From assembly GCA_964344285.1 (NCBI GenBank), contig CAYFMM010000002.1, forward strand, positions 72 through 64,071: a stretch of DNA of 64,000 bases. The letters are read 5' to 3'. Under the pieces are notes generated by a model that ran no database searches, was not told the DNA's origin, and was given only the letters and a program-made list of their open reading frames with translations. Of this stretch, positions 1 to 64,000 are shown in pieces. Both the position numbers and the translations under genes were made by a program. This stretch comes from an uncultured Methanosarcinales archaeon. GTDB taxonomy: Archaea; Nanobdellota; Nanobdellia; Woesearchaeales; GW2011-AR9. Positions within the stretch are counted from its first letter, which is position 1. The number at the start of each line of letters is the position of its first letter.

Positions 1-9
1 ATAGGCTTT

Positions 10-453
10 ATGATGCGTCAATTATATCAAGGAATAGCTACAATTGCAACTGCTCTAACACTAGCGTCAGGATGTAAAATTATCCCTACTGTCAGACCAT
101 GGGATGAGAAAGAGTTAGTAGACCGAATTTTGAATGAAGAGAATGCGCGAAAGGTTTGTTTTAAAGATCAGAAGGGAACAAAATACGAAGTCTCCAGAGA
201 GAGAGAAGGGGTTGCTTACTCAGTTGACCATACTAACGGGACTGGAGTGATTATTTATGATAAAGACAATAACGGTTTAGGCGGAGACGGAGATAGAGTT
301 TCAATTACAATAAGAGTAGGCTATTCAGCTCAAGAGATTGTAGGAAAAGCAACAGGAGAAGGTGGGTTTAACTCAGTACCGTACCATATAGCAAGAGATA
401 TTGATAAATTACGCAAAGACTCAAAGAATAAATGTAAACCAACTGTTCTTTAA
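10..453 (+). CDS. Hypothetical secreted lipoprotein (signal peptide + 'LASGC' lipobox-like motif)
   Basis: ORF track 147 aa. N-terminal hydrophobic signal region ends in ASGC; no recognisable catalytic motifs. Confidence 0.4.
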   Translation: MMRQLYQGIATIATALTLASGCKIIPTVRPWDEKELVDRILNEENARKVCFKDQKGTKYEVSREREGVAYSVDHTNGTGVIIYDKDNNGLGGDGDRVSITIRVGYSAQEIVGKATGEGGFNSVPYHIARDIDKLRKDSKNKCKPTVL

Positions 454-469
454 ATTTTTTAAGAAAATA

Positions 470-535
470 AAAAAAGAATCCTGCCCGAGAATTCGTACAC
501 AGGGGGTGGTGTAACAAGAAGAGTACGGGCAAGAT
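470..535. terminator. Imperfect hairpin (tcctgcccg ... cgggcaaga) between convergent genes
   Basis: Inverted repeat with one mismatch in the 3' intergenic region shared by the lipoprotein ORF (+) and ftsZ (-). Loop is long (~38 nt), so this is weak. Confidence 0.2.
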
Positions 536-587
536 TTTTGAATGGAACTTAGGAGCAAACACTCTGCTCCCACGAACTATTAAACAC

Positions 588-1655
588 CTAAACCAACTCG
601 ATTCCTAGCTCCTGACTTAAGGATTGGGCACGTTGCTCGGTTTTCTTTTGATCCATTTTGCCCAGGATCCAAGGAGAGTTAACACCTGTAATGATTGTCA
701 TTACAGTCATTTTTCCTTTCATTTCATCCATAACACGAGCTCCCCAGATTACATTTGCATCATCATCTAAGGATTCTGTTACAAGTTCACCGATTCTAGA
801 TACTTCATCTAGTGTCATGTCTGGTCCACCAGTAATGTGGATTAGTGCTCCGGTTGCTCCTTCGTAGTTGATATCAAGTAAAGGATTGGATAATGCTCCT
901 TTTACTGCTTCATCTACTCTGTTGTTTGTATCTGAGCTTCCTACACCGATAGCTGCAACACCACCGTTGGACATGATTGCTTTTACGTCAGCATAATCTA
1001 AGTTTACTAAGGAAGGAACTGCAATTGTTTCTACAATACCTTTGATCATTGTTGCAATTAGTTCGTTTGCAACAGCAAATGCTTGCTGAATAGGTAAGTT
1101 TCCTGCAATTTGAACTAGTCTGTTGTTATCAATTACAATTACTGTGTCAGTTACTTGTCTTAGTTGTTGTAAACCAAATTCTGCTTTATCGCATCTTGCT
1201 CTTTCAATGTTAAACGGCATGGTAACTGTTCCGATTACAATTGCACCTGTATCTTTTGCAACTTGTGCTACTACTGGAGCTGCACCTGTTCCGGTTCCTC
1301 CACCCATACCAGCACATACAAATACCATGTCTGATGTTTTAAGAGCTTCTTTAATTTGCATTAATGATTCTTGTGCAGCTTCTGCTCCTCTTGATGGGAA
1401 TCCTCCACATCCTAGACCTCTTGTACATTCTTTTCCAATTAAGAACTTACGATCTGCACCTGTAATATTCAAGTGTTGATGATCTGTGTTTGTAGCAATG
1501 ATTTCTGCGCCTTTAACGCCTTTTTTGTATAACCATCCTACCATATTGTTACCAGCGCCACCTACACCAATAACCTTAATGTTTGCCTGACTCATGTTTT
1601 CGAAGTCATTTTCAGCCGGCATGCTTTCCAATGCTTTTTCCACAACAAATTCCAT
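588..1655 (-). CDS. ftsZ: Cell division GTPase FtsZ
   Basis: Tubulin/FtsZ signature GGGTGTG (in '...CAGMGGGTGTGAAPVVAQVAKDTGAIVIGTVTMPF') and N-terminal GVGGAGNN nucleotide-binding motif. 355 aa, typical length. Confidence 0.9.
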   Translation of the reverse strand: MEFVVEKALESMPAENDFENMSQANIKVIGVGGAGNNMVGWLYKKGVKGAEIIATNTDHQHLNITGADRKFLIGKECTRGLGCGGFPSRGAEAAQESLMQIKEALKTSDMVFVCAGMGGGTGTGAAPVVAQVAKDTGAIVIGTVTMPFNIERARCDKAEFGLQQLRQVTDTVIVIDNNRLVQIAGNLPIQQAFAVANELIATMIKGIVETIAVPSLVNLDYADVKAIMSNGGVAAIGVGSSDTNNRVDEAVKGALSNPLLDINYEGATGALIHITGGPDMTLDEVSRIGELVTESLDDDANVIWGARVMDEMKGKMTVMTIITGVNSPWILGKMDQKKTEQRAQSLSQELGIELV

Positions 1656-1789
1656 ATTTTACACCACCTTTTATAGTTTAGTTTTTTGTTCACCCCCTCT
1701 TGGGTGCCCGTGTCGTGTCATGTTTAACACATAACTATTATATTTGAAACTATGTTTTACAGCATATAAAATATTATATACTAGTTTAA

Positions 1790-1975
1790 CATTCTACTTT
1801 CTAGAAGTCACCAACTTCGAAACCAAACAAACCAATACCAAGAAACCAAAATCTAATTTAGATCGTTACCAGCGAACTAAATTTACCAAACCTAATTTGT
1901 AATAATCTTGAAAACGGGTACCAAACCGTTTCAAACACCCAAACCTAATTTTAGTAAATCTATTTGAGTATTTAA
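1790..1975. repeat. Non-coding region rich in ACCAAAC/CCAAACCTAATTT direct repeats and an aaacgg/ccgttt hairpin, upstream of ftsZ
   Basis: 'accaaac' variants recur at least 6 times. 'caaacctaattt' occurs twice, near 1877 and 1950. A perfect 6-bp inverted repeat (aaacgg gtaccaaa ccgttt) lies near 1913-1932. Confidence 0.4.
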
Positions 1976-2025
1976 ATATTTCTATTCAGAAGAATATAAT
2001 TTTTCTCATAAAAGATTCGAGAAAA

Positions 2026-2766
2026 TCACTCTTTTTTTTGTAAAGATTCTTTTGCTTTACCGACGACAAACTTAGCAGTTTCTTTAAGCGGCTGTGTTGC
2101 TGCATGTGCCTTTCTTGCAAGAATTGACGCAACATCACCCATATATTTTGCAGGGTCACGTAATTTACTTCTCCACCCACCCAAGTACGTAACTGTCTCC
2201 AAAGGATATTTTGGAGGCCTTGGAGGCACTTCTTTAGGATGCCCTACAACAATAATTGCCTGAGGCCTTATTTCTTCAGGGATGCCACAAATAGATTTGA
2301 TTGCTTCTTCATCAAAAGCGCCAATCCAAGTACTGCCAAGGCCTAAAGAATGGGCTTCTAAGAGCATATTTTGTGCTGCAGCCGCACAGTTTTGAATAGT
2401 ATAAAGACGCTCACCACGCAGGCCATAGTAACGCTCTGCCTTTTCAGGTTCAGCACAAATCACTATATGTGCTGCTGCTGGAGCAATGTCGTATTGTTCA
2501 TGACATGCTTCTGCAATAGCTTGTCTTTGTGCTGGTTTAAAGCAAACAATAAACTTCCAATTCTGAATATTCCCACAACTTGGAGCATGTCTTCCTGCAT
2601 CAATTACCCGTGCAATTTTCTCCCAGGAGACAAATTTATCTTGGTAATGTTTGATTGTTCTTCTTGATTTAATTAAATCTAGGATATCCGACATAAGTAA
2701 AACGAATGATTTAGAGTATTTATATGTTACTTTTTTATGATTATAAGTGGGGTCAGCAGCGCCCAT
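2026..2766 (-). CDS. Nitroreductase-family oxidoreductase
   Basis: N-terminus 'SRRTIKHYQDKFVSWEKIARVIDAGRHAPSCGNIQNWKFIV' matches the nitroreductase (NADH/FMN oxidoreductase) fold pattern. A C-terminal ~40 aa extension follows. Confidence 0.7.
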   Translation of the reverse strand: MGAADPTYNHKKVTYKYSKSFVLLMSDILDLIKSRRTIKHYQDKFVSWEKIARVIDAGRHAPSCGNIQNWKFIVCFKPAQRQAIAEACHEQYDIAPAAAHIVICAEPEKAERYYGLRGERLYTIQNCAAAAQNMLLEAHSLGLGSTWIGAFDEEAIKSICGIPEEIRPQAIIVVGHPKEVPPRPPKYPLETVTYLGGWRSKLRDPAKYMGDVASILARKAHAATQPLKETAKFVVGKAKESLQKKE

Positions 2767-2949
2767 CGAGGTGCATTACGTACAAACCAAAAACCCAAAT
2801 TAAAAAGACGTAATAAGAGGCACCGTGCTCTGCTGACCCAAAAAAGAGCTCAAATTTCTTATTTGAAATGAGATTTCATTTTTGAAAATTAATTCCAAAA
2901 GAGAAATGCATATAAACCCACAGTAAATTTCTTAGCATAGGGTGAAAGG

Positions 2950-3468
2950 ATGTATAAACAAGAATTATTAACAGAATTAATCGATAGTAAAATTGCAGCA
3001 GTTCTTAGAGTGATGTTAAATGCAAGTGAAGAACTATATCTAAAAGAGATTTCCACCAAAAGCAATGTGCCCATCACATCAGTATTTCGAATTTTGAATC
3101 AACTAGTAGAAATGGACGTGCTTGAAAAGAAAGAGTGGAAAAACAGCAAAGTCTACAAGTGCAAGCAAAACGAGAGAGTTGATTTTCTCAAAGAATTATT
3201 CCATGAAGAATTTGATGGAGTTAGGGTGTTTTTAGATCAAGTTAGAGAGATGAGTAGTGTCTCAAGTGTGATCATGCAAGGAGAAAGGAGCAAGGATCGA
3301 GCTAATGTGCTTTTAATTGGCCAAAATATCAATGTTGAAAAAGTAGACAGTATTTGTGATGAGTTACGCAGACACAACTTTGACCTAAGTTATTTGACAC
3401 TTACAAAAGAGCAGTATGAACAGATGTCAAGAATGGGCATGTATACTAAAGGACATAAAATTTCGTAG
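2950..3468 (+). CDS. Winged-helix transcriptional regulator (MarR/TrmB-like N-terminal HTH)
   Basis: N-terminal 'LLTELIDSKIAAVLRVMLNASEELYLKEISTKSNVPITSVFRILNQLVEMDVLEKKEW' has a typical wHTH layout. Confidence 0.5.
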   Translation: MYKQELLTELIDSKIAAVLRVMLNASEELYLKEISTKSNVPITSVFRILNQLVEMDVLEKKEWKNSKVYKCKQNERVDFLKELFHEEFDGVRVFLDQVREMSSVSSVIMQGERSKDRANVLLIGQNINVEKVDSICDELRRHNFDLSYLTLTKEQYEQMSRMGMYTKGHKIS

Positions 3469-3603
3469 AAAATTTAAGCCCTTTATATATACAAAAGGCG
3501 CAAAATTCGGATGGAATTCTTGAGTCTTTTGGCATATGCCGGTGAGAAAAAAGTGTTGAGATGAGGCCAGAGTTCTTTTAAAGAAAACGCTTTTTAAAAA
3601 CCC

Positions 3604-4119
3604 ATGCAAGTTAGAAAGTTTCAAAAAAGAGATTTAAGTGAGATCAAAGAAGTTTTCACGAGTTCATTCTTTAAACCCGATGAGAGGAGATACGCACCAC
3701 CGCATATAACAAAATTAGAAGAAGATCTAAGAGAAGACGATTGTGTTGTTGCAGAAAATGGAAGCACATACGCAGGTTTAGTATTAACATCTTATTTTAG
3801 AGGAGATGCCTTTCCAGAAAACTATGTTGCAAGAGAAGTGATGAGACAACTCAGGGAAAAAGGCAAACCAGAGGTGAATCCAAGTGACAAAGTTGCATAC
3901 TTCCATTGTTTGGGCGTTGAACCAAGATTTAGAGAAAAGGGCATCGGGACTTTGTTAGTTTCAAAGGCAATAGAACAAGCAAGAGAAAAAGAGGCTTCAT
4001 TAGGCATCGTTGAGTGTGTAGAAAGCTCAAGAAGCTTGTTTATGAGAAATGGATTTACACCGTTTTATGAAAGATACACAGGAGAACATAGGATTACTTA
4101 CCAGGCGATGAAATTTTAG
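3604..4119 (+). CDS. GNAT-family N-acetyltransferase
   Basis: Acetyl-CoA binding motif 'YFHCLGVEPRFREKGIGTLLVSKAIEQA' (Q/RxxGxG/A pattern). Confidence 0.7.
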   Translation: MQVRKFQKRDLSEIKEVFTSSFFKPDERRYAPPHITKLEEDLREDDCVVAENGSTYAGLVLTSYFRGDAFPENYVAREVMRQLREKGKPEVNPSDKVAYFHCLGVEPRFREKGIGTLLVSKAIEQAREKEASLGIVECVESSRSLFMRNGFTPFYERYTGEHRITYQAMKF

Positions 4120-4163
4120 TTTTCTTAATAATTATTTTAAAGTAGATGGGTTTTTGAAGGAAT

Positions 4164-4790
4164 ATGTTAATGGTAGTACCATATGAAGACCAACACAGAA
4201 GCCAGATGCGAGACATTTTTGAAGCATCATTCTTAAGCCCCCTAGATGAAAGAAGAGAAGCAAAAAGGATTAAACAATGCAGAGATTCATTTGAATCACT
4301 ATTTAAAAATAGAAGGAATAGAGGATATGTTGCAAAAAGATTATACACTGAAAGAGTTGAAGGAGTTGGATTTGTGACAGTCAAGGAGTTTGGAGAAAAA
4401 ACTGCCATTCAACCATTTATGGGCCACTTAGAAGATACAGTGAAGTTTGCAAGAGAAGCATTAGAAGAAAGGAAAAGTTCAATTAGTAGTGGCAATGTAG
4501 AATATAGAAACATTAATCCAGACGCACCACTTCCAAGAGAAGGAGAAAAGATAGGATATTTTCACACATTAGCTGTGGATCCAAAAGTTAGAAGAAGAGG
4601 AGTTGGCATGAATTTAATAAGCGGAAAATTAGAAGCATCTAAGATCTTTGGAGCAAAGGTAGGGATCGTTAGTTGCACTCAAGATTCAGGGAGCGAAAAT
4701 ATTTTTGAGGCATTAGGATTTGTTAGAGCGTTCACATATAAACAAGAAGGACAGGAATATAGATACATGACTAAAAGATTTACAGAATAA
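4164..4790 (+). CDS. GNAT-family N-acetyltransferase (tandem paralog)
   Basis: 'YFHTLAVDPKVRRRGVGMNLISGKLEA' motif parallels the upstream GNAT. Confidence 0.65.
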   Translation: MLMVVPYEDQHRSQMRDIFEASFLSPLDERREAKRIKQCRDSFESLFKNRRNRGYVAKRLYTERVEGVGFVTVKEFGEKTAIQPFMGHLEDTVKFAREALEERKSSISSGNVEYRNINPDAPLPREGEKIGYFHTLAVDPKVRRRGVGMNLISGKLEASKIFGAKVGIVSCTQDSGSENIFEALGFVRAFTYKQEGQEYRYMTKRFTE

Positions 4791-4988
4791 ACATAACCAA
4801 AGACGTTAATACTAAAATAAGCCCTAAGCCAATTGTAGGATAAGAGATTTGTTCTCCAAGACTAAGATTTTTGAAGTTTTTTAATTTGCTAAGAACAAAG
4901 TTTGTAAAATTATTAAGTTTAAGATTAATAGTATTAAGTGATTGTTTGAAATCCATAAAAAAAAGGTAAAGAAAAAGAGTATAAAAAT

Positions 4989-5429
4989 CTATTGTTCTGC
5001 TGGTTTTTCCTGCGCTTTTTCTTCTGCAGGTGCTTCACCCAAAGGAGCTGCTCCTGCCTTAGTAACTTTAAGATTTACTTGACGAATGATTTTTGTGATC
5101 ATTTCACCACACACAGTTCTTCTTCGAACTAAACCTTTTTGGTCTTTTCGAGTTGGTTTTTTACCTACTTTTCTTTTTTTACCGCAAAAGCCCACACTTT
5201 TTCCAATTAAGATTCTTTTACGTGGTTCTTGAACTCCTTTTCTCATAGGAAAACCACATTTGTCTGAACCGCCTGTGATTACAAATTCATACCCAGGGAA
5301 ACCCAGTTCATCTCCAGAAACTGTTTGGTTAATGCGTTTTTTTAATAATGCATCTGCGTGTGCATCTTTTAATTCAATTTGATGGGTTTTTCCATCTGTA
5401 TTTCCAATAACTGCTTTAAATTCAACCAT
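4989..5429 (-). CDS. rps6e: 30S ribosomal protein S6e
   Basis: 'GFPGYEFVITGGSDKCGFPMRKGV...RILIGKSVGFCGKKRKVGKKPTRKDQKGLVRRRTVCG' matches the S6e family, which occurs only in archaea and eukaryotes. Acidic low-complexity C-terminal tail. Confidence 0.85.
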   Translation of the reverse strand: MVEFKAVIGNTDGKTHQIELKDAHADALLKKRINQTVSGDELGFPGYEFVITGGSDKCGFPMRKGVQEPRKRILIGKSVGFCGKKRKVGKKPTRKDQKGLVRRRTVCGEMITKIIRQVNLKVTKAGAAPLGEAPAEEKAQEKPAEQ

Positions 5430-5600
5430 TTTTATTCTCCCCGAGGTTAAAGTCGGCTTCTTCTTGCCAACACATCTTGTTGATGACCTCAGCTAAGGTT
5501 TATTTTAGAGGATTATTTATAAAGATTTTGGTGGAAGATATTAAGAATTAGTTTATAGCACAAGCTAGTAGTAAGCCAGCGAAAAGTGCATCTTTTTATT

Positions 5601-5774
5601 GTTGTAAACTTTGCAGTTCATTCTGTAATGTCTGATGCTGTTCTTTTAAGGAAACAAGTTTTTGTTTTTTGAATTCATTGATCTGATTTCTACTTGCGTC
5701 CCATTCAAGTGGCTTGATACTACGCTCTAAGGAGAAGAGCTGTTCTTGTAGTTCAAGGATACGTTCTTTTGACA
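5601..5774 (-). CDS. Possible small coiled-coil protein (57 aa), not in the supplied ORF track
   Basis: My own minus-strand translation from the ATG at 5774-5772 gives MSKERILELQEQLFSLERSIKPLEWDASRNQINEFKKQKLVSLKEQHQTLQNELQSLQQ*. Uninterrupted and heptad-like, lying upstream of rps6e. Confidence 0.25.
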
Positions 5775-5862
5775 TAAGTAGAGTATATGTATTGAATTAT
5801 ATAAATATTTAGGGACAAATGAGCTGAATTGAATAAAATTAAGAACATAGACAAAGACCAAC

Positions 5863-6339
5863 TCAAGGAGCTAGCCTATATTCCCGCACAGTATATTTTT
5901 CTTTAAGAGCAGCAATAACATCTTCCCAGGCCATATCGCTTACAACCACATTCACACCCTCAGCAATTTGAGAAGGCTTAAGATCCATTAAGATGTCAGC
6001 TTCTAACATCCCCACTAAGAGGGAAGTCCTAGTAGTTTGAGGATGCCAACGATTCAAGTGAGAAGTTGTGTTTTCTTCATCAACTACGACTTGCAGTTCC
6101 CCCTCCCCGAATTCTGAATTATAGGGTCCTAAAGACACATAAGGCATTGAAGATGGTTTAGGAGACAGATCAGATCTACCTTCCATGTAAATTACATTAA
6201 AACCTTTTGAGTTCAAATAATTAACTTCCCCTGAATGCAAGATTATTGGGCCAGTGTTAGAAGGGTCTAACGCCTCAGGATGTACTGTTCTAAAAGAGTA
6301 ATTAGAATCCAAAGGGTTTGTTATTAGTTTTTCTTCCAT
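5863..6339 (-). CDS. Hypothetical protein
   Basis: 158-aa ORF with no motif I can place confidently. Confidence 0.4.
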   Translation of the reverse strand: MEEKLITNPLDSNYSFRTVHPEALDPSNTGPIILHSGEVNYLNSKGFNVIYMEGRSDLSPKPSSMPYVSLGPYNSEFGEGELQVVVDEENTTSHLNRWHPQTTRTSLLVGMLEADILMDLKPSQIAEGVNVVVSDMAWEDVIAALKEKYTVREYRLAP

Positions 6340-6431
6340 TTTAATTAGAAATCATCTTTTTTTTAAAAATTTAACCTGCATATATTTACTATATAGCCAA
6401 GTGTTTTAAGCCAATGGAAGAAAATTAAAGT

Positions 6432-6776
6432 ATGAATGAAATATTTTTGAAAAAAAGCGCATTTATTGTGATGACCATTGGGCTTGTTAGTTTGTTTTTA
6501 TATTCTGAGAGTATTGAACTCGAGAGCGTGACTATAATAGATGAGATTCCAGCCGAGGAGGTTGTAAAGATGCAGGGGACAGTAAAAAAGATTTCACAAC
6601 AAGAAAATGTTTTATTTCTCACATTACAAGGATTTCAAGAAGTAGAGACAGAAGCAATTTTGTTTACAGATAAAGAGATTAGGCTACAAGAAGGCGATTT
6701 TATAGAAGTGCAAGGAGAAGTTGAAGAATATAGAGGAGAAAAAGAAGTGATTGTGAATTGGATTAAGAAAAATTAA
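6432..6776 (+). CDS. Small membrane-anchored protein with probable OB-fold-like domain
   Basis: N-terminal hydrophobic anchor 'SAFIVMTIGLVSLFLY' followed by ~80 aa of beta-strand-rich sequence. A 4-nt stop/stop convergent overlap with the kinase gene. Confidence 0.35.
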   Translation: MNEIFLKKSAFIVMTIGLVSLFLYSESIELESVTIIDEIPAEEVVKMQGTVKKISQQENVLFLTLQGFQEVETEAILFTDKEIRLQEGDFIEVQGEVEEYRGEKEVIVNWIKKN

Positions 6777-8251
6777 GATCTGCGATACAAGAGATGCCTA
6801 TCTTCTCGAAGATGAGTGTCTTGAATGCCGAAAAGTTCAGTATCCATTCTTCCTTCACGATAATTTGCAAACAAGTTCAAAGGGTTTAGCGCACGTGCAA
6901 TTCTTGCAGCGCCATAAAGCCAAGAATTCGAGGAATTATTAGAGCCCCCACCAGAGCTATTCTTTTTTTGTAAAGAAGAATAAAGACCAATTAATTCATC
7001 ACGTAAGGGACGGTCATCTCGTTGCCAAGGAACAGCAGTTGCTTGTAAGAGTGGTTCAAATAAAGGACCATATCCTTTTTCTTCAAGTTTTGCAGCCCAT
7101 CTTGCATGAATCTTATCTTCCTCAGGAAGACGATAATTCAGAGCAGCAAAAGTTGACATCCAACGCACACGTGCATCGCGTCTACCATCACCTTCTTGAG
7201 GTTTGAGCTCAGAAAAAAGCATTTCACCCGTAAGAATTTCATAGACCATTGCTGCAACAGACATTTTATCCGTGTCTTGCCACTCAGCATCTTGCCTATA
7301 TTTTTTGTGTGCATCCATTGCACCATTTACTTTAGGCAAAGACAACACTTCATTCCCTAACGCTGCCAGATAGAGTGTAGGATGAATATTTTCTGGAGCA
7401 GAATATGCAGGAGTCCCCACAATCATCCCGTCATCCATGTTGACTGCAAGATAATCAGCTCTTCGTTGTGCAAAATCTTTCCACTTTATTGTATCTGTAT
7501 CGCCACCTTCCCGAGATAGAATCTCTTCTAATTTTTGAGGGGTTGGCGCCACTTTTGTTGCAATCCCAAAGTCAAATGCAGTAAGATGAGGATTTTTTTT
7601 CTCATCAAAGGAGACAAAGAGATTTTCAGGTTTATAGTCCCTATGAATTATTCCCGCGTCATTCATTGTTTCACGTAATTGTTGAACTTGAATTGCAATT
7701 GCAAGACGTTGAGTTGGACTCAAATCAGTTTCTTTTAAATGATGAGCAAGTGTTTTATCTGCAACATATTCCATCGTGATTGGAAACAGAGGTGCGTTAC
7801 CATCTTCAATTTGGTGAACACGAGTAATTGCAGGATCATCATGCGTCACCCAATTTAAATAACGAGCAAGGTTGAAATCTTGCAAAGCCATTTTACGAGC
7901 TTTTGCAGTTGGTAAAGAAGTATTAGATAACTTTACTGCAAGGCGAGATTCTTCCTCTAATTCCAAGCCATTTTTCTCTAGAAGTAAAACACTTCCAAAA
8001 GCCCCCGCATCTAAAGGTCTTGTACTATATCCTTTTGCTTTAACACTAGCAACATAATGTGACCATGCATCCCGATATCCTGTAGCTGGGGCTGCGATGG
8101 TTTGTGTTTCTCGTGGTGAATTTGCATTTGGTTGCACGCGTAAAGACCTCTTAAGAATTTCTAAATCTTGAGGGTCTAAGTCTATTGCTGTTGGTACTGT
8201 TGCTGAAACTTGTCTTAATTGTCCACCATGTCTTCGATTTCGATTATTCAT
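6773..8251 (-). CDS. Eukaryotic-like (Hanks-type) Ser/Thr protein kinase with N- and C-terminal extensions
   Basis: Catalytic loop 'HRDYKPENLF', DFG motif 'FDFGIA' and APE-like 'GTPAYSAPE'. ~200-aa C-terminal extension of unknown function. Confidence 0.8.
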   Translation of the reverse strand: MNNRNRRHGGQLRQVSATVPTAIDLDPQDLEILKRSLRVQPNANSPRETQTIAAPATGYRDAWSHYVASVKAKGYSTRPLDAGAFGSVLLLEKNGLELEEESRLAVKLSNTSLPTAKARKMALQDFNLARYLNWVTHDDPAITRVHQIEDGNAPLFPITMEYVADKTLAHHLKETDLSPTQRLAIAIQVQQLRETMNDAGIIHRDYKPENLFVSFDEKKNPHLTAFDFGIATKVAPTPQKLEEILSREGGDTDTIKWKDFAQRRADYLAVNMDDGMIVGTPAYSAPENIHPTLYLAALGNEVLSLPKVNGAMDAHKKYRQDAEWQDTDKMSVAAMVYEILTGEMLFSELKPQEGDGRRDARVRWMSTFAALNYRLPEEDKIHARWAAKLEEKGYGPLFEPLLQATAVPWQRDDRPLRDELIGLYSSLQKKNSSGGGSNNSSNSWLYGAARIARALNPLNLFANYREGRMDTELFGIQDTHLREDRHLLYRRS

Positions 8252-8405
8252 TTTCCATTACACCATATACTGCATATGCGAGTTTTGGGATAAAAGTGAG
8301 CCAATTATATATCTAACCAATATCTAATATATTTAGTATATCTTTTTAAGACAAAGATATCTTTTTGTCGTAAATTTTATAAAAGACTTAAAGAAACAAA
8401 AAAAC

Positions 8406-9275
8406 ATGAAACGTAAAATCATCAAACAAGCACAAGGATCAAGCACAATTATTTTACCTATCAAATGGATTAGAGAACATAATTTACAGCCAGGAGAAGA
8501 AGTTGAAGTTGATGAAGAAAATGGTAAATTGACGATTCAACCAAGGAAAACAACCGTTGAAAAAAAAGAATTATCCCTAAAAATCCCTGCCTCTGAAGAG
8601 ACATATGTGAGAACAATGATCGTAAATGCATATCGGTCAGGATTTGACATAATCCATGTCCAATATGGTGGAAAAGAAGATACGTTACATGAAATCATTG
8701 ACAAATACTTAATTGGTTTTGAGATGCATATTGTAAAAGAAGGGAATTATACCATAGAAGCCGTGAGTGAGCCGAGCACAAATAATTTTGAAGAAATTTT
8801 ACAACGCCAGTTTCATTCTATAAGCTTAATTGTGTCTAATTTAAATGGAGAAGAATCGGTTGTGATTAAAAATGTACAAAAGGTGCAAAGATACGATAAT
8901 TTTTTGAAAAGGTGTTTATCTAAGCGACGACAAAATAGCCCAGAGCTATGGCAATTATTAAGTAACATCACACAAATTGCAAGAGCTTGTGTACATTGTA
9001 AGAAATTTATAGAAGAGAATGAGATTGTCTTAAAAGAGAGAGTTATGCAAGAACTGACAAGAATGTTTTCTTTACTAAAGCAAGCCTTTTTACGTAAGGA
9101 TATTAGTTATTTACAAGAGCTCCATACACGTGAAAAAGATATCGTGTATAGAGAGGAAGAATTTTCAACGCAACCACAGTTAGCATACTTGATTAAGAAT
9201 CTTGCAAGAGTTATTTACATTGCTGGGAGTCCACTTACAGGATGGATTCACCGAACAAAGTTTCAAACAAAGTGA
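8406..9275 (+). CDS. AbrB/SpoVT-type swapped-hairpin domain fused to a PhoU-like helical domain (putative regulator)
   Basis: N-terminus 'GSSTIILPIKWIREHNLQPGEEVEVDEENGKLTIQPRK' is an AbrB/MazE-type fold. The remainder is helical with PhoU-like periodicity. AbrB+PhoU is a known archaeal architecture, but the assignment is tentative. Confidence 0.45.
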   Translation: MKRKIIKQAQGSSTIILPIKWIREHNLQPGEEVEVDEENGKLTIQPRKTTVEKKELSLKIPASEETYVRTMIVNAYRSGFDIIHVQYGGKEDTLHEIIDKYLIGFEMHIVKEGNYTIEAVSEPSTNNFEEILQRQFHSISLIVSNLNGEESVVIKNVQKVQRYDNFLKRCLSKRRQNSPELWQLLSNITQIARACVHCKKFIEENEIVLKERVMQELTRMFSLLKQAFLRKDISYLQELHTREKDIVYREEEFSTQPQLAYLIKNLARVIYIAGSPLTGWIHRTKFQTK

Positions 9276-10648
9276 GATTGTGCTCTTTTAAGATAATTTC
9301 CAACCACGTTGGGAGGCATACCGTGACTTACTTTTGCCGAAGCTACACGCACACTCCGTATTCCTGCAAGAAGGTTAGCTTGGGCAGAGAAAGTACCTAA
9401 TTCTTCTGTAATCGGAGACAAAGGATTATTAAAACCACGATTTGCAATAACATGAGGTAAGTTTTCTAAACAGTATAAAGCAAAGCGGGCATGTTCGCCC
9501 GATTTAAGAGAGCCAATACTTGCTAATTGTTGTGCAGGAGAAGAAACTTGAACGTGTCCAAAATCATAACCGATTACAAAATCACCACTAACCACATAAG
9601 TGTTTTCCTGCTTGCGATCAATATCTACAAGACATTTAGTCCCTTCAGGTAAATCACGCAATCTCTCTTCTGCTTGAAGATAAGGTTTTTTTAAAGCACG
9701 GAATTGTTGAAGTACATCAGGTGAAGTCTCTTTAGCACGTCCCATCAATTCTTCAAAGGGAATAACCTCAGGGCGAGGGTTAAGAGAATAAAGAAGGTTT
9801 TCTTTTTCTTCTTGTAATAAGATTTGTGCCAACGATGCATTAAATATTGGGACTGCAAGCCCATTTTCCCTTAGTTCTGCAAGGCCAAGGGGACGACTTG
9901 AAGCATATTCAATAAATAGATCTTTACACACACCAGCATACTTTTGAAAGTCTTTAATGTCAATTAATCCCTGGTTTTGTACACCATACGTAATAAGACC
10001 TGCTGTCTCTGATTCATTGTCAACTTCAAGACTATGAGGAACAACAGTAATTGGCCTAAGCAGACTATGTGCTCTTCGTTGTTGTAAATGAACATATTCT
10101 TTTACCAAGTCTAATGTTTTTCCTATTTTAAGATACATTGTTGTAGGACCTAAATCCGCATCAATAGTTGAATAACGAACAACACAACCAGTTCCAGTGT
10201 GAGTGTTGACTGCAACATCTTTTGAATTTCCAGTGGATAAAATATTCGCTGCTACTTCCAACCTATCTTCAGGAACTCCTTTTTTTGCAAGGCGAGAGAT
10301 TAAATCATCAGACCCGACACCAATTACTGATCGAATAGCAGCACGAACAGAAGTTAGATCCGATACAAGTGAATAATCAGCAGAGAGTACTGCATTTTCA
10401 CCATAAAGCACCATAGAAGCGACAGTGTTGGGAGAAGTGATACTTTCAAAAGAACCACCATCCATTTGAGAACGTGAAACACGAACTGCAAGAGTTGCCC
10501 CACTCCCTCTTTCAAGAGAATACAAAGATGCATCACCTACGTGAAGGTAAGGACGCGAATTAGCTTTAGATAGTTTGTTGTATACATTAAGCAGTGCTTG
10601 GGCTGCTTGTGGTGCTGTAGTCCAGTAAACCTGTTGTGAAGATTTCAT
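9263..10648 (-). CDS. Hypothetical 461-aa protein (weak resemblance to TldD/PmbA-family size and composition)
   Basis: Length and Gly/Ser-rich turns are compatible with PmbA/TldD, but no HExxxH motif is present. Treat as unknown. Confidence 0.3.
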   Translation of the reverse strand: MKSSQQVYWTTAPQAAQALLNVYNKLSKANSRPYLHVGDASLYSLERGSGATLAVRVSRSQMDGGSFESITSPNTVASMVLYGENAVLSADYSLVSDLTSVRAAIRSVIGVGSDDLISRLAKKGVPEDRLEVAANILSTGNSKDVAVNTHTGTGCVVRYSTIDADLGPTTMYLKIGKTLDLVKEYVHLQQRRAHSLLRPITVVPHSLEVDNESETAGLITYGVQNQGLIDIKDFQKYAGVCKDLFIEYASSRPLGLAELRENGLAVPIFNASLAQILLQEEKENLLYSLNPRPEVIPFEELMGRAKETSPDVLQQFRALKKPYLQAEERLRDLPEGTKCLVDIDRKQENTYVVSGDFVIGYDFGHVQVSSPAQQLASIGSLKSGEHARFALYCLENLPHVIANRGFNNPLSPITEELGTFSAQANLLAGIRSVRVASAKVSHGMPPNVVGNYLKRAQSHFV

Positions 10649-10754
10649 TTGTAATGAGAGAAAACACTTACCAAACCACCTTTGTTAATAAGAACTAAAT
10701 GAGGGTTTATTTTAAAAGATTTATTGTCTAAAAGGAAGAAAAAAGAATTAATAT

Positions 10755-11846
10755 CTAAAAAGAGTTATTTGAATTTATCTGAGAGGAAGCACCCATACCT
10801 GTTGTTTGATCCTTTTGCTCAGTTACTAATTCTTTAAACGCTTCTTCAATTTCTTTGTGTTTCCAACCTGTTTTTTCCATTAAAATTGCACGGATATCTT
10901 CGTCAGTTGTGCCCATTACATGTTCTTTTTTAATCCAAGTTTTAAGTTCTCGTAGATCATACACCATTTTAGGTTTTTTATGATAGTAGATTAGTGCAAT
11001 TAAACCAATGATTGCTGCAAGTAAGATGACACCTGCTCCAATGTAAAGAAGGGTCTTATAACGATCAAAAAATGACGTCGCTGTAGGTTGTTGCTGAGGA
11101 CTTAAAGGGATTTGCGGAGGAAGTAAATCACCTGAAACTCTTGAAGGAAGAAGACCTGAGTCGCCTGCACCACATGTTTTTTGCGTATCAGGTTGTAAAG
11201 CTAGAGTGCTACAAGCGTGTTCATCAACACAAGTCCTTTGTTGAATGCCATTAGAACAAGCTGACCAAGCTGAACAGATCCAAGACTCATCACAAACGTC
11301 ACATTCTTGTGTTTCAATTCTGGGTTGTTTGCCACAAGGACTAATATCAACACATTCCCTTACTTGTTGTAGATCAGAATTACAATATGACCAAGTGCCA
11401 CAACTCCACCTAGCTCTACAAAAATACCCACCACTTCCACCAGAAGAACCACCTGAGCTTCCTGGAGCTGAGCCACCAGAAGTTGGAGGCGGAGCTGCTG
11501 TAGTTGTTGTACAGCCAGGAGAGTTTAAACAGAATAATTGAGACGTACTTCCAGAAACACATTCTACGTTAATAGAATACGTTCCATCTTCAGGATTTGA
11601 AGCAGTGTTATAGGTTCTAGTGTAAGTCCCCACACCTCCTGAAAAATAAATTTGCCTATTGTCTGGACCGATTATTTCAAGAGTCGAGGGTTCTGCACAG
11701 TTAACAACAATGGAAACAATTTCATTATCAAGATAATCAGTTGTTGTACCAATGTCAATGGTTTGAGCCTGAACTAAAGCCAAGGAGAGTAAAACAAGAG
11801 TTAGAAAAATAAAAGTTACACGTTGAGTTCTTGTTATTGTTTGCAT
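10755..11846 (-). CDS. Type I membrane protein: signal peptide, beta-rich ectodomain, G/S linker, two 'WSxCxxxxQxRxC[VI]D' Cys-rich repeats, TM, conserved ~40-aa cytoplasmic tail
   Basis: Signal 'FIFLTLVLLSLALVQAQ'. Linker 'GGSAPGSSGGSSGGSGG'. Repeats 'CGTWSYCNSDLQQVRECVDISPCG' and 'CSAWSACSNGIQQRTCVDEHAC'. TM 'IGAGVILLAAIIGLIALIYY'. Tail 'LKTWIKKEHVMGTTDEDIRAILMEKTGWKHKEIEEAFKEL'. Confidence 0.6.
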   Translation of the reverse strand: MQTITRTQRVTFIFLTLVLLSLALVQAQTIDIGTTTDYLDNEIVSIVVNCAEPSTLEIIGPDNRQIYFSGGVGTYTRTYNTASNPEDGTYSINVECVSGSTSQLFCLNSPGCTTTTAAPPPTSGGSAPGSSGGSSGGSGGYFCRARWSCGTWSYCNSDLQQVRECVDISPCGKQPRIETQECDVCDESWICSAWSACSNGIQQRTCVDEHACSTLALQPDTQKTCGAGDSGLLPSRVSGDLLPPQIPLSPQQQPTATSFFDRYKTLLYIGAGVILLAAIIGLIALIYYHKKPKMVYDLRELKTWIKKEHVMGTTDEDIRAILMEKTGWKHKEIEEAFKELVTEQKDQTTGMGASSQINSNNSF

Positions 11847-11873
11847 TTTATGTTTGAATTTTTAACTAATCTT

Positions 11874-14084
11874 TTAACTTAAGATGATTCCTTGTTCTGT
11901 TGTTTGCACTGCATCTAAACTTTCAGTAAGCACGCCTGATGCATCTGGTGTATAATCAAAAATAATTCTTGCAAAGTTTCTTGCTGCTTGAGACGCTGGT
12001 GCATCTTGAACAAGAACTTCTCTTTGTGCCACGTAATTAGTGCCAGTTGGATTATAGCTGATTAATGCGTCGTAATTTGTTACATCTCTTACAACCTCTC
12101 GTTTGAAAGCAAGGATTACATTATTTGCATCATAGAGTGTTGTGTAAATTGTTAGTTGAGGGATTACTGCACCTGATTCAGAACTAAGTGTAGAACCAAA
12201 ATTCACAGTTGGACTACTTGCAATTACAGGTGGAGCTACACAAGCACCAACATCAATTTGACATGTTACAGGATCACAACTTAGACTTCCTGTTGCTCCA
12301 GCAACTGTTTGAGAAGCACAAGTTGCTGCTCCAAAGTTTGTACCATCACATTCTTCTCCAGCATCAATTACAGTGTTTCCACAGGTTGTTGGAGGAATTG
12401 TTACCGCTGTACAAGTTGCAGTTGTAAGGTCACAGGTTCCAGATGCGCACATTGAGTCAGTAACACAAGTATCACCACCTACCAAGTTTTGACATGCAGC
12501 ATTGCCATCACAATCCAAATCTTCACAATCTACTGGACCGTCACTATCATCATCAAAGCCATCATCACAAATTAATTCTGTTGCGGTAGGAGGAGGAGTT
12601 GTTGTACATTGAGTTACATCAAAATTACAAGTTGCATCACAACTTAACACACCCCCAGTAAAGGTTGAAGCCGGATCATAGTCAGTACAGTCTAGGCCTG
12701 CTGCATAAGAAGGCGTAGCACTGAGATCACATTGTTCAACTGTTGAATCGAATAAGCCGTCGCCACAAGTTGTTGGAAGACTAGAGGTTGGGACACATAG
12801 TTGAGTTGAAGAATCACAGACTCTTCCCGCTGGACAAGCATTAGGATCTAATGGATCGCAAGGTGAAAGGCATGTGTTTAAAGAAGGATCCCATGCACCA
12901 CCTGCTGTTGTACACGCTCCAGAAGTTGTACAACCTATAAGGTTAGTGATATCACAAAAGGAGATCACACAAGTTCCAACGCCAGCAACAGCTGCAGATA
13001 AATCACAAACTTCCCCACCAGAACAATCAGAATCTGTTCGACAAGTACTAGTTGTTGTAAGAGTACAGGAATCACCTAATGTTGGGTCACATGCCCGGCA
13101 TGTCAAGGAGGTTGTATCACACACATTTGTACCTGGACAATCAGTGTCTGTTACACAACTTAAAGCAACACAAGTGTATGTTGGTGTAGCACCAGAATTA
13201 TCACACATAGGAAGAAGAGGATCTGCAGTACAGTGCGCATTTGCAGTACATTCTTGAACAACAATTGGATCACTAATACCATTTGTAATTAAGTCAACAC
13301 TTGCAGTTGAGTCTAGGCTAAAGACATCAAAGGAATTGAAATTAAAATTGTAAGTTCCTGGTGATTGAGGTGCAATAGAGATTAGCGCAACCATAAAATT
13401 GCCAGTTTGTGCATTCGTTGGGTTAAAAGTAGTGTAATCAAAGTCAATTACTGACCCTGTTGCTGTATCAGTACAACTTCCAAGTGGAGTTCCCAAAGAG
13501 GAACTTGTCTCCCAAGTAGATAAACCTGAGCTCTCGACAATCGAGGTCACATCTGCACAACTTAATGAAGGGTCAAGTGCAAGTTGAAACATGACACTTA
13601 CAGTCTCAGCAGTCCCAATGTTTGATCGAATTTCAAGGTTAATATTATCAGAAAGTCCAATGGCAACTGTCGGTGTACTAATTCCTGCAGTGTTTAAATC
13701 TCCAGTATAAAATGCTCTTCCTGCTAATTGATCGGAGAAAAGTAAGAAAAGGCTTAGAATTAAAATTGCAATTACTGCAATACCTGCAATGATCCAGATC
13801 TTTTTGTTTGAGTTTTTTTGGGGCAAATACATCGATTGATTTTGTGTAGCCAATTTTTGTAGAGGAATACGGTTACCAAGATAGGCCTTTGTATTTGTTC
13901 TCTGGTTTATTCTAGTAGGTCTTACGATTCTTTGTGCATCTAATTTTGCTTTTAGTTGTTTTGTTGCAGAAAGGTTAGATCTTTTAGTAGAGCTAACACT
14001 AGAACGGATAGGACGTTTGGAGATCCTTGAAGTCGTTTTTGGTGTTCTTTGTGTCCCTTTTTTCATCGTTCTTTTTTTTGCCAT
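11874..14084 (-). CDS. Type II membrane protein (basic 'MAKKR...' cytoplasmic N-terminus, single TM) with large Cys-rich ectodomain containing Myxococcus-type 'CGDG...GEECD' cysteine-rich repeats
   Basis: TM 'IWIIAGIAVIAILILSLFLLF'. Repeats 'TTCGDGLFDSTVEQCD...' and 'TTCGNTVIDAGEECDGTNFGAATCASQTVAGATGSLSCDPVTCQIDVGAC'. The ORF is 736 aa and Cys-rich. Confidence 0.65.
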   Translation of the reverse strand: MAKKRTMKKGTQRTPKTTSRISKRPIRSSVSSTKRSNLSATKQLKAKLDAQRIVRPTRINQRTNTKAYLGNRIPLQKLATQNQSMYLPQKNSNKKIWIIAGIAVIAILILSLFLLFSDQLAGRAFYTGDLNTAGISTPTVAIGLSDNINLEIRSNIGTAETVSVMFQLALDPSLSCADVTSIVESSGLSTWETSSSLGTPLGSCTDTATGSVIDFDYTTFNPTNAQTGNFMVALISIAPQSPGTYNFNFNSFDVFSLDSTASVDLITNGISDPIVVQECTANAHCTADPLLPMCDNSGATPTYTCVALSCVTDTDCPGTNVCDTTSLTCRACDPTLGDSCTLTTTSTCRTDSDCSGGEVCDLSAAVAGVGTCVISFCDITNLIGCTTSGACTTAGGAWDPSLNTCLSPCDPLDPNACPAGRVCDSSTQLCVPTSSLPTTCGDGLFDSTVEQCDLSATPSYAAGLDCTDYDPASTFTGGVLSCDATCNFDVTQCTTTPPPTATELICDDGFDDDSDGPVDCEDLDCDGNAACQNLVGGDTCVTDSMCASGTCDLTTATCTAVTIPPTTCGNTVIDAGEECDGTNFGAATCASQTVAGATGSLSCDPVTCQIDVGACVAPPVIASSPTVNFGSTLSSESGAVIPQLTIYTTLYDANNVILAFKREVVRDVTNYDALISYNPTGTNYVAQREVLVQDAPASQAARNFARIIFDYTPDASGVLTESLDAVQTTEQGIILS

Positions 14085-14105
14085 TGTAAACCTCTATTTT
14101 ACCTC

Positions 14106-15086
14106 TTAAATTAATCCTGCTGCAGTCATGAAGTTTCTTAGAGATGCAACTACTTGTGAAATTATTTGCCCCACAGATAAGGAGTTATCATTAAGTGTGT
14201 TTGAAATTTCTTGTACTGTTGGAGTACATAAACCCCGTACTTCATCTCTTGCTCCGTCACAAGTACAACCTGAAGCCGCTACGTCTTGGTTATCTGTACA
14301 AGATGTTGCTGGAGGTGGAGTTGTTGCAACTGCACACGTCCCACTTACACATGAACCTGAAGCACACATAGAACTATCATAACAAAAGGAACCATCAGCC
14401 AAGTTAGAACATACACCAATTGTTGCACCGTGACATTGTGTGTCTTGACAATCTATTCTTCCATCCCCATCATTATCATTCCTATCTTGACATAATGCAG
14501 GAGTGTTTTCTGTTGTTGGAGTTGGAGCCGTACAAGCCGATGTATCTATTTGACAGGTTACAGGGTCACAAGATAAACTTCCTCTTGAGCCTGCTCCAAC
14601 TTCAGAAGCGCAAGTTGCTGTCCCAAAGTTTGTGCCGTCACATTCTTCTCCTGCATCAATGTTACCATCCCCACAAGTAGGAGCTGCAACAACACTTAAA
14701 GTAGAAGCTCCAGGTAAAGCAGTTGTTGATCCTTGAAAAATAACTCCACCTGTAAAAACACCTGATGTTGCAGTTGTGGGAGCAGTTACGACATAAGAAT
14801 GAACCGGTGAAGCTGGAATTGAAGTTAATGCCAACTTAAGATTTTGTCCGTTTTGTCTAAAAGAACCTACATCCGAGATTATCCAACCTGCAGGAACTTT
14901 TTCATCAATAGCATAGAAGAGCTCTCCTGCTGCAGGAGTTGCAGTAATTGTAACTGTCACAGTATTCCCTTGAGTCGCTGGGTCTGGACTAAAGGAACGT
15001 GTTGCAGTCCCTGCAAAAGCCATGGGCAGAAGTAGTGCAATTAACGCCACTACGATTATTAATTTCATATTTGTATTTTTCATCAT
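14106..15086 (-). CDS. Secreted protein: beta-sandwich N-domain + Myxococcus-type Cys-rich repeat + 'CQDRNDNDGDGRIDCQD' Asp/Cys-rich module
   Basis: The ORF track runs 14106..15116. I place the likely start at the internal Met giving 'MMKNTNMKLIIVVALIALLLPMAFAG', which removes the overlap with the upstream gene. Repeat 'TCGDGNIDAGEECDGTNFGTATCASEVGAGSRGSLSCDPVTCQIDTSAC'. Confidence 0.55.
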   Translation of the reverse strand: MMKNTNMKLIIVVALIALLLPMAFAGTATRSFSPDPATQGNTVTVTITATPAAGELFYAIDEKVPAGWIISDVGSFRQNGQNLKLALTSIPASPVHSYVVTAPTTATSGVFTGGVIFQGSTTALPGASTLSVVAAPTCGDGNIDAGEECDGTNFGTATCASEVGAGSRGSLSCDPVTCQIDTSACTAPTPTTENTPALCQDRNDNDGDGRIDCQDTQCHGATIGVCSNLADGSFCYDSSMCASGSCVSGTCAVATTPPPATSCTDNQDVAASGCTCDGARDEVRGLCTPTVQEISNTLNDNSLSVGQIISQVVASLRNFMTAAGLI

Positions 15087-15087
15087 C

Positions 15088-15900
15088 TTAGCACCCCGAG
15101 ATATACCAATTATCAATTACTTGGAATAAATCTGTTATAGTTGCAGTACCCGCGTACCAACTGTCGATATAGGAAAATAATTCTGGAACATCAATACAAC
15201 CACTGTTATCTGTATCGCCTAAAAGAGTAGAAACTGTTGTACAACCAGTAGTATCGATTTGACAAGTAGTGGGATTACAAGAGAGAGTTCCTCCAGTAAA
15301 AGAGCCAATATCATCGCATGCAAAACCCTGTAGGTCTGAGCTATCACATTCTTCATTACCCTCTATAATACCGTTCCCACAATTAGGAACAATTATGTTT
15401 ACCGTTCTTTGAGTAGGATCTTGAGAAGCACTAGTGGCGTAAGAACTTCTAAGGGAACCAGAAGCTACCATCCTATTAAAAAAGAATTCTACTGATCTTG
15501 GACTTGTCCCTGCTTGGTAAGTTGCAGTTGCAAATAACAAGTTATTACCAACTACAAAGTTAGTTCCTGAGAGAAGTTCAGGAAGAGGTCTCGTCTCAGC
15601 ATAACGCCATCTAAAATTTTGAGAGACATCATTAATAGTAGATGTAGTTGAAAGTAAATTCTCTCCTTGTTGAGAAATTCTCGTAACTCCACTACTAGAG
15701 TAGTATTCAAATTCTGCATAAGTAAGAGCCTCGTCAGTTGGAACATCCAAATAAACTTGCACATCAAAGGTCTCCCCTACGTAAACAGTTTGAGGGACTA
15801 CAACACGGAAGTTTACAGTTGCTTGAACACTTGTAACAACTAATGAAAATATAATTAATAAGAGTAAGAAAAATTTGAATTTATTGGTTTTTATTTTCAT
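15088..15900 (-). CDS. Secreted cohesin-like N-domain + Cys-rich repeat + C-terminal Ca-loop dockerin-like module
   Basis: Signal 'FKFFLLLLIIFSLVVTSVQA'. N-domain 'TVNFRVVVPQTVYVGETFDVQVYLDVPTDEALTYAEFEY' follows the cohesin strand pattern. Repeat 'CGNGIIEGNEECDSSDLQGFACDDIGSFTGGTLSCNPTTCQIDTTGC'. C-terminus 'GDTDNSGCIDVPELFSYIDSWYAGTATITDLFQVIDNWYISGC' has an EF-hand/dockerin-like DxDxSGxxDxxE loop. Confidence 0.6.
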   Translation of the reverse strand: MKIKTNKFKFFLLLLIIFSLVVTSVQATVNFRVVVPQTVYVGETFDVQVYLDVPTDEALTYAEFEYYSSSGVTRISQQGENLLSTTSTINDVSQNFRWRYAETRPLPELLSGTNFVVGNNLLFATATYQAGTSPRSVEFFFNRMVASGSLRSSYATSASQDPTQRTVNIIVPNCGNGIIEGNEECDSSDLQGFACDDIGSFTGGTLSCNPTTCQIDTTGCTTVSTLLGDTDNSGCIDVPELFSYIDSWYAGTATITDLFQVIDNWYISGC

Positions 15901-15903
15901 AAT

Positions 15904-18195
15904 CTAACACCTAAAACTGGTTTGTGAGGTTCTGCCATTACTACATAAGTGTAAGTCACTAAAAACACGACAAGCTTGCTGATTGCTTGAACCACAATTT
16001 GGTTGAGGGTTGTTGATTAGACTAAATATAAGTTGCTGCACAGCTGCATCTAGTCCATCAAGTATTCCATTACCATCAAAGTCATTGTAAAGATTGTTTG
16101 GCAAGTTTGGATCTTGGCAGGTAAAGGAAGTTTGTCCTGCTTGCCCATTTCTACAGATAAAACCCACTGAATGAGAGCAAGCAGTTTGTTTGTCTATTCC
16201 GCAAGTAGGTTGTGTTGCTGCTCCAGTTACAATTACGCTAAACGCATCTAAATCAAATTGAGTAATATCTCCATCTCCGTTAGTATCCCCTATTGGAAGA
16301 TAAGAAACATAGGTACAAGCCATGTCTAGAGCACAATCATCGTCATTACAATCATATTGTCCATCTAAGTCGTTATCGATTGTATCTGCACATTGCGTTT
16401 CAGTTGTTGGTGCACATCTTGGTAAAGAACTACACTCAGAGTCATCACAATCCACAAACCCATCTTGGTCATCATCCATATTGTTGTCACAAACTTCTAA
16501 AGGAGGCAATTGTGAAGGATTATGAACTGCAAGATTAGCGATTGTTCCTGGAAATAATATAGTGTCATAAACACGAATTTCATCTAAGTGGCCGTTTAAT
16601 CTAGTGCTTGCTTCTGCACCAAAGAAGAGTGTTTGAGCATTAGCCGTCCTTAAATTTAAGTAATCAGTCCCTTGTTTATTTGCACTCCCAGTAGTTGCAT
16701 ATGGGACTGAATAAGCTGGAGCTGCAAATCCATTTACTGTAAGTGTATGGCTAAAACCCTGAACGATGTTGCCCGGAAGAATCGGGTCTATTTGAATTGC
16801 AATATGGTTCCATTGATTAGGCCTAATTCCGGACTTAGTCATTGCTTGATTTCCGTTAACATACAATTGAACTGCACCATCAGCATAGAATAAAGACAGG
16901 AATGCAGTCGTCCTTGTGGGCGGTAGTTTACTAGAACCCCATTGTAAAATCCCTTGACTTGTAAGAGAAGATGTTGGTTTAAACCAGAAACTAATTGTGC
17001 GAGAAGTAGTTAATTGCCGAGGAAAGGCGTAAGGAATTGATAAAAAGCTAGAGCCAGGTGTTGCATATGCACCACGTTGTGTCGAATAAGTATTTAAAAT
17101 ACCATCTGTTGGAATAACTGATGCAGATCCAATAACACTTGCAGTAGTTGCTGTTAATGTTCCTTGGTTTGTGATTCTTGAGCCACTTGTTTGCGCGGTA
17201 AAAGGGAAGTAAAGCTCCACTGGAAGAGTTGCAAGGTTTTGGACAATCTGAGTTTGAGTTGATGTATCAGAAGTAGTTTGAATTGGTGTTTCTGTTGAGC
17301 CTAATTTATCAAGTAGAGAACCTCCAACTGCCCCCGCAGGCTCTAAGCCCCTAATAGGGTCTTTTTGAAGATCTGAAACCAACCCTTTAATTTCACTACA
17401 AGGAGTGTATTGAGAAGGCCAAGGAGAAGTTACACCAGACTGCACCTCTTGACAACCCGTTATATCCAATGTACCAAAAGCATTATTCCTTCCTGAAATT
17501 CGTGATGCAACGTTACATACAACATCTGATTCTGAATTAAAACAAACCTGGTTATCCTGGATTGTTGAAAGATCTGCGTTATTGATTACAAGACCTTGTT
17601 TATTGCCATGAATACGATTATTTGATAATTCTAAACGTTTAGGAGAACTTAGTACAATTCCAAAGACATTTGAAGTGAGTGTATTTTCAGTTAATTTTAG
17701 GTCAGTGATTGAGACTTCTTTGTTTAAACTAGTTGCCTGAATTGCAAAATCATAATTTGTAAAAGTACAACCCTGGATTGTTACACTATTGCTCTTGATT
17801 AATGCACCATAATCACCTTGAGATGCACTGCCATCAATTGTAAAACCTGGTTCACATTTTATTGTCACTGCACGATTTTCAATGTTAAAGCAAGTTTGTC
17901 CCTTAGAAGCTAAGTCAGTAATCACACGATACTCTACAAAAGGTTCAAGCTCAATCCCTTCATCAGTCGGGCATGCTGTTAATTCTTTAATTGGTTTTCC
18001 ACTTTGACAAATCCCAGATACGCAAGATTCTCCTGGATAACAATCTGCATTAACTTTACAAGCAGAACCAATTGCTTGTCCAAATAAGTTGCCAGTCCCT
18101 GAAACATTAAAGTAAAGGAGAAGCGAAGCTAAAAAGATGATACCAACAGAGATACTCGCTATTAACCAAGCCTTATGTTTATCCACCATGTACAC
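15904..18195 (-). CDS. Large surface protein: signal anchor, right-handed beta-helix (pectate-lyase-like) repeats, LamG/ConA-like lectin domain, Asp/Cys-rich module, two dockerin-like Ca-loop modules each followed by a 4-Cys segment
   Basis: Beta-helix 'LSNNRIHGNKQGLVINNADLSTIQDNQVCFNS'. LamG-like 'TISFWFKPTSSLTSQGILQWGSS...LYVNGNQAMTKSG...WNHIAIQ'. Asp/Cys module 'CDNNMDDDQDGFVDCDDSEC...CADTIDNDLDGQYDCNDDDC'. Dockerin-like loops 'GDTNGDGDITQFDLDAFSVIV' and 'NDFDGNGILDGLDAAVQQLIFSLIN'. Confidence 0.6.
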   Translation of the reverse strand: MYMVDKHKAWLIASISVGIIFLASLLLYFNVSGTGNLFGQAIGSACKVNADCYPGESCVSGICQSGKPIKELTACPTDEGIELEPFVEYRVITDLASKGQTCFNIENRAVTIKCEPGFTIDGSASQGDYGALIKSNSVTIQGCTFTNYDFAIQATSLNKEVSITDLKLTENTLTSNVFGIVLSSPKRLELSNNRIHGNKQGLVINNADLSTIQDNQVCFNSESDVVCNVASRISGRNNAFGTLDITGCQEVQSGVTSPWPSQYTPCSEIKGLVSDLQKDPIRGLEPAGAVGGSLLDKLGSTETPIQTTSDTSTQTQIVQNLATLPVELYFPFTAQTSGSRITNQGTLTATTASVIGSASVIPTDGILNTYSTQRGAYATPGSSFLSIPYAFPRQLTTSRTISFWFKPTSSLTSQGILQWGSSKLPPTRTTAFLSLFYADGAVQLYVNGNQAMTKSGIRPNQWNHIAIQIDPILPGNIVQGFSHTLTVNGFAAPAYSVPYATTGSANKQGTDYLNLRTANAQTLFFGAEASTRLNGHLDEIRVYDTILFPGTIANLAVHNPSQLPPLEVCDNNMDDDQDGFVDCDDSECSSLPRCAPTTETQCADTIDNDLDGQYDCNDDDCALDMACTYVSYLPIGDTNGDGDITQFDLDAFSVIVTGAATQPTCGIDKQTACSHSVGFICRNGQAGQTSFTCQDPNLPNNLYNDFDGNGILDGLDAAVQQLIFSLINNPQPNCGSSNQQACRVFSDLHLCSNGRTSQTSFRC

Positions 18196-18286
18196 CTTCT
18201 TTTTAGAGAAAAAGAAGTATACAGAGACTTATAAATGTATCGTTATAGCGACGAGGAGGTTTAGAGTTAGAAAAAGAAGATAAAAA

Positions 18287-18946
18287 TTAGCAACCATTAG
18301 TATACCAGTTATCAATCACATTAAAAAGATAATTTGTTTCAATTATGTTAAGGTACCAACCATCAATAAAGGAAAACAATTCCGGAACTCCAACGCAGCC
18401 ATCCCCAGTTGTGTCCCCAATAATAACAGAAGGAGAAGAAATTACAAGAATTCGGTTTTGAGAGACTGAAGAATCAAAAAAAGAATTTCTTGTAACAGTT
18501 GCACCAAAAGGAGCAGAAGTAGTTGGAAGATCTAGAATAAACGAGCCAGGAAGATAAGATACTGCATCGATGGTTGCAAGTAGACTATTACCCTGGAATG
18601 CAATCCCTCCCGATACATCCATTTCAGAAAAAGACCAAGAATTATATCCGTAAGGTGATTGTTCAAGGCCCGTGCTCGTTATTTCCACCTGAGATGTTTG
18701 AAACATATTATTTGAATTAGCAGACAAAAAAACTACCTCCAAAGGATTTCCTGTTCCAATTGCAGTAAGTTCAAAATCTGCTCCCGTTATTGTTTCTGAG
18801 ATGGGAACATTAACATAGATTTCAATTTGAAAAGGTTGCCCTTGTTGCACAGTGGAAGGAGCATCAATAGAGAATTCAACTACTGCCAAAGTAGAGACCA
18901 TGCTAACCAGAAAAAAGGTAAATAAGAAAATTAATGTAGAGCGCAT
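18287..18946 (-). CDS. Secreted cohesin-like N-domain + C-terminal dockerin-like module (paralog of 15088..15900)
   Basis: N-domain 'AVVEFSIDAPSTVQQGQPFQIEIYVNVPISETITGADFEL'. C-terminus 'GDTTGDGCVGVPELFSFIDGWYLNIIETNYLFNVIDNWYTNGC' is near-identical in architecture to the C-terminus of 15088..15900. Confidence 0.6.
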   Translation of the reverse strand: MRSTLIFLFTFFLVSMVSTLAVVEFSIDAPSTVQQGQPFQIEIYVNVPISETITGADFELTAIGTGNPLEVVFLSANSNNMFQTSQVEITSTGLEQSPYGYNSWSFSEMDVSGGIAFQGNSLLATIDAVSYLPGSFILDLPTTSAPFGATVTRNSFFDSSVSQNRILVISSPSVIIGDTTGDGCVGVPELFSFIDGWYLNIIETNYLFNVIDNWYTNGC

Positions 18947-18947
18947 T

Positions 18948-20054
18948 TTATTTTTTCAAAAATTTATCAACCTTAAGAGGATCCCATCCCCTAGCAACAA
19001 GTCTCGATTTAATCATCTGACCATTCATCCCTCGTTGTTTTGACTTAGTAATGTATTCCTTTAGCGGTGCATATTTTTTGTTATTTGAACGAATTAAGAT
19101 AATAGCTACTACAACAAGTGCAAGCAGTGTTACTCCACTAACTACTGCAGCAACCCACGGAAATTTTGAACTAGAATCAGTATTGCCACCTGCTAAAGGT
19201 TGTGCATCTTGACAAAGTACAAGTAAGGGATCACAAGTACCAGGACAAATTTGTAATATATCGTATCCAGACCCATCAAAGGAACATTGCTCAATTACAT
19301 CACCGTTACATCTTTTTGTATTTGGTTCACAGAACTGTTGTGCTGCTGCAACCCGAGAGGGTTGACAAGTTCTTGATTCTTCAGGTTTAGGTATTTGTGT
19401 AACGTTCATGGTTGCAGGATTACAGTTGTCAATTCTTACACAAGTTCTTGTTTGTTGCGCTCCCTGACATGTTGTCCAACCACTACATTGCCAGTTATAC
19501 CTACAAGTCGTACTTGATTCTTGTGCTGAGGTTGTATCAGAAGAACGAGAACTACCACTTCTTCTTGAACTCCCTGAGCTACTTGGACTGTCTGAATCTG
19601 AAGAATCGGAATCAGAATCCGAACCTGAAGTAGTGTCGTCAGTAGTACCAGTATCACTTGAGTCTGAAGTTGCGGGAGCAAGATAATCCAAATTAAATTG
19701 TTCTACAGTTCCAGCAGAATATGTTGCTGTGCCCACAGGTTGACGAGTTCCAAAAGTATCAAGAACAAAAAAAGTTAAAGTTGCATCTTGAGCAGTGCGA
19801 ACCTTCAAAGTAGGAGAATACCCATATTGAGCATTGGAAATTTGAGTTCTTGTTAGTTCTGTTCCAGAAGACTCCACCACTAAAATAAAAGTGCCAAGAG
19901 GAAGATTTTGAATTGAGCCATAAAATTGATGAAAATCAGTTAAGGACGGAGGGTTGTTTTGTGCCACTGCAAGAGAGGCTAATGAGAAAAGCATACAGAG
20001 AACTATAAGTAATGTTAAAAAACGCTGCAAGGTTGTTTTGCTTCCTTGGTTCAT
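18948..20054 (-). CDS. Type I membrane protein: signal peptide, ectodomain, Ser/Asp-rich linker, WxC Cys-rich repeat region, TM, conserved cytoplasmic tail (paralogous architecture to 10755..11846)
   Basis: Start taken at the internal Met 'MNQGSKTTLQRFLTLLIVLCMLFSLASLAVAQN', an ATGA 4-nt overlap with the upstream gene. The ORF track extends to 20099. Linker 'SDSSDTGTTDDTTSGSDSDSDSSDSDSPSSSGSSRRSGSSRSS'. Cys repeat 'CRYNWQCSGWTTCQGAQQTRTCVRIDNC'. Tail 'LKEYITKSKQRGMNGQMIKSRLVARGWDPLKVDKFLKK' aligns with the tail of 10755..11846. Confidence 0.6.
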   Translation of the reverse strand: MNQGSKTTLQRFLTLLIVLCMLFSLASLAVAQNNPPSLTDFHQFYGSIQNLPLGTFILVVESSGTELTRTQISNAQYGYSPTLKVRTAQDATLTFFVLDTFGTRQPVGTATYSAGTVEQFNLDYLAPATSDSSDTGTTDDTTSGSDSDSDSSDSDSPSSSGSSRRSGSSRSSDTTSAQESSTTCRYNWQCSGWTTCQGAQQTRTCVRIDNCNPATMNVTQIPKPEESRTCQPSRVAAAQQFCEPNTKRCNGDVIEQCSFDGSGYDILQICPGTCDPLLVLCQDAQPLAGGNTDSSSKFPWVAAVVSGVTLLALVVVAIILIRSNNKKYAPLKEYITKSKQRGMNGQMIKSRLVARGWDPLKVDKFLKK

Positions 20055-21631
20055 TGTAATGTATACCTCATTGTTAAGCCACTTGTCGAGTAAATCCAAT
20101 AAGGCCTTCCAGGGATAAGAGGGGTCGTTGGATCAACTTGCGTACAGACATAATTTTGTGCACACGAAAATAGGTTAAACTGTTGTTGTCCTACAAAGTC
20201 AGTAAGTGGCCTTGGCACAATTCCAGGAATGGAAATTAAATTCCACTGAGGTGCAATGATTCTTGTTTGCTCAGTAGGTGAAGGGACAAGTGAAGCAGGC
20301 ATTAAATCTTGTACATTACAAGTAAAGGAAACAGTAGTTGCTTGGGCATTTGTTAATTCTAGGAAATATCCTTCAAAAAGATTGAATTGTGAAATATCAC
20401 CAGGAGAGTTTTGTGATGCCACTACTGGTGCTCCATTGTTAAATGAATAAATTCTTGCTATCTCTGGGTTAGCTGTAAGGAACCGATCAACTTGAGGGCT
20501 TGTTGGAAGACAAGGAAATGCTAGAGGCTGAAGTTGTGTTGTTGCTCTAAGAGTTGCTTCAAATGTTGCTGTTGTTGCAGTAGTAGAAGTCATGCGTAAA
20601 GCAGGGTAATTTTGTTGTTGTTGTGCAAAGACAACATTGCCAACAGCAAAGGTGTAATAGGCATGTGTCTGTTGGGATTGAACGGTTGCAACGATGTCAA
20701 GAACTGCCGCAGTCGAGGAAGAGGGGGCCTGCCAAGAGAAACGTGCAGAGGTAGAATTGTCTACTAATCGTTGTTGAAGATTTGTTAATGGAAGTGCAGA
20801 AGTTTGTCCATTTACTGTGATTTGTGCAGTTATGTCTGGCGAAGTTACACTTGTTGCATTGATGATTCCAGAAAAGGTAGCACCTGGCTGTAAGGAGATG
20901 ATTGGAGTCTGAGCAGTTCTTGGAGGCGCCAAAGTTGCATCAAACACTTCCACAGCAGAAGGTGCTGCATTAACATAGTGTAAGTTTGTAACAGTGATTT
21001 GATTATTTTGAAGTGTTACTTGAAGGTCTGCAATTGGATCTGCTGTAGTGAGGTGAAGGACGGTATTATCGTTTGGAAGGGTAACTTGGTCACGTACTAT
21101 GATCCGATTTGGGTTTGCAGGAGTAGTTGCAGGATAACTTGTTTGAATTGTAAAATTGTAAGTTGGTTGTTGAGCTGCACTAAGAGTTGAAGATGGTTTT
21201 TGTTGAATTGTAAAATTATAGGTCCTATGCGTGAATGAAAGAGGGTCATCAGTAATATTAAAAGTCACAGTCACCGGATTTTGTGGAAGTGTCGTAAAGA
21301 TAAAAGATTCTTCCGTTACTAAGTTTACAGGAGCAATTACTGGCTGAGAGCCAAAGAAGATTGCTTGCCCTACCTGTCCAGAGTAAAACGTCCCAAAGAG
21401 AACAACAACAATGATTAAAAGCAAAGCTATGCTTACAAACATAAAGATACCTTTACCAGATTTTTTTTCTTCGTTAAATTGAGTTGTTGTGTTTTGAGCA
21501 GAAGCACCATTACTAGAAGGAGTAGAGGAGTTAGAAGAAGATCCAGATTGTAATTGTTCTTCAGCTTTCTTTTTAAGGAGAGCTTTTGCAGTTGCTCTTG
21601 TACTCGCTTTTGATGCTGTTGTTTTTGCCAT
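20051..21631 (-). CDS. Type II membrane protein ('MAKTTASK...' basic/Ser-rich cytoplasmic N-terminus, one TM) with beta-rich repetitive ectodomain
   Basis: TM 'IFMFVSIALLLIIVVVLFGTFY'. Internal repeats 'RTYNFTIQQ.../PTYNFTIQTS...'. Many NxT/S sequons. Confidence 0.55.
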   Translation of the reverse strand: MAKTTASKASTRATAKALLKKKAEEQLQSGSSSNSSTPSSNGASAQNTTTQFNEEKKSGKGIFMFVSIALLLIIVVVLFGTFYSGQVGQAIFFGSQPVIAPVNLVTEESFIFTTLPQNPVTVTFNITDDPLSFTHRTYNFTIQQKPSSTLSAAQQPTYNFTIQTSYPATTPANPNRIIVRDQVTLPNDNTVLHLTTADPIADLQVTLQNNQITVTNLHYVNAAPSAVEVFDATLAPPRTAQTPIISLQPGATFSGIINATSVTSPDITAQITVNGQTSALPLTNLQQRLVDNSTSARFSWQAPSSSTAAVLDIVATVQSQQTHAYYTFAVGNVVFAQQQQNYPALRMTSTTATTATFEATLRATTQLQPLAFPCLPTSPQVDRFLTANPEIARIYSFNNGAPVVASQNSPGDISQFNLFEGYFLELTNAQATTVSFTCNVQDLMPASLVPSPTEQTRIIAPQWNLISIPGIVPRPLTDFVGQQQFNLFSCAQNYVCTQVDPTTPLIPGRPYWIYSTSGLTMRYTLQ

Positions 21632-21653
21632 AGTTATTAGTAATTCTTAATTG

Positions 21654-24600
21654 TTATCTTCTTACTTCCACTTCAGTATAATAATTATTGTTTGCCCTAT
21701 CTTCGTTAATTTTTTGTACAATGATTTGAATTGCTTGCCCATCTAAAGTAATAGCCCTTGTATCTCCTTGTGCAAATAAACGATCAAGGATTACTTGTCG
21801 AGGAGTTGCAGAGACATCTGTTATTCGGAGATTGATTAAATCCGTGGGAGTTGCTGTTAATTGTAACACGTATTGATTTCCAGCAGGAGTTGTTACAAAA
21901 TCAAGTAAGCTTGCAGGGAAGGCTCCAACAGTAGAAGTATGGTTAATAGCAATACTTGAACCGTCAGTAGGAACTACGTTGTACGAACGTAGTGCGAATG
22001 TTGCATCAACCGTTCTTTCGTTGATTGGCCCACTTAAGGATTGAGTAATGTCAACAATATTTTGTCCAAGTAAAAGAGTCCCACTTGAAAGGATTGGAGA
22101 TTGCGATTGTATATTTTGAATAGAACTTAATTGTCCTGCAGGATAAGATTGCATTGCAAAGTTTTGTAATAAGCTATCTTGTGCCACTGGTTGGTATAGG
22201 GCGCCTGAGATATTAAACACAGGAACGTCGTTATTAATTACTTGCCCAGTAAAAGCAGTCCAGTTGGTTGGGCCATATGCAGGATTAGTTGAATCTATTC
22301 TTGTTACTTTTCTAATTGTTACTTGTTTATTTTCTCGCGTTAGACCATTTGATTCCAAGACATATTCTTGACCAGCTAAAGTAAGGTATTCATTCCCATC
22401 CACTACAAGTTGTTGCGCTGCTGTAGCTCCCCAACAAACATTTGCTGCAGTTAGGTCTTGGTAAATTTGTTGGTTACATAACTGGAAGCGTTGATTATTG
22501 ATTAAAACACTGTTAGTAGTTGTAAGAGTAAAAGAGTTTTGAGCAACAAAGTTAAGGCTATCTCTAATATCTTGAGAGAGGTAGTAAAATCTAATGACCC
22601 TATTTGGACCTGGAGAACTAGGAATAATAAATTCCACATCCCCTTGAGGGAGAGAGAACATTGCAACTAAGTCTCCATTTCGAGTTTCTAAAGTTGGCTG
22701 ATACACTTGTTGATGGTCTAATGAATAAATTCTTATTTGCTGCATGTCAAAAATTTGAGTTTGTGTATTTTGAGCAGCATAACCAACTGCATAATAGACA
22801 ATTGCATTGGTAATCGGAGTTGTAACTGCAAGAGCAAATTCATTACCGCTGGTTAAATTATTAACAAAGTATTCATCAAATGTACGTTGAGCATAACCAA
22901 GAATATTTGGAACATCATATCTCCTGTAAATAGATACTGTTTTAATAGGAGTATTTCCGTTAACTTGAATGTTGTCGTAATAATATAAGTACGGTCCTCG
23001 CTGAAGAGGTTGTTGATAATTTAGAGAAACTGGTGTTCCACCCACATCTAATTGGAACGTTGGCTGAAACGTTGCAAGATCATTTTGTGCAACTGCAACT
23101 ACCCCTTCGTTTTGAGGAGAAGTAATCCTCACAGGTGTTTGTGAAGACATAGAGACAAAGAGTTGTCCATTTAAATCAACTGGAGTGTCAACTACTTGTT
23201 GAGCTGTTAATGCACTAATTTGGAATGGAGGTGGAGGGACACCATAGTTTCGTTGGATAGTGATTCTTCCTCCATTTAGAGTTGAAAAGTGTGCAATATC
23301 TTCACTGCCAGTTGCAGGGATAGTAGTTTGTCCCGAAGCAGTATAATGAACTAAGTTAATGCTTTGTAAAGATAATTGTGTTTGTTGGGGATGTTCTAGT
23401 AAGTAGACATTATTTTGAAAGCGCACTGCTTTTCTTCTACCTGCAATCATTGCGTTAATAAAGTCATTGTAATTGAGATTAGATTGTGTATTTGCTAAGT
23501 CTGTAAGTGTGAAGATAGATACTTTCTTTTCATTTCCATCATGTTGATAGAGAAATGCATAATCTGTTGTTTGTCCACCTGCAGTCACTGGAAGCACTGT
23601 TAAGACATCACGACGCAGAGTTGCAAGAGTTTGTGCGCCCGCTCCTTGATCATTACATAGTAATGCTTGTTGTAAGTCTGCAGAATTGTCTTGACGGCAG
23701 ATAGTGAGTACACCTAGTGGGTTTGATGCAGGAGTTGTGATGTCAACGGGAGCATTAAGAGCTACTTGAATTTCGTGATCTTGTTCCAAGTTAAAAGGAG
23801 TTACAAAGTTTGCAGGTGCTTCTCCAACATTTCCTGCACGGACCATTACCTGTCCTTGGTTAATTGTGACTATAATTGTCCTACTATTTTCCACATCAAA
23901 GACATAACTATTTGTTCCGGCGTATTGTTGAGCAGCATACGTGGTTAACCTTGGAATGTGGCGAAGTTGGAGCTGATCTAGTGAGAATAAAGTTTGTCCT
24001 GAAGCATGAGTTAATTCATAATATTGATTTTCTAAGACGAATAAAAGAGACTGTCCTTGAATCAAATTTTGTGAAAATATGCCTAAAGGGAATTGAATAC
24101 CTTGTCCCCCTACAGAGATAGAGTTTGTTAGAATTGCATCTACTTGTTTTTGTGATCCTTGAGTCGGTTGTTGATAAAGAAAAGTTATTTGCTGATTCGT
24201 AGTCGGGTTTCTATTTGCATTACGGAGCACAGAAAGTGATTCTATTGGATTTTGTGGAGAACCTTGCAAGCAGACAGTTGCCCTATCTGCTACAGATTGT
24301 GTCCCTTGGTCACAAAGGTAAAGGCCGGGGTGTATCGAAGATCCTCCGGCAGTAGCCGCACCAATATAAGTATTAATGTTGTAACATCCATCATCTTGTA
24401 AAGTGAGAGAGTATGATGCATCAAAGTGAAATCTTTCGTCAAAAATAGTTGTAGGATTTACATTAGGATTACAGATTTGCCATTGTCCGCTACTACAATA
24501 AGCTTTCTCACCACCAGTAGTTGTTCTGATTAATCCTTGAATTTCAGGTGTATTATCGCATTGTTCCCAATCTCCAGAGGGAGTACAAAATAAATTACCC

Positions 24601-24977
24601 ATAACGCCAGTCCCTGCTCCTTCTGAAAAACAATTTAGCCCTCCAAACTTCATGGCACAACTTGCTTGACTTGGGCAACATAATTCTAAAGGAACAAAAG
24701 AAGATGGCACTTCAAAATTACCTGTAGAAGGGTTGTATTGATTAATTCTGCTTGAGATCAATTGGCTTCCTGAAGAACATGATTGACCAGTAAGTACAGT
24801 ACCAACTCCTAAAAAAGCTTGTCCTGCTAAGGCTTGATTAAAGTCTTGATCTTGTTGTGAGTCTATAGCACTTGGAGAATAGTAAAAAGAAGCAACAATA
24901 CCTAAAATCACAACAAAAATGAGAGACGTAACTAGAACGGTCTTTCTATTTGCCTCTTTTCCACTCTTTAATGCCAC
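21654..24977 (-). CDS. 1107-aa signal-anchored surface protein with Cys-rich N-terminal module and long beta-rich Gln/Asn/Thr-rich ectodomain
   Basis: N-terminus 'MALKSGKEANRKTVLVTSLIFVVILGIVASFYY'. Cys cluster in the first ~230 aa. No enzymatic motif recognised. Confidence 0.55.
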   Translation of the reverse strand: MALKSGKEANRKTVLVTSLIFVVILGIVASFYYSPSAIDSQQDQDFNQALAGQAFLGVGTVLTGQSCSSGSQLISSRINQYNPSTGNFEVPSSFVPLELCCPSQASCAMKFGGLNCFSEGAGTGVMGNLFCTPSGDWEQCDNTPEIQGLIRTTTGGEKAYCSSGQWQICNPNVNPTTIFDERFHFDASYSLTLQDDGCYNINTYIGAATAGGSSIHPGLYLCDQGTQSVADRATVCLQGSPQNPIESLSVLRNANRNPTTNQQITFLYQQPTQGSQKQVDAILTNSISVGGQGIQFPLGIFSQNLIQGQSLLFVLENQYYELTHASGQTLFSLDQLQLRHIPRLTTYAAQQYAGTNSYVFDVENSRTIIVTINQGQVMVRAGNVGEAPANFVTPFNLEQDHEIQVALNAPVDITTPASNPLGVLTICRQDNSADLQQALLCNDQGAGAQTLATLRRDVLTVLPVTAGGQTTDYAFLYQHDGNEKKVSIFTLTDLANTQSNLNYNDFINAMIAGRRKAVRFQNNVYLLEHPQQTQLSLQSINLVHYTASGQTTIPATGSEDIAHFSTLNGGRITIQRNYGVPPPPFQISALTAQQVVDTPVDLNGQLFVSMSSQTPVRITSPQNEGVVAVAQNDLATFQPTFQLDVGGTPVSLNYQQPLQRGPYLYYYDNIQVNGNTPIKTVSIYRRYDVPNILGYAQRTFDEYFVNNLTSGNEFALAVTTPITNAIVYYAVGYAAQNTQTQIFDMQQIRIYSLDHQQVYQPTLETRNGDLVAMFSLPQGDVEFIIPSSPGPNRVIRFYYLSQDIRDSLNFVAQNSFTLTTTNSVLINNQRFQLCNQQIYQDLTAANVCWGATAAQQLVVDGNEYLTLAGQEYVLESNGLTRENKQVTIRKVTRIDSTNPAYGPTNWTAFTGQVINNDVPVFNISGALYQPVAQDSLLQNFAMQSYPAGQLSSIQNIQSQSPILSSGTLLLGQNIVDITQSLSGPINERTVDATFALRSYNVVPTDGSSIAINHTSTVGAFPASLLDFVTTPAGNQYVLQLTATPTDLINLRITDVSATPRQVILDRLFAQGDTRAITLDGQAIQIIVQKINEDRANNNYYTEVEVRR

Positions 24978-25120
24978 ACTCTATCAGTAGAAAATGAAAT
25001 TTTTTGTGTATATAAAGGTTGCTATAAAGGACAGTTAAGATACGTAAGCACAAGACACTTGATTGAACACTAGGAAAGAAAGAAAAGAAAAAAAAAGGAT
25101 AGAAGAAAAGGATTAAAAAG

Positions 25121-25133
25121 AGCGCCACGGGCC
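25121..25133. repeat. 13-bp direct repeat 'agcgccacgggcc' identical to the 3' end region of tRNA-Ser at 47342..47354 (candidate distal att site)
   Basis: Exact 13-nt GC-rich match in an AT-rich genome, same orientation as the tRNA copy. No cloverleaf can be folded around this copy. Confidence 0.4.
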
Positions 25134-25585
25134 CGCAGGGGACAATCTTGACCAAGACAGTGAGATTTAAAGCTAAAGTGCGCATTCTTTCGAGGTCTGA
25201 TTAGAAGATAGCCGTACCCATTTTATTTCACAAGTACCAAAGCTTACATTTAAAAAGAACAAAATAATCCAAAGAACATGTTAGTTTTTGGCACAGATGT
25301 TCCCCTCATCGAGATTATATTCTCATTAGCTATTTTGACTTTTCTTATCCTTGCAGAAGTAATTATCATCTTGGCATTAATGATAAAGAGGATGAATGAG
25401 TGACCAAGGAACAAGATATTGCTCAGAGATTCCAAATAGAGAACATTTGTATAACTGCGTAGTTTCAAACACAGATAACTCAGACATTTTTATTACAACT
25501 CCAAATGAGCAAACAAGAACCATGACAAACACTTCAAGTAAGAGTGAATCCGTAATTGAGTGTGTTAAAGTTAATTAGTTTTTTT

Positions 25586-28500
25586 CTATTCTCCAAATGG
25601 ACTCTTAAACGTCCAGTCTTGAATTGCTTGGTTGCCTGCTTCATCATGTATTATTAGTGCAACATCATGATAACCACCAAAAAGAGGAGATGGAGTATAA
25701 CTAATACCTGAGGGAGTAATTGTTGCAGATGAGGTAACTATATTTCCATCAAGTTTTAACATAACATTACCTACATCTATTCCAGATAACAGGTCACTAA
25801 ATTGAGCTTCAATCAAAGGTTGAGTTGTGGTTACTTGACCAGCAGGGCCATAATTTGAAATGGTGGGAGGTGTTAAATCTACAAATAATTGTATACTTGC
25901 AATATTACCTTCATTTAAAGCATTATCAACTGCACGAACTTCTATAAGATGAGTTCCTTGACCTAAGTTTATTCCGATAGAGGTCAAAAGTGTCTGTTGC
26001 CAAGAACCACCATTTGTTCTGTATTCATAATACTTAATTCCACTTAGATCACTGATTGGACTCCAAGAAACTGTATGTTGTTGTATATTTATCCAATTAG
26101 TATAGGCAGTGGTTAAAGATGGAGTCCCAGGAGCAGTAGTATCCACTTTCAAATCTTGAGAAGCAATCTGACCTATATTTCCAGCAGCATCAATAGCTCG
26201 AACTTCGACAGGATGTACTCCATCTGACAACGAAGAAGTTGAAAACGATTTTCCTATAACGCTTTGCCAAGGATTTGAATCAACACGATATTCGTAGTAA
26301 TTGATAGAGTCAGCTAAAACATTCCAAATGACATCAAATTGTGTTTGTTGAGTCCACTCCGGATAAAGTGTTCCAAATGTCACAGCATTAGGAGGAGTTG
26401 TATCAATAGTTACATCCAAATTTCCAATTGCACCAGTATTCCCAGAATTATCAATTGCCCTTACACCGATATTTGTAATCCCATCTGGCAAATTAAATTG
26501 TGGATAAAATTCAGTTTGTGTTCCTACAATTACCCAAGGATTACCATCAACAGAGTATTCATATTCTGCAATACCAGATACATCATTCAATGCTTGCCAA
26601 TAAATACGGGGTTGGTCATTATTAGTAGGGCTATTGGGATCTGATTGAACCATCGGTGCAGCTGGACCTTGGAGATCAACATAAAGACTAATATTTGATG
26701 CAGGCCCAACGTTTCCAGCATTGTCAATTGCACGAACTTCCATTGTGTGAATCCCATGTGCTAATGTTTGTGTGGTTGCTTCCCTAATAGTAATTGCTTG
26801 CCAAGCTGCACCATCAACACGATATTCATAACTTGAAATGCCACTTGCATCTACTGGATCAGACCAAGTTACAGTATGTACTTGAACTGGAGTCCAAGTT
26901 GTGTGTGCTGTGTTTAGAGTTGGAGATGGAGGTGGTGTCTGATCTACTTGTGCCGTGACAAAACCAATCCCTCCTTGATTACCCGCAGTGTCCACTGCAT
27001 AAACACTGACGATATGTGTACCCTCAGGAACAGTTATTGTTGCACTTTGATTTAGACTAGCATTTATTGGGGCACTCGAACCGACTTGATATTCATAATG
27101 AGAAATTCCTGAAGCATCAGTTACTGCACTCCAAGTAAGAGCATGACTATTTTGATTTGTCCAGGTATTTGGATTAATTACAACATCTGGTGCAGCAGGA
27201 GCTGTTGTATCAATGTAGATACTTGCTTGCGCAATTGCACCCACATTACCTGCATTGTCAATTGCACGCACACTGATGTTGTGAACTCCACTCGTTAGTG
27301 TTGGAGTAGTAAGTGTTGTTGTAGATCCTACTGAAGTCCAAGTGCCAGCATCAATTGCGTACTCGTAATAATTAACCCCACTTAAATCATTAATAGAGTC
27401 CCAAGACACTTGCACCGTTGATTGAGTTGTCCAAGTTGGTGGACTTACTGTTAGCGTTGGTGCAACTGGTGCTTTGGAGTCTACCTTAAAATGATACGTT
27501 GAGGCAGAACTAAAAAGACCTACTTCGTCTACTGCAACTACATGAACATTCCATTGTCCATCAGGGAATACTGCTTGGCTTTGGTTTGTAAAAGCGCCCA
27601 CCGAAGAGAGATTAAATGAACCTGCATTGGAGAAACGATTCATTCTTCCTGGAACTGTATTTGTAAAAGTATCTGTAACATAATGATACCCAGCAATACC
27701 AGAGTGATTATCTGTTGCATTAGCACTAATTTCTACAATATTATTAGAGTACCACATTTGGTCGTCTGGGTGTGAGTTTGATGTAATCGTAGGAGTTGAT
27801 GGATTCTCTTTATCTATTTTTACGGTAACTACATTTGAAAAAGTCTGGTGGTTTAAAAAGTCAATTGCAATCACAGATAAATCATAAATGCCGGAAGGGT
27901 GAGTTGGATGAAAATAATTTTCCTCAATTGGAGTTGACACCGAATTTCCCGAGAGGAAATAGGTTTGAATACCACTACCCGCATCACCAGGATGATCCCA
28001 AGTGTAATAAGGAGAATCATGTGTTGTCCATTCAGATCCAGAATGCCATTCTTGTAAAAAGATTGGATTTGGAGGCAGTGTATCAATAAAAAGGTTAGTT
28101 GTGCCAACCTCACCAAGGTTTCCAAAATTATCTACTGCACGCACGGCAATTAAATGTGTTCCATCAGTTTGAGAAGGGGTTGTCACACTTGTAGCAGTTC
28201 CAACAGATGTCCAAACACCACCGTCAATTGAATATTCATAATGTGAGATTCCGCTTAAGTCTGTAACAGTTGTCCAAGATACCTGGTGGGTTGTCTGGGT
28301 AGTCCAATTAAATGGCGCTGCATTAACTGTAGGTGCCACTGGACCTTCAAGGTCTAAGACTGTTACTTCTTTTGTTACTTCGTTGTTGCCCTCGTCTGAC
28401 TCTGTTATTAAGTCAGGGAAATCAGCAGTAACAGTCATCTGTTGATCACCGTATGTTGTTGCGTTCCAAACAAAAGTTAAAGTTTGAGAGCTCTGTTGAG

Positions 28501-31500
28501 CAATATCTACAGTTTGTTCGCTAAACCCATTTCCGTAGTTCAATCTAATGATTGTTCCACTTGCATCAGTAAAACCATTATTATGAACAGTTACTTGTGT
28601 TTGGAGTTGGTTTAAGTTTTGACCTAAGTTGATAACATCAAATGCATCTAAAGATAAGTCTGCTAAATTAGATTGAACTATTAGTTGTTTAGTTCTTTGT
28701 GTCTGCAATCCAGAGCTATCTGTTGCAGTTACTGTAATATGATATACTCCTGATTGGGGTGCAACTAAAGTTCCTTCGTAAAGACCATTGTTTAAGACTA
28801 AGGATTGATCTTGAGAAGACAAGCCTGCATTTACTTGGGCAACTTCAACGTTGTCAGTTGTATTAACCCCGATTTGAAATGATGTCCCTGCAACAACCCT
28901 ATTTGGTGCAATGATTTGATGAATCACAGGTCTTGTTCCATCTTGAACTGTAATTGGGATTGTAAGTTGATTATTTGTTTCATCAGATTCTAAAACACTG
29001 TTAGCTGAATCAATTTCAATTGTCACATTATGAGCTCCTGCTGTTGCAGCCCACGTAAAAGGAATTGTGCTCACTTGACTTGTTAAAGACACTGTTTGTG
29101 ACTGAGTCTGATTACCATCAACAAAAAGAGTTGCCTGAGTTGTGTACGAAGAGCCCCCGTTCTTTTCTACAAAGACAGTGATTGTATTAACCACATTATC
29201 AGTCACAGGAAGTGGTTGGAAGTTCATCGCTGAAACAATTAAATCTGGTGTTTGAGAAAATACTTCAGCCAAGATCTGACGAGAAGAACGAAGTCCATTT
29301 ACATCTTCTACGATTATATCAATTGAATATTGACCTGCTTGAAGTAAAACTGTTCCTTCATATAAGTTAGTAGTTGGGTTTAATTGAAGGTTAACATTAT
29401 TTCCAGCAACTTGAGCAGTTACCGCTACAACACCCACATTGTCAACTGCGTCTACACTAATAAAAGTTGGGTTTCCTTCAATAACATTTGTTGCAGTCGC
29501 TTGATTAATTGTTGGAGGGGTTTGATCTAATGCCCATAGGGTTGTTGTTAGAATGTTATTTGCTTCATTTGACTCTGGTATTTGATTAGTTGGGTCTATT
29601 GAGATTGTGACATTATTCTGCCCAACATTAGGAGTAAAGGCAAATTGAATCAATTGATTAGATTGGCCCGCCACAGTAGTTGTCTGATTAGAGATAACAG
29701 CATTATTTACAAATAAACTGACCATCACATTTTGTGCGTTAGCTAAACCATAGTTAAACACAGTAACATTTAATGTTGAGGATGCTCCTTCGTAAAGAGT
29801 ATTCACTTGAATATTTTGTGCGTTAAGATCCGCTTCAGGACTAACGAAATTAAAAGTGAAATTTCTCGTGCTTGTTAAACCATTGATATTTGTAGCAGTT
29901 AGCCTGCCACTATACCTCCCAGGATTAGAACTAAACCAACCACTCCCTAAATAGATGTCGTTTGTCGAAGATGGAGAGAATATTGAGCCTAAGCTGTAAG
30001 GTTTTGCATATATAACCAATTCCACATTCCCTAAAAGAGGCGTCTCATCTGAGATATTTGCAGTTAGAGGAAATGATGAACCTACCATAATTGGATCGGG
30101 GTAATCTAAACTATTAATTATAGGCGCAGTCAAGTCGTCATACTGATACTGGATGTTTAAGTTTGAAATATTAAGAACACCGCTTGAAGCTGAAGACAAA
30201 ACAATTGGTACTTGACAAGTTGTCTGGCTTGGAGGACAGAGTACGTCGTCATTAAGGTAATTTTGTAAGTCTTGTGAAAAATCTGTTGTTGTTGCAACAC
30301 CTTGAAATTCTCCAGTATGATTCCAATTAACACTTAAATCATTTGCAGCATCAAGTGATGGGTCTCTTGGAAAGTTACTGTAAGTTACTTGTATATTTGA
30401 AAAGTCTAATCTTCCAAGGGTGTCTGAATGGAAGGTTACTGGAACTAAGCAGAGGTGTTGTTGAAGTTGACATCCAACACAATCACAAGCACCATTATTT
30501 AGCGCTTGATTAATCTCTTGTGCAAAGTCTGGCACGGTTTGAGTAATATTAAAAGTATTTTGATAACTCCATTCATAAGAGCCATCAGCAGTTCCAACCT
30601 CTATAAATGGATTTGAAGGGTATGAAGAGTTCGCAAAATTTGCAACACCAGGTAGTCCATAATATCCATTATTTCCTGAATTCTGCCAAGCGTTATTTTG
30701 TTGGAACCACCGTTGACCCCCAATACCAGCAAGACCTGATTGAAGTAATCTAGTTGAGCTATCTACAAGATACAAAGAGGAGATATAAAGGTTACCTGAG
30801 TTGCCACCGCCACCACCATGACCCCCTTGACCACCTTCTCCAAAAGGCCCATTATGTGTAATCCTCTTTCCGCCATTACCTCCATTACCACCAGCGCTGC
30901 CAGAAAGGTCTATATTACCAGACAATAAAACGTTTTTTGCATAGAATCCAAGATTCCCGCCAGGGCTCCCTGCAACACCGCCTGCACCTCCGCCACCGCC
31001 AGCATCTAAGCACCAAGTACACTGCCATGAGCCTCCATGACTTAGCTGAACTGAACCATCTTGTCCATCAGCTCCATATGAATTTCCACCTGCACCACTT
31101 CGAACGTTAACTGAACAACCATAACCCCCTAATTCTGCAAGAGCTGAACCTGCCCCGCCTGCGCTAAAGCCATTTGCAGAAGAACCATCTTGTCTACGAA
31201 GACCATTCCCCCCTGAGAGATCAACGCTAGCTCCTGCTTGGCCAAAAGGAGTTCCGCCACCCACATTATTCCCTCCGTTATTAGGCCTATAATCACAATT
31301 AGTGCCCCCTCCTCTACCACTTGCTCCATACCCTGAAGTCTCACCACTCCCACTTCGTCCAACACCATTGGCACCAGATACTAGGACACCTGAAAGGTCA
31401 ACATCACCAGAAATAGTTACGCCATTTTGTGCACGAATAATCATTGTGTTTCCAGTGGTATCTTGTGTTGAAAGTGTTTTCCCAGTGCCAAGGTTGATAT

Positions 31501-33034
31501 TTGTAAATTGATACTCCTGATCCATGTTAAGATAAATTGTGTTTCCATTAACAGTATAATCTTGACCTTGAATCAGATTACCTAAAGAGGTTGCTGAGTT
31601 AGTAAAAATTAATTCTCCATCGCTACCATCCCCCATATTTATTGGAACGTCCATAGTACCAGTAATATCAAAGGTTGCAGAGCTTACATTTGCAAAACGG
31701 TTAACAACAATGCGATAAACTGGATCTGCTGTAGGGCCAATATGAATTGAACCAAAAGGTAAGAACTGGTTAAATACAATCACTACAGAGCCAGGTCCGA
31801 TTTTTACTTCTGTTTGTTCAGATTCTATTTCTAAGACAAAACTCCCAGAGTCTTGTATTGTAGGGTTAAATGAACCAACCATCTGTGCCTGTCCCTGTAA
31901 AACTTCAAAAGGCATGCCTTGATTTTTCACTTGTAATAAATCTTGTTTTAATTGTGTCCAATCTTTTGTAAAATAGTGATTTGCAAAATCTTCTGCTTGG
32001 TATAAATTCAAATAAGTTCTTGGAGGAAACTGCTCAATTTCTACTTCTGGCGCACATGTAACTTCCCCATTGTTATCTTCACAAGAAGGTGCAGGCATAT
32101 TTGTAACTTTTGGATATAATTCAGCTTCATCTACTTTATAGGTTTCTTTATCGACACCTAACTTTGTTAAACAGATATCAAAGTTATCTTCAGGATTACA
32201 TCTTTGAAAGACTTCTTTTACAAACTCGTCTTTCCATTGCCATTGCACACGATAAAAGTTTCCTTGAATATACTCTAAAGAATATTCTAAGTAATTAGAG
32301 ATGTAATCCTGTCTAGAGATCTCCCATGCGTGTGCAGTTGAATCTAATGAATCTAGTGAAGCTTGTAATTGATTAGCATCAAATTGACATTGGGATGTTG
32401 TTGGGCTTGGAGGGTTATTATGGGAAGGATCATTTGTTCTTGCATAACAATCATTTGAATCAACATAGAAGTGAGAAATTGTGTTGTCGTGGCGACAATC
32501 AGTTTGTAACTCAACCCAATTAGGAGTACAACCTGTATCTAATGAGGGAAGAGTAAACACATTAAAGTTCTCCACAGTAATTAAGTGTGAAAGTTCTTCG
32601 TCAGGATAAATGACTTCAATTTCAGGAATATTTTGAGTAGAGGTTTCTTCTAAAGTTAAAGTTCCAATTTGAGAAGAGGAAGCAAATTCTTCGTCTCCTT
32701 CAAATAACAAAGACATTTCATGGGTACCAAACTCGGTCCATTGGAAAAGAGCTTTTCCATCAACATCTGTTATCTGTGAGTCTTGTAGATTGTCATCGAT
32801 GTATAAATCAACTTGTTTTGCCTCTAGCGGCATGTTTTCAACATCAGTTAGTTGTGTTTCTATTTCTATAATATCAGATTGGGGGGTTGTGACAGATGTG
32901 AGAACTGTTTTCACAAGAGGGTTTTCAACCTGACTTAAAGCAATTGAAGAGATAATTACTAAGAGTAATACAAGTACGGAACCGAACAGTAATTTATTCC
33001 TCATTTGAAAGACCCTCCACTTGTGCAATGGCAC
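25586..33034 (-). CDS. Giant (about 2470-2482 aa) secreted adhesin-like protein: signal peptide, N-terminal Cys-containing region, Gly/Asn-rich segment, 3 CARDB-like + 3 Ig-like alternating repeats, then ~9-10 FN3-like repeats
   Basis: Probable true start at the internal Met 'MRNKLLFGSVLVLLLVIISSIALSQV' (~33004). CARDB hallmark endings 'ESNEANN', 'ESDETNN', 'ESDEGNN'. FN3-like unit 'PxAPTxxxxPxxWTxQxxHxVxWxxVxDxSGIxxYEYxxDGGxW...RAxDNxGNxG' repeated from ~28360 down to ~25850. Gly-rich segment 'GGNGGNGGKRITHNGPFGEGGQGGHGGGGGNSGN' lies at ~30700-31400. Its 5' end overlaps the 3' end of the subtilase gene. Confidence 0.7.
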   Translation of the reverse strand: MPLHKWRVFQMRNKLLFGSVLVLLLVIISSIALSQVENPLVKTVLTSVTTPQSDIIEIETQLTDVENMPLEAKQVDLYIDDNLQDSQITDVDGKALFQWTEFGTHEMSLLFEGDEEFASSSQIGTLTLEETSTQNIPEIEVIYPDEELSHLITVENFNVFTLPSLDTGCTPNWVELQTDCRHDNTISHFYVDSNDCYARTNDPSHNNPPSPTTSQCQFDANQLQASLDSLDSTAHAWEISRQDYISNYLEYSLEYIQGNFYRVQWQWKDEFVKEVFQRCNPEDNFDICLTKLGVDKETYKVDEAELYPKVTNMPAPSCEDNNGEVTCAPEVEIEQFPPRTYLNLYQAEDFANHYFTKDWTQLKQDLLQVKNQGMPFEVLQGQAQMVGSFNPTIQDSGSFVLEIESEQTEVKIGPGSVVIVFNQFLPFGSIHIGPTADPVYRIVVNRFANVSSATFDITGTMDVPINMGDGSDGELIFTNSATSLGNLIQGQDYTVNGNTIYLNMDQEYQFTNINLGTGKTLSTQDTTGNTMIIRAQNGVTISGDVDLSGVLVSGANGVGRSGSGETSGYGASGRGGGTNCDYRPNNGGNNVGGGTPFGQAGASVDLSGGNGLRRQDGSSANGFSAGGAGSALAELGGYGCSVNVRSGAGGNSYGADGQDGSVQLSHGGSWQCTWCLDAGGGGGAGGVAGSPGGNLGFYAKNVLLSGNIDLSGSAGGNGGNGGKRITHNGPFGEGGQGGHGGGGGNSGNLYISSLYLVDSSTRLLQSGLAGIGGQRWFQQNNAWQNSGNNGYYGLPGVANFANSSYPSNPFIEVGTADGSYEWSYQNTFNITQTVPDFAQEINQALNNGACDCVGCQLQQHLCLVPVTFHSDTLGRLDFSNIQVTYSNFPRDPSLDAANDLSVNWNHTGEFQGVATTTDFSQDLQNYLNDDVLCPPSQTTCQVPIVLSSASSGVLNISNLNIQYQYDDLTAPIINSLDYPDPIMVGSSFPLTANISDETPLLGNVELVIYAKPYSLGSIFSPSSTNDIYLGSGWFSSNPGRYSGRLTATNINGLTSTRNFTFNFVSPEADLNAQNIQVNTLYEGASSTLNVTVFNYGLANAQNVMVSLFVNNAVISNQTTTVAGQSNQLIQFAFTPNVGQNNVTISIDPTNQIPESNEANNILTTTLWALDQTPPTINQATATNVIEGNPTFISVDAVDNVGVVAVTAQVAGNNVNLQLNPTTNLYEGTVLLQAGQYSIDIIVEDVNGLRSSRQILAEVFSQTPDLIVSAMNFQPLPVTDNVVNTITVFVEKNGGSSYTTQATLFVDGNQTQSQTVSLTSQVSTIPFTWAATAGAHNVTIEIDSANSVLESDETNNQLTIPITVQDGTRPVIHQIIAPNRVVAGTSFQIGVNTTDNVEVAQVNAGLSSQDQSLVLNNGLYEGTLVAPQSGVYHITVTATDSSGLQTQRTKQLIVQSNLADLSLDAFDVINLGQNLNQLQTQVTVHNNGFTDASGTIIRLNYGNGFSEQTVDIAQQSSQTLTFVWNATTYGDQQMTVTADFPDLITESDEGNNEVTKEVTVLDLEGPVAPTVNAAPFNWTTQTTHQVSWTTVTDLSGISHYEYSIDGGVWTSVGTATSVTTPSQTDGTHLIAVRAVDNFGNLGEVGTTNLFIDTLPPNPIFLQEWHSGSEWTTHDSPYYTWDHPGDAGSGIQTYFLSGNSVSTPIEENYFHPTHPSGIYDLSVIAIDFLNHQTFSNVVTVKIDKENPSTPTITSNSHPDDQMWYSNNIVEISANATDNHSGIAGYHYVTDTFTNTVPGRMNRFSNAGSFNLSSVGAFTNQSQAVFPDGQWNVHVVAVDEVGLFSSASTYHFKVDSKAPVAPTLTVSPPTWTTQSTVQVSWDSINDLSGVNYYEYAIDAGTWTSVGSTTTLTTPTLTSGVHNISVRAIDNAGNVGAIAQASIYIDTTAPAAPDVVINPNTWTNQNSHALTWSAVTDASGISHYEYQVGSSAPINASLNQSATITVPEGTHIVSVYAVDTAGNQGGIGFVTAQVDQTPPPSPTLNTAHTTWTPVQVHTVTWSDPVDASGISSYEYRVDGAAWQAITIREATTQTLAHGIHTMEVRAIDNAGNVGPASNISLYVDLQGPAAPMVQSDPNSPTNNDQPRIYWQALNDVSGIAEYEYSVDGNPWVIVGTQTEFYPQFNLPDGITNIGVRAIDNSGNTGAIGNLDVTIDTTPPNAVTFGTLYPEWTQQTQFDVIWNVLADSINYYEYRVDSNPWQSVIGKSFSTSSLSDGVHPVEVRAIDAAGNIGQIASQDLKVDTTAPGTPSLTTAYTNWINIQQHTVSWSPISDLSGIKYYEYRTNGGSWQQTLLTSIGINLGQGTHLIEVRAVDNALNEGNIASIQLFVDLTPPTISNYGPAGQVTTTQPLIEAQFSDLLSGIDVGNVMLKLDGNIVTSSATITPSGISYTPSPLFGGYHDVALIIHDEAGNQAIQDWTFKSPFGE

Positions 33035-36000
33035 TAGTTATTGTTGCTGATTTTGGAAGTGTAACATAAACGATTTGTTGCCCTCCCTGTTGAAAGGTCA
33101 CATTTTGACTATTTCTGCCATCTGAGAATGTTGATAAGGTATTTGATTGAGCGGAGGTAACGATTACTTGAACTGAATCTTGAGACTGCACACCATGACT
33201 GTCAGTAACTGTTGCAGTGATCACATGAGCACCTAATGCTAGGTTTGCAACCGCTAAAGGTGCTGTCGCAATAAGATTATTCCCATCTCTCCATTCAACC
33301 GTATTAATAGTGCCATCTTCTAAATCAGTAGCAGTAGCACTAAGAGTTATTGTTGATCCTTCTAAAAAGTACTCGTTGGAAAGAGGACTTTGGATGCTAA
33401 CTTGAGGTGGCATTGATGTAATTGTAATTTGCGAAGTTGCAACGTGAGTTAATCCATCGTTATCAGTTGCTTGAGCTGTAATCTGATGTGTACCTATTTG
33501 TAAGCTTGATGTTGCTAGTTGTTCTCCCGAACCAAGATATCCATCTAAGGAAGAAGTCCAAGTAACATTAGTTACATTTCCGTCTAAGTCTATTACTAAG
33601 GAGCGTAGAAGCAATGGATTTGAATTAACCGCATTTGAATTATGCATCGGCGATAATATAGATACTGTAGGAGGAAGAGGTGCATGTTGTTGTACTAAAA
33701 CCGTATGTGAATTAGAGAGACCATTAGAATCTGTAACTGATGCAGTAAGTAAATGATATCCCACAGAAAGTGTTCTTGAAAGAACATTTCCCGTGCCAAG
33801 AGAACCATCTAAGGAAGAAGTCCATTGAAGACTTGAGTTCAGATTTCCTTCATGAGGATCATAAGCAGAACCAATTAAAGTAAGAAGGCGATTAAAGAAA
33901 CTTTGTGAGTTGTTAGTAGGAGTTATTATTTGAACTATAGGAGTTGATTCTTCAATTTCAATAGTTACGGATTGCATTGCAGTTGTTGAGGAAGAGTCCA
34001 CTACAAAGTAAGTCAAAGTATGATTACCTACACTTAAGTTTTGTATGTTTACAAGGTTTGAATTTGCAATAGGACCATCTAAAGAAGAGTTCCAACTCCC
34101 TGGGAGACTACCATCTTCAGGATCATTTGCAGTTGCGTCCAAGTAGATGATTTCACCTTCTTCAAACATCTGACTTGTTAGAGGAGAGTTAAGAGTGATT
34201 ACAGGAGGTTGTGAAGGAACAATAGAGATTGTTACTTGATGCGTATTTGTATTACCGTCTGAGTCTTGCACAGTTAAGGTAATGCGATGTTCTCCCAAAG
34301 AGAGGGTTGATGCATTAATTACATTGCCATTTCCAAGATTACCATCACGATCAGAAACCCACCTGAATAAAGATTCATTTAAAGTTCCGTCTTTAACATC
34401 ATACCCATCTCCAATTAATTCTAAGCTGGAATTAACTGCTGCTTGGTGGCCATTTTGAGGAGAGTAAATTTGAGCTTGTGGTAAAGGATCGACCACTTGA
34501 ATCTGTTCACTCCTTTCATTATTAAACTCATTGAATTCAACCACAGCATTTTGTGAATCTAGTTCAACAGTAATTTTATGTACCCCCATAAACGCCGAGG
34601 TAAATGTTGTATTTAATTGATAATGTTGACTTGGAGCAATTGCGGGAAGCAAAACTGTGCTAAAAGTGCTAAGACCCAAAGAGGAGTTGTCTGTAAAGCG
34701 CACAGTTGTAGGAGTTGATGCAACACTCCCTTCATTTGAAACTAGTACACTAACAGTTGTTGGAGCATTTGCATCAGGTGTGAGTGATGAAAATGCAAGT
34801 GCAATAGGAACTAAATCAGGTTGATTTGGATTTCTTGCAGTGCTAAAGTAAACATTATTATCTCGCACAAAAGATTCAATATTAGTGTCATCCATTACTT
34901 GTTGAGTGTGGTTAGAAATATTCCCTGTAATGTTTGGAGCTAGTGCACCAAATTCAATGCCCCCATACCAGTCAATTGCATGATTGTTTCCTAAAAAATC
35001 AGGCACATTTTGTTGAGTGTAAAGATATTGCCATGCCTGTTGATTCCAATATGTTTCATCAAAAGGAATTTCCACACTGCTAATATTATTTGAATCAATA
35101 ATATTTCCAAATGGAAGAGTAGCCCTATTTTGTTGTTTGTACCATTGTGCTATTGCAAGAGATTTTGCTGCTCTGCGTAGTTCTTCATACTCAGGTGCGG
35201 AATTGATTTTTTGTACAGTTTGTGCTGTAACTTGATTTAGATGACCATTAATATGACGTTGTTGCCACTGTAGTAATCTTGCATCTAAATCATCTTGAAT
35301 CTGTTGATTAAAGTTATACAGAGAAAGATCTAAATAAATTGCATCCCACACATAATCAATATTTAACGTAACATTTTCTACAAATACATTACAACCTCTG
35401 CTTGTTGCATCAAGTTGCTCTGGATAGATCCACGTTCTTCTAAAACCCTGGGGAAAGGCATTAAATCCTTGTGCTTGAATCTGATTCCAGTAAGGACTTG
35501 CTTGTACTGTTGCAATCCAATCAAGCATCATTGTTCTTTCATAGTTTCCCGATGGAGAGCCAAATTGATCCCTTTTTAGTTGAACATCTGCAGCTAGAAG
35601 AGTTTGGCCTAATTTAGTTCTTTTTAGTTCATTGTGAACCCTACTTGTATCTCCCACTCTACCCAAAGGACCATTTCCAGGTTGGTGATCCATTGTAATC
35701 CAGAGATCATTGTTTGGGATTGCAAGTCCTGCAAGAAAATAGTCAACTGCATTTCTAGTTGCCTGTGATGCATTAATTGCAGGAAGACCCTCTTGTCCTT
35801 CCATTACAAACTGGACGTTGTTAGGATCACAAGTTGAGATATAATTTAAGTTGAGTGAGGTGAAGTCGATACCGGCAGGGTAAAGAGAGTCTACTTTTTT
35901 TGCTGAGACCGTGAATGGGACTGGCTTTCGGTTCCAACGATGGCCTTTTACCTTAATGATCCATTCTCCTGAAACTGCAGGGTTGATAGTTATCTTTTTA

Positions 36001-37571
36001 TTAAGAGAAGAATCATATGAGAAATATTCAGTCCCATTAGGGGCAACTAAAGAAAGATTAACTTTCTCCATTGATTGTTGATTTAATGAAACTTCAAAAG
36101 CAGGGGCAGTACTAGGAACTGTTAAATTAGTTCTCCAGATTTGTTTCCTGTGTACTTCACCCGAAGCAATTTCTCTGAATTGAATTGTGTTTAGGTAATT
36201 TATTGCTGCCCAAACGTCGATACGAGAAACTGTTATGTTCGTCTCTCCATCGTAGATGGGAACCCCAGATTTATTCAAAAGAAAGTATAATTCCATAGGA
36301 GTAGGATCTACACCAAATTGTTCCATGGAATATTGTTTAATTAGGCCCGCTGCTCCAGAAACGTGAGGAGTTGCCATGGAAGTACCTCCTTCACTTCTGT
36401 GAAGATTATTCTTATTCCATAGAGATTTTATACCAGATGCCCCTTGGATTCCGCCCCCTGGTGCTACCAGATCCAGTCTTGCCCCTCTCTCCCTAGATGG
36501 ACCTCGGTTGGTGTAATCTGTAAGTGCATAACTAGCATCATATTTTGCCACCGAGCCGACCGAAAATGATCTAGGGCCACAAGCAGGAGCATTAATACCA
36601 TCCCTAAGAAAATCATTACCCGAAGCCACATAAGAAGGAATTCCCAGATGGTAAGCAGTATTGATTGCACTAATTGCATTATAATCAGGATCATAACATC
36701 CATCCCGCCATGTTTCTTTTTCAGTCCCAATACTCATTGAAATGATAGATATATTTAACCTATCTTTATTCCTAATACACCATTCAACACCTTCCTCAGC
36801 AATAACGTCATCACCATTCCCTTCCTCATCAAGAACTTTTATAGCAACAATGTTGATTCCTTTAGCAACACCTGTTGCAATAGGGGAAGTAGATGCAATA
36901 ATCCCTGCTACATGAGTCCCATGACTTTCGTCATCATAAGGATCATTATCTCCATTAATGATATCTGTACCACCGACAACAACACTACAATTAGCTCTGT
37001 TGATGTCATTAGTCCTTGAGCAATTCCCCATATAACTATGGGTATAATCTACTCCCGTATCTAAAACACATACAGATTGAAATCTTATGTTATTTACAAG
37101 AGGTTGGGCCAAGTGGGCGTTTATCGAAGCCACACTCCCTCCCACTGAAGGATTAGACCAATCCTGGGGAGCCCCTAATGAAGCATGCATTTTTCTTGGA
37201 AGGGTTATCAACTGGACGGACTCAAGAGAGTCTAATTTCTCTAAACCTTTTTTTGAAACCGAACCATATATAACTGGCCTTAAATCCAATTCTCCTTGTG
37301 GCACATAATCCTCTTCTCCAAGAAGATTAAGAACTTCATCTTTTTTTGCCCGATTATAATTTGCAATTAAGGGATATGCTTCTTCCATATTCCCAGGCAC
37401 ATAATTTTTTTCTAAAGAGATTTCGGGAGGCAAAGTGTCTTCAATAAAAATTGTCACTTTCACCCATTCTTGACTCTCAAGCACAGAGTAGACCTCATTA
37501 CCGATTACACTTTCTGCTAAAGTACTAGAAAGAAATAATATAAGGAGGAAAACTAAGAGTTTAACTCTCAT
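32994..37571 (-). CDS. 1525-aa secreted subtilisin-like serine protease (peptidase S8) with large central unknown domain and C-terminal array of ~5 Ig-like repeats bearing a 'DPEDG' motif
   Basis: Catalytic triad contexts 'VCVLDTGVDYTHS' (Asp, ~37060), 'HGTHVAGIIAST' (His) and 'GGTSMATPHVSGAAGL' (Ser, ~36370). C-terminal repeats 'A.A.DPEDG.L...W.S.LDG.LG.G..L....L..G.H.IT..VTDS.G' cover ~33000-34570. Confidence 0.8.
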   Translation of the reverse strand: MRVKLLVFLLILFLSSTLAESVIGNEVYSVLESQEWVKVTIFIEDTLPPEISLEKNYVPGNMEEAYPLIANYNRAKKDEVLNLLGEEDYVPQGELDLRPVIYGSVSKKGLEKLDSLESVQLITLPRKMHASLGAPQDWSNPSVGGSVASINAHLAQPLVNNIRFQSVCVLDTGVDYTHSYMGNCSRTNDINRANCSVVVGGTDIINGDNDPYDDESHGTHVAGIIASTSPIATGVAKGINIVAIKVLDEEGNGDDVIAEEGVEWCIRNKDRLNISIISMSIGTEKETWRDGCYDPDYNAISAINTAYHLGIPSYVASGNDFLRDGINAPACGPRSFSVGSVAKYDASYALTDYTNRGPSRERGARLDLVAPGGGIQGASGIKSLWNKNNLHRSEGGTSMATPHVSGAAGLIKQYSMEQFGVDPTPMELYFLLNKSGVPIYDGETNITVSRIDVWAAINYLNTIQFREIASGEVHRKQIWRTNLTVPSTAPAFEVSLNQQSMEKVNLSLVAPNGTEYFSYDSSLNKKITINPAVSGEWIIKVKGHRWNRKPVPFTVSAKKVDSLYPAGIDFTSLNLNYISTCDPNNVQFVMEGQEGLPAINASQATRNAVDYFLAGLAIPNNDLWITMDHQPGNGPLGRVGDTSRVHNELKRTKLGQTLLAADVQLKRDQFGSPSGNYERTMMLDWIATVQASPYWNQIQAQGFNAFPQGFRRTWIYPEQLDATSRGCNVFVENVTLNIDYVWDAIYLDLSLYNFNQQIQDDLDARLLQWQQRHINGHLNQVTAQTVQKINSAPEYEELRRAAKSLAIAQWYKQQNRATLPFGNIIDSNNISSVEIPFDETYWNQQAWQYLYTQQNVPDFLGNNHAIDWYGGIEFGALAPNITGNISNHTQQVMDDTNIESFVRDNNVYFSTARNPNQPDLVPIALAFSSLTPDANAPTTVSVLVSNEGSVASTPTTVRFTDNSSLGLSTFSTVLLPAIAPSQHYQLNTTFTSAFMGVHKITVELDSQNAVVEFNEFNNERSEQIQVVDPLPQAQIYSPQNGHQAAVNSSLELIGDGYDVKDGTLNESLFRWVSDRDGNLGNGNVINASTLSLGEHRITLTVQDSDGNTNTHQVTISIVPSQPPVITLNSPLTSQMFEEGEIIYLDATANDPEDGSLPGSWNSSLDGPIANSNLVNIQNLSVGNHTLTYFVVDSSSTTAMQSVTIEIEESTPIVQIITPTNNSQSFFNRLLTLIGSAYDPHEGNLNSSLQWTSSLDGSLGTGNVLSRTLSVGYHLLTASVTDSNGLSNSHTVLVQQHAPLPPTVSILSPMHNSNAVNSNPLLLRSLVIDLDGNVTNVTWTSSLDGYLGSGEQLATSSLQIGTHQITAQATDNDGLTHVATSQITITSMPPQVSIQSPLSNEYFLEGSTITLSATATDLEDGTINTVEWRDGNNLIATAPLAVANLALGAHVITATVTDSHGVQSQDSVQVIVTSAQSNTLSTFSDGRNSQNVTFQQGGQQIVYVTLPKSATITSAIAQVEGLSNEE

Positions 37572-38452
37572 AGTTTTTTTGTCCTCACTGTACTCTTTAT
37601 TAATAGGATACCACTATTATTTTCAAGATAAGGCAAATGATCTTCGGTTAGCCTAACTACCAATCTTGCTTCCGATTCTTTAATAGACCTTACTTCTAAA
37701 GAGATAGGAAAACTATCCAAAAAATTGTTGATAATCTTTTGATTCCAATCGCTAGAGTTTCCAGAAACCTTTTCATCTAAATGAGTATTAAGATAAATTA
37801 TAAAATAATCATCTCCACCAGATTGAATCTTTTTTATAACTCCTTCCTCAAACAGAGGCCCTTCCCTTTGGTTTAGTAAAATGATTCTCTCCACAAAAGA
37901 TTCTCCATTAGAAGGAACCATTGCTACATGAGAAATCAATGGGTTTTTATTCAAGTCTTTCAAAGCTCCCAGGACATCTGCTCCAGTAAAAGAGAGGTGG
38001 AATATTTCCCCTCCATTCCAATCTAAACCCCCATCTAAAATAAGATATTCTTCCTCCTCAACCAAAGACATTAAAGAAGAAGAGTCTCCAAGATAAAGAA
38101 TCACAACTTCATGATTTAAGAAAGCAGAAGACTTCTCCAAACCATAATCATAAATACCAAACTCAACTGTTTCTTTCACATCTGGATCTAACCCTCCATA
38201 AACATACACTAAATCACTCCTAATAAATAATAGCCCATATTTCTCATCTGCTAAATCTGTAAATTCATAATATCCATTTTCATCTGTAAACGTTTCTGCA
38301 ACTACAGATAAGTTTTGAATCAGTTGAACTTTTACTCCTTCTTCACTCGGAGTAATCGTTCCAGAGATAGAATCATCAGTACACCCTACTAAAAACAGTA
38401 AAGCAAACACAGCAACAAGTATTTTAAAATTATTTTTCATTCTTATTATCAT
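37568..38452 (-). CDS. Lipoprotein with N-terminal carboxypeptidase-regulatory-like (transthyretin-like) beta-sandwich domain
   Basis: Lipobox 'LFLVGC'. 'ISGTITPSEEGVKVQLIQ...ETFTDENGYYEFTDLADEKYGLLF' matches the CarbopepD_reg-like pattern. A 4-nt overlap with the subtilase gene suggests co-transcription. Confidence 0.5.
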   Translation of the reverse strand: MIIRMKNNFKILVAVFALLFLVGCTDDSISGTITPSEEGVKVQLIQNLSVVAETFTDENGYYEFTDLADEKYGLLFIRSDLVYVYGGLDPDVKETVEFGIYDYGLEKSSAFLNHEVVILYLGDSSSLMSLVEEEEYLILDGGLDWNGGEIFHLSFTGADVLGALKDLNKNPLISHVAMVPSNGESFVERIILLNQREGPLFEEGVIKKIQSGGDDYFIIYLNTHLDEKVSGNSSDWNQKIINNFLDSFPISLEVRSIKESEARLVVRLTEDHLPYLENNSGILLIKSTVRTKKL

Positions 38453-38933
38453 TTTAAACTTCTATTTAAACCATTTGTATATGCTAAATATATCTTTTGA
38501 CGACTGATTTTCAGGTATATACTTCTTTTCATGCTTTTCTCACAAACGCTTTTGTTGTTTTCTTTTCAACTTCACCACCAGCCGCTATTTTTGTAGCAAC
38601 TTCTTTAAGATACACAATATACCTTTCTCCTTGCAGTTCAACTTCTTTTTCGCAGATTATTTTCATTGTCAATCTCTTTGTTAACTTCCATGAACTTTCT
38701 TACTACTTTCCTGTATTCAATCCAGTAACTGGGAAAATCCCGTTTGACAGTAAAGACTGCCTGAAGTTTAGCAAAATCGGAGGGATCAAGTCTCATGAAA
38801 AATTCTCTTTGATAAATTATTAAATATCTTACCTTTACAAATTTCCTTTGCTGTCCTCTTTTTCCGACACTTTAAAGAAGATGTCCAGTACTTCCGTACA
38901 AACTTATATATGAAAAGATCTTTTGTAAATTGA

Positions 38934-39542
38934 ATGAGGAGTTATGAGGTCAGAAAACTAAGTAGAAACGAGGATCCAGAAGCAACACTATTAACTTCTC
39001 TTCGCAGGCAGATATTCCCTGAGAACATTCGTGGTTCTCCAACAGTTATGCGTGATCGCTTTGAAATTTCTCCTTGTGCTTATATAGCATATCATAATGA
39101 AGATCCAATTGGGTTTTTGACATACACAGTTTTAGATCCTCGGTTTGTTAGAAATTTTAAAGAAGGAGGTTACAAAGGCCACATTGATCTTGCGTACCTA
39201 TTACCTGAAGATTTATCTCAACCATCAAAATATCTTCATTTTCTTTCTCTAGGCGTTGCCAAACCACATACTAGAACAGAACGCAAAAAAGCAGGAGCAC
39301 AAGTAAATCCTGCAGCATCATACCAATTACTTGATGCAGTTATTAGAGAAACTCAAGGACGTGGTTTTAGGTATCTTACCGCAATTCTTTCAACAGACAA
39401 TGCAAAACGAATGTTTAGAACCCTAGACTTTGATATAATTCATTCCCACCCTCAAGGAGGAATAGAACATGAACTGGCTCAATATGAAATTGGGGATGTA
39501 AAAAAGAAAGAGAGTCTTGTTACGCTATTGCGTTCTCAGTAA
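38934..39542 (+). CDS. Putative GNAT-like acetyltransferase
   Basis: 202 aa. 'HFLSLGVAKPHTRTERKKAGAQV...QGRGFRYLTAI' is compatible with a degenerate GNAT core. Weak. Confidence 0.35.
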   Translation: MRSYEVRKLSRNEDPEATLLTSLRRQIFPENIRGSPTVMRDRFEISPCAYIAYHNEDPIGFLTYTVLDPRFVRNFKEGGYKGHIDLAYLLPEDLSQPSKYLHFLSLGVAKPHTRTERKKAGAQVNPAASYQLLDAVIRETQGRGFRYLTAILSTDNAKRMFRTLDFDIIHSHPQGGIEHELAQYEIGDVKKKESLVTLLRSQ

Positions 39543-40356
39543 AAATTGTGTTCATATAATCTTTATAAAAATCAATAAAACCCTTGTTATTTATTACCAG
39601 CAAATATTGTTTTCTTTTCTCCGTGTATAAATTAAAGTAATCAGTAGTGTTAATATCTTCAATAGAGTCAATTTCTGCATACATCTTCTCAATTGCTCTT
39701 CGCGTGTCTGGGTGATGATGGAATAAAAGCATAATGTCATTAAAAATACCTACATCTTTGCCAATGATTAGATCTGCACCAGTCTTGATTTCTACCCCTA
39801 AATTTTTGTATAAAGATTCTGACAATTTGTCTAAAGGTGAATTCCCACGTACAGCAATTAATATTTTGATTTTTCTCTTTATTGCTTCCCTAGTTAGCCG
39901 CGTATTTTTCCCAAGCGATAAAAGTTTCCACCTGATATGGTTTCCAAGCCATACTATGACATCATCTCCTTCTCCTTTCGACTCTTCAATGAACTTCGTT
40001 TTGAAATGATGATAAAAAATATCCATCTCCTCCAAAGATGAAAATTCCATAACTTCTCCTAGAGGAGATGATGGATAGCCATAAAATGAAGGCAATTCTG
40101 TATGCAATCCATCACTAAATGCTTTCATCTCTTGAATCCATTCTGAATGTAACTGATAGCCATCTTCATTTTTGATTACAATATTTTTATTCTGTAAATC
40201 CCTTAAATTCTCGTGAATGGTTGTTCTAGCAACAAAATGATTCTGTTTTTTGCTTAATTTATGGATATCTCTAACTTTAAGCGGGTATTGTTGATGTAGA
40301 ATACTAATAATGATGTCCTTTGTACATTTAGTAAAAAGTGGGAAGGTGTGTATCAT
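39520..40356 (-). CDS. Winged-helix DNA-binding protein with C-terminal domain of unknown function
   Basis: N-terminus 'ISILHQQYPLKVRDIHKLSKKQNHFVARTTIHENLRDLQNKNIVIKNEDGYQL' has a wHTH pattern. Confidence 0.4.
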   Translation of the reverse strand: MIHTFPLFTKCTKDIIISILHQQYPLKVRDIHKLSKKQNHFVARTTIHENLRDLQNKNIVIKNEDGYQLHSEWIQEMKAFSDGLHTELPSFYGYPSSPLGEVMEFSSLEEMDIFYHHFKTKFIEESKGEGDDVIVWLGNHIRWKLLSLGKNTRLTREAIKRKIKILIAVRGNSPLDKLSESLYKNLGVEIKTGADLIIGKDVGIFNDIMLLFHHHPDTRRAIEKMYAEIDSIEDINTTDYFNLYTEKRKQYLLVINNKGFIDFYKDYMNTIFTENAIA

Positions 40357-40441
40357 ATATCCTGCTCCTACACCTCAAATAGGTAAAAAAAGTAAATAGT
40401 ACATAAATACTTCCTAAATTCTGCATATACCCCATATACCC

Positions 40442-40696
40442 TTATGGCATCTTTTCAAGAAATTTTATTCCTTCTTTGGTAATTGAAATTCGAAATGATT
40501 CTTTTTTAGAAGGGCTTTTATCTTTAGGTATTTTCTCTATTGTAATAAACCCGTATTTTCCTAAAGCTTCGCAATTACTTTTTACTGTCCTAAACCCTGT
40601 CTTGATAAGTTCAGTTAACTGAAAGTAAGAATCAGCAGGTTTGTTTACCAATGTTTTAAGAATGTCCTTTCTGATTTCATCATTGTTTCTTCGCAT
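40442..40696 (-). CDS. Small (84 aa) winged-helix transcriptional regulator
   Basis: 'IRKDILKTLVNKPADSYFQLTELIKTGFRTVKSNCEALGKYGFITIEK' is a typical small wHTH repressor layout. Confidence 0.4.
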   Translation of the reverse strand: MRRNNDEIRKDILKTLVNKPADSYFQLTELIKTGFRTVKSNCEALGKYGFITIEKIPKDKSPSKKESFRISITKEGIKFLEKMP

Positions 40697-41040
40697 CAGT
40701 GCATATTAGCAGTAAAATTTATAAATAGCTTCAGTATTTTGTAGCACTGATGAATCGAAAAGAAAAAAGATACCTAGAATTTGTATTATCTGACTGCAAG
40801 AGACTTGAAAAAGAGAATAATCTAGCAGAGTATGGAAAGGGACAAAAAGACTTATGTTTAATTCTTCTAAAAGAAAATTATTCGTAAATGCTTGCATTTA
40901 AGGTATTTAACCTAGAGAGTGCTAAAGCAAACACTTATTTCGAATTTTATTACTGCAGTTGTTCTGGTTTATAATAGTTTGTTTTCTTACTATTTTTCTC
41001 ATAACCTACCTAAAAATTTATAAATAAACACTACTTTGTA

Positions 41041-42327
41041 ATGACAATGAAACTCGAAAACATCATGCGAAAAACTTTACCTTTCCTATTATCCACTTCA
41101 TTATTCACGGCAACTTCCTGTGTGGATAAATCAGAAATGCTCAACAATAATCAGGTTGACGTTTGTTCTTATGATCCTGCAATCTGTAGACCAGCAAGTG
41201 GCTCAACACCCTCAGGCGAGGACTGGGAAAAAACATATGATTCTAATGGAGGCATTGGCATTGCACGTGGGGTAGCTGTTGATTCACGTAATAATATCGT
41301 TGTAGTAGGAGACGGATATAATGTTGCTTCTACTCAAAGTGGATTTGATATGGTAGCTAAGAGATTTGATGCAAATGGACAAGAAGATCCAAATTGGAAT
41401 CCTGTCATAAACCCAGCAGATGGCACAGATCAGGCTTTAGATGTTGCAGTCGATTCTCAGGATAATGTGTATGTTGTTGGACTTACAACAAGTGAAGGAA
41501 ACAATATGGATTGGTCTATTTCAAAATATGATCCTTGTGGGAATTTATTGTGGGCCAAATCAGTTGACGGATCAGGTGGAACAGATGTACTACATAGTGT
41601 GGCTGTAGATTCTCAAGATAATGTGTATGTTGCAGGAGCAATTACAAATGAACAGAGTGGAATTGATATGGTTGTTACTAAATATGATTCTTGTGGAGAA
41701 GAGCAATGGAGCAGGGATTTTGATAACAACGGGGGCCACGAAATTGCTAGTACAGTAGCTGTTGATTCTCAAGATAATATTTATGTTGGAGGTAACGGAT
41801 CAGGCTTAGTAGAAGGTTCAGGAAGCGACGACCAGATAGTAATAAAATACGATTCTTCTGGAGAAGAACTATGGAGAAAAACTACAGATCATGGGAAAAG
41901 TGAAACTGTTTCTGATATTGTAATTGATTCCAATGACAATGTTTATGTTGCAGGTAACTCAGTTGATTTTGACAATAATACTTCCAGTTCAACATTTGCA
42001 AAATATGACCCTTCTGGAAATGAACTTGAGAATAGGGTTGCAAATACAAATACTGCTTTTGCTGTAACTACTGATGCAGAAGGTAATGTTTATGTCGGTG
42101 GATTTGCCATAAATTCAGAGGGAAAGAAAGATTGGTCTTTAGTGAAATATGATCCTTCTGGAGATGAAACATGGGACAGGACATTCGATGTGAATGGTGG
42201 AAACGACACCATTCGTTCAATTACAGCAAACAGTGCTGATAAATTATATGTTGTTGGCGGTGGAGAAAATGCAGTTGGTTCTCAAACAAATGCAGATTGG
42301 GTAGTGAGACAGATTTCTAGAGAATAA
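41041..42327 (+). CDS. Lipoprotein composed of ~7 SBBP-type beta-propeller repeats
   Basis: Signal + lipobox 'STSLFTATSC'. Repeated ~50-aa unit 'SVAVDSQDNVYVAG...G.DMVVTKYDSCGEEQWSRDFD' (pattern VAVDSxxNxYVxG....DxxxxKYDxxGxxxW). Confidence 0.65.
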   Translation: MTMKLENIMRKTLPFLLSTSLFTATSCVDKSEMLNNNQVDVCSYDPAICRPASGSTPSGEDWEKTYDSNGGIGIARGVAVDSRNNIVVVGDGYNVASTQSGFDMVAKRFDANGQEDPNWNPVINPADGTDQALDVAVDSQDNVYVVGLTTSEGNNMDWSISKYDPCGNLLWAKSVDGSGGTDVLHSVAVDSQDNVYVAGAITNEQSGIDMVVTKYDSCGEEQWSRDFDNNGGHEIASTVAVDSQDNIYVGGNGSGLVEGSGSDDQIVIKYDSSGEELWRKTTDHGKSETVSDIVIDSNDNVYVAGNSVDFDNNTSSSTFAKYDPSGNELENRVANTNTAFAVTTDAEGNVYVGGFAINSEGKKDWSLVKYDPSGDETWDRTFDVNGGNDTIRSITANSADKLYVVGGGENAVGSQTNADWVVRQISRE

Positions 42328-42380
42328 AGTCTTTTATAGCAACTTTAATAAACGCTCTTTTCTTACTCTTATTTAGTATA

Positions 42381-45300
42381 ATGGAAGAAAAAAGGAGATT
42401 GGTACTAGTGTTAGTTCTACTTTTAAGTCTCTCTTTATATTTTGCATTCTCAATTGACGGTACTGAAGACATTATTGGATGGAATTTAACGTTTGATGCA
42501 ACTGGAGCTCCTGACGTCGCACGTGGAGTTGCAATAGATTCAAACAATTATGTATATGTTGTGGGAGAAGGATTTAACCTATACAGTGAGCCAACAAGCG
42601 GGGCTGATTGGTGGGTAAAAAAATTTTACGAGAATGGTACCGAATTTAATACAACGGCAGGGTGGAATAAGTCAATTGATGGAAATAGTAACACAGATCA
42701 AGCTTTAGGTGTTGCTATTGATTCAAACAATAATATTTATGTTGTAGGAACTGCAACTAATGTTTACAACACAACAAGTCAGAATGATTGGTGGGTTAAG
42801 AAATTTAACTCAACAGGACATGAATTTAACATAACAGAAGGATGGAATAAGACATTTGATGCAACTGGTGCAGGGGATATTGCATATGGAGTAGCTACTG
42901 ATTCAAATGATAACATCTACGTTGTTGGTGTTGCAACAAATCTTGTTGGAGCTGGGACTGGTTCTGATTGGTGGATCAAAAAATTTAACTCTTCAGGACA
43001 TGAATTTAATACAACAGAAGGATGGAATAAATCTTACGATGGAGCCAGTGGAGCAGATATTGCAAGAGCTGTAGCAATTGATTCAAATAATGACGTGTAT
43101 GTTGTAGGTCAAGCTACAAATTTAGTGAATGGAACTAGTCAAAACGATTGGTGGATCAAAAAGTTTAATTCTTCAGGTACTGAAAATATTAGTGCATGGA
43201 ACAAAACTTTTGATGGTTCTGGAAGTAGTGATATCCCTTACGGCATAGACATTGATTCTGAGAATAATGTTTATGTCATTGGCGATTCTACCAATCTTGT
43301 AAGTGGCACAAGTGGACTAGATTGGTGGATTAAAAAGTTTAATTCAACAGGGAATGAAACGTTTACTGGATGGAATAGAACATTTGATGGGAATAGTGGC
43401 GCAGACAGTCCATTTGGCATTAACATTGATTTAGAAGATAATGTGTATGTTGTTGGTTATGCAACAAATATCGTAAGTGGAAGTAGCGGAGCTGATTGGT
43501 GGGTCAAGCGATTTAACAAAACAGGCTACGAATTTAATGCAACTGATGGGTGGAACAAAACATATGACGTAGACGATAGTAGTGACCAGGCTAGGGCTGT
43601 TGCAGTATTTTCTGACAATAATGTAAGTGTAGTTGGTCATGCGACAAATGCAGTGTCTGCTTCTAGCAACCAAGATTGGTGGTTAAAGAAATTTGAAGGA
43701 AGTGATAGAACTGCACCATCAGTAAACATCACTAACCCAACAAACAACAGTAATTTCTCTTCAAGTGTGCAAGCGTTTAATGCAACTGTTACTGATACTT
43801 TTTCTAATGTAGATCAAGTGATTTTTGTATTCTCCACAAACACAACTCCATTCAATAGAAGTGCAACAAATATTTCAGGTAATTGGAACACTAACGTCGA
43901 TTTATCAACAGTAGTTGAAGGAACACATATAATCACTGTATTTGCAAATGATACTTCAAACAACATAAACATAACACAATCAATTACAATTATAATAGAC
44001 AGAACGAATCCTCTTGTAAATATTACAACTCCTGTAAATGGAACAAACCTTAGCTCAGGCACACAAGCATTTAATACAACAGTTCAAGATTTAACTGCAA
44101 GGCAAGTAATCTTTGTCTTTAACAACGCTTCAGGAAATGATTTTAATGTTACAGCAGCCAACAATTCAGGCAACTGGCACAACAATGTTGACCTTTCAAG
44201 ATTTATTGAAAGTAAAAGCCATAATGTAACGGTCTTTGCAAATGACAGCCTTAACAATATTAATTATACAGAATCTATTTGGTTTACTGTAGACCGAACC
44301 GCACCAAATGTGACAATCATCAACACTTCATTTAGCACAACTTCAACAACACCTGTAATTTATGTTAATGTAACAGACAATATTTTCAACCAGACTTCAT
44401 GTAGTCTTTATTTTTCTAATTCTCTTTCAACTACGTCTACAGTAATAAACGCAACTTTGACTGGCATTACTGCATCTTCTCTTTCAACTGGGACGTATGC
44501 AACAAATGTAAATTGTACCGACAGTTCAGGAAATCTAGGCAATAGTAGCGTAATTAACGTGACCATCACAGCCACAAGTTCTTCTGATAGCAGTAGTAGC
44601 GGAGGTAGTGGGGGTTCTGGCCGTTCAGGAGGAGGAGGTTCTCTGCCAGTTCCAGAAGAGACTACTACAGAAGAGAATCCAACGGAGGAGAATTCAGGCA
44701 ACTTCTTAGTTGAGATCATTGCAGAAACAGAAGAACTATCTCAAGAAGAAGGAGAAACAGCATTAGTGGGCAGTGCGATAGCAACTCCACAAACAAGTAC
44801 AAAGCCATTCACCAGAGAAAAAACAGTGACGGTACGTTTTACAAATACAAAAAACAATGCAATAACCGTACTTCCAACAATAAAAGAATTTCTGCCCCCC
44901 TTAGAAAATGAGAATATTCTGCAGCAAAAAGTCGGTGAACAACAACTTGAAACATTAAAACGAATTGAAAAAGAAAATGTTAATTTCATTACTGGTAGAG
45001 CAGTTTCTTTTAGTAAAGGAACAGCATGCAGGACATTTAGTGGTATGCAATATTCAAGAGATTTAATCACTGGGGATTTGCTCAAGCCAGAGATTCTTAA
45101 CCCGCGTGAGATCACAGTATTGCCTAATCAAACTATTGAAGAGGATTTTAACATCCGCCAGGGAGTCTCAGCTAAGGTAGGTAGAGATACACTTGTGTTT
45201 GTTTCTGGAGAAAAAGAAGTTGCGCAAAAAGAGATTATTGCAAAAAGGGAAATTGGCAGTACCGTAAGTATTGATGCGAAAAATCACATATTAGACCTTT

Positions 45301-45929
45301 ATGCACAAATTCCAAAGCAGGACAACAAGGCAAGATATATGGTGGAAGTTAATATTAATCAAGATGAAGACTCCCTTCTTTGGCAACCAAAAAACTTATT
45401 TGGTGACCTGTATGGCACGTACACCTCAGGAGCAGTATTTGCCCAGCAGTTCATCTACGATCCTACATGTTATCAGGGTAAGGCAATACTTAATGCCAAG
45501 ATTTACAAGGACAACGAAGTAGTTTCAAACAACTTCTTTGCAATTAATTTTAATACCGGAACTGTAACCCCAACAGGAAAAACAGAACCAAGAATTGGTA
45601 TTGCAGGGATAGTTTTCTTATTCTTATTATTTGCTGGAACCATAATATTTTGCCTGTTTTTAATCAGGCAAGTTACAGTAAGAAAAAAACCATTTGTTCT
45701 AAAACCAATAGCATACCTTACGCCAAAACCAGTCATTTCCAAAGAAGAAAAAGAACTGCTGGAAAAAGAGGCTAAAAGAAAGTATCTCCTAAAAAGGCGT
45801 GAGGAACTAAAAAGACAAATCGCGCAGTTAAAAGCAAAAAGACAACAAGAGGTGAATTTTAGAACTGAACGATTTCATAAATTTAAAACAGAACTGGATG
45901 AAGAACATAGAAAGATTGTGAGAAAATGA
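42381..45929 (+). CDS. 1182-aa type I surface protein: signal, ~8 SBBP beta-propeller repeats, ~6 Ig-like N-glycosylated repeats, Ser/Gly and acidic linkers, C-terminal domain, TM and KR-rich coiled-coil cytoplasmic tail
   Basis: Repeats 'WNKTFDATGAGDIAYGVATDSNDNIYVVGVATNLVGAGTGSDWWIKKFNSSGHEFNTTEG'. Ig-like units are dense in NxT/S sequons (NIT, NTT, NVT, NSS). TM 'IGIAGIVFLFLLFAGTIIFCLFLI'. Tail 'KEEKELLEKEAKRKYLLKRREELKRQIAQLKAKRQQ'. Confidence 0.7.
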   Translation: MEEKRRLVLVLVLLLSLSLYFAFSIDGTEDIIGWNLTFDATGAPDVARGVAIDSNNYVYVVGEGFNLYSEPTSGADWWVKKFYENGTEFNTTAGWNKSIDGNSNTDQALGVAIDSNNNIYVVGTATNVYNTTSQNDWWVKKFNSTGHEFNITEGWNKTFDATGAGDIAYGVATDSNDNIYVVGVATNLVGAGTGSDWWIKKFNSSGHEFNTTEGWNKSYDGASGADIARAVAIDSNNDVYVVGQATNLVNGTSQNDWWIKKFNSSGTENISAWNKTFDGSGSSDIPYGIDIDSENNVYVIGDSTNLVSGTSGLDWWIKKFNSTGNETFTGWNRTFDGNSGADSPFGINIDLEDNVYVVGYATNIVSGSSGADWWVKRFNKTGYEFNATDGWNKTYDVDDSSDQARAVAVFSDNNVSVVGHATNAVSASSNQDWWLKKFEGSDRTAPSVNITNPTNNSNFSSSVQAFNATVTDTFSNVDQVIFVFSTNTTPFNRSATNISGNWNTNVDLSTVVEGTHIITVFANDTSNNINITQSITIIIDRTNPLVNITTPVNGTNLSSGTQAFNTTVQDLTARQVIFVFNNASGNDFNVTAANNSGNWHNNVDLSRFIESKSHNVTVFANDSLNNINYTESIWFTVDRTAPNVTIINTSFSTTSTTPVIYVNVTDNIFNQTSCSLYFSNSLSTTSTVINATLTGITASSLSTGTYATNVNCTDSSGNLGNSSVINVTITATSSSDSSSSGGSGGSGRSGGGGSLPVPEETTTEENPTEENSGNFLVEIIAETEELSQEEGETALVGSAIATPQTSTKPFTREKTVTVRFTNTKNNAITVLPTIKEFLPPLENENILQQKVGEQQLETLKRIEKENVNFITGRAVSFSKGTACRTFSGMQYSRDLITGDLLKPEILNPREITVLPNQTIEEDFNIRQGVSAKVGRDTLVFVSGEKEVAQKEIIAKREIGSTVSIDAKNHILDLYAQIPKQDNKARYMVEVNINQDEDSLLWQPKNLFGDLYGTYTSGAVFAQQFIYDPTCYQGKAILNAKIYKDNEVVSNNFFAINFNTGTVTPTGKTEPRIGIAGIVFLFLLFAGTIIFCLFLIRQVTVRKKPFVLKPIAYLTPKPVISKEEKELLEKEAKRKYLLKRREELKRQIAQLKAKRQQEVNFRTERFHKFKTELDEEHRKIVRK

Positions 45930-45943
45930 TCAGTTCCCCCTTA

Positions 45944-47239
45944 TTATTCTATCAATTCATTAAACTTTTCAAAATCATCTAACAATTCTTTCCGTAAGTC
46001 ATTTCGTAGCCATTTAGGATATTTCTGCAGTTTAGAATCAACAACCTTGGCGAATAATTCTTTTAGTGCAGCTTTAAGAGATTCCTTAAATAAATCAGGC
46101 TTCAAAAACTTCTTAATTTCTGCCAATTCAACTTCTCTTTGTTCATCTCTTAATTTTATTTCGTTTTCTAAAACAGTAATCCGTTTTTCTAATTTAGTAC
46201 GAGCTTCTGTTTCAAGAAGGATATCTTGCTCAACAATAGTATCTTTCATTCCCAATAGCTTGGTGTAATAATGCACTATGCTGTTTTCAACCCATCCAAA
46301 ACGGAATTTGAAAGCAGATTCAGATTTATAGCGGGGAAGCCAGTAACAAGCCGAGGAATGCCGAAAATCGTACAAACGAATTTCTCTGATAAATTTTCCT
46401 CCCTTCGTTTTAAAATCCCCGAGAACGCGCACAAAAAGCCGCTGAATGTATCTTTTGGCAACAGTAGGATCAATATTAAAGAGATAGGATTCGTTACCTA
46501 GATTCATTACTTCTAGGTATTCTTTAATGAGATTAGAACAAAGTAATAATTTAGGTCTCCTCCCAAAAGTTTTGGCAACCTCTTCTCTGATATTAACTTC
46601 ATACACATTTTCATCTTCACGCCACGTTAAATCTTCAACTTTGATATTCATTAATTCCGTAGGTGCACGGATGCCTGAGTCAAACATAAACCACATCATT
46701 ACTTTGTAATCAAATTTAGCCGATGCTACAACTCGCTTAAATTCTTCAATTGTAAAGTAAGCAAACTTATTTTCCTCCACTGGACCCATATCAATATAAG
46801 TTGTGATATCCTTAATAGAATTGCCATTTTCATCTTCTCTCTTTTGATACCAATGCCAAAATGCTTTGAAGACGTTAGCATAGTCCCTTACAGAAGTATA
46901 ACGATTTCCTTTATTTGTGAGAATGTATCCTTTCCTCATGTACTCGTTAAAGAACTTGCTCACATCCTTGCGAGTTAACTCACCAAGATTTTTTTTGAAT
47001 GATTGCTCCATTTGCAGCGCAATCCAGCGCATCCGCTGACGAAGATTATTGAGCCGTGCGTAGCTTAGACCCCCTGGTCTGCCCACATGGTAACCACTTT
47101 CCATGTCAGAGATATATTCTAAAATGAGCTCCTGGTTCTCAGAAGAGACATCTTTGACGATAGGATTTTTCTTCCAGTTAAGATATTTCTTTTCATGACC
47201 CCAAACATCACGTTTCATGTCGTTACTTGTGCATAGCAA
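45944..47239 (-). mobile_element. int: Tyrosine recombinase / phage-type integrase
   Basis: Box I 'FDSGIRAPTEL' (catalytic Arg), box II 'LYDFRHSSACYWL' (HxxR) and a downstream Tyr in 'SIVHYY'. Its 5' end faces the 3' end of tRNA-Ser ~100 nt away. Confidence 0.75.
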
Positions 47240-47343
47240 TTATTTAAGCGTTGTCCCACTCAGTTGCCTTATTTGTACTCCTGTCGACGATAAAGGGAAC
47301 TAAATGGGGAATTAAATTTCAAGTTTTGGTCAAAAAAGTAAAG

Positions 47344-47466
47344 CGCCACGGGCCGGATTTGAACCGACGATCCCAGATGGGACTGGATGTTTGGTATACA
47401 CGGAGATCTGATCGACAGATACAGCCGATAGCAATCCAGCGCAATACCAGACTATGCGACCGTGGC
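47344..47466 (-). tRNA. tRNA-Ser (anticodon GCU) with ~40-nt intron in the anticodon loop and a long variable arm
   Basis: Folded by hand on the minus strand. Acceptor GCCACGG/CCGTGGC, U8. D-loop carries GG. Anticodon stem CTGGA/TCCAG, loop TTGCTA|intron|A with U33 and A37. Variable arm 'TCCCATCTGGGATC' (class II). T-arm GTCGG-TTCAAAT-CCGGC. Ends may be off by +/-3 nt. Confidence 0.6.
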
Positions 47467-47594
47467 GCGAAGTGCAACGGAACGCAACGACTGAAAATAT
47501 AGACACTGTTATTTAAAGGTTATGTTCAAAGAAAAAACTTAGATAGAATATTTAGAAAAAAAAGCGTGGGAAAAAGAAAAAATAACTTTTAGAC

Positions 47595-48008
47595 TTACTC
47601 TTGAACCATTGAAGAATTTCTATGAATCCTTGCAAAGTACGGGGCGGCAACAACGTAATCTTCACCAAAACCTGCAATATCGCCTTCAATAGCATCGCAT
47701 GTTTTTCTGAGCTTAGAAATTGCTCTTTTTAATTCGACTAAGTCTTTATCTTTTAATGGCCTAATATTGATCAATGCAATAGTGGAGCCTTCACGTAATG
47801 TGTCAAGAACTTCTTTGATATCTTCAAAGTCTTCCATTACAAATGGTTTGATTAAAACTTTGGATTTTGCTTCCTCTCTGTTGGGAGTTGAAGCGCCTAA
47901 AACCTCTACATATTCCTCTCCAGCTTGAGGTTCCATTTCATAGTCCTCTTCCTCGACAGGTTTTGCAAATTTATCTCGTAATTGTAAAAAAAAATCTTTC
48001 ATTTTCAC
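47595..48008 (-). CDS. sepF: Cell division protein SepF (FtsZ-binding, DUF552 family)
   Basis: C-terminal domain 'VLIKPFVMEDFEDIKEVLDTLREGSTIALINIRPLKDKDLVELKRAISKLRKTCDAIEGDIAGFGEDYVVAAP' follows the SepF pattern. Acidic N-terminal region. Confidence 0.7.
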   Translation of the reverse strand: MKMKDFFLQLRDKFAKPVEEEDYEMEPQAGEEYVEVLGASTPNREEAKSKVLIKPFVMEDFEDIKEVLDTLREGSTIALINIRPLKDKDLVELKRAISKLRKTCDAIEGDIAGFGEDYVVAAPYFARIHRNSSMVQE

Positions 48009-48139
48009 ACCCTCTCCATCATTTAATTATGATAGAAAAATAAGAGGACACCTCATATATAAATGTTTTTATTATCCCATATGAAGACTCAAAACTCTAT
48101 ATCGTCACATGAATTACTGAAGGGACAAAAAGAGAAAAG

Positions 48140-48165
48140 GACGAGAGAGAGAGAGAGAGAGAAGA
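48140..48165. repeat. (GA)n microsatellite (~11 units)
   Basis: 'cgagagagagagagagagagaag' read directly, in the sepF upstream / adjacent-gene downstream intergenic region. Confidence 0.9.
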
Positions 48166-48181
48166 CAAAGAATTGAGAAAG

Positions 48182-49765
48182 TTACGCCTGTAAGCGAAAT
48201 ACATTAGAATATGCTTTTTTCTTGCGTTTTTTTTCTTTAAATTCAACGACTGCACGAGGGAGTTGGAATGTCCCAAGAATGTTTAATTTAGCTCGAATCT
48301 TGTAAGTTATTAGACGATGCTCGTGGGCATCTAACTCAGCCAGAGACCAAACAACTTTTGTGCCTGTTTTTGCATGGCGAATTTCATGAGGTTTTAGAGT
48401 TCCAAGTTCTAAACTTTTTTGCACATTTGCAATTGCTGGAACTAAGTCTGTGATGGAAGCATGAACTAAAGGTTTTTTAGACCTGTTAAGAACTTCTAAC
48501 GTGACCTTAATTTCAGATAGTGAGCCTTCATCATCGCTACGAGTAGTAATGGCTGTTTTTTTAATCGCAACAGGAGAACGCACAGAATAGTAAAAGATGA
48601 AGAACACCGTAATCAAGATAAGTAAGTAAAGAGGCAAACGATAATTTGTAGTGTAGGAGACATCTACAGACTCACCAGGAGCAAGTTCAAGGCCCCATAC
48701 CAAATAAGATTGGCCTTCTTCACGCACCACGTTGTCTGCCCCCCTAGAAAGGATTGCTTGCCAAAAAGGCACAGGATGCTTAACTTCCTGAGCATTTAAT
48801 ACATTGCCACCGTTTTTGATTGTAAGCAAAGTTGATTTTTTTAAAAGATTCATTTTGGAGTTTGCAGCCACATCAAAGACAGGAAGTACAGTTAGAATTT
48901 CAATTTTTTGCTCTTGAATTTTTGCCACTTCTCCTTTGTGTTCAAAGACAAAGAAGATAAGGTAATCTTTTGGTTGTTGATATTTATTTGGTGTGATAGA
49001 AAATTCGACTGACTTTTTTTGTAATGGAGGTAAGTCTATAGTCACTTCTTTTTGAAATTCAGGCATATCACTTTGTAATTTTACAACTAACCCCGATAAA
49101 TCAAGAGGATTTCTGTTTTCTAAAAACAACTTGATAGAAAGAGGTTTATTGGGATCAATTTTTTCATCCATGTCAACATCCACCTTGATTGCTGGAAGGT
49201 AGTCTAGTTGTTTTTCTGGACTAAGAAATACCTTCATAGAATCAGTATACCTATCACCAGAATCACTTTCTACAGAAAACGCAAGGTTGTAAATGCCCGC
49301 AGGAAAATTCGTAGTTGGTGTTGAGACAAGGCGAACGGTTCTAGACTGCCCCGCTGCAATTTTAAAAGTTCGGTCAGTAATTGGATTTGGATCTATATTC
49401 CACCCTTGGACAAAAGAGTAAACAACATAGCTTTGAGCTAGAGTGTCTTGATTACTAACAACAATGTCAAACTCAGCAGACTCCAAAGGAGAGATTAAGT
49501 CATTAACTGGCTTTACAGAAACTGTTGACTGTGCTAACACAAATGTTGAGAATGAAAATAATGCTAAGAGCAAGACAATGACAAAAGCTAGTAATTTATT
49601 ATATTTCAACCCACTCACCTCAAAGAAAAAACAAATTTTGCTAGTATTTAAAGTCTTCGTTTCCAGAGACAATATTGTCGAGGAGAAGAGAAAAGAATAC
49701 CGAGGAATACAAACCAAGTGGGCATCCGATAGATTTAAATACTTTAATTTTTTAGTTGAACTCAT
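48182..49765 (-). CDS. Membrane protein with large extracellular beta-sandwich (CARDB/DUF11-like) region, one TM and ~130-aa C-terminal domain
   Basis: Hydrophobic signal 'LLAFVIVLLLALFSFSTFVLAQS' (true start probably downstream of the annotated Met). TM 'LYLLILITVFFIFYYSV'. No enzymatic motifs. Confidence 0.45.
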   Translation of the reverse strand: MSSTKKLKYLNLSDAHLVCIPRYSFLFSSTILSLETKTLNTSKICFFFEVSGLKYNKLLAFVIVLLLALFSFSTFVLAQSTVSVKPVNDLISPLESAEFDIVVSNQDTLAQSYVVYSFVQGWNIDPNPITDRTFKIAAGQSRTVRLVSTPTTNFPAGIYNLAFSVESDSGDRYTDSMKVFLSPEKQLDYLPAIKVDVDMDEKIDPNKPLSIKLFLENRNPLDLSGLVVKLQSDMPEFQKEVTIDLPPLQKKSVEFSITPNKYQQPKDYLIFFVFEHKGEVAKIQEQKIEILTVLPVFDVAANSKMNLLKKSTLLTIKNGGNVLNAQEVKHPVPFWQAILSRGADNVVREEGQSYLVWGLELAPGESVDVSYTTNYRLPLYLLILITVFFIFYYSVRSPVAIKKTAITTRSDDEGSLSEIKVTLEVLNRSKKPLVHASITDLVPAIANVQKSLELGTLKPHEIRHAKTGTKVVWSLAELDAHEHRLITYKIRAKLNILGTFQLPRAVVEFKEKKRKKKAYSNVFRLQA

Positions 49766-49794
49766 AAAAAAACGATTAAAAGAGGCAATTGTAG

Positions 49795-50364
49795 ATGGCA
49801 GATAGTGTGTTTCGAGGTACGATAGAATTCTTAGGGGAAGTTGGATTATATGACATTGTTCTTCCTTTCTTGTTAGTGTTTACAATTATGTTTGCTATCT
49901 TGGAAAAAACAAAAATCCTAGGGATTGAGAAAGTAAACGATAAAGAATATGCAAAGAAGAATTTGAATGCAATCGTTGCGTTTTCAACTGCTTTTTTAGT
50001 TATTGCTTCTACACGGCTTGTTGCAATAATTAATGATGTTATTGCAAACATCGTGCTACTATTGATTTTAGCAATCAGTTTTCTGCTATTAGTAGGAGCA
50101 TTTATGGGCGATCATGAGTTCAGTTTAAAAGACCACCCTGGATGGGTTACTTTTTTTATGGTTGCTATGTTAGTGGGAATTGTCTTAATTTTCCTCAATG
50201 CATTAGGATGGTTAGAATATGTCACTAACCTGTTTACATACTGGAGAGGCGAATGGGCTTCAACAATTATTTTTATTGCAATCATTGTTGGATTCATGGC
50301 CTTAGTGGTTTTCGGAGGAGGAAACTCAGGGAGCTCAAGTTCAAAAGAGAAGAAAAAAGAATGA
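49795..50364 (+). CDS. Polytopic (approx. 4-TM) membrane protein, paralog 1 of a tandem triplet
   Basis: Shares the N-terminal motif 'G.yD..lPFLLVFtimFAILeKtkiLG' and the overall hydropathy with the next two ORFs. Confidence 0.55.
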   Translation: MADSVFRGTIEFLGEVGLYDIVLPFLLVFTIMFAILEKTKILGIEKVNDKEYAKKNLNAIVAFSTAFLVIASTRLVAIINDVIANIVLLLILAISFLLLVGAFMGDHEFSLKDHPGWVTFFMVAMLVGIVLIFLNALGWLEYVTNLFTYWRGEWASTIIFIAIIVGFMALVVFGGGNSGSSSSKEKKKE

Positions 50365-50374
50365 GGGTATAATA

Positions 50375-50947
50375 ATGGCTACATTTGAAAATATTGTGTT
50401 TTTGTTTCAAAACTATGGAGTTTTGGATTTTTTAATTCCTTTTCTGCTCGTATTTGCAGTAACATTTGCAATCCTACAAAAGAGCAAGATCTTAGGGGAT
50501 AAAGCAAATATCCATTTTATTATTGCATTCACATTTGGGATGTTATTTGTAGTTCCGCACGTTTTAGGAAGATATCCTCCACAGTACGACCCAGTACTAG
50601 TGTTAAATTCAGCAATCCCAAGTATTTCGCTAGTGAGTATTGCAGCAGTTGCAGTGTTAGTTTTGTTAGGAGTTTTTGGAAAGAGATTTTCAAAAACAGC
50701 TGCACCAGTTATTGCTATTCTATCTATTCTCGCTGTAATTTTTATCTTTGGCTCTGCATTAGGATTATGGGTTGCACCAAATGACCTATTCTATTGGTGG
50801 ACTGCAGACGACTTTGAGTGGCTAGTAGTAATACTTGTCTTTGGAGTTTTAGTATTCTTAATTACAATGCCTCAAAGAAATAAAGAGAAGAAAGCTGGAG
50901 GAGCCCTTAAAGACTTTTTAGGAGGCTTAACTGAGGACACAAATTAA
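50375..50947 (+). CDS. Polytopic membrane protein, paralog 2 of tandem triplet
   Basis: 'GVLDFLIPFLLVFAVTFAILQKSKILG'. Same length (190 aa) and topology as its neighbours. Confidence 0.55.
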   Translation: MATFENIVFLFQNYGVLDFLIPFLLVFAVTFAILQKSKILGDKANIHFIIAFTFGMLFVVPHVLGRYPPQYDPVLVLNSAIPSISLVSIAAVAVLVLLGVFGKRFSKTAAPVIAILSILAVIFIFGSALGLWVAPNDLFYWWTADDFEWLVVILVFGVLVFLITMPQRNKEKKAGGALKDFLGGLTEDTN

Positions 50948-50948
50948 A

Positions 50949-51518
50949 ATGGCAACAGTATTAGATGCAGGATTACTTGGGACTTTTGGGATTGTCTTTC
51001 CATTTTTGTTTGTATTTGCACTGATATATGCAGTACTTCACAAGACTGGCCTTTTAGGCAAGAGCCCTGCGTTAAATGCAATCATTTCTGTTGCTACAGC
51101 ATTTTTAGTAGTTCTTTCTGATGCTGCTGTTGACGTGATTAACATCATCATTCCTTGGTTTGCAGCAATGATTGTGTTCTTTATTTTGATGTTATTGTTA
51201 TTTCAGATGTTTGGTGCTAAAGAAGCAGATATCTTTAGTGCTATGAAGAACAATGAAGCAATTTCTTGGGTGTTAATTGCAGTAGGGATTATTATCATTT
51301 TAACCGCGCTAGGAACTGTATTTGGGCAACGTTTTACAGAAGTTGCATTTGATGAGTCTAACGGCACATTAGATGCTAATTCTCTAGGAGGAGCAGTTGA
51401 TACTAGTGACTTTCAACAAAATATAATTAATACACTAGTACATCCAAAAGTCGTTGGCACAATGATTCTATTTATCATAGCAATATTTGCCATAGCGTTG
51501 TTAACAGGCAGCAAGTGA
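50949..51518 (+). CDS. Polytopic membrane protein, paralog 3 of tandem triplet
   Basis: 'GTFGIVFPFLFVFALIYAVLHKTGLLG'. 189 aa. Starts 1 nt after the stop of paralog 2. Confidence 0.55.
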   Translation: MATVLDAGLLGTFGIVFPFLFVFALIYAVLHKTGLLGKSPALNAIISVATAFLVVLSDAAVDVINIIIPWFAAMIVFFILMLLLFQMFGAKEADIFSAMKNNEAISWVLIAVGIIIILTALGTVFGQRFTEVAFDESNGTLDANSLGGAVDTSDFQQNIINTLVHPKVVGTMILFIIAIFAIALLTGSK

Positions 51519-51573
51519 GTGGCATAGAATGTTCTGAATTCAGGTTTGATTAGAAGAATAATAAGAAGTAAAG

Positions 51574-52197
51574 TTATTTTTTCTTAATTTTATCTGTAAG
51601 ACTGTTTAGTTCCTTAACGTTTTCAACAAACTGAGGAACAACATCTTTAAACACCTTTCCTACAGCGTTAAGTTCTGTGCCCACATCTTGCATTCGGTTG
51701 TCATAATCATCTAATTTTCCTAAAACTCCTTGGTGAAGTGTTGAGAAGTCTTCTTTTAGCTTTGCAACATCGTGAGCAAGTTTCATTTGTTTTTCTTCAA
51801 ATTTATTTTTCCAGTCAACAATTTTTTTAACTTCGGAGATTAGTTCATCCCATTTTTCATCAATTAAATTCTCCGTAATTTCTTCTATTCTGTCATAAAC
51901 ATTTGCAGGCGAGGATGAAGTCCCCACATTTGGAGCATAGTCAGAATATCCAGAACCTGTTGGAGGCTGCATATCTCCCATCGGCGGCTGCATTGTTTGG
52001 TTGGGAAAAGGATTTGGAGCACCTGGAGCACCATTAGGACTTGGAGGTACATCCAAAGGCTCTAAGCTCATTATTGCTTGATTAACAGCATCAGGAGAAA
52101 GACCTTTTTGAGTTAGTTCTTCCATGATAACTGAGTCTGTAAGGCCTTGTGCGCGTAAGTTTTGTACTTCTTCAACTGGACTATTCATTTGTATCAC
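51574..52197 (-). CDS. Hypothetical protein: small N-terminal helical domain, Pro/Gly-rich linker, C-terminal coiled coil
   Basis: 'PPSPNGAPGAPNPFPNQTMQPPMGDMQPPTGSG' linker, then heptad-rich 'EKWDELISEVKKIVDWKNKFEEKQMKLAHDVAKLKEDF...'. Confidence 0.4.
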   Translation of the reverse strand: MIQMNSPVEEVQNLRAQGLTDSVIMEELTQKGLSPDAVNQAIMSLEPLDVPPSPNGAPGAPNPFPNQTMQPPMGDMQPPTGSGYSDYAPNVGTSSSPANVYDRIEEITENLIDEKWDELISEVKKIVDWKNKFEEKQMKLAHDVAKLKEDFSTLHQGVLGKLDDYDNRMQDVGTELNAVGKVFKDVVPQFVENVKELNSLTDKIKKK

Positions 52198-52750
52198 CTT
52201 TGTGAGTTGTTTTTGTTCTTTGATTTTTTGTAGAAGATAATTTATGTGGACTTTTTTGTAACGCTAGTTGCTTTGTTATTTCTCTTTTGATATCCTTTTG
52301 TGTAACAAAGTTAAGAGGATTCCAAAGATCAACATATTTTTTTAAAGTCATTACTTCTTCTCTTCCTGCTGATTGTTTTAGTTCCTTGATAATTAAGTCT
52401 ACTTTTTGACGTAGTTTTTCATTTTCATGCTTTGTTTCCATGAGCTCTTCAGACAAAGATTTATTTTCTTGACGTAGTGCATTTTGTTTTGTGATAAAAT
52501 CATTTTTTAAAACACGCATTTCTCTTAGAAGATTATTTACTTTGCCTTCTAAACTTTTTACCCATACATACATCTGTTGATTTCCAAAATCAGATTGCTG
52601 TGGTTGCACAGGAGGTGCTTTGCTTTTAAGTAAAGACATAGATGAAATAGAGCGAAGTGCATATAATAAAGTTGTGTTAGTATTTGAGAGTAGTATTTTT
52701 GGCGGAGGAGAGTTTTTATTCTGAGAGATAGAAAAGGTAATAAAGCACAA
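52181..52750 (-). CDS. Hypothetical coiled-coil protein
   Basis: Continuous heptad pattern 'LLREMRVLKNDFITKQNALRQENKSLSEELMETKHENEKLRQKVDLIIKELK'. 17-nt overlap with the downstream coiled-coil gene. Confidence 0.4.
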   Translation of the reverse strand: MCFITFSISQNKNSPPPKILLSNTNTTLLYALRSISSMSLLKSKAPPVQPQQSDFGNQQMYVWVKSLEGKVNNLLREMRVLKNDFITKQNALRQENKSLSEELMETKHENEKLRQKVDLIIKELKQSAGREEVMTLKKYVDLWNPLNFVTQKDIKREITKQLALQKSPHKLSSTKNQRTKTTHKGDTNE

Positions 52751-52766
52751 GAGCCGTTCTAAGAAG

Positions 52767-55085
52767 ATGGTTACAGGAAGAACTACATTTTGTTTTGCAC
52801 ATGATATTTTTCATGAGGGAGAGAATAAAATTGTAAAGATTTCTATGGAAAAATGTAATTTTCCCCCATCCATCGAATATAGTGGTATTTGTATGAGTAA
52901 GGTTATTGAGGTTTTATTGCAAAATCAAGGGATAAATATTATTGTTTTAACACAATTACGAGAATATGAATATGATTTTTCGCAGGTTGCTTTGCTTGAT
53001 GAAATTGCACAGGCGTTTAAAAAGTTAAATCAAGATGAAAGACATATCCATTCGCAGCTTGTTACAAATCCTGAACATGAGAGGTATATTAGGGGAGTAT
53101 ATACTGAATTTCAACGGATTATTTCTAAAGAACTAAAAGAAGACCCATTTGCAGCATTTGTAGGTTTAAAGAGATTATATAGTCGTGAAAAAATCAGACA
53201 TGGGAATATTGTTGACGTGAGACATGGGCAAAGTCAAGGATTATTTTTGCAGATGTTAGATAGTGCAATTTCTGTACTAGAAGGCACTAAAATGATTCAA
53301 ATGATGATGCCACTTGCAAAGGATTATGATGTGGGAGATCGCCAAATTTATGGTAATGTTTTTCATCCAATTACAAGGCCTGATTTTATGTATACTAAGT
53401 TAGTAACTGATTTTCCAGAGGGGGAGTTAAAAGAGAGTTACACGTTTCATGCAGGTAGTGATGAATGTGAAGTTAATATTTTTGGATTTGATGATGACAT
53501 TAAAACACTGTATCATTTAACTCCACCTGAATTTCAATTTCCAGAAGAGATGTATGAACTACTTGATGATGCAAAAAGAATTATGTCTGAACATAAGCCA
53601 ACAAAAGAAGAGTTTGTTGATCCTCAGAGAATGCGAGAAGTATTTTTGAGTATTGGTAAAGATTTAATTGAAGATTTAGTAAAGCACAAAAAGATGCGTT
53701 TATCACAGCAAAAAGTTGACCAATTGGCACAAGCTTTATTGCGTTATACTGTTGGTTTTGGGTTAATTGAGTTATTATTATCTGATCCGAAAGTTCAGGA
53801 TGTAAATATTAATTCTCCAAACGGTGAGCTTCCAATTTTTATTGTACATCAAGATTATGGTGATTGTTATACGAATGTGTATCCAACTAGACTTGAGACT
53901 GAGAGTTGGGCAACAAAGTTACGTTTGATTTCTGGCAGACCGTTAGATGAGGCAAATCCAATTTTAGATACAGAGCTTAAAGTGCCTGGTTTTACGTCAA
54001 GAGTTTCTGCAATTACTGCTCCTTTGAGCCCGAATGGACTTGCCTTTTCATTTCGACGTCACAGAGATTTTCCATGGACATTCCCATTGTATTTGCAACC
54101 TAAAATTAGGTATATGGATGAGACTGCAGCAGGTCTGCTTAGTTTTTTAATTGCAAATAATGCTACAATGCTTGTTGCAGGAACTAGGTCTTCTGGAAAG
54201 AGTAGTCTTTTAGGAAGTTTCTTAGTTGAAATTTCTCGTCGTTCACGAATTTTAACAATCGAGGATACATTTGAATTGCCACAAGAATCTTTGCGTGCAT
54301 TAGGATATAATTTAGAATCATTAAAAGTTGCATCTGCACTTGCGACAAAGGAAGGTAGTGAAGTTGATCCATCGATTGGAATTAGATCTACATTGCGTTT
54401 GGGAGATAGTGCAATTTTTGTAGGAGAAGTTAGAAGTAAAGAAGCTGTTGCATTGTTTGAAGCAATGCGTGTTGGGGCTGCTGCAAATGTTGTTGCAGGA
54501 ACAATTCATGCTGACTCCCCCTATGGAGTATATGACAGGGTTGTAAATGACATTGGCGTTCCTAAAACGTCGTTTAAAGCAATTGATATTATTGTTGTAA
54601 CAAATCCGGTCATTTCTGGCCTTAAGAAGTTTAAGCGGATTTTACGTGTTACAGAAGTGCGTAAAGAGTGGGAAAATGATCCGTTGCAAGAACATGCGTT
54701 TGTTGATTTGATGGTGTATAATGCAAAGACCGATCAGTTAGAGATTACTGAGGATTTACGTAACGGAAATTCAGATATTTTAAAACGAATGGCTGGAAGA
54801 ATTAAAGAGTTTGCAGGCGATTGGGATGCGGTGTGGGACAATATTGCACTACGCGGGAAATGTAAACAAGCAATTGTTGATGAGTTTAGCAAGGTTGTTG
54901 AAAAAGAAGAATTGAAAGGCGAGTCTAAAGAGATTTTAGAAGCAAAATTTGTAATTAAAGCTAATGATATGTTTAATTTAATCTCTGATAGGGTTAAAGA
55001 GAAGAAAGGAAAGCTAGACTCTGACACTATTTTCTTTGAGTATAAAGAGTGGTTAAAAAAGGAAGTTAAGAAGATTGTGTTGTGA
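52767..55085 (+). CDS. Type II/IV secretion system-family ATPase (FlaI/PilB/VirB11-like), unusually long (772 aa) with large N-terminal extension
   Basis: Walker A 'AGTRSSGKSSLL' and Walker B 'RILTIEDTFEL'. The T2SE N-domain region 'VQDVNINSPNGELPIFIVHQDYG...LDTELKVPGFTSRVSAITAPLSPNGLAFSFRRH' is present. Confidence 0.8.
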   Translation: MVTGRTTFCFAHDIFHEGENKIVKISMEKCNFPPSIEYSGICMSKVIEVLLQNQGINIIVLTQLREYEYDFSQVALLDEIAQAFKKLNQDERHIHSQLVTNPEHERYIRGVYTEFQRIISKELKEDPFAAFVGLKRLYSREKIRHGNIVDVRHGQSQGLFLQMLDSAISVLEGTKMIQMMMPLAKDYDVGDRQIYGNVFHPITRPDFMYTKLVTDFPEGELKESYTFHAGSDECEVNIFGFDDDIKTLYHLTPPEFQFPEEMYELLDDAKRIMSEHKPTKEEFVDPQRMREVFLSIGKDLIEDLVKHKKMRLSQQKVDQLAQALLRYTVGFGLIELLLSDPKVQDVNINSPNGELPIFIVHQDYGDCYTNVYPTRLETESWATKLRLISGRPLDEANPILDTELKVPGFTSRVSAITAPLSPNGLAFSFRRHRDFPWTFPLYLQPKIRYMDETAAGLLSFLIANNATMLVAGTRSSGKSSLLGSFLVEISRRSRILTIEDTFELPQESLRALGYNLESLKVASALATKEGSEVDPSIGIRSTLRLGDSAIFVGEVRSKEAVALFEAMRVGAAANVVAGTIHADSPYGVYDRVVNDIGVPKTSFKAIDIIVVTNPVISGLKKFKRILRVTEVRKEWENDPLQEHAFVDLMVYNAKTDQLEITEDLRNGNSDILKRMAGRIKEFAGDWDAVWDNIALRGKCKQAIVDEFSKVVEKEELKGESKEILEAKFVIKANDMFNLISDRVKEKKGKLDSDTIFFEYKEWLKKEVKKIVL

Positions 55086-55096
55086 GAGTTGAGAGA

Positions 55097-56290
55097 TCAT
55101 AATAATTCATGTACGCCAGAAGGGCTACGTCGCTGTGAGAGTGGCACCGGAGTTTTTTTATCGTATACCCACCCTCCAATTGGAGCAGCAAAAAGGCGTT
55201 TAACAGTTAATTCTGATTTTATTGCTTGATACAACTTCTCTCCTAAGTCTCTTGTAACAGGATTAGGGTCTACTGCTTTTACAAACCCATCAACAAGATT
55301 CCCATAACCTTCCCTTTTCATGCTATCTACATAAGGTTCTATTCTAGAGTCAGGATCACGCTCATATTCAAGCAAATCACTAATACTTACACCTTCTAAC
55401 ATATTTCTACCCACACATGTTTCTCCTACCACTGTTGCATAAGCAAAGGAATCAACATGGGGCATTGTAAGTAGAGCTCCTCGCGTATATTCATTATTTT
55501 CTTTGGAACGTTGAGCATAAAATTCTGAAAACACGTTTGCCAATTTGTGGCCAATCATTTTTGGAGGAATACGTTCAGGTGCAAAATGTCCCAGAGTACC
55601 ATAAAACTCTCCCGAAGGAAATGGATCATAAATAATTCCAGACTCTTTTGCACTGGCAAGGCCAAAATCAAGAAGCACAACACCACTATCTTTGCGTAAA
55701 AGAACATTCAAGGGTTTAATATCTCTGTGAACAATTCCCTGTGCATGCGTCTCACCCATTACTTCATATAAGGAAGCGCCAGTTTGCAAACGTTTACGTC
55801 TTGAAAGAGAATCTTTTAAAATTAATTCTTGCAGATTTTCTCCTTGAGCATACTGCATCCACAGTGGTGTGAGAGGTTCTTCTGATTCAAATTTCCAGAG
55901 CTCTGCTACATTTCTTCCTAAAGGTTGTGCCCTTCTTAAAATTCCAGCTTCATGATGCGCAAATTGTGCACTTATTACCTTTTGGGGAATGGTGAATAAT
56001 TTTACTGCTAGAGTTAAATCTTCCTTCATTCTTTTCTTTCTCTTAACCCGAGGAACCAAATAGACTTCGCTAAATGCACCCTCGCCTATTTTTTGCGGTA
56101 CTTCATAATTGCCATTCCCTGCAATTCGTTGCAAAAAAGCATCACGGTGTTTTGTAATTTCTTCCGCGGAGTAAGCCTCTCTTGGATCCCCATCTATTTT
56201 GTATATATCTTCTATTGAAGCTGCAGCTAGGCCTGGTTCTGTTGACCCTTGAAGAGGCGCTCCCGTGAATAATTCTATCCAATCGACCAT
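55097..56290 (-). CDS. Eukaryotic-like (Hanks-type) Ser/Thr protein kinase
   Basis: 'HRDIKPLNVLL' catalytic loop, 'LDFGLASA' DFG motif, 'GTLGHFAPER' APE motif. Glycine-rich loop 'IGEGAFSEVY' and Lys in 'LAVKLF'. Confidence 0.8.
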   Translation of the reverse strand: MVDWIELFTGAPLQGSTEPGLAAASIEDIYKIDGDPREAYSAEEITKHRDAFLQRIAGNGNYEVPQKIGEGAFSEVYLVPRVKRKKRMKEDLTLAVKLFTIPQKVISAQFAHHEAGILRRAQPLGRNVAELWKFESEEPLTPLWMQYAQGENLQELILKDSLSRRKRLQTGASLYEVMGETHAQGIVHRDIKPLNVLLRKDSGVVLLDFGLASAKESGIIYDPFPSGEFYGTLGHFAPERIPPKMIGHKLANVFSEFYAQRSKENNEYTRGALLTMPHVDSFAYATVVGETCVGRNMLEGVSISDLLEYERDPDSRIEPYVDSMKREGYGNLVDGFVKAVDPNPVTRDLGEKLYQAIKSELTVKRLFAAPIGGWVYDKKTPVPLSQRRSPSGVHELL

Positions 56291-56362
56291 AAGAACAAGA
56301 AAAAACAGCTGTTTTCTTTATAAGAGTTTAGTTTAGAATAAAGGAGTAAGAGATTATGAGTT

Positions 56363-56752
56363 TTACTTATAACAGATATCACAACTAGAAAGACCAGTCT
56401 CTACATCCATATGGATTCTGCAAATTGCTTTTGATGTTTTAATGTAATCGCTTATTTTTTGGATTTGTTGATATGCTGTTTTTGTATCTTTAATGTTTGC
56501 TGCTGCTTTTGTGATAAACTCTTTTACGTCTTCTGGTAAAGAAATGTCTTTTGCGCGTTTTGCGTTACAATATTGTGAGACTGCCGATGGTGTTAGGTTT
56601 AAAAGAGTTGCAATTTCTTTTTGAGAGTGATTTTGTTTTTTAAGGGCTAGAACTAATTCTTTTCTAATGATTGGAAGAACATACCAGACTTCAATCTCTT
56701 GAGGATGTTTTACAGGTATTGTGTTGTCTTGTGGTTGGATTGTTGTAGGCAT
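56363..56752 (-). CDS. Archaeal-type HTH transcriptional regulator with C-terminal Cys/His cluster
   Basis: HTH 'SQKEIATLLNLTPSAVSQYCN'. C-terminal 'CRIHMDVETGLSSCDICYK' is a possible metal-binding knuckle. Architecture resembles archaeal COG2522-like regulators (inference). Confidence 0.5.
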   Translation of the reverse strand: MPTTIQPQDNTIPVKHPQEIEVWYVLPIIRKELVLALKKQNHSQKEIATLLNLTPSAVSQYCNAKRAKDISLPEDVKEFITKAAANIKDTKTAYQQIQKISDYIKTSKAICRIHMDVETGLSSCDICYK

Positions 56753-56803
56753 TGTTTTTTTTGTATATTTTTGTTTGTGATAAATGTTTTTGTTTTTATT
56801 AGC

Positions 56804-57649
56804 TTAATCAGCGCAGAGTAGAGATAGTTCTATCTGTAATGGCACTATCCTCCGTGCTTCTTTATTTTCATGAGCTGCTAATGCTACTGCATCTGCAAGG
56901 TTTTGACCGTATTGTAAACGAATTTCTTCATGAATTCGTAAACGATCTAATTTATTATATCTTATTCTCTTATGAACAATTTCTCGAAAATCTCCTTTAG
57001 TAACTAACTTTTCACGTAACAATCCTTCCCGAACAACTAGTGCCAAAGAAAAATAATCTGCTCGAAAATCTATAGGCTCACATCGTGCTTGTTCTGGCGC
57101 CATATATTCAACAGTCCCAAAAAGAGTTGTTGTTTGTTCTAAAGATGTATCTTGATTCTTTTTTGTTGCCAAGCCAAAATCAGATAAAATTGCAGGGCCA
57201 CGATTAAATGGAAGTAAGATATTATCCGGTTTCACATCTCCGTGAACGTATTGACAACCATGTACATATTCAAAAGCATCAGCAATATCAACACCCATAG
57301 CTGCAACTTCACAAACACCCATATTTTGTGTATATGCTGTTGCTAAAGGTGTACCACTAAAGTAAAAAAAGCAAACTTGGGCTCTTTCATCAGTATTGCC
57401 ATTTGTGTACCAATAAGGACGAGGTAGTCCTTTACACACCTCCCCTGTTTGTTCATGAATTGCATGAAGTATCTTTGCTTCATTAACAATAGGACCATTA
57501 TATCCTGGATCTCGTGCAACTTTCAAAATACCTGTAAATCCTTGATTTGGAAATGCCATAAACATCACATCACTCATCCCACCATATCCAAAAAGAGATA
57601 AGTGAAACTCTTCTGTTGCGTCTAATCTTTGATCCATTTTACACCCCAA
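56804..57649 (-). CDS. Hanks-type protein kinase, non-RD ('HGD') variant
   Basis: Catalytic loop 'YVHGDVKPDNILL', DFG 'LSDFGLATK' and APE-like 'GTVEYMAPEQ'. Compact at 281 aa. Confidence 0.65.
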   Translation of the reverse strand: MGCKMDQRLDATEEFHLSLFGYGGMSDVMFMAFPNQGFTGILKVARDPGYNGPIVNEAKILHAIHEQTGEVCKGLPRPYWYTNGNTDERAQVCFFYFSGTPLATAYTQNMGVCEVAAMGVDIADAFEYVHGCQYVHGDVKPDNILLPFNRGPAILSDFGLATKKNQDTSLEQTTTLFGTVEYMAPEQARCEPIDFRADYFSLALVVREGLLREKLVTKGDFREIVHKRIRYNKLDRLRIHEEIRLQYGQNLADAVALAAHENKEARRIVPLQIELSLLCAD

Positions 57650-57941
57650 GCATTTCCCTTAATTCTTCACTTGGTTTCCAAGCAGGCTCAAAGGTGATTT
57701 CAATTGTAACATCGTCTGCACCCTGTTCTTTGATCATCGTTTCAAGTTCGTCAATCATTTGTGGACCAAGTGGACACATAGGAGAGGTAAAGGTCATTTT
57801 TACCCAAACGTTTATTTTGCCATCTTGTTCTTTTACCGTAAAATCGTAAATTAGTCCAAGTGCCCAAACGTCGATATGGAGTTCCGGATCTAAGTATTTT
57901 TTGAATACTTGTTCAATAATTTGTTCTTTTGTAATTGTCAT
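57639..57941 (-). CDS. sufT: DUF59/MIP18-family Fe-S cluster assembly protein (SufT-like)
   Basis: 'IDVWALGLIYDFTV...VWVKMTFTSPMCPLGPQMIDELE' has the conserved CP(L) motif and DUF59 layout. Adjacent to the SUF operon. Confidence 0.65.
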   Translation of the reverse strand: MTITKEQIIEQVFKKYLDPELHIDVWALGLIYDFTVKEQDGKINVWVKMTFTSPMCPLGPQMIDELETMIKEQGADDVTIEITFEPAWKPSEELREMLGV

Positions 57942-57943
57942 TT

Positions 57944-58504
57944 TTATCGTGTTGGTCTTAATGCAGTTAAGACTTCTTGTGTTGTTGCAAGTTGTAATTT
58001 ATCTGCAGGAACTGAAGTCACTTCACTCAAAACACCCTCTTTCCAAGTAGAAGCATTATCTGATCTGTATGCTGGAAATAAAGCATCATAGACACCCACT
58101 ACATTATAGCCCAAATTAAGTGCTTCGATTGCACTTACTGCTGCACAGCCATTTGGTTTGGTTCCTGTAATTAACACTGTATCTCTTCCTTGTGATTTTA
58201 AATAATTATTTAAACCCAAACTTGAACTGGAAGTATCAAAAGCACTCATGTCTTGTCCTTTCACGTATCGTGCAGATTCATTTGATTGTGAAATTGCTTG
58301 TGTAATCCACTTGTGAGTTGGTCCTTGATTTTTCATTTCAATTAAAGTCCTACCTAATTCTCTTGGTGATCTTGTAATTAGGCCACAGAGATTCATTAAA
58401 GGCCGAGAGTAATTCATAGGATTAGGTCCCACTTCTTGTTCTGTAAAACTTGGTTGCATATGAATTACAAGCAGTTCTGTTTTTGTAGGATCTAAGTATT
58501 GCAT
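57944..58504 (-). CDS. Isochorismatase-family cysteine hydrolase
   Basis: 'DTVLITGTKPNGCAAVSAIEALNLGYNVVGVYDA' matches the isochorismatase catalytic Cys region. Confidence 0.65.
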   Translation of the reverse strand: MQYLDPTKTELLVIHMQPSFTEQEVGPNPMNYSRPLMNLCGLITRSPRELGRTLIEMKNQGPTHKWITQAISQSNESARYVKGQDMSAFDTSSSSLGLNNYLKSQGRDTVLITGTKPNGCAAVSAIEALNLGYNVVGVYDALFPAYRSDNASTWKEGVLSEVTSVPADKLQLATTQEVLTALRPTR

Positions 58505-58505
58505 T

Positions 58506-59246
58506 TTAGTTAATTATTTTTTCAAAGCCTTCTTTTTCAATTTGCTGTGCAAGTTCAAAGCCACCTTGCTTGATGATATTTCCTTTATAGAGGATACTTA
58601 CTTTATGTGGTTTGAGGTATTGTAAGAATCTGTTGTAGTGAGTAATTACAACAACTCCCATTTGTGTGTGTTCTCGTGCAGTGATTATATTTTCTGCTAC
58701 AGTTTTAATTGCGTCTACGTCTAGTCCAGAGTCTGTTTCGTCAAGTAATGCGTATTTTGGCTCAAGTAGCATTAGCTGTAACATTTCATTACGCTTCTTT
58801 TCTCCCCCTGAAAAACCATGATTAAGTGCTCTTCTACTAAAGGCAGGATCCATTTTAAGAAGTGCCATTTTTTCTTTGAGAATTTTATGAAAATCAATTA
58901 CAGAGAGTTTGTTTCCTTCATCACGTTTTGCATTTACTGCTGTTCGTAAGAAATTACTGATAGTTACACCTTGAACTTCTTGGGGGTATTGAAATGATAA
59001 AAACAGTCCTGCTTTTGCACGAATGTTTACGGGTTCGTGTGTAATGTCTTTTCCATCAAGGATTATTTTTCCCTGCGTGATTTTGTATTTTGGATGACCC
59101 ATTAATGCGTTTGCAAGGGTGGATTTTCCAGAGCCATTAGGCCCCATAATTACGTGAATTGAGTCTGGTTCAAAAACAAGGTTAATCCCGTTAAGGATTT
59201 GTGTTCCTTCAACTTCAACGTGTAAATTTTGTATTTCGAGTGCCAT
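58506..59246 (-). CDS. sufC: Fe-S cluster assembly ATPase SufC
   Basis: Walker A 'GPNGSGKSTL'. ABC signature/Walker B region 'LLDETDSGLD'. 246 aa. Confidence 0.9.
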   Translation of the reverse strand: MALEIQNLHVEVEGTQILNGINLVFEPDSIHVIMGPNGSGKSTLANALMGHPKYKITQGKIILDGKDITHEPVNIRAKAGLFLSFQYPQEVQGVTISNFLRTAVNAKRDEGNKLSVIDFHKILKEKMALLKMDPAFSRRALNHGFSGGEKKRNEMLQLMLLEPKYALLDETDSGLDVDAIKTVAENIITAREHTQMGVVVITHYNRFLQYLKPHKVSILYKGNIIKQGGFELAQQIEKEGFEKIIN

Positions 59247-59258
59247 TTTTTATTGTAT

Positions 59259-60965
59259 TTATTGTGTTGTTTCAAGACCTTTGTGCAGTGCCTTAAGTGA
59301 GAGTAGTGCACATTTCATTCTAGAGTGACTGATGGGAATTCCCAGTAAGTCAAAGATATCTTGTTGGGTAAGTTGGTGTAGTTTTTCTTTTGTCATGCCT
59401 TTTATTTTGTCTGTGAGCATGGAAATTGACGCTTGACTAATTGCACAGCCATCCCCTTGAAAGCCAACTTGTGTAACTTTATTATTTTCAAGTGTTACAT
59501 AGAGCGTAATATTGTCCCCACATAGAGGATTTACTTCTTTGTGTTTGAAAGTATAGTCTTTTAAAGTTTTAAAGTTGTGAGGGTTTTTGTAGTGATCAAT
59601 AATATTTTCTTTATAGAGTTCTTGCTCTTCAGTTAGTTTTTGTGAAGAGATTTCATTTCGATCGTATGTTATTTGTTCTGGTTCCTTGTTTGTTGTAGCT
59701 TGATCTTTTGATGTAGCAGTGTAATCAAAAAGAACATTTTTAATTCCCTCAATGAGTTTGTCTACATCTTCTTTTGTATTGTAAAGATAAAATGATGCTC
59801 TTGTTGTGCCTGAAATATTAAGAGATTTCATCAAAGGTCCACAACAGTGATGTCCTGCCCGTACTGCAATGTTTTGTTGATTTAATTCTTCGCTTATATC
59901 ATGTGGGTGTAAGTTATCAATTGTAAAGGAGATGACCGCGCCACGATGAGCTGCATTTGGTGTACTGAGTATAGTTAAACCATGTTTTGTGAGGGGTTGA
60001 AGAAGTTTGAGTGCATAAGTTGTAAGCTCTGTTGTGTGTGCATGAATTTTTTCCATACCAATTTGTTCAAGGTATTTTACCGCTGCTGCAAGTCCAATTG
60101 CGCCAGCAATATTTGGTGTTCCTGCTTCAAATTTTTCTGGAAGATCTGCCCAAGTTGTTTTTTCCTTTGTAACTTCTAAGATCATTCCACCCCCAGTGTA
60201 GGAGGGAGGTAATTTTTGTAAGATCTCTTTTTTTGCGTAGAGTACACCTATTCCTGTTGGGCCACACATTTTATGTCCTGAAAAAGCAAGAAAATCACAA
60301 TTAAGTTGTGTTACATCGATTGGTATGTGTGGTGCTGATTGTGCAGCGTCTACGATGATTAATGCGTTGTTTTTATGTGCAAGATTTGTAAGTTCTTTAA
60401 TTGGATTAATTGTCCCTAGAACGTTTGAGATGTGTGTTACTGCTACAAGTTTTGTTTTTGGCGTGATTAATTTTTCAGCTTGTTGCATGTCTAGTTCATA
60501 ATCTTTTGTGATAGGAATGAATTTAAGAGTGCATTTTTTTTGGAGTGCTAGTTGCTGCCATGGGACAAAGTTGCTATGGTGTTCCATTTCTGTAAGCACT
60601 ATCTCATCTCCCGGTTGAAGGTTGATTAGTTCGGATGATTGTGCAAAGGAATGTGCTAAGGTGTTCATTGCATGTGTTGTGCCAGAGGTAAAAATTATTT
60701 CTTCAGGTTGTGCGTTAATGAATTTAGCAAGAGTTTCATGAGCTTGTTCATAAAGGATTGTTGCTTTTTGTGAGAGAGTGTGAATTCCTCTATGTACATT
60801 AGCATTTGATTTTTCATAGAAGTCAATAATTGCTTGAATTACTGATTGTGGCTTTTGTGTAGTTGCAGCATTATCTAGATAGACTAAGTTTGGATTGTTG
60901 TTAAAAATTGGAAAGTCTTCTTGTTTCATTTTTGTATTTTGTATTTTACCCTGAATTCCGCACAC
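59259..60965 (-). CDS. sufS: Cysteine desulfurase SufS fused to C-terminal SufU/IscU-like scaffold domain
   Basis: PLP-Lys 'FSGHKMCGPTGIG' and catalytic Cys loop 'RAGHHCCGPL'. C-terminal ~130 aa 'NPLCGDNITLYV...GDGCAISQASISMLTDKIKG...SRMKCALL' carries the three Cys of NifU-N/SufU. Alternative start at 60929 (MKQEDF...). Confidence 0.85.
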   Translation of the reverse strand: MCGIQGKIQNTKMKQEDFPIFNNNPNLVYLDNAATTQKPQSVIQAIIDFYEKSNANVHRGIHTLSQKATILYEQAHETLAKFINAQPEEIIFTSGTTHAMNTLAHSFAQSSELINLQPGDEIVLTEMEHHSNFVPWQQLALQKKCTLKFIPITKDYELDMQQAEKLITPKTKLVAVTHISNVLGTINPIKELTNLAHKNNALIIVDAAQSAPHIPIDVTQLNCDFLAFSGHKMCGPTGIGVLYAKKEILQKLPPSYTGGGMILEVTKEKTTWADLPEKFEAGTPNIAGAIGLAAAVKYLEQIGMEKIHAHTTELTTYALKLLQPLTKHGLTILSTPNAAHRGAVISFTIDNLHPHDISEELNQQNIAVRAGHHCCGPLMKSLNISGTTRASFYLYNTKEDVDKLIEGIKNVLFDYTATSKDQATTNKEPEQITYDRNEISSQKLTEEQELYKENIIDHYKNPHNFKTLKDYTFKHKEVNPLCGDNITLYVTLENNKVTQVGFQGDGCAISQASISMLTDKIKGMTKEKLHQLTQQDIFDLLGIPISHSRMKCALLSLKALHKGLETTQ

Positions 60966-60979
60966 TGAGCTCCGCCCAT

Positions 60980-62440
60980 TTAGTGCCCTTCAATTTCTAT
61001 TTCAATTAGCTTGTTTAGCTCTACTGCGTATTCTAATGGTAGTGCTTTAACAATTGGTGCAATAAATCCAGAGACAATCATTTTAACTGCTTCTTCTTCA
61101 CTAAGACCACGACTCATAAGATAGAAGATGTGTTCGTCTCCGATTTTTCCAACAGTTGCTTCGTGTGCAGCGTCTACTTCTGGAGTGTCGATTTCAAGTA
61201 CGGGAATTGCGTCTGATTTTGATTTATTGTCTAAGATTAGTCCGTTACATGCCATGTAGGCTTTTGAGTTTACTGCTTTTGGTAAAACCTTTACAAGTCC
61301 TCTGTATGTTGAGATCCCTCCGCTTTTAGAGATGCTTTTTGAGTCTATTGTAGAGGTTGTGTTTGGTGCTGCGTGAATAACTTTACTTCCAGTGTCTTGA
61401 TTTTGTCCTTCGCTAGCAAAGGCAATACCGAGGCTATCACTTGATGCACCTTGTCCAATAAGAACAGAGCAAGGATAGAGCATGGTTACTGCACTACCAA
61501 CGTTGCCGTTAAGCCATTTGATTGATGCGTCTTTGTAAACCATTGCACGTTTTGTGTTTAGGTTGTAGACGTTTCTACTCCAATTTTCAATAGAGGAGTA
61601 AATCATTTTTGCATTATCATGAACAAAAATCTCTACGCATCCTGCGTGTAATGAGTTTTTTGAGTATCTTGGAGAAGAGCATCCTTCGATATAATGTAGT
61701 TCTGCTCCTTCATCAACAATAATTAAGGTGTGTTCAAATTGCCCGCCACGCTGTGCGTTCATTCTAAAGTATGCTTGAAGGGGGAGTTCTACCTTGACAT
61801 TTTTTGGAACATAAATGAATGTGCCACCACTCCAGACTGCTGCATGAAGCATGATGAGTTTGTGATCTGTAATGGGGATACATTTTGTCATGAAATATTT
61901 TTTTACTAAATCAGGATATTTTTGTAAAGCCACATCCATATTTTCAAAGATCACACCTTTTTCTTGGAGGGTCTTTTGTAAGTTGTGATAAATCATGCCA
62001 GAATCGTACTGTGCTCCAGCTCCTGCAAGTGCTTTTTTTTCAGCTTCAGGAATTCCTAGTCTGTCAAAAGTTTTTTTGATATCTTCTGGAACATCATCCC
62101 AGTTGTTTGTTTCTTTTGCGTTTGGGTCGACATAGTAAATGATTTCATCAAAGTCAAGGTCTTTTAGAGATGGACCCCAGTTAGGCATTGGTGTTTTTAA
62201 GAATAATTTTAGTGCTTTGAGTCTTTTTTCTAGCATCCATTCTGGTTCATTTTTTGATTTTGAGACATATCTAACTAGTTCTTCAGATAGACCTGGTTCT
62301 GCAGTGAATTTTGGAGCATGGGAATCAGCAGATTCATATCTAGTTCTATCAATTTCAATCTGCTTTGAAGTGCTTTTTATCTCTTGAGTAGAGGTACTAT
62401 TTTGAGTCTGGTTAGAGCTATTTTGAGCTGTATTTGCCAT
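60980..62440 (-). CDS. sufB: Fe-S cluster assembly protein SufB
   Basis: C-terminal beta-helix region 'GCSSPRYSKNSLHAGCVEIFVHDNAKMIYSSIENWS...' matches the SufB/SufD family at SufB-typical length (486 aa). Sits upstream of sufS and sufC in the same orientation. Confidence 0.85.
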   Translation of the reverse strand: MANTAQNSSNQTQNSTSTQEIKSTSKQIEIDRTRYESADSHAPKFTAEPGLSEELVRYVSKSKNEPEWMLEKRLKALKLFLKTPMPNWGPSLKDLDFDEIIYYVDPNAKETNNWDDVPEDIKKTFDRLGIPEAEKKALAGAGAQYDSGMIYHNLQKTLQEKGVIFENMDVALQKYPDLVKKYFMTKCIPITDHKLIMLHAAVWSGGTFIYVPKNVKVELPLQAYFRMNAQRGGQFEHTLIIVDEGAELHYIEGCSSPRYSKNSLHAGCVEIFVHDNAKMIYSSIENWSRNVYNLNTKRAMVYKDASIKWLNGNVGSAVTMLYPCSVLIGQGASSDSLGIAFASEGQNQDTGSKVIHAAPNTTSTIDSKSISKSGGISTYRGLVKVLPKAVNSKAYMACNGLILDNKSKSDAIPVLEIDTPEVDAAHEATVGKIGDEHIFYLMSRGLSEEEAVKMIVSGFIAPIVKALPLEYAVELNKLIEIEIEGH

Positions 62441-62529
62441 TAATTAACGATTGTTAACTCTGTTTTATAAATGTTATGGGGTGAAAGAGAGGAGTTACCT
62501 TTTTATAGTCATAGAGATTAATTTCTTTT

Positions 62530-64000
62530 GAGGCAATAGATGGAACGAGATGATTATCAAGATATTCTAGAGAAGTATAAGGCTAGAGTGAGGGACGAGT
62601 TTGGAGAGACGTCACAACAAGAGATTAAGGTAACGTCACAAGAGTATTCACAGTTTAAACAGGAATTATACCCCACACATTATTCTTTGTATGAGAGGGG
62701 ATGTAATTTTGCAGAGAATGCATTGAAGTTAAAGGTTGATCCTAAAAAAGCTGTTGAAAAACAAAAGAATTTAGATATTTGTCATTTGAATGTGAGCCCT
62801 TCAGGAGTTTTATCATTTGCAATTTTAATGGGATTATTTGTAATGGTCTTTGGATCATTAATTTTGTTTGCAGCACCGATTATTTTAGGATTAGAACCAA
62901 TGTTGTTTTTAGTGATGTTTGCACTCATTGGGGGTTTAGCGTTAATTCCAGCATTGCAAAAGTATCCTGATTTTTTAGCCAATAGATGGAGGATGAAGGC
63001 ATCAAACCAAATGGTGCAAAGCATTTTTTATCTTGTAACATATATGCGACATACATCAAACTTAGAGCGTGCAATTGAGTTTGCTGCTGAGCATTTAGAG
63101 GCTCCTTTATCACTGGATTTTAGAAAGATTTTATGGGACGTTGAAACACAAAAGTATAGCACAATTCGCGATAGTGCAAATGCATATTTAGAAACGTGGA
63201 AAGAATGGAATAAAGAATTTGTTGAAGCATTTCATTTAGTGGAGTCTTCTTTGTTTGAAGGTTCTGAAGATAGAAGATTAGCATTATTAGATAAGTCATT
63301 AAGTGTTATTTTGAATGGAACATATGAGAATATGTTACATTATGCACATAATCTAAAGGGACCAATGACAATGCTTCACATGTTAGGAATTATCTTGCCA
63401 ATTTTGGGTTTAGTTATTTTACCATTGGTTGTAAGTTTTTTGGGAAGTGAAACCAGCCCATTTACAATGGCTGTGTATATTTCGTTGTTGTATAATATTA
63501 CAATTCCTATTGCAGTGTATTATTTAGGGCAGACAATTCTTGCAAAAAGACCAGCAGGATATGGTGCAACTGATATTAGCGAGAAGAAAGGCTTTAGAAA
63601 GTTACGTAATGTAAATATTCCTTTAGGTAAGAAGCTTTCTATTAGTGTCAATCCTTTTTATTTTAGTATTATGGTATTTGCAGTAGCATTTTTGATGGGA
63701 ATTAGCCCATTAGTGTTGCATGCAGTTGGTGCAAGTGATTTTAGTTTTGATAGCAGAGGAAGTATTAAGATGTTGGATTATGTTTGTCCACCGCAGTTTG
63801 GTACTCCTTGTGATGCATCTGTACAAGTTGGTCCATACGGCATGGGTGCAGCAATGTTATCTTTAGTGTTGATTGCAGGACTAGGTGCAAGTATTGGACT
63901 ATTTTTTGCATTGCGATCAAAGAATGTGATTAAGGTTCGAGAGAGAACTAAATTATTAGAAGATGAATTTTCTTCTGCATTGTTTCAGTTAGGAAATAGA
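62530..64000 (+). CDS. FlaJ/TadC/PilC-like secretion-system membrane platform protein (partial, runs off window end)
   Basis: My own translation from ATG 62530 is open to 64000 (>490 aa), so it is absent from the ORF track. Cytoplasmic helical domains alternate with hydrophobic helix pairs ('VLSFAILMGLFVMVFGSLILFAAPIILGL', 'MLHMLGIILPILGLVILPLVVSFLG'). '...ERTKLLEDEFSSALFQLGNR' resembles the T2SSF-domain start. Confidence 0.55.

What the first reader, a model, noticed from the sequence alone, without database searches (positions are those of the whole stretch)
25121..47354. Putative ~22-kb tRNA-Ser-integrated genomic island carrying the giant adhesin, subtilase, beta-propeller proteins and regulators
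A tyrosine integrase (45944..47239; R...HxxR...Y boxes) lies ~100 nt from the 3' end of tRNA-Ser(GCU) (47344..47466), the canonical attL arrangement. An exact 13-nt copy of the tRNA 3'-end region ('agcgccacgggcc', 47342..47354) occurs in the same orientation at 25121..25133. That site is intergenic and cannot be folded into a tRNA. A 13-mer chance match in 64 kb is unlikely (order 10^-2 or less, and less still for a GC-rich word in AT-rich DNA). The bracketed segment contains the 2482-aa FN3/CARDB protein, the 1525-aa subtilase, a lipoprotein, a GNAT, two wHTH regulators (typical island cargo) and two SBBP proteins. This would mean part of the surface-attachment repertoire is horizontally mobile.
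Basis: partly seen in the sequence, partly recalled or inferred. Interest (0 to 1): 0.7.

Follow-up and report, generated by a model that had tools for sequence, protein, structure and literature searches.

The report
tRNA-Ser-integrated 22-kb island in Woesearchaeota
A 22-kb block of secreted adhesin-, protease- and propeller-type genes in an ultra-small (DPANN/Woesearchaeota) archaeon was inserted at the very end of a serine tRNA gene by its own integrase, so part of this cell's surface equipment arrived as movable DNA; the mechanism itself is a well-known one.

Summary

- **tRNA and repeat.** tRNA-Ser(GCU) at 47344..47466 (-) is real and contains an intron. Default ARAGORN misses it. The 13-mer AGCGCCACGGGCC occurs only at 25121 and 47342.
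- **Integrase.** The adjacent ORF is a divergent tyrosine integrase, shown by a PHROG hit, a Foldseek fold match and an invariant catalytic set. It most likely starts at 47218 (424 aa).
- **Insertion.** In 80 related Woesearchaeota genomes the right flank up to SepF is syntenic and none carries the integrase. In two of them (L062, L030), SepF-tRNA-Ser is followed directly by homologues of the window's left-flank genes p1107, p526 and p383. The segment 25134..47341 is therefore an insertion.
- **Family behaviour.** The integrase belongs to a large DPANN family. 34 of 83 copies sit just downstream of a same-strand tRNA. Other members have 10-16-nt direct repeats that start at the same tRNA position as the window's 13-mer.
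- **Limits.** Composition is not anomalous. No empty-site or circular junction was found, so current mobility is unproven.
- **Cargo.** The cargo is mostly signal-peptide proteins, with no viral or conjugative genes.

This is a new member of a known kind and moderately interesting.

The parts
47344..47466 (-). tRNA-Ser(GCU) gene with an intron after the anticodon. It is the integration target (attB side of attL) and remains intact after insertion.
   Evidence: Rfam RF00005, 42.4 bits. ARAGORN -i calls tRNA-Ser(gct) with an intron. Orthologous tRNA lies downstream of SepF in 26 of 80 related loci.
47342..47354 (.). attL core: 13-nt identity segment, made of the last 11 nt of the tRNA plus 2 nt of trailer.
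   Evidence: Exact repeat. It is in the same register as the direct repeats of other family members.
47326..47333 (.). TTGGTCAA. This is the integrase-proximal half of an 8-bp inverted repeat that would flank the core in the rejoined attP. It lies inside the conserved P' arm CTTTACTTTTTTGACC.
   Evidence: The arm is conserved in L003 and L005/L006.
45944..47218 (-). Tyrosine integrase, 424 aa, intact. Catalytic set is R184, K216, Y283 (in the usual His position), R286, W309, Y318.
   Evidence: PHROG_1 at 3.6e-18. These residues are invariant in a 36-sequence alignment. 24 of 36 relatives hit PF00589. Fold matches IntI, XerA, Cre and lambda Int.
42381..45929 (+). Cargo: 1182-aa secreted SBBP beta-propeller repeat protein, with 174-183-nt coding repeats.
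   Evidence: Pfam SBBP at 9.3e-22. Repeats. Signal peptide.
41041..42327 (+). Cargo: 428-aa SBBP beta-propeller lipoprotein-like protein.
   Evidence: Pfam SBBP at 2.7e-15. N-terminal lipobox.
40442..40696 (-). Cargo: 84-aa small putative winged-helix protein. It is a candidate regulator or directionality factor, by inference only.
   Evidence: Weak Pfam hits: HVO_A0114 at 0.0024 and HTH_34 at 0.026.
39520..40356 (-). Cargo: 278-aa protein with a weak N-terminal wHTH.
   Evidence: Penicillinase_R at E = 0.0019.
38934..39542 (+). Cargo: 202-aa protein, possibly a GNAT acetyltransferase. The hit is below threshold.
   Evidence: Acetyltransf_1 at E = 0.022, below the Pfam cut-off.
37568..38452 (-). 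Cargo: 294-aa lipoprotein, first gene of an overlapping three-gene operon.
   Evidence: Lipobox LVGC. Its stop overlaps the subtilase start.
32994..37571 (-). Cargo: 1525-aa secreted subtilase with CARDB, PKD, Big and HYR domains.
   Evidence: Peptidase_S8 at 9.3e-40. The only full-length homologue is P0242 at 31% identity.
25586..33034 (-). Cargo: 2482-aa secreted CARDB/Big-domain giant surface protein.
   Evidence: CARDB at 1.2e-26 and Big_13. The subtilase plus giant gene pair is conserved in L172.
25148..25155 (.). TTGACCAA. This is the distal half of the 8-bp inverted repeat of the reconstructed attP, 14 nt inside the island from the attR core.
   Evidence: 10 of 12 match with an 8-bp perfect core. 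30 of 2000 shuffles do as well.
25121..25133 (.). attR core: the displaced 13-nt copy of the tRNA 3' end. It is followed, toward lower coordinates, by a native-type T-rich tRNA trailer and the p1107 gene.
   Evidence: There is no tRNA or other RNA family here.

Best explanation
The segment 25121..47354 is an integrated genomic island in a Woesearchaeota (DPANN) chromosome. It measures 22,221 bp counting one core.

**Proposed mechanism.**
- A circular element carried the integrase gene and an attP site.
- The rebuilt attP reads TTGGTCAA-N14-GGCCCGTGGCGCT-N8-TTGACCAA.
- This element recombined with the extreme 3' end of tRNA-Ser(GCU).
- Strand exchange took place inside a 13-bp identity segment made of 3 nt of T stem, the acceptor 3' strand, the discriminator and 2 nt of trailer.
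- The tRNA gene is therefore regenerated at attL, next to the integrase.
- A 13-nt tRNA fragment is left at attR, 143 nt upstream of the native neighbour p1107.

**Cargo.** It consists of two SBBP propeller proteins, a lipoprotein-subtilase-giant CARDB protein operon, and three small or regulatory proteins. There is no replication, conjugation or virion module.

**What is shown.** The tRNA, the repeat, the integrase fold and active site, insertion relative to conserved synteny, and the family-wide use of this tRNA position.

**What is inferred.** The circular intermediate, the crossover position within the 13 bp, the present ability to excise, and a surface or host-attachment role for the cargo.
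For: **tRNA, repeat and integrase.**
- The tRNA is confirmed.
- The 13-mer is unique to the two ends. It is expected 2.5e-5 times per strand.
- The integrase is supported.

**Synteny.**
- 80 SepF loci from GTDB species genomes were examined.
- The order ATPase-p189-p207-3 membrane proteins-p527-SepF is conserved in most of them, and none has an integrase homologue.
- In L062 the order after SepF is tRNA, then a p1107 homologue (E = 2e-136, 999 aa aligned), a p526 homologue (1e-46) and a p383 homologue (1e-51).
- In L030 the order is SepF, tRNA-Ser(GCU), then a p1107 homologue (8e-104) starting about 95 nt after the tRNA.
- At least 16 loci carry left-flank homologues within 10 kb downstream of SepF.

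**Integrase family.**
- 34 of 83 integrase homologues have a same-strand tRNA 76-333 nt upstream.
- In-register direct repeats are found in L104 (16 nt, 6.5 kb), L137 (14 nt, 4.6 kb), L128 (13 nt, 7.4 kb), L118 (12 nt, 4.7 kb) and L168 (10 nt, 6.0 kb).
- The two contexts of the identical P0012 integrase diverge at the last 11 nt of tRNA-Ser(GGA).
- attP-like sites with inverted repeats around a tRNA-like core occur in L097, L098, L100 and L102.

**Junction sequences.**
- The window's rebuilt attP has an 8-bp perfect inverted repeat.
- The trailer after attR resembles the native trailers of relatives.

**Precedent.** The SNJ2 virus uses a 14-bp core at the 3' end of tRNA-Met (PMC5861418).
Against: - There is no compositional signal. 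GC, GC3 and tetranucleotide distance of the island fall within the range of the flanks: rank 16 of 28 segments, p = 0.13.
- No empty-site or circular junction was seen. All 3 contigs carrying this SepF and all long contigs carrying p526 are occupied. The degenerate attB/attP pattern is absent from JGI metagenomes, which do not hold this population.
- The syntenic left-flank homologues are only 30-32% identical and come from different species, so the empty site is inferred at the gene-order level, not at nucleotide level.
- The repeat is short. Taken alone, allowing any 13-mer from a 69-nt query over the tRNA 3' part (10 nt of trailer plus 57 nt of tRNA), it would be about a 3% event.
- Apart from the integrase, the cargo shares no backbone gene with other elements of the family.
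Confidence: 0.85

Rival explanations
1. The island is a real past insertion but is now a fixed, immobile relic. The integrase gene persists, yet the element no longer excises or transfers, so the surface genes are effectively chromosomal.
For: - Composition is fully host-like.
- Every contig recovered from the two samples is occupied.
- No recognisable excisionase, replication or transfer gene is present.
- The inverted repeat in the rebuilt attP is only 8 bp perfect, whereas some other family members have 17 bp.
Against: - The integrase is full length with all family-invariant catalytic residues.
- Both cores are identical at 13 of 13 positions.
- The same integrase family shows population-level context polymorphism elsewhere.
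Confidence: 0.35
2. The segment is composite. Two or more elements or gene blocks accumulated at the tRNA-Ser hotspot, and only the outermost att copies survive. On this view the surface-protein operon need not have travelled with this integrase.
For: - The region downstream of tRNA-Ser is variable among relatives and is rich in large secreted proteins without any integrase, for example in L060.
- The subtilase plus giant pair occurs in L172 with no integrase in the available flank.
- GC dips to 0.33-0.34 around 38-42 kb.
Against: - No internal core copy exists, even with 1-3 mismatches.
- The two ends form an inverted repeat only when joined.
- In L030 and L062, p1107 directly follows the tRNA.
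Confidence: 0.1
3. The 13-mer is a chance or tRNA-like GC-rich match, and the integrase is a lone gene beside a tRNA. On this view the 22 kb is native chromosome.
For: - The repeat is short and does not extend.
- A 13-nt match to some part of a 69-nt query over the tRNA 3' part arises in about 3% of simulated windows.
- There is no compositional anomaly.
Against: - This specific word is expected 2.5e-5 times.
- It lies exactly in the intergenic gap where synteny with L030 and L062 breaks.
- It is in the family-wide register.
- It is followed by a native-type trailer.
Confidence: 0.04
4. The segment is a provirus or an integrated conjugative or plasmid element.
For: An integrase next to a tRNA is also typical of proviruses and integrated plasmids, from general knowledge and PMC8371274.
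Against: - No capsid, terminase, portal, Rep, VirB4 or relaxase hits appear in Pfam or PHROGs.
- The integrase family has no relative in IMG/VR, the INPHARED phages or PLSDB plasmids.
- About 70% of the coding sequence is five signal-peptide surface proteins.
Confidence: 0.03

Closest known systems
Classical tDNA-integrated genomic islands (Islander-type; Williams 2002 'asymmetric 3'-end' sublocation; PMC4383910)
   Same: - A tyrosine integrase gene lies next to an intact tRNA gene.
- A displaced tRNA 3' fragment forms a direct repeat at the far end.
- The cargo is unrelated to mobility.
- The tRNA is regenerated after insertion.
   Different: - The host is a DPANN archaeon.
- The displaced fragment is very short, with only 11 nt of tRNA.
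- The tRNA carries an intron.
- There is no compositional contrast with the host.
SNJ2-type integrase system of haloarchaeal pleolipovirus SNJ2 (PMC5861418)
   Same: It is an archaeal tyrosine integrase with a 14-bp att core identical to the 3'-distal end of a tRNA gene. The integrase gene stays intact on integration.
   Different: - No detectable sequence relationship was found. tblastn against the phage collection gave no hit, though whether SNJ2 is in that copy was not verified.
- No Orf2/Orf3-like accessory operon is evident.
- The element here is not a virus.
SSV-type 'suicidal' integrases of Sulfolobales/Thermococcales (PMC7253208, PMC8371274)
   Same: They are archaeal, target tRNA genes and belong to the tyrosine recombinase fold.
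   Different: In SSV-type systems the att site lies inside the int ORF, and the gene is split on integration. Here the core is 112 nt upstream of an intact int.
Tycheposons of Prochlorococcus (bioRxiv 10.1101/2020.12.28.424599)
   Same: They are cargo-carrying elements with tyrosine recombinases that integrate at tRNA genes of a streamlined genome and build niche-adaptive islands.
   Different: They are bacterial and their recombinases are unrelated. Many carry replication or packaging-related modules, and none is seen here. This comparison rests on the abstract and on my own knowledge.
Integrated mobile elements of Thaumarchaeota (PMC6563490)
   Same: They are integrase-bounded cryptic integrated elements in tRNA genes, including intron-containing tRNAs, in uncultured mesophilic archaea.
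   Different: The phylum and the integrase clade are different. This comparison was not examined at the sequence level here.

Membership tests
tDNA-integrated genomic island | Intact tRNA gene at one boundary | tested here: met
   tRNA-Ser(GCU) at 47344..47466.
tDNA-integrated genomic island | Integrase gene immediately inside the tRNA-proximal boundary | tested here: met
   The integrase at 45944..47218 lies 125 nt from the tRNA 3' end on the same strand. The same layout is seen in 34 of 83 family members.
tDNA-integrated genomic island | Direct repeat of the tRNA 3' fragment at the distal boundary | tested here: met
   13 of 13 nt match at 25121..25133, and the repeat is unique in the window. 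It is in register with the family.
tDNA-integrated genomic island | Absent from related genomes, with flanks contiguous (empty site) | tested here: met
   This is met at gene-order level. L062 and L030 show SepF-tRNA-Ser-p1107(-p526-p383). None of the 80 loci has the integrase. A nucleotide-level attB from the same species was not found.
tDNA-integrated genomic island | Excision to a circular form (attP junction) or an empty attB in the population | tested here: inconclusive
   No such contig or pattern was found. Raw reads could not be searched.
tDNA-integrated genomic island | Atypical composition (common but not obligatory) | tested here: not met
   Tetranucleotide, GC and GC3 values are within the range of the flanks.
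Tyrosine recombinase superfamily | Two-domain fold, with a core-binding domain and a catalytic domain | tested here: met
   The AF2 model has pLDDT 87.9. Foldseek gives probability 1.0 to 2a3v (IntI), 5hxy (XerA), Cre and lambda Int.
Tyrosine recombinase superfamily | Catalytic R-K-H-R-H/W-Y set | tested here: met
   R184, K216, R286, W309 and Y318 are invariant. The first His position is an invariant Tyr (Y283) in this family. Assignment of these roles is by motif position and was not tested biochemically.
Tyrosine recombinase superfamily | Pfam PF00589 at its gathering score | tested here: not met
   The window protein has no hit at E<=1. 24 of 36 relatives do hit, with best E = 1.9e-10. PHROG_1 hits at 3.6e-18.
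SSV-type (suicidal) integrase | att site inside the int ORF, with int split into Int(N) and Int(C) on integration | tested here: not met
   The integrase is intact and the core lies upstream of its start codon.
SNJ2-type integrase system | Short core at the tRNA 3' end | tested here: met
   The core here is 13 bp, against 14 bp in SNJ2 (PMC5861418).
SNJ2-type integrase system | Sequence membership in the Int(SNJ2) clade and co-transcribed Orf2/Orf3 accessory genes | tested here: inconclusive
   There is no tblastn hit in the phage collection. No small ORFs lie in an operon with int, because int is followed by the convergent SBBP gene. No direct comparison with the SNJ2 sequence was possible.
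Provirus | Virion or packaging hallmark genes | tested here: not met
   No such Pfam or PHROG hits were found. The integrase family is absent from IMG/VR and INPHARED.
Integron | IntI-type integrase with an adjacent array of attC-bounded cassettes | tested here: not met
   IntI is the top structural match only as a generic tyrosine recombinase, at 14% identity. The repeat search shows no attC-like array. The target is a tRNA.

The most novel reading that the evidence does not exclude
The window's integrase may represent a large, DPANN-restricted and so far undescribed clade of tyrosine integrases.

- About 1,900 proteins match at E<=1e-3.
- The clade has no relatives in the viral or plasmid collections searched.
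- It uses a minimal 10-16-bp core at the extreme 3' end of tRNA genes.
- Observed targets are Ser, Asp, Glu, Gly, Arg, Thr and Ile tRNAs.

On this reading the clade is a main vehicle by which ultra-small symbiotic archaea exchange three kinds of genes:
- host-attachment surface proteins, as in this island;
- reverse-transcriptase (DGR-like) modules, as in L118 and L128;
- defence systems such as R-M, Dnd and Abi, as in L003 and L005.
Probability: 0.35. Interest if true: 0.6.

Novelty: new member of a known kind. Interest (0 to 1): 0.45.

Why it matters
DPANN archaea have tiny genomes and are thought to live attached to other cells. Their giant, fast-evolving surface proteins are the prime candidates for host recognition.

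This island shows that a 22-kb block of such genes entered as an integrase-borne island at a tRNA gene. The block holds a subtilase, a 2482-aa CARDB adhesin-like protein and two propeller proteins. That gives a concrete route for lateral exchange of host-interaction determinants in this group.

It also provides a defined att site and integrase pair that could be tested, or even used as a genetic tool. The mechanism itself is classical, so the value is mainly descriptive and lies in opening up the DPANN mobilome.

Tried and rejected
- **Default ARAGORN** found no tRNA. Rfam and intron mode resolved this.
- **Pfam and PDB sequence searches** on the integrase were uninformative. PHROGs, the family alignment and the fold search were needed.
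- **Exact-protein look-ups** for empty-site variants returned only occupied contigs. The queries were SepF, the 190-aa membrane protein and p526.
- **The degenerate attB/attP/attL/attR pattern** in JGI metagenomes returned nothing, because the source population is an ENA assembly.
- **The IMG/VR scan, and the phage and plasmid tblastn searches,** found no relatives of the integrase.
- **Composition and codon tests** gave no signal.
- **A shared island backbone** with other family members was sought and not found.
- **An RNA gene at 25121,** such as a split-tRNA half or another ncRNA, was considered and rejected.
- **Subtilase orthology.** The subtilases 2 kb downstream of SepF in L019, L020, L025 and L048 were considered as possible orthologues of the island subtilase. 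They were rejected because they are on the opposite strand, match only across the S8 domain at 32-38% identity, and have no tRNA-Ser there.
- **Wu et al. 2024** (Nat Microbiol, DPANN viruses and MGEs) could not be read. Prior description of this integrase clade therefore cannot be excluded.

Full report
**1. The observation**

The tRNA is real. Rfam places a tRNA at 47344..47466 on the minus strand (42.4 bits), with a 42-nt insertion after the anticodon. ARAGORN with intron search calls it tRNA-Ser(gct). The default run finds nothing.

The 13-mer AGCGCCACGGGCC is exact at 25121..25133 and 47342..47354, and no other copy exists even with two mismatches. On the tRNA strand it reads GGCCCGTGGCGCT. 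That is the last 3 nt of the T stem, the 7-nt acceptor 3' strand, the discriminator G and 2 nt of trailer. It does not extend.

A first-order Markov model expects this word 2.5e-5 times per strand. Allowing any 13-mer from a 69-nt query over the tRNA 3' part, a match arises in 10 of 300 simulated windows.

The 25121 site lies in the 608-bp gap between the stop of the 2482-aa gene and the start of the 1107-aa gene. It matches no Rfam family at E<=1 and has no folding signal.

**2. The integrase**

- Pfam does not recognise the ORF, and neither does a PDB sequence search.
- PHROG_1 'integrase' hits at 3.6e-18.
- A database search finds 1,911 homologues, annotated where named as Woesearchaeota or Nanoarchaeota integrases.
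- 24 of 36 aligned relatives hit PF00589.
- The alignment shows invariant R184, K216, Y283, R286, W309 and Y318. It also places the start at the ATG at 47218, giving 424 aa.
- An AlphaFold2 model (pLDDT 87.9) matches IntI, XerA, Cre/Tre, lambda Int, XerH and Tn1549 Int at probability 1.0.
- The gene is intact, so it is not an SSV-type split integrase.

**3. Is the 22 kb an insertion?**

The window comes from a 192-kb metagenome contig (ERZ930065). A scan of GTDB species genomes with a SepF alignment returned 80 loci.

The right flank is conserved in order and orientation in most of them. That order is ATPase772-p189-p207-three membrane proteins-p527-SepF. None of the 80 loci contains an integrase homologue. 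A tRNA-Ser(GCU) orthologue follows SepF in 26 of them.

Two loci are decisive.
- **L062.** After SepF and the tRNA come a p1107 homologue (E = 2e-136 over 999 aa), a p526 homologue (1e-46) and a p383 homologue (1e-51).
- **L030.** After SepF comes tRNA-Ser(GCU), here with introns in both the anticodon and T loops. A p1107 homologue (8e-104) starts about 95 nt after it.

These are exactly the genes to the left of 25121, in the same order and orientation. Removing 25134..47341 from the window recreates the arrangement of the relatives. In that reconstruction p1107 starts 143 nt after the tRNA.

The sequence after the 25121 copy (CTCTTTTTAATCC...) resembles the native trailers after uninterrupted tRNA-Ser genes in L060, L067, L013 and L012. 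The sequence after the 47342 copy (CTTTACTTTTTTGACC) matches the integrase-proximal arm of related elements: L003 has CTTTATACTTTTGACC, and L005/L006 have TTCTTACTTTTGATCC.

**4. Family behaviour**

A metagenome scan with the integrase alignment gave 80 more loci. Of 83 integrase copies, 34 have a same-strand tRNA 76-333 nt upstream. These include Asp-GTC (17 copies) and Glu-TTC (8 copies), plus Gly, Arg, Thr and Ile tRNAs.

Where enough downstream sequence exists, direct repeats of the tRNA end are found:

| Locus | Repeat length | Distance downstream |
|---|---|---|
| L104 | 16 nt | 6.5 kb |
| L137 | 14 nt | 4.6 kb |
| L128 | 13 nt | 7.4 kb |
| L118 | 12 nt | 4.7 kb |
| L168 | 10 nt | 6.0 kb |

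All of these begin at the same position as the window's 13-mer, which is the last 2-3 nt of the T stem.

One integrase, P0012, is 52% identical to the window's. It is found with identical downstream genes in two upstream contexts. These diverge exactly at the last 11 nt of a tRNA-Ser(GGA).

Loci without a tRNA carry attP-like sites. In these a tRNA-like GC-rich core is flanked by inverted repeats, 17 bp long in L102.

Joining the two ends of the window's island creates TTGGTCAA-N14-core-N8-TTGACCAA. That is an 8-bp perfect inverted repeat (10 of 12 matching), equalled in 30 of 2000 shuffles.

Short cores at tRNA 3' ends have an experimental precedent in the archaeal virus SNJ2, which uses 14 bp (PMC5861418). 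The 2021 review of archaeal tyrosine recombinases notes a general preference for tRNA 3' ends and does not mention DPANN (PMC8371274).

**5. Cargo**

- Five proteins with N-terminal signal peptides or lipoboxes make up most of the island. They are SBBP propellers of 1182 and 428 aa, a 294-aa lipoprotein, a 1525-aa Peptidase_S8 with CARDB, PKD, Big and HYR domains, and a 2482-aa CARDB/Big protein.
- The last three genes overlap as an operon.
- The subtilase has a single full-length homologue, at 31% identity. In that genome it is likewise followed by a giant CARDB protein that is 31% identical to the window's, so the pair is a conserved module.
- The 84-aa and 278-aa proteins are weak wHTH candidates.
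- The 202-aa protein is a sub-threshold GNAT hit.
- No viral, replication or conjugation functions were detected.
- The integrase family has no relative in IMG/VR, INPHARED or PLSDB.
- Other elements of the family carry different cargo and share no backbone with this island. L118 and L128 carry reverse transcriptases, L005 carries R-M and Abi genes, L003 carries Dnd genes, and L104 carries sugar-related enzymes.

**6. What is not shown**

- Composition is host-like.
- All contigs from the two samples are occupied.
- The junction pattern search in JGI data was empty, because that collection does not hold this population.
- The insertion is therefore well supported, but present-day excision or transfer is not.
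- The surface or host-attachment role of the cargo is inferred from domains and signal peptides only.

**7. Verdict**

The segment is a tRNA-Ser(GCU)-integrated genomic island of 22.2 kb. Its integrase belongs to a large DPANN-specific clade that recombines within the last ~11 nt of tRNA genes.

The mechanism is classical, so this is a new member of a known kind. The moderately novel aspects are the host group, the minimal core, the size and apparent non-viral nature of the integrase clade, and the surface-protein cargo.

Noticed in passing
L005/L007/L008/L093/L094 versus L006/L009/L010, around locus position 9865: The identical integrase (P0012) with identical downstream genes occurs in two upstream contexts. 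The downstream genes are a NikA-like gene, methyltransferases, a DpnII R-M system, AIPR and AsnC.
- One context has tRNA-Ser(GGA) and host genes (MutL, HIT).
- The other has no tRNA and instead carries AAA_25, MazE and FG-GAP genes.

The two diverge at the last 11 nt of the tRNA. Most contigs end 7-10 kb downstream of int. This could be an integrated form versus a free or tandem form of one element.
   Followed up: partly
L102, L097, L098, L100 and L092, about 60-110 nt upstream of the int start: These loci carry attP-like sites. A tRNA-acceptor-like GC-rich core is flanked by inverted repeats. An example from L102 is CTTCAAAAATACACTAC-CTCCGGCCGGGGC-GTAGTGTATTTTTGAGG. This suggests they are non-integrated copies and defines likely core-type integrase binding sites.
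   Followed up: partly
L118 13285-14475 and L128 2053-3231: Small elements of 4.7 and 7.4 kb, bounded by in-register tRNA repeats, each carry an RVT_1 reverse transcriptase (E = 2e-20 and 6e-22). They may be diversity-generating retroelements riding on these integrative elements.
   Followed up: no
L030 11091-11211; also L012, L015 and L062: tRNA-Ser(GCU) orthologues in relatives carry long or multiple introns. L030 has one in the anticodon loop and one in the T loop. Rfam misses L030 and L062 at gathering threshold. ARAGORN misses L030 and mislabels the orthologues in L012 (Asp), L015 (Asn) and L062 (Lys).
   Followed up: partly
window 10755..24977 (-): The left flank is a run of secreted or unknown proteins: p1107, p526, p383, p219, p763 (NosD/Laminin_G_3), p270, p336, p736 and p363. 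Members of this run recur downstream of SepF-tRNA-Ser in at least 16 related genomes. It is a conserved but fast-evolving surface-protein neighbourhood.
   Followed up: partly
L172 1668-12889 (GCA_964602555.1): The subtilase (1556 aa) and giant CARDB protein (2184 aa) gene pair is conserved with the window's pair at about 31% identity each. This suggests a functional two-gene module, perhaps a protease that matures or partners the giant protein.
   Followed up: partly
window 42477..43700 and 41221..42120: The two SBBP genes contain arrays of 156-183-nt coding repeats at 60-78% identity, corresponding to propeller blades. These are potential substrates for repeat-number variation.
   Followed up: no
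window 12228..12368 and 14520..14660: A 141-nt segment is 77% identical between the p736 and p336 genes, and a related 55-nt piece occurs at 15334. These are paralogous Cys-rich modules among neighbouring surface-protein genes.
   Followed up: no
L003 / JGI 3300072015 contig (P0002, 64% identical integrase): The closest integrase relative sits beside a core without a tRNA. On one side is a 3412-aa NosD/beta-helix giant protein. On the other is a methyltransferase plus a complete Dnd (DndB-E, DndA-like) defence cluster.
   Followed up: no

Follow-up and report, generated by a model that had tools for sequence, protein, structure and literature searches.

A giant anchorless surface protein of a DPANN-type archaeon, its hydrolase partner and a glycine-rich module also found in viral tail gene blocks

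The 64,000-nucleotide stretch of DNA analysed here (the window) encodes a giant secreted protein. We assign a probability of about 0.6 to the reading that it is an anchorless surface protein, the product of the last gene of a three-gene cassette, that serves a cell-surface device as its arm for reaching and binding and shares a split domain with the hydrolase of the same cassette. According to this model, the cassette would supply three products, namely a small protein resembling a lipoprotein, a stalk protein headed by a hydrolase (in the window a peptidase S8) and the giant, and the device would make contact with a second cell or with the surface of a polymer. In the giant, the C-terminal ~1500 residues (three cadherin/Ig-like plus CARDB pairs and ten OmpL47-type sandwiches) would form a long rod, and its N-terminal third would carry specialised modules, chiefly a glycine-rich module (G module) whose viral counterparts are encoded in the gene block of the tail tip (host contact). 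The surface bound by the giant would be the target of the partner hydrolase, and the strands of an orphan "pre" element at the C-terminal end of this enzyme would fill in the surplus half-domain Cys2 of the giant, holding both proteins together, and the small protein, which has a candidate lipobox, may be the membrane tether.

The host is archaeal, of DPANN type and related to Woese- and Pacearchaeota, as indicated by a Ribosomal_S6e gene (4989-5429), a FlaI-like ATPase also encoded in the window, a 123-nt tRNA (found by Rfam, missed by ARAGORN) and relatives that are named as Woesearchaeota and Pacearchaeota. The giant lies within a ~29-kb run of genes on the same strand (9263-38452), most products of which are secreted or membrane proteins. 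Among the products of genes nearby are LamG/NosD beta-helix and SBBP propeller proteins, as well as two paralogues whose N-terminus looks like a cohesin and whose C-terminal motif is duplicated.

The sequence-only reading had placed a 2482-aa protein at 25586-33034, and a single intact open reading frame of this length, counted from the GTG at 33034, was confirmed on the reverse strand. Judged from the sequence, the ATG at 33004 is the more likely start because the signal peptide begins there, a Shine-Dalgarno-like GGAGG lies 8 nt upstream of it and the public gene call starts at this codon. The overlap with the upstream subtilase gene, which had been put at 11-41 nt, is 11 nt from the ATG and 41 nt from the GTG. 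Residue numbers in domain coordinates of the giant are counted from the GTG (Table 1).

Table 1. Features of the giant and of its cassette in the window; residues of the giant are numbered from the GTG at 33034.
Feature	Residues	Nucleotides	Strand	Remarks
Giant surface-protein gene		25586..33004	(-)	ATG at 33004, 2472 aa; stop codon 25586-25588
Signal peptide	11-34	32933..33004	(-)	From hydropathy and sequence; putative cleavage
N-terminal Ig-like beta-sandwich	~45-130	32645..32902	(-)	Weak Pfam Big_3_5 match, E 3e-4
Four-Cys mini-domain	165-222	32369..32542	(-)	~55 aa; C.P.W...C...D.N.CY...NPP...C
N-terminal alpha/beta domain	223-416	31787..32368	(-)	Motif YRVxWxW.DxFV; common to relatives P0003, P0009, P0016 and P0026
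"Pre" element	417-462	31649..31786	(-)	~43-aa strand segment before the inserted module; divergent copy
G module	466-800	30635..31639	(-)	Beta-rich head (GDGSDGELIFT...YQFTNINLG...), then conserved (GGX)n runs between strands
"Cys1" domain	801-896	30347..30634	(-)	NPFIEVG..GSYEW...C.C.GC...C.VPV.FHSD..G.L.FSN..V.Y
"Cys2" domain	897-985	30080..30346	(-)	Second Cys-type copy, without its own pre in the giant
Three tandem cadherin/Ig-like spacer + CARDB pairs	986-1564	28343..30079	(-)	
Ten tandem OmpL47-type/Big_13 beta-sandwich repeats	1565-2482	25589..28342	(-)	~90 aa each
Subtilase partner gene		32994..37571	(-)	1525-aa secreted protein; S8 head aa 166-414, conserved body, CARDB, PKD/Big_7 repeats
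Orphan "pre" of the subtilase	1479-1521 of 1525	33009..33137	(-)	Extreme C-terminus; family HMM E 1e-12
First cassette gene		37568..38452	(-)	294-aa protein; signal peptide and lipobox-like LVGC; 4-nt overlap with the subtilase gene

From its ATG, the giant starts with a signal peptide of the classic type (MRNKLLFGSVLVLLLVIISSIALS/Q), and the hydrophobic segment at aa 10-33 is the sole one found by hydropathy analysis. Outside aa 8-41 no 19-aa window exceeds a mean hydropathy of 1.6, and neither a C-terminal transmembrane anchor nor a PGF-CTERM-archaeosortase-type signal is present; the C-terminus reads ...QDWTFKSPFGE. With one signal peptide and no other hydrophobic segment, the earlier description as a secreted, modular protein without a C-terminal anchor holds. 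All 18 cysteines are located within aa 169-940. AF2 modelled the N-terminal 425 aa with low confidence (pLDDT 63.9), and the Ig-like part was the only portion of this model to match PDB folds (invasin, CARDB and MG domains); no PDB fold was retrieved from it for aa 130-416, and the alpha/beta domain (aa 223-416) had no Pfam match. The four-Cys mini-domain is present 12 times in the relative P0014. A PDB sequence search with the N-terminal 965 aa gave no match, nor did aa 120-1000 or the G-module head retrieve homologues through a word index, and a scan of the genome collection with aa 36-1000 found no close relative; the relatives described below came from an exhaustive representative search, the best match of which, P0001, proved to be this giant and no orthologue.

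The C-terminal part of the giant is built from recognisable extracellular domains. CARDB (PF07705) was matched at 93.3 bits (cutoff 22.7) in three full-length stretches (aa 1068-1163, 1262-1358 and 1459-1564), with the C-terminal motifs ESNEANN (aa 1154), ESDETNN (aa 1349) and ESDEGNN (aa 1545), in agreement with the three CARDB domains ending in E(S/T)(N/D)E(A/T/G)NN proposed from the sequence. The proposed alternation with Ig-like domains was likewise upheld, as the spacer profile matches the SraP adhesin (4m03) in its cadherin-like module, over the full length (E 1.1e-4). Further downstream, an iterated HMM tiles aa 1565-2390 with nine units (E 1e-25 to 1e-39), followed by a degenerate tenth (aa 2391-2482); units 2 and 3 are divergent. 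The ~9-10 repeats proposed earlier are therefore present as nine clear units and one degenerate unit of beta-sandwich type, whereas their assignment to fn3 (PF00041) did not stand: a scan of the repeat region in three pieces gave no match to the Pfam model even at E<=1, and the units belong instead to the OmpL47-type/Big_13 kind. The OmpL47-type domain model NF047446 of NCBIfam was matched at 183.2 bits (cutoff 40, E 7.8e-55) in seven stretches, and Big_13 (PF19077) at 79.6 bits over the whole protein (cutoff 27), with stretches covering only positions ~52-102 of the 102 of the profile. Because the repeat-unit profile reaches the bacterial FnIII module 1k85 in the PDB nearly over its full length (E 1.7e-4), "FN3-like" seems acceptable as a description of the predicted fold, not as a family assignment. 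A PDB sequence search with the C-terminal 918 aa gave no match. The units share 22-54% identity with unit 1, and this low identity, together with the absence of repeats at the DNA level, indicates that the repeats are old.

Similarity to Leptospira OmpL47 and other proteins of NF047446 and NF047441 is confined to the C-terminal repeat unit; for the whole protein, the giant scores 114 bits against the OmpL47 equivalog, below the cutoff of 250. OmpL47 is bacterial and outer-membrane-associated, whereas the giant is archaeal and has ten units as a stalk. Salmonella SiiE (2yn3) and Staphylococcus SraP (4m03) are likewise tandem beta-sandwich rods with a binding region at one end, the likeness to the giant being weak and limited to single domains (for the repeat profile and SiiE BIg, E 2.5e-8 over the C-terminal third of the unit). 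SiiE is secreted by a type I secretion system and SraP is anchored via LPXTG, in which both differ from the giant, and we know of no hydrolase partner for either. To call the giant an adhesin would be to extrapolate from its domains, since those of CARDB, Ig-like and OmpL47 type are generic extracellular scaffolds.

The N-terminal third is dominated by a segment with 23-31% glycine across aa 501-800, which had been noted for its Gly/Asn-rich composition. It is more than mere composition, namely a conserved domain family of ~335 aa. An HMM built from 26 module sequences including this giant matches the giant at E 1e-95, and a library search gave 404 matches at E<=1e-3, with the module in at least 45 of the 150 representative proteins listed; surface proteins of DPANN archaea are among its carriers. 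The 26 copies align at 34-44% identity with 15 invariant columns, 14 of them glycine, more than 20 further near-invariant glycine columns and conserved non-glycine motifs. AF2 models the module with confidence (pLDDT 87.5, pTM 0.74), including the glycine runs, which have a pLDDT of 93-97 and neither helix nor strand by DSSP. For aa 466-800 there was no relevant Pfam family at E<=1, CBM_X2 alone appearing below its cutoff; Pfam at E<=0.1 had no match to the module in nine homologues, NCBIfam had none for it in the whole giant and in P0004, and Foldseek of the model against the PDB returned no neighbour. The G module is a conserved, confidently modelled domain family without a curated model or a solved relative.

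Polyglycine-II/PPII bundles (Obg, the ALK/LTK GRD, phage S16 gp38, snow-flea AFP) consist of left-handed glycine helices with three residues per turn and inter-helix backbone hydrogen bonds, and the G module may be of this type. Its conserved (GGX)n runs, their high pLDDT with no helix or strand by DSSP, and marginal profile matches to Obg would fit, whereas the absence of a PDB neighbour in Foldseek speaks against it. In the PDB, the profile of the module matched five Obg N-terminal domains (E 0.0025-0.17) and otherwise a few constructs, engineered or fused, through their Gly-rich tags and linkers. The Obg alignment spans ~65 residues over GG.GG..........GG.GG.GG.GG.V motifs, and this similarity is marginal; composition contributes to it, since artificial glycine linkers stand in the same list of matches. 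The Obg N-terminal domain (1lnz, "Obg fold") has six PPII/PGII helices and resembles the module in its GG-motif profile; Obg is cytoplasmic and ~160 aa long, whereas the G module, located outside the cell, has twice that length and a distinct beta-rich head. Few polyglycine/PPII-bundle proteins are known, Obg being among them, and gp38 of phage S16 illustrates that Gly-rich PGII domains can serve as receptor-binding tips (PMC12227593). The G module had no sequence or fold match to gp38 of S16/T-even phages, so that this likeness is by analogy only.

Homologues of the module were found in viral tail gene blocks. In four siphovirus-like contigs (L006-L008 and L010) the full module forms the N-terminus of a ~854-aa protein (HMM E 1e-62 to 1e-69), which is encoded directly after tape measure, Dit and phrog_644 (gene context scanned in L007); L009 contains a 300-aa stretch of the same protein, and L004 has the module in a protein of 396 aa that is encoded downstream of the tape measure. 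The similarity between these tail-tip-region proteins and the giant is true homology over the ~335-aa module (HMM E 1e-62 to 1e-83). The viral proteins are 400-860 aa long with the module at the N-terminus and are annotated as phrog_13336, "unknown", whereas in the giant the module is inserted in a split domain of a protein of 2472 aa. Viral matches of the module's structural model had low TM-scores (0.2-0.3), and tblastn searches of GenBank phages with the G module of the window, the viral G module and the viral Dit found no match. Other G-module proteins pair the module with LamG, beta-helix and FG-GAP/PQQ propeller domains.

The gene directly upstream of the giant encodes a peptidase S8 (137.2 bits against a cutoff of 21.8) with the D, H and S motifs VLDTGVD, HGTHVAG and GTSMATPHVSG. 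A hydrolase-headed stalk protein with an S8 or C92 head followed by a homologue of the giant was found at five independent loci, and this recurrent gene order makes the functional link with the upstream protease, first suggested by the gene overlap, stronger than initially read. At L018, overlapping genes encode proteins of 235, 1268 and 2555 aa in this order, and L019 is alike; the 1268-aa protein is 34% identical to aa 504-1520 of the subtilase (E 2e-174), with a Peptidase_C92 domain as its head. At L022 (Woesearchaeota GCA_016177615.1) and L023, an S8 partner precedes giants of 2145 and 1740 aa, and L026 likewise has a hydrolase gene followed by that of a giant, together with a homologue of the small protein. 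No hydrolase domains are fused in cis in five other related giants, which contain propeller, LamG and beta-helix domains only. The 294-aa product of the first cassette gene has a weak SdrD_B-like beta-sandwich match and a homologue at L026 (48% identity over 56 aa, E 3.5e-14), and no homology is detectable between it and the small protein encoded upstream at L018. Its MKNNFKILVAVFALLFLVGC fits the lipobox pattern [LVI][ASTVI][GAS]C, as does the small protein of L023 (LIVGC), both as pattern matches only.

Giant and hydrolase carry complementary elements. We defined a split "pre + Cys" cassette, which is not a curated family, as a ~43-aa pre segment, an inserted module and a ~90-aa Cys-type domain, and the giant fits this definition with its pre, G module, Cys1 and Cys2, its own pre matching the family HMM weakly (E 7.6e-4). 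Among the 150 listed relatives, Cys1 is present in 115, and pre (p) and Cys (C) elements are ordered as pC in 63, pCC in 11, pCpCC in 7, ppCC in 6 and pppCCC in one, a bracket-like order as would be expected for nested insertion into a split domain. An orphan pre occupies the last ~45 residues of every partner hydrolase (window, L018, L019, L022, L023 and L026; E 1e-12 to 8e-16), and these proteins end 1-6 residues past it. The pre:Cys ratio is 1:2 in the giants of the window, L018 and L022 and 0:1 in that of L023, so each intact giant has one surplus Cys domain and the pre of the partner balances each pair. The orphan pre in each hydrolase and the surplus Cys in each giant suggest a domain split between the two proteins, with the orphan pre completing Cys2. 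In L002, where 3 kb of upstream sequence were covered, the gene of P0002, a relative whose elements balance (pCpC), is not preceded by a hydrolase gene. Some relatives with a surplus Cys may simply be truncated metagenomic proteins. When pre copies were scored as "outer" or "inner", those of the hydrolases leaned towards "inner" by 13-16 bits and those of the giants were ambiguous, giving no clean complementary assignment. Donor-strand complementation, in which an incomplete beta-sandwich is completed by strands of another polypeptide, is established for chaperone-usher pili and archaeal threads. The proposed pairing of pre with Cys2 follows the same idea; in contrast to the pilus strands, the pre donor would comprise ~43 aa (several strands), sit at the C-terminus of an enzyme and join two proteins without polymerisation, as read from element counts and gene order.

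An alternative that we consider improbable regards the giant as a structural envelope or S-layer-associated protein and the subtilase as a protease for its maturation or turnover, with neither host contact nor a trans-complemented domain. The giant is very large (~262 kDa), with a pI of 4.2, a Thr/Ser/Asn-rich composition and 23 N-glycosylation sequons, it resides in the same-strand run of mostly secreted or membrane products, and DPANN genomes devote much of their coding capacity to strain-specific PKD/CARDB surface-layer proteins (PMC5498576), all as such a role would have it. A maturation protease, however, would not be expected to swap its head for a papain-like C92 amidase while the same 1000-aa body and the orphan element are kept, and the partner is itself a stalked extracellular protein of 1200-1600 aa. 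Moreover, the giant is devoid of an anchor or a lattice-type signature, and its G module is common to viral tail-tip proteins.

Still less probable, in our estimate, is a role in a cellulosome-like extracellular complex that binds and degrades polymers for nutrients instead of mediating cell-cell contact. The repeat profile matches FnIII modules of chitinases and CBM-containing enzymes, the weak CBM_X2 match falls at the start of the G module, the neighbouring genes include the LamG/NosD beta-helix, SBBP propeller and cohesin-looking proteins, and the G module is elsewhere joined to LamG, beta-helix and propeller domains. Yet nowhere in the cassette did a glycoside hydrolase or CBM match attain its curated threshold, the two kinds of catalytic head, protease and papain-like amidase, are not carbohydrate-active, and FnIII-like modules are generic spacers.

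That the glycine-rich stretch is a disordered low-complexity linker in an otherwise generic repeat protein is very unlikely: its glycine content over 300 aa and the lack of a Pfam model would fit, but the invariant and near-invariant glycine columns and non-glycine motifs of the 26 sequences, the high pLDDT within the glycine stretches and the occurrence of the module as a self-contained unit in proteins of unrelated architecture, viral ones among them, argue against it. An artefactual or decaying reading frame (repeat mis-assembly or a fused frame) can be dismissed, since, liable as long repetitive metagenome ORFs are to collapse or chimerism, two different sequencing runs and assemblies yielded an identical 2472-aa product (contigs of 43.5 and 192 kb), which leaves the frameshifted pseudogene considered by the sequence-only reading without support, Tandem Repeats Finder detected no DNA-level tandem repeats in the gene, and the order of shared domains is collinear in the homologues at L018, L022 and L023.

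Returning to the giant as an arm paired with a hydrolase, a bolder version is conceivable, which we hold as tentative and on the doubtful side. It takes the hydrolase and giant, joined by the split domain, as a device with swappable heads (S8/C92) by which ultrasmall episymbionts would attach to the host surface and breach it. The G module would then represent a large new family of PGII-type binding domains, exchanged among DPANN archaea, possibly CPR bacteria, and the tail tips of tailed viruses.

Also giant are the SPEARE surface proteins of Nanohaloarchaeota, a DPANN group, which join serine protease with adhesion domains and have been proposed to act on the host cell. These unite protease and adhesion in one polypeptide, whereas the locus described here has two genes and interchangeable catalytic heads. 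Large surface proteins of "ARMAN" Mia14 fuse PKD or beta-propeller domains to CARDB and resemble the giant in host group, secretion, very large size, the combination of CARDB with Ig/PKD sandwiches and the proposed contact with host cells (PMC5498576). The giant differs from the Mia14-type descriptions in its G module, its pre/Cys split-domain cassette and its hydrolase partner, the function of both kinds being proposed only. Overall, the giant belongs to a familiar kind of protein, and what is new about it are two features at the level of domains.

The leading candidates for host attachment in DPANN archaea are giant surface proteins of modular build. If adhesion or host attack, trans-complementation, the polyglycine-II structure of the G module and tethering by the lipoprotein, all of which are proposals here, should fail together, the giant would be an ordinary hypothetical surface protein. 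Searches across DPANN genomes can target the three-gene cassette and its exchangeable hydrolase heads, and the orphan half-domain in each partner offers a testable physical link between enzyme and stalk. The G module, which viral host-contact proteins also have, may enlarge the small set of known polyglycine-II folds by one family.

The gene for the giant surface protein (25586-33034, minus strand) is an uninterrupted reading frame of 2482 codons counted from a GTG. An ATG at 33004, eleven codons inside the frame, yields 2472 aa and is the start in the public gene call too; GGAGG lies eight bases 5' of it, and a signal peptide of textbook type (MRNKLLFGSVLVLLLVIISSIALS/QVENP) begins there. The overlap of 11-41 nt with the upstream subtilase gene (32994-37571), noted in the sequence-only reading, is recovered exactly from these alternative starts (11 nt with the ATG, 41 nt with the GTG). 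The mature protein has a mass of ~262 kDa and a pI of 4.2, and all 18 cysteines fall within aa 169-940. Because a hydropathy scan of the protein revealed a single hydrophobic segment (aa 10-33), the C-terminus is indeed anchorless, as that reading had proposed. Pseudogene and mis-assembly explanations fail, since the identical protein was assembled from two sequencing runs (contigs of 43.5 kb and 192 kb) and the gene contains no DNA-level tandem repeats.

The host is a DPANN-type archaeon, as judged from ribosomal protein S6e, which is archaeal/eukaryotic, from further markers encoded in the window (FtsZ, SepF, SufBC, an IscS-NifU fusion and a FlaI-like ATPase), from a 123-nt tRNA (47344-47466, minus strand) and from relatives of the partner gene annotated as Candidatus Woesearchaeota (sample ENA PRJEB17505). 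The tRNA is probably an intron-containing archaeal one because Rfam detects it (RF00005, 42 bits) and bacterial-mode ARAGORN misses it. Within the SufB/SufC cluster, 59259-60965 (minus strand) encodes a 568-aa protein with cysteine desulfurase (Aminotran_5) and NifU-like N-terminal domains. The FlaI-like (archaellum/type IV pilus) ATPase (772 aa; 52767-55085, plus strand) adjoins three tandem paralogous polytopic membrane proteins of ~189 aa each (49795-51518, plus strand).

Several other surface or secreted proteins are encoded nearby. Downstream of the giant gene, a 608-nt gap (24978-25585) contains a 60-aa ORF for a hydrophobic peptide (25396-25578, plus strand), also called in the public record, and has a GC-rich patch; a second short ORF may come after the first. 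The ~16-kb same-strand gene run at 9263-24977 (minus strand) encodes mostly secreted or membrane-anchored products without a family match, and includes a NosD beta-helix plus LamG protein (15904-18195) as well as, right after the giant gene, a 1107-aa protein. Two paralogous secreted proteins (18287-18946 and 15088-15900, minus strand), neither with a Pfam match, have a cohesin-looking N-terminal sandwich and a duplicated terminal motif (F.(F/Y)ID.WY ... VIDNWY..GC*), a possible docking module. A further pair of surface proteins, encoded side by side at 41041-45929 (plus strand), consists of SBBP beta-propeller repeat proteins of 428 and 1182 aa, the second with a C-terminal TM segment.

Features of the giant protein, with residues numbered from the GTG
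Feature	Residues (aa)	Window position	Motif or support
Ig-like sandwich	~45-130		weak Big_3_5 match
Four-Cys mini-domain, ~55 aa	165-222	32369-32542	C.P.W...C...D.N.CY..TG..SD.NPP..N.Y.C
Conserved domain	223-416		YRVxWxW.DxFV; low-confidence AF2 model (pLDDT 63.9)
'Pre' element, ~43 aa	417-462
Glycine-rich 'G module'	466-800
'Cys' domain, ~90 aa, two copies	801-896 and 897-985
CARDB domains	1068-1163, 1262-1358, 1459-1564		Pfam CARDB, 93 bits vs 22.7
Nine repeat units	1565-2390		iterated HMM, E 1e-25 to 1e-39
Tenth repeat unit, degenerate	2391-2482		iterated HMM

The C-terminal repeats were delineated by starting an HMM from a single unit and iterating it over the giant's own sequence; the result, nine units plus a degenerate tenth, agrees with the ~9-10 of the sequence-only reading. 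Identity of the units to the first is 22-54%. Calling them FN3-like is fair for the fold and wrong for the family: Pfam fn3 does not match them even at E<=1, and they pass NCBIfam NF047446 ('OmpL47-type beta-barrel domain'; 183 bits vs a cutoff of 40, in seven stretches) and Pfam Big_13 (79.6 vs 27, through the C-terminal half of the profile only). In the PDB, a ten-unit profile reaches the BIg domains of the adhesin SiiE (E 2.5e-8) and, over nearly full length, several FnIII modules including that of Bacillus chitinase A1 (E 1e-4 to 1e-5). The described alternation of three CARDB domains with Ig-like domains also stands: the CARDB domains end in ESNEANN, ESDETNN and ESDEGNN, and each is preceded by a ~90-aa spacer. 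The spacer profile has a full-length match (E 1.1e-4) to the cadherin-like module of SraP, a staphylococcal adhesin, and weaker ones to cadherin and PKD-type domains.

In the N-terminal third, the AF2 model has PDB neighbours for the Ig-like sandwich and for no other part, and aa 223-416 have no family match. The four-Cys mini-domain, without a Pfam match in the window protein, occurs once in the giant and in up to 12 tandem copies elsewhere; relatives carrying it include P0014, with twelve in tandem, and P0092. The 'pre' element, the G module and the two 'Cys' domains are elements that belong together. When aa 120-1000 were compared exhaustively by HMMER with 1.84 billion representatives, 404 matches reached E<=1e-3, and the ~335-aa G module is present in at least 45 of the 150 matches listed, usually with a Cys domain behind it. 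The best non-self matches to the module are ~40% identical, and at 90% identity the giant clusters with no other protein; it has no close relative.

Is the glycine-rich stretch a linker? Among 26 copies, 34-44% identical to that of the window, 15 columns are invariant, 14 of them glycine, and the non-glycine motifs retained include GDGSDG.L.FT, Y.FT.F.LG and AGGGGGAGG.AGK.G. AlphaFold2 on the 26-copy alignment gave a mean pLDDT of 87.5 and a pTM of 0.74, with pLDDT 93-97 in the conserved glycine runs; these runs, interspersed with short strands, receive no helix or strand assignment from DSSP. The conserved columns, the recurrence as a discrete unit and the confident model rule out a linker; the stretch is a domain, for which Pfam and NCBIfam models gave no match in the window segment or in nine homologues tested. 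In the PDB, the module's profile matches five different Obg-family N-terminal domains (E 0.0025-0.17), both as a whole and with its C-terminal half separately; the remaining matches come from Gly-rich tags or linkers of constructs that were engineered or made as fusions, plus one or two much weaker ones. The Obg domain is among about half a dozen known natural polyglycine/polyproline-II (PGII) helix bundles, others being snow-flea antifreeze proteins, acetophenone carboxylase, phage S16 gp38 and ALK (PMC12227593). Given the (GGX)n periodicity, the ordered but DSSP-'structureless' pattern and the Obg matches, a PGII-type architecture is plausible for the G module, on marginal evidence.

A module-head pattern scan of a species-representative genome collection identified two loci, one encoding a 2217-aa protein (P0002) in a Candidatus Pacearchaeota MAG and the other in a MAG labelled Saccharibacteria. 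The latter (L003, contig CAZQHF010000008.1) encodes a 508-aa CARDB-like plus G-module protein, and its neighbours are Cys-rich surface proteins, archaeal in appearance, with a C-terminal TM segment and a Lys/Arg tail; either the contig is mis-binned or CPR bacteria genuinely share the G module. Relatives of the module head are also encoded on fourteen viral contigs in IMG/VR. On four siphovirus-like contigs of ~55 kb (L006-L008, L010), a ~854-aa protein begins with the complete G module (HMM E 1e-62 to 1e-69), of which L009 has a 300-aa stretch; on L007, the sole one of these with its neighbours scanned, the gene follows the tape measure, Dit and phrog_644. An unrelated low-GC contig (L004) encodes a 396-aa G-module protein downstream of the tape measure. 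In annotated GenBank phages the module was not found. The gene block after the tape measure encodes the host-contact end of the virion, and because the viral copies sit in this block, the best available clue is that the G module would, by analogy, contact a cell surface.

The window has three successive, overlapping genes on the minus strand, for a 294-aa protein with a lipobox-like LVGC, a 1525-aa subtilase (S8 head scoring 137 bits, with its catalytic motifs) and the giant. Locus L018 has the same gene order (235, 1268 and 2555 aa), with L019 as another locus of its type. The L018 1268-aa protein aligns with residues 504-1520 of the window subtilase (34% identity, E 2e-174) and carries a Peptidase_C92 (papain-like amidase) head instead of the S8 domain; the two giants align across the Cys2, Ig/CARDB and repeat regions. 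In L022 (a Woesearchaeota genome) and L023, both located via the hydrolase body, an S8 partner precedes the giant (2145 and 1740 aa, respectively), and L026 has the window's gene order including a homologue of the small first protein. This conserved hydrolase-then-giant order at five loci supports the suggested coupling of protease and 'adhesin'; the catalytic head is exchangeable, with the hydrolase body and the giant partnership constant. Because the small-protein homologue of L026 (838-1356) shows a weak Fervidolysin_NPro-like match, this protein may be a propeptide- or inhibitor-like protease partner, instead of or besides an anchor.

How might an anchorless giant be retained? The 'pre' HMM (consensus FNNS...ENLTF.G..N.TRYL.lPK.ANVTSA.LNLtG) matches the final ~45 residues both of the window subtilase (E 1e-12) and of all partner hydrolases (L018, L019, L022, L023, L026; E 2e-13 to 8e-16), and in every case the hydrolase ends one to six residues past the element. 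In single proteins, 'pre' (p) always lies ahead of the Cys domain (C), with an insert of 150-460 aa between them. Across the 150 listed relatives, balanced orders (pC 63, pCpC 3, ppCC 6, pppCCC 1) occur along with orders that have a surplus (pCC 11, pCpCC 7), the extra element being the Cys domain that ends a CC pair. Nested insertion into a split domain would be expected to produce such a bracket-like order. Hydrolase-adjacent giants have pre:Cys ratios of 1:2 (window, L018, L022) or 0:1 (L023), and each pair becomes balanced once the partner's orphan 'pre' is added; the balanced P0002 has no hydrolase gene within 3 kb upstream. Because of this balance and the orphan elements at the hydrolase ends, we propose, entirely from element counts and gene order, a completion in trans, in which the giant's Cys2 half-domain would receive its missing part from the C-terminus of the hydrolase. 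The giant would then be retained via its hydrolase partner, and the small lipoprotein-like protein is a candidate for the tether to the membrane.

As a modular surface protein of a DPANN archaeon, the giant is a familiar kind of thing: large strain-specific CARDB/PKD surface proteins, with a proposed role in host contact, are already on record for DPANN (PMC5498576). New at the domain level is an uncurated, well-modelled glycine-rich family common to the giant and viral tail-tip proteins, and new at the system level is a hydrolase partner whose head can be swapped, together with the complementary orphan half-domains.

Follow-up and report, generated by a model that had tools for sequence, protein, structure and literature searches.

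Analysis of a 64 000 nt stretch of DNA (hereafter the window) revealed a tandem triplet of genes, P1, P2 and P3, which code for anciently diverged paralogs of an undescribed membrane protein family, are expressed from a single operon, and lie in a conserved neighbourhood together with two coiled-coil genes (cc207 and cc189) and the gene of an enlarged secretion ATPase (Table 1). Judging from sequence, we tentatively propose that the triplet may constitute a heteromeric membrane subcomplex, with a scaffold- or stator-like role, of a type IV filament-like machine peculiar to one lineage.

Table 1. Features of the triplet neighbourhood; positions are counted from the first nucleotide of the window.
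Feature	Position	Strand	Description
SepF	47595..48008	-	Pfam SepF, E 1.1e-9
big527	48182..49765	-	527 aa (probably ∼475 aa); TM segment flanked on either side by Ig-like (DUF11/CARDB-like) domains
TATA-like box TTTAAATA	49733..49740	+	∼55 nt before the start of P1; read from the sequence
P1	49795..50364	+	189 aa; first and most conserved paralog; ORF call, homologue search, alignment, hydropathy
P2	50375..50947	+	190 aa; second paralog; Pro-rich insert separating hydrophobic segments 2 and 3
P3	50949..51518	+	189 aa; third paralog, the most divergent; acidic loop of ∼40 aa ahead of the last TM segment
cc207	51574..52188	-	204 aa as called; UBA-like three-helix N-domain, Pro/Gly-rich linker, conserved ∼105-aa helical C-domain
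cc189	52181..52639	-	152 aa from a conserved Met; coiled coil, then the conserved motif KYxDLWxPxNFVT
ATPase	52767..55085	+	772 aa; enlarged FlaI/TadA/GspE-type hexameric secretion ATPase; Pfam, NCBIfam and PDB searches
Platform	62540..64000	+	Divergent GspF/PilC/TadC-type; first 487 aa in the window, full protein (P0271) 731 aa

The three back-to-back ORFs of ∼190 codons described in an earlier note on this DNA were recovered with their head-to-tail spacers of 10 nt (P1/P2) and 1 nt (P2/P3), and BLASTP comparison confirmed that their paralogy is real (E 4e-16 for P1/P2, 1e-13 for P1/P3 and 3e-6 for P2/P3). The motif D..(L/I)PFL(L/F)VF...FAIL.K...LG, thought to be shared by all three, is exact in P1 and P2, but exists in P3 only in the degenerate version G..FPFLFVF...YAVL.K...LG. 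Residues G17, P24, F25, L26, F29, A34, K38, L42 and G43 are among those invariant in P1–P3 and their orthologues, and a Lys-rich juxtamembrane motif, (E/Q)K(T/S)K(I/L)LG, is conserved after TM1 in P1, P2 and P3. P1, with a mean column identity of 67% in an alignment of 27 sequences, is further characterized by an N-terminal amphipathic helix and a Lys-rich C-terminal tail. An AF2 monomer model of P1 was of moderate confidence (pLDDT 67.8), and no structural neighbour of this model was found. The description of the paralogs as 4-TM proteins had to be revised, as hydropathy analysis revealed five hydrophobic segments in each of them, and their charge distribution, according to the positive-inside rule, fits a 5-TM, N-out/C-in topology; in P2, the Pro-rich insert indicates that segments 2 and 3 are separate helices. 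All loops are shorter than ∼20 aa, save the acidic external loop of P3; almost the whole of each protein is embedded in the membrane, with no globular domain.

Homology searches with P1 yielded 1754 sequences, the best of them 55–71% identical, and the triplet family was found only in Woesearchaeota/Nanoarchaeota-labelled genomes, comprising at least 526 species representatives; the Woesearchaeota are DPANN archaea. A search for relatives on viral contigs found none. In 68/69 loci the family comprised three tandem genes, no more and no fewer, in the order P1-P2-P3, with P2 orthologues always in the second and P3 orthologues always in the third place, and median identities to the window proteins of 57% (P1), 46% (P2) and 44% (P3). 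The fixed number and order point to a strict ancient triplication, the pattern expected of non-redundant subunits.

Searches of Pfam, NCBIfam and PDB with the P1–P3 family gave no match above threshold, including any to a transporter, enzyme or defence family, and the family was not seen widely apart from the ATPase, so that the proposal of the earlier note is left standing on both of these points. Assignment of P1–P3 as a PilC/GspF/TadC platform, whose T2SSF domain is a cytoplasmic helical bundle with TM helices after it, was rejected based on short loops and the lack of any T2SSF match at E ≤ 1; hhalign of the triplet versus the platform family gave an E-value of 0.054 and a probability of 1%. 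An ion-driven stator of the MotA/ExbB/TolQ-MotB type, which is characterized by an invariant acidic residue buried in the membrane, was not supported, as neither a MotA_ExbB/MotB match nor such a residue was detected; D20 of P1, the only invariant acidic residue, sits at the outer edge of TM1 and has no counterpart in P3. This result lowers the probability of membership in the stator family, but not that of a scaffold-like role.

The assignment of the 772-aa protein as a FlaI/VirB11-family ATPase was supported by an intact Walker A motif (GTRSSGKSS) and a Pfam T2SSE score of 55.3 bits (cut-off 24.9), while its NCBIfam FlaI score was 123.6 bits (cut-off 550). In PDB it matched afGspE (2oap, E 3.6e-29), CpaF (1.4e-19) and FlaI (2.4e-14). 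The core spans approximately residues 241–655 and is flanked by N-terminal (∼1–240) and C-terminal (∼660–772) extensions, both without match; a PDB search with the N-terminal 278 aa was also negative. Neither FlaH nor archaellins were found near the ATPase gene. Both expected coiled-coil proteins, one of them (cc207) with a Pro-rich linker, are encoded immediately downstream of the triplet, but on the opposite strand, their genes being convergent with P3 and divergent from the ATPase gene; as cc189 overlaps the start of cc207, the two are probably co-transcribed. Family searches with cc207, which lacks a TM segment, revealed only weak UBA-like/DUF7626 matches and no family in PDB, and those with cc189 only generic coiled-coil matches.

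The FlaJ/TadC-like gene, previously placed at 62530+, starts at position 62540, and its product has no Pfam, NCBIfam (T2SSF) or PDB sequence match. A Foldseek search with its AF2 model (pLDDT 68.6) retrieved the cytoplasmic domains of OutF, EpsF and PilC with a probability of 1.00, a target-normalised TM-score of 0.67–0.75 and an rmsd of ∼3 Å, albeit with E-values of only 0.03–0.8; according to this prediction the protein is platform-like at the fold level only. In the window ∼7.4 kb, holding kinase and Suf genes, lie between ATPase and platform, and in related loci the platform gene is often found elsewhere. It is, however, situated directly downstream of the ATPase gene in 17/41 loci and within 3.3 kb in 24, suggesting that its product is the cognate partner of this ATPase and, together with the GspF/PilC-type domains found by Foldseek, that the neighbourhood encodes an ATPase–platform core.

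The gene neighbourhood was compared over 82 related loci, each rate referring to those loci with enough flanking DNA for the gene in question. The commonest retained order was P1>P2>P3> <cc207 <cc189 ATPase> (platform>), and near the triplet cc207 was retained in 56/64 loci (88%), cc189 in 52/62 (84%) and the ATPase gene in 43/54 (80%), with fixed orientation. This linkage persisted down to a P1 identity of 46%, and upholds the suggested link of the triplet to a secretion/pilus-type ATPase. Apart from this set and SepF/big527, unbiased ORF clustering identified no gene common to more than 18/83 loci. The divergent half of the loci displays a compact seven-gene cluster with gaps of 10–120 nt (e.g. 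L061). Of the loci with enough sequence, ∼12–20% show no coiled-coil genes or ATPase nearby (e.g. L004, L007). Every locus belongs to a single order-level lineage, so that some of the synteny may reflect inheritance and not selection.

In the machine that we tentatively propose, P1–P3 would assemble into a heteromeric subcomplex, most simply in a 1:1:1 ratio with 15 TM segments in total, and the core would consist of the enlarged FlaI/TadA-type ATPase and the very divergent PilC/TadC-type platform. The ATPase hexamer would dock beneath the platform, with cc189 and cc207 as soluble cytoplasmic connectors, and the extra N- and C-terminal domains of the ATPase together with the coiled-coil pair may contact the Lys-rich motif after TM1 of P1–P3. 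The 15-TM complex would then hold the motor in the membrane, or surround or extend the platform, whatever the machine may assemble or move. Counting against this subcomplex, the triplet, the coiled-coil pair and the ATPase gene form three separate transcription units in differing orientations, and the triplet proteins have no cytoplasmic domain obviously able to dock an ATPase. Furthermore, the triplet promoter suggests a far higher level of expression for the triplet than for the ATPase gene, and this would be unusual for a machine component of low copy number. A GAGG Shine-Dalgarno-like site precedes the P1 ATG by 8 nt, and a near-consensus BRE/TATA element, GAAACATTTATATA, occurs at the matching position in most related loci; TTTATATA was present in 60/77 P1 upstream regions as compared with ∼9% of control upstream regions. 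No regulatory motif common to the promoters was found.

The same features would fit P1–P3 being an independent, abundant membrane complex (a channel, a transporter or a structural assembly) that works without the ATPase in these lipid-scavenging archaea with small cells, the shared neighbourhood stemming from ancestry or from loose co-regulation of envelope genes. Such a complex, which we regard as rather unlikely although a serious possibility, would agree with the separate operon and its strong promoter in most loci, with the very short loops of the membrane-embedded proteins, and with six loci that have 10 kb of downstream sequence and neither coiled-coil genes nor ATPase. It would also agree with sub-threshold similarities to polytopic families, namely Acyl_transf_3 (22.9 bits, cut-off 31) and DUF2070 (19.9 bits, cut-off 30), which recur in 8/45 and 6/45 family sequences, respectively, a minority in either case. 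On the other hand, no transporter or channel family was recognized above threshold and no PDB relative exists, and the linkage to the coiled-coil and ATPase genes is far above that of any other neighbour, in genomes whose flanking gene order is otherwise scrambled; the clusters are compact and of fixed orientation.

A more far-reaching version of the machine, to which we assign a low probability, would unite all seven genes (P1–P3, cc207, cc189, ATPase and platform) in an undescribed Woesearchaeota-specific, pilin-free apparatus with a type IV filament ancestry, in which the 15-TM heterotrimer would act as an ATPase-powered conduit or anchoring ring and not in pilus assembly. If so, it could serve contact with, or uptake of material from, a partner cell in host-dependent DPANN.

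It is improbable that the triplet acts with SepF, the FtsZ membrane anchor, and big527 in FtsZ-based division or septal envelope remodelling, an alternative raised in the earlier note from the neighbouring sepF. The adjacency itself holds, with SepF within 3 kb upstream in 29/59 loci (∼49%) and big527, whose gene is divergent from P1, present in 33/68 (∼49%), so that the block SepF(−), big527(−), P1–P3(+) is kept in about half of the loci, and SepF in the window has the strong promoter consensus described above. Archaeal pilus loci, moreover, sometimes lie close to cytoskeletal genes of the CetZ or SMC type (PMC4858521; bioRxiv 10.64898/2026.04.22.720090). However, this association is restricted to closer relatives and weaker than that with the ATPase: elsewhere SepF is absent from the 10 kb upstream, and in the divergent half a translin-like and an MBL-fold gene replace SepF/big527 while the coiled-coil/ATPase linkage persists. 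In the window FtsZ is located 46 kb away, and no sequence feature connects the triplet with division proteins. SepF is a lineage-restricted neighbour and probably lies outside the module; big527, whose orthologue in locus L014 matched DUF11 (E 1.9e-5), is possibly an S-layer-like accessory protein.

That P1–P3 are themselves unconventional pilin-like subunits or substrates, assembled or extracted by the ATPase/platform motor, is highly improbable, even though a strong promoter is typical of filament subunits, in some orthologues the P1 N-terminus (FRG plus hydrophobic residues) fits a loosely defined class III pattern, and the surroundings of the motor genes contain no canonical pilin gene (a pattern scan of the window detected no class III signal-peptide ORF, as the earlier note had remarked, and no conserved pilin candidate was found within 10 kb of the triplet in the 82 loci): the −1 Gly of the FRG site varies (G/S/A/E/N) and P2 and P3 lack any such site, five hydrophobic segments replace the single N-terminal TM segment and external globular domain of a pilin or archaellin, TM1 is predicted to run in the direction opposite to TM1 of a pilin, with the N-terminus outside the cell and away from a prepilin peptidase, and we know of no precedent for the extraction of a 5-TM protein into a filament. 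No Peptidase_A24/FlaK match was obtained among the proteins scanned, which covered part of the window; flaK has been reported in Woesearchaeota MAGs (PMC11606122).

Lineage-specific membrane proteins and coiled-coil proteins are known from type IV pilus loci of archaea (PMC4858521), and extra ATPase domains have been proposed as interfaces for subsystem-specific accessory proteins (bioRxiv 10.64898/2026.04.22.720090). Like the window, the euryarchaeal ‘system 2’/clade 2 loci and subclades 4C and 4F combine one FlaI/TadA-type ATPase with extra N-/C-terminal regions and one large platform gene with membrane accessories, a cytoplasmic coiled-coil protein (arCOG07564 in 4F; PMC4858521; bioRxiv 10.64898/2026.04.22.720090), an Ig-/S-layer-like protein and occasional proximity to cytoskeletal genes. 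In contrast to these loci, no pilin or prepilin peptidase was found in or near the window cluster, its platform is too divergent for Pfam T2SSF, and its accessory set (three ∼5-TM paralogs, the UBA-like coiled-coil and the second coiled-coil protein) has no detectable homologue in described systems; a Woesearchaeota-specific module is absent from both Makarova et al. 2016 (PMC4858521) and Sivabalasarma & Albers 2026 (bioRxiv 10.64898/2026.04.22.720090). Subclade 4D of the Thermoproteales, with an ATPase and a 4- or 5-TM protein (arCOG05557/arCOG13890) but no pilins, for which a repurposed non-pilus function was suggested (PMC4858521), resembles the window in joining a secretion ATPase with small polytopic membrane proteins that belong to no family one can recognize, in a locus without pilins or secreted proteins. 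The small 4D protein is, however, thought to be a degenerate platform, whereas the window has a separate 731-aa PilC-like platform, and its small TM proteins form a fixed trio accompanied by two coiled-coil proteins.

The window ATPase aligns with afGspE (2oap), CpaF and FlaI, solved hexameric secretion ATPases, over its N2 and C-terminal ATPase domains, while its ∼240 extra N-terminal and ∼110 extra C-terminal residues have no match. In the archaellum, the scaffolds ArlX (FlaX) or ArlC/D/E and the stator proteins ArlF/ArlG embody the same concept of coiled-coil or ring accessories and membrane-anchored stators around a FlaI/FlaJ-type core, although none of them matches the window proteins in sequence, and ArlF, ArlG and ArlX are single-pass proteins as opposed to the 5-TM P1–P3. 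What would be new here is the undescribed protein family, while the type IV filament-like ATPase/platform system itself is of a known kind.

P1, P2 and P3 lie in a window of ∼36–38% GC with archaeal gene content, and their products are true paralogs (pairwise BLASTP E-values of 4e-16, 1e-13 and 3e-6). The earlier note had described three ∼190-aa paralogs with spacers of 10 and 1 nt, which was confirmed, and had called them 4-TM proteins, which is probably an undercount as each carries five hydrophobic segments, segments 2 and 3 of P2 being split by a Pro-rich insert. P1 and P2 match the signature flanking the first TM helix exactly, and P3 carries a degenerate form of it. Because a Lys-rich loop follows TM1, a basic loop follows TM3 and the C-terminus is Lys-rich, the proteins fit a predicted five-TM, N-out/C-in topology, with acidic, Trp-rich loops on the outside. 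An AlphaFold2 model of P1, of moderate confidence (pLDDT 67.8), draws segments 2 and 3 as a single long helix. K38, L42 and G43 are invariant and belong to a basic juxtamembrane motif after TM1, the sole cytoplasmic feature common to P1, P2 and P3, which could plausibly serve as a common docking site of the three paralogs. A protein identical to P1 is recorded on a 192-kb metagenome contig (ENA ERZ930065 / ERR2281800).

Coordinates of the triplet, coiled-coil and ATPase genes in the window
Feature	Position	Strand	Remarks
P1	49795-50364	+	ORF; first of three head to tail
P2	50375-50947	+	ORF; 10 nt after P1
P3	50949-51518	+	ORF; 1 nt after P2
cc207	51574-52188	-	ORF; convergent with P3
cc189	52181-52639	-	ORF; overlaps cc207, divergent from the ATPase gene
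ATPase	52767-55085	+	ORF; core residues ∼241-655

Homologues of P1 were detectable in 1754 clusters at 90% identity, and a profile search with the triplet family returned 2296 representatives at the 50% identity level, almost all of 180–200 aa and every one annotated as ‘hypothetical protein’; relatives occur in at least 526 GTDB species representatives. The 80 best relatives bear either placeholder names or the label Woesearchaeota, Nanoarchaeota or Nanoarchaeia, and all named relatives come from MAGs labelled Woesearchaeota or Nanoarchaeota. In 68 of the 69 loci with enough sequence the family is present as three copies, no more and no fewer, invariably ordered P1, P2, P3; the triplication is old and strict. 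Median identity to the window proteins among related loci was 57% for P1, 46% for P2 and 44% for P3. The one exception, locus L059, carries P1 alone (10001-10609) with unrelated genes where P2 and P3 are expected, and could reflect a rearrangement or misassembly. A 5-kb contig bearing the triplet and cc207 (L076, DATILO010000080.1) belongs to a MAG labelled ‘Candidatus Binatia bacterium’, and ‘uncultured Methanosarcinales archaeon’ is the label of many other triplet loci; mis-binning of contigs or a placeholder taxonomy is the likely cause.

Searches for relatives of described function were negative. Neither Pfam nor NCBIfam gave a match above threshold to the triplet, with 45 family members scanned singly, and no PADLOC defence-system model, no PDB sequence (profile search), no structural neighbour of the P1 model and no relative on the viral contigs scanned was found. 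Longer family members were discarded as informative domain fusions, being read-through fusions or chimeras. The same scans (Pfam, NCBIfam, PADLOC) of all module proteins yielded sub-threshold or compositional matches only, apart from T2SSE in the ATPase.

To define the neighbourhood, 82 related loci, all from a single lineage, were compared by tblastn with the window proteins and by unbiased clustering of all ORFs. In the commonest arrangement P1, P2 and P3 are followed by cc207 and cc189 in the opposite orientation and then by the ATPase gene in that of the triplet. The coiled-coil genes had been placed correctly downstream of the triplet, but they lie on the minus strand, opposite to both P1–P3 and the ATPase gene. 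Among loci with sufficient downstream DNA cc207 was kept in 56 of 64; cc189 was kept in 52 of 62 and the ATPase in 43 of 54. SepF (29/59) and the 527-aa Ig-like membrane protein (33/68) occur upstream, in closer relatives only, their place being taken in the remaining loci by a translin-like and an MBL-fold gene. As any other gene family was common to at most 18 of 83 loci, genes around the module are otherwise found in scrambled order. These results support a Woesearchaeota-specific, conserved module of seven genes, namely the triplet, the two coiled-coil genes, the ATPase and the platform.

The 527-aa ORF (48182-49765, minus strand) probably starts ∼50 codons later, judging from orthologues of ∼475 aa. 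Its architecture is unusual, with Ig-like domains between a signal or anchor sequence and a TM segment, after which comes a basic DUF11-like beta-sandwich domain that is predicted to lie in the cytoplasm. Further upstream, a 123-nt tRNA (47344-47466, minus strand; Rfam, 42.4 bits), missed by ARAGORN and probably containing an intron, directly adjoins a 431-aa integrase-like ORF (45944-47239, minus strand); the pair may mark a site of integration, with the large surface-protein genes on one side and SepF on the other. The former, at 21654-45929, are very large ORFs of 1107, 2482 and 1525 aa (minus strand) and of 428 and 1182 aa (plus strand, with faint SBBP repeat matches), and probably encode giant surface or adhesin-like proteins, as is typical of DPANN genomes. 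FtsZ (588-1655, minus strand; Pfam Tubulin and FtsZ_C) lies 46 kb from SepF, and these two division genes are therefore not clustered here.

In cc207 a Pro/Gly-rich linker joins a UBA-like three-helix domain to a conserved helical domain, and cc189 is a coiled coil bearing the conserved motif KYxDLWxPxNFVT; profile searches of Pfam, NCBIfam and the PDB gave nothing specific and no described family for either. Many orthologues from divergent loci (e.g. L065, L070, L074 and L078) have, at or close to the N-terminus, a short (M)ALFG/LFGKK-like motif that leads into a Pro/Lys-rich linker. It is reminiscent of the membrane-binding N-termini of ESCRT-III/PspA-type proteins, and it was set aside as too weak (10/63 and 14/57 sequences, 16–25%, versus ∼9% of controls).

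In PDB searches the ATPase core was closest to afGspE (E 3.6e-29), then CpaF, then FlaI, and it scored far under the NCBIfam equivalog cut-offs for FlaI and TadA. Its extensions of ∼240 N-terminal and ∼110 C-terminal residues matched nothing, the N-terminus having been searched in the PDB. Two Ser/Thr protein kinase genes and an HTH gene follow directly (55097-57649, minus strand), and in locus L001 an unrelated kinase (14603-15685) separates the coiled-coil genes from the ATPase; these kinases may be regulatory and are not orthologous across loci.

The ORF from 62540, proposed earlier to be FlaJ/TadC-like, extends past the window end, and its full-length 731-aa form, P0271, is platform-like only in its predicted fold, with no match in Pfam, NCBIfam or PDB sequences. 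Foldseek aligned its AlphaFold2 model (pLDDT 68.6) with the cytoplasmic domains of OutF (5nbg), EpsF (2vmb, 2vma, 3c1q) and PilC (2whn) at prob 1.00, target-normalised TM-scores of 0.67–0.75 and rmsd of ∼3 Å, the E-values alone not being significant; PilC of the T4aP machine model 3jc8 was also matched. In 17 of 41 loci a platform homologue comes straight after the ATPase, on the same strand and <400 nt away, and in 24 it sits within 3.3 kb. In the window and the loci most closely related to it, the gene adjoins Suf genes, having moved there. Every well-superposed match is to the same family, and the gene shares an operon with a T2SSE ATPase; on these grounds we accept P0271 as a very divergent predicted platform protein. 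An hhalign comparison of its N- and C-halves gave no signal for the PilC internal repeat (shallow alignment, Neff ∼2), nor did one between the triplet and platform families (both alignments shallow, Neff ∼2).

The P1 operon carries a near-consensus BRE/TATA promoter, GAAACATTTATATA, and TTTATATA was present in 60 of 77 P1 upstream regions versus ∼9% of controls. In most loci (L001–L086) this strong, lineage-wide consensus is followed ∼10 nt on by TCTTTTAAT and then by an AAAGAGG ribosome-binding site; it also precedes SepF in the window (48056-48069, minus strand), and a near-consensus match lies upstream of the 1107-aa gene (25009-25022). The P1 promoter suggests a far higher output of the triplet than of the motor. 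Only general BRE/TATA elements were common to the P1 upstream and cc189/ATPase divergent regions.

The observation itself is solid. Judged from gene neighbourhood, the most economical reading is, tentatively and at slightly under even chances, that the triplet would form a heteromeric membrane subcomplex, scaffold or stator-like, of a type IV filament-like machine. Assignment to the MotA/ExbB-type ion-driven stators finds no support, there being no HMM match and no invariant membrane-embedded acidic residue. That the triplet is instead an abundant independent membrane complex is rather unlikely, yet is given real weight because the strong P1 promoter suits it no less well than it suits a machine part. 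Points against the main reading are that triplet, coiled-coil pair and ATPase are separate transcription units, that the link is missing in 12%–20% of loci, and that every locus is of one lineage. A division role with SepF is improbable since SepF adjoins the triplet in only half of the loci. The earlier suggestion of pilin-like subunits is very improbable: P2 and P3 lack a class III motif, and the loose match in some P1 orthologues was rejected because its FRG varies at the −1 position and the predicted topology has this terminus on the extracellular side; the window and all loci, scanned for class III signal peptides, otherwise yielded spurious ORFs only.

Woesearchaeota are abundant, uncultured, host-dependent archaea whose cell biology is almost unknown. 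No description of either the family or the module was found in Pfam, NCBIfam, the PDB or the searchable literature, including that on Woesearchaeota and DPANN; the module is new and contains an undescribed protein family within a known kind of system. An unannotated family of ∼2300 clusters at 50% identity, together with a pilus-type motor without nearby pilins, would rank among the group's most conserved lineage-specific envelope systems. If part of the motor, the triplet would bring a novel kind of accessory membrane subunit to the type IV filament superfamily and offer a concrete target for studying DPANN attachment to, or exchange of material with, partners; if independent, it would still merit family definition as a membrane complex that is highly conserved and probably strongly expressed. 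Two surveys of archaeal TFF loci do not treat Woesearchaeota specifically. They do supply precedents for accessories of this sort, reporting that such loci carry subsystem-specific membrane, coiled-coil, Ig-like or S-layer-like proteins (PMC4858521; bioRxiv 10.64898/2026.04.22.720090). Extra ATPase domains have been proposed as docking sites for accessory proteins (bioRxiv 10.64898/2026.04.22.720090), ‘nanoarchaeal’ ATPases of subclade 4F occur without identifiable pilins (Makarova et al., PMC4858521), and subclade 4D combines an ATPase with a 4/5-TM protein and no pilin (PMC4858521).
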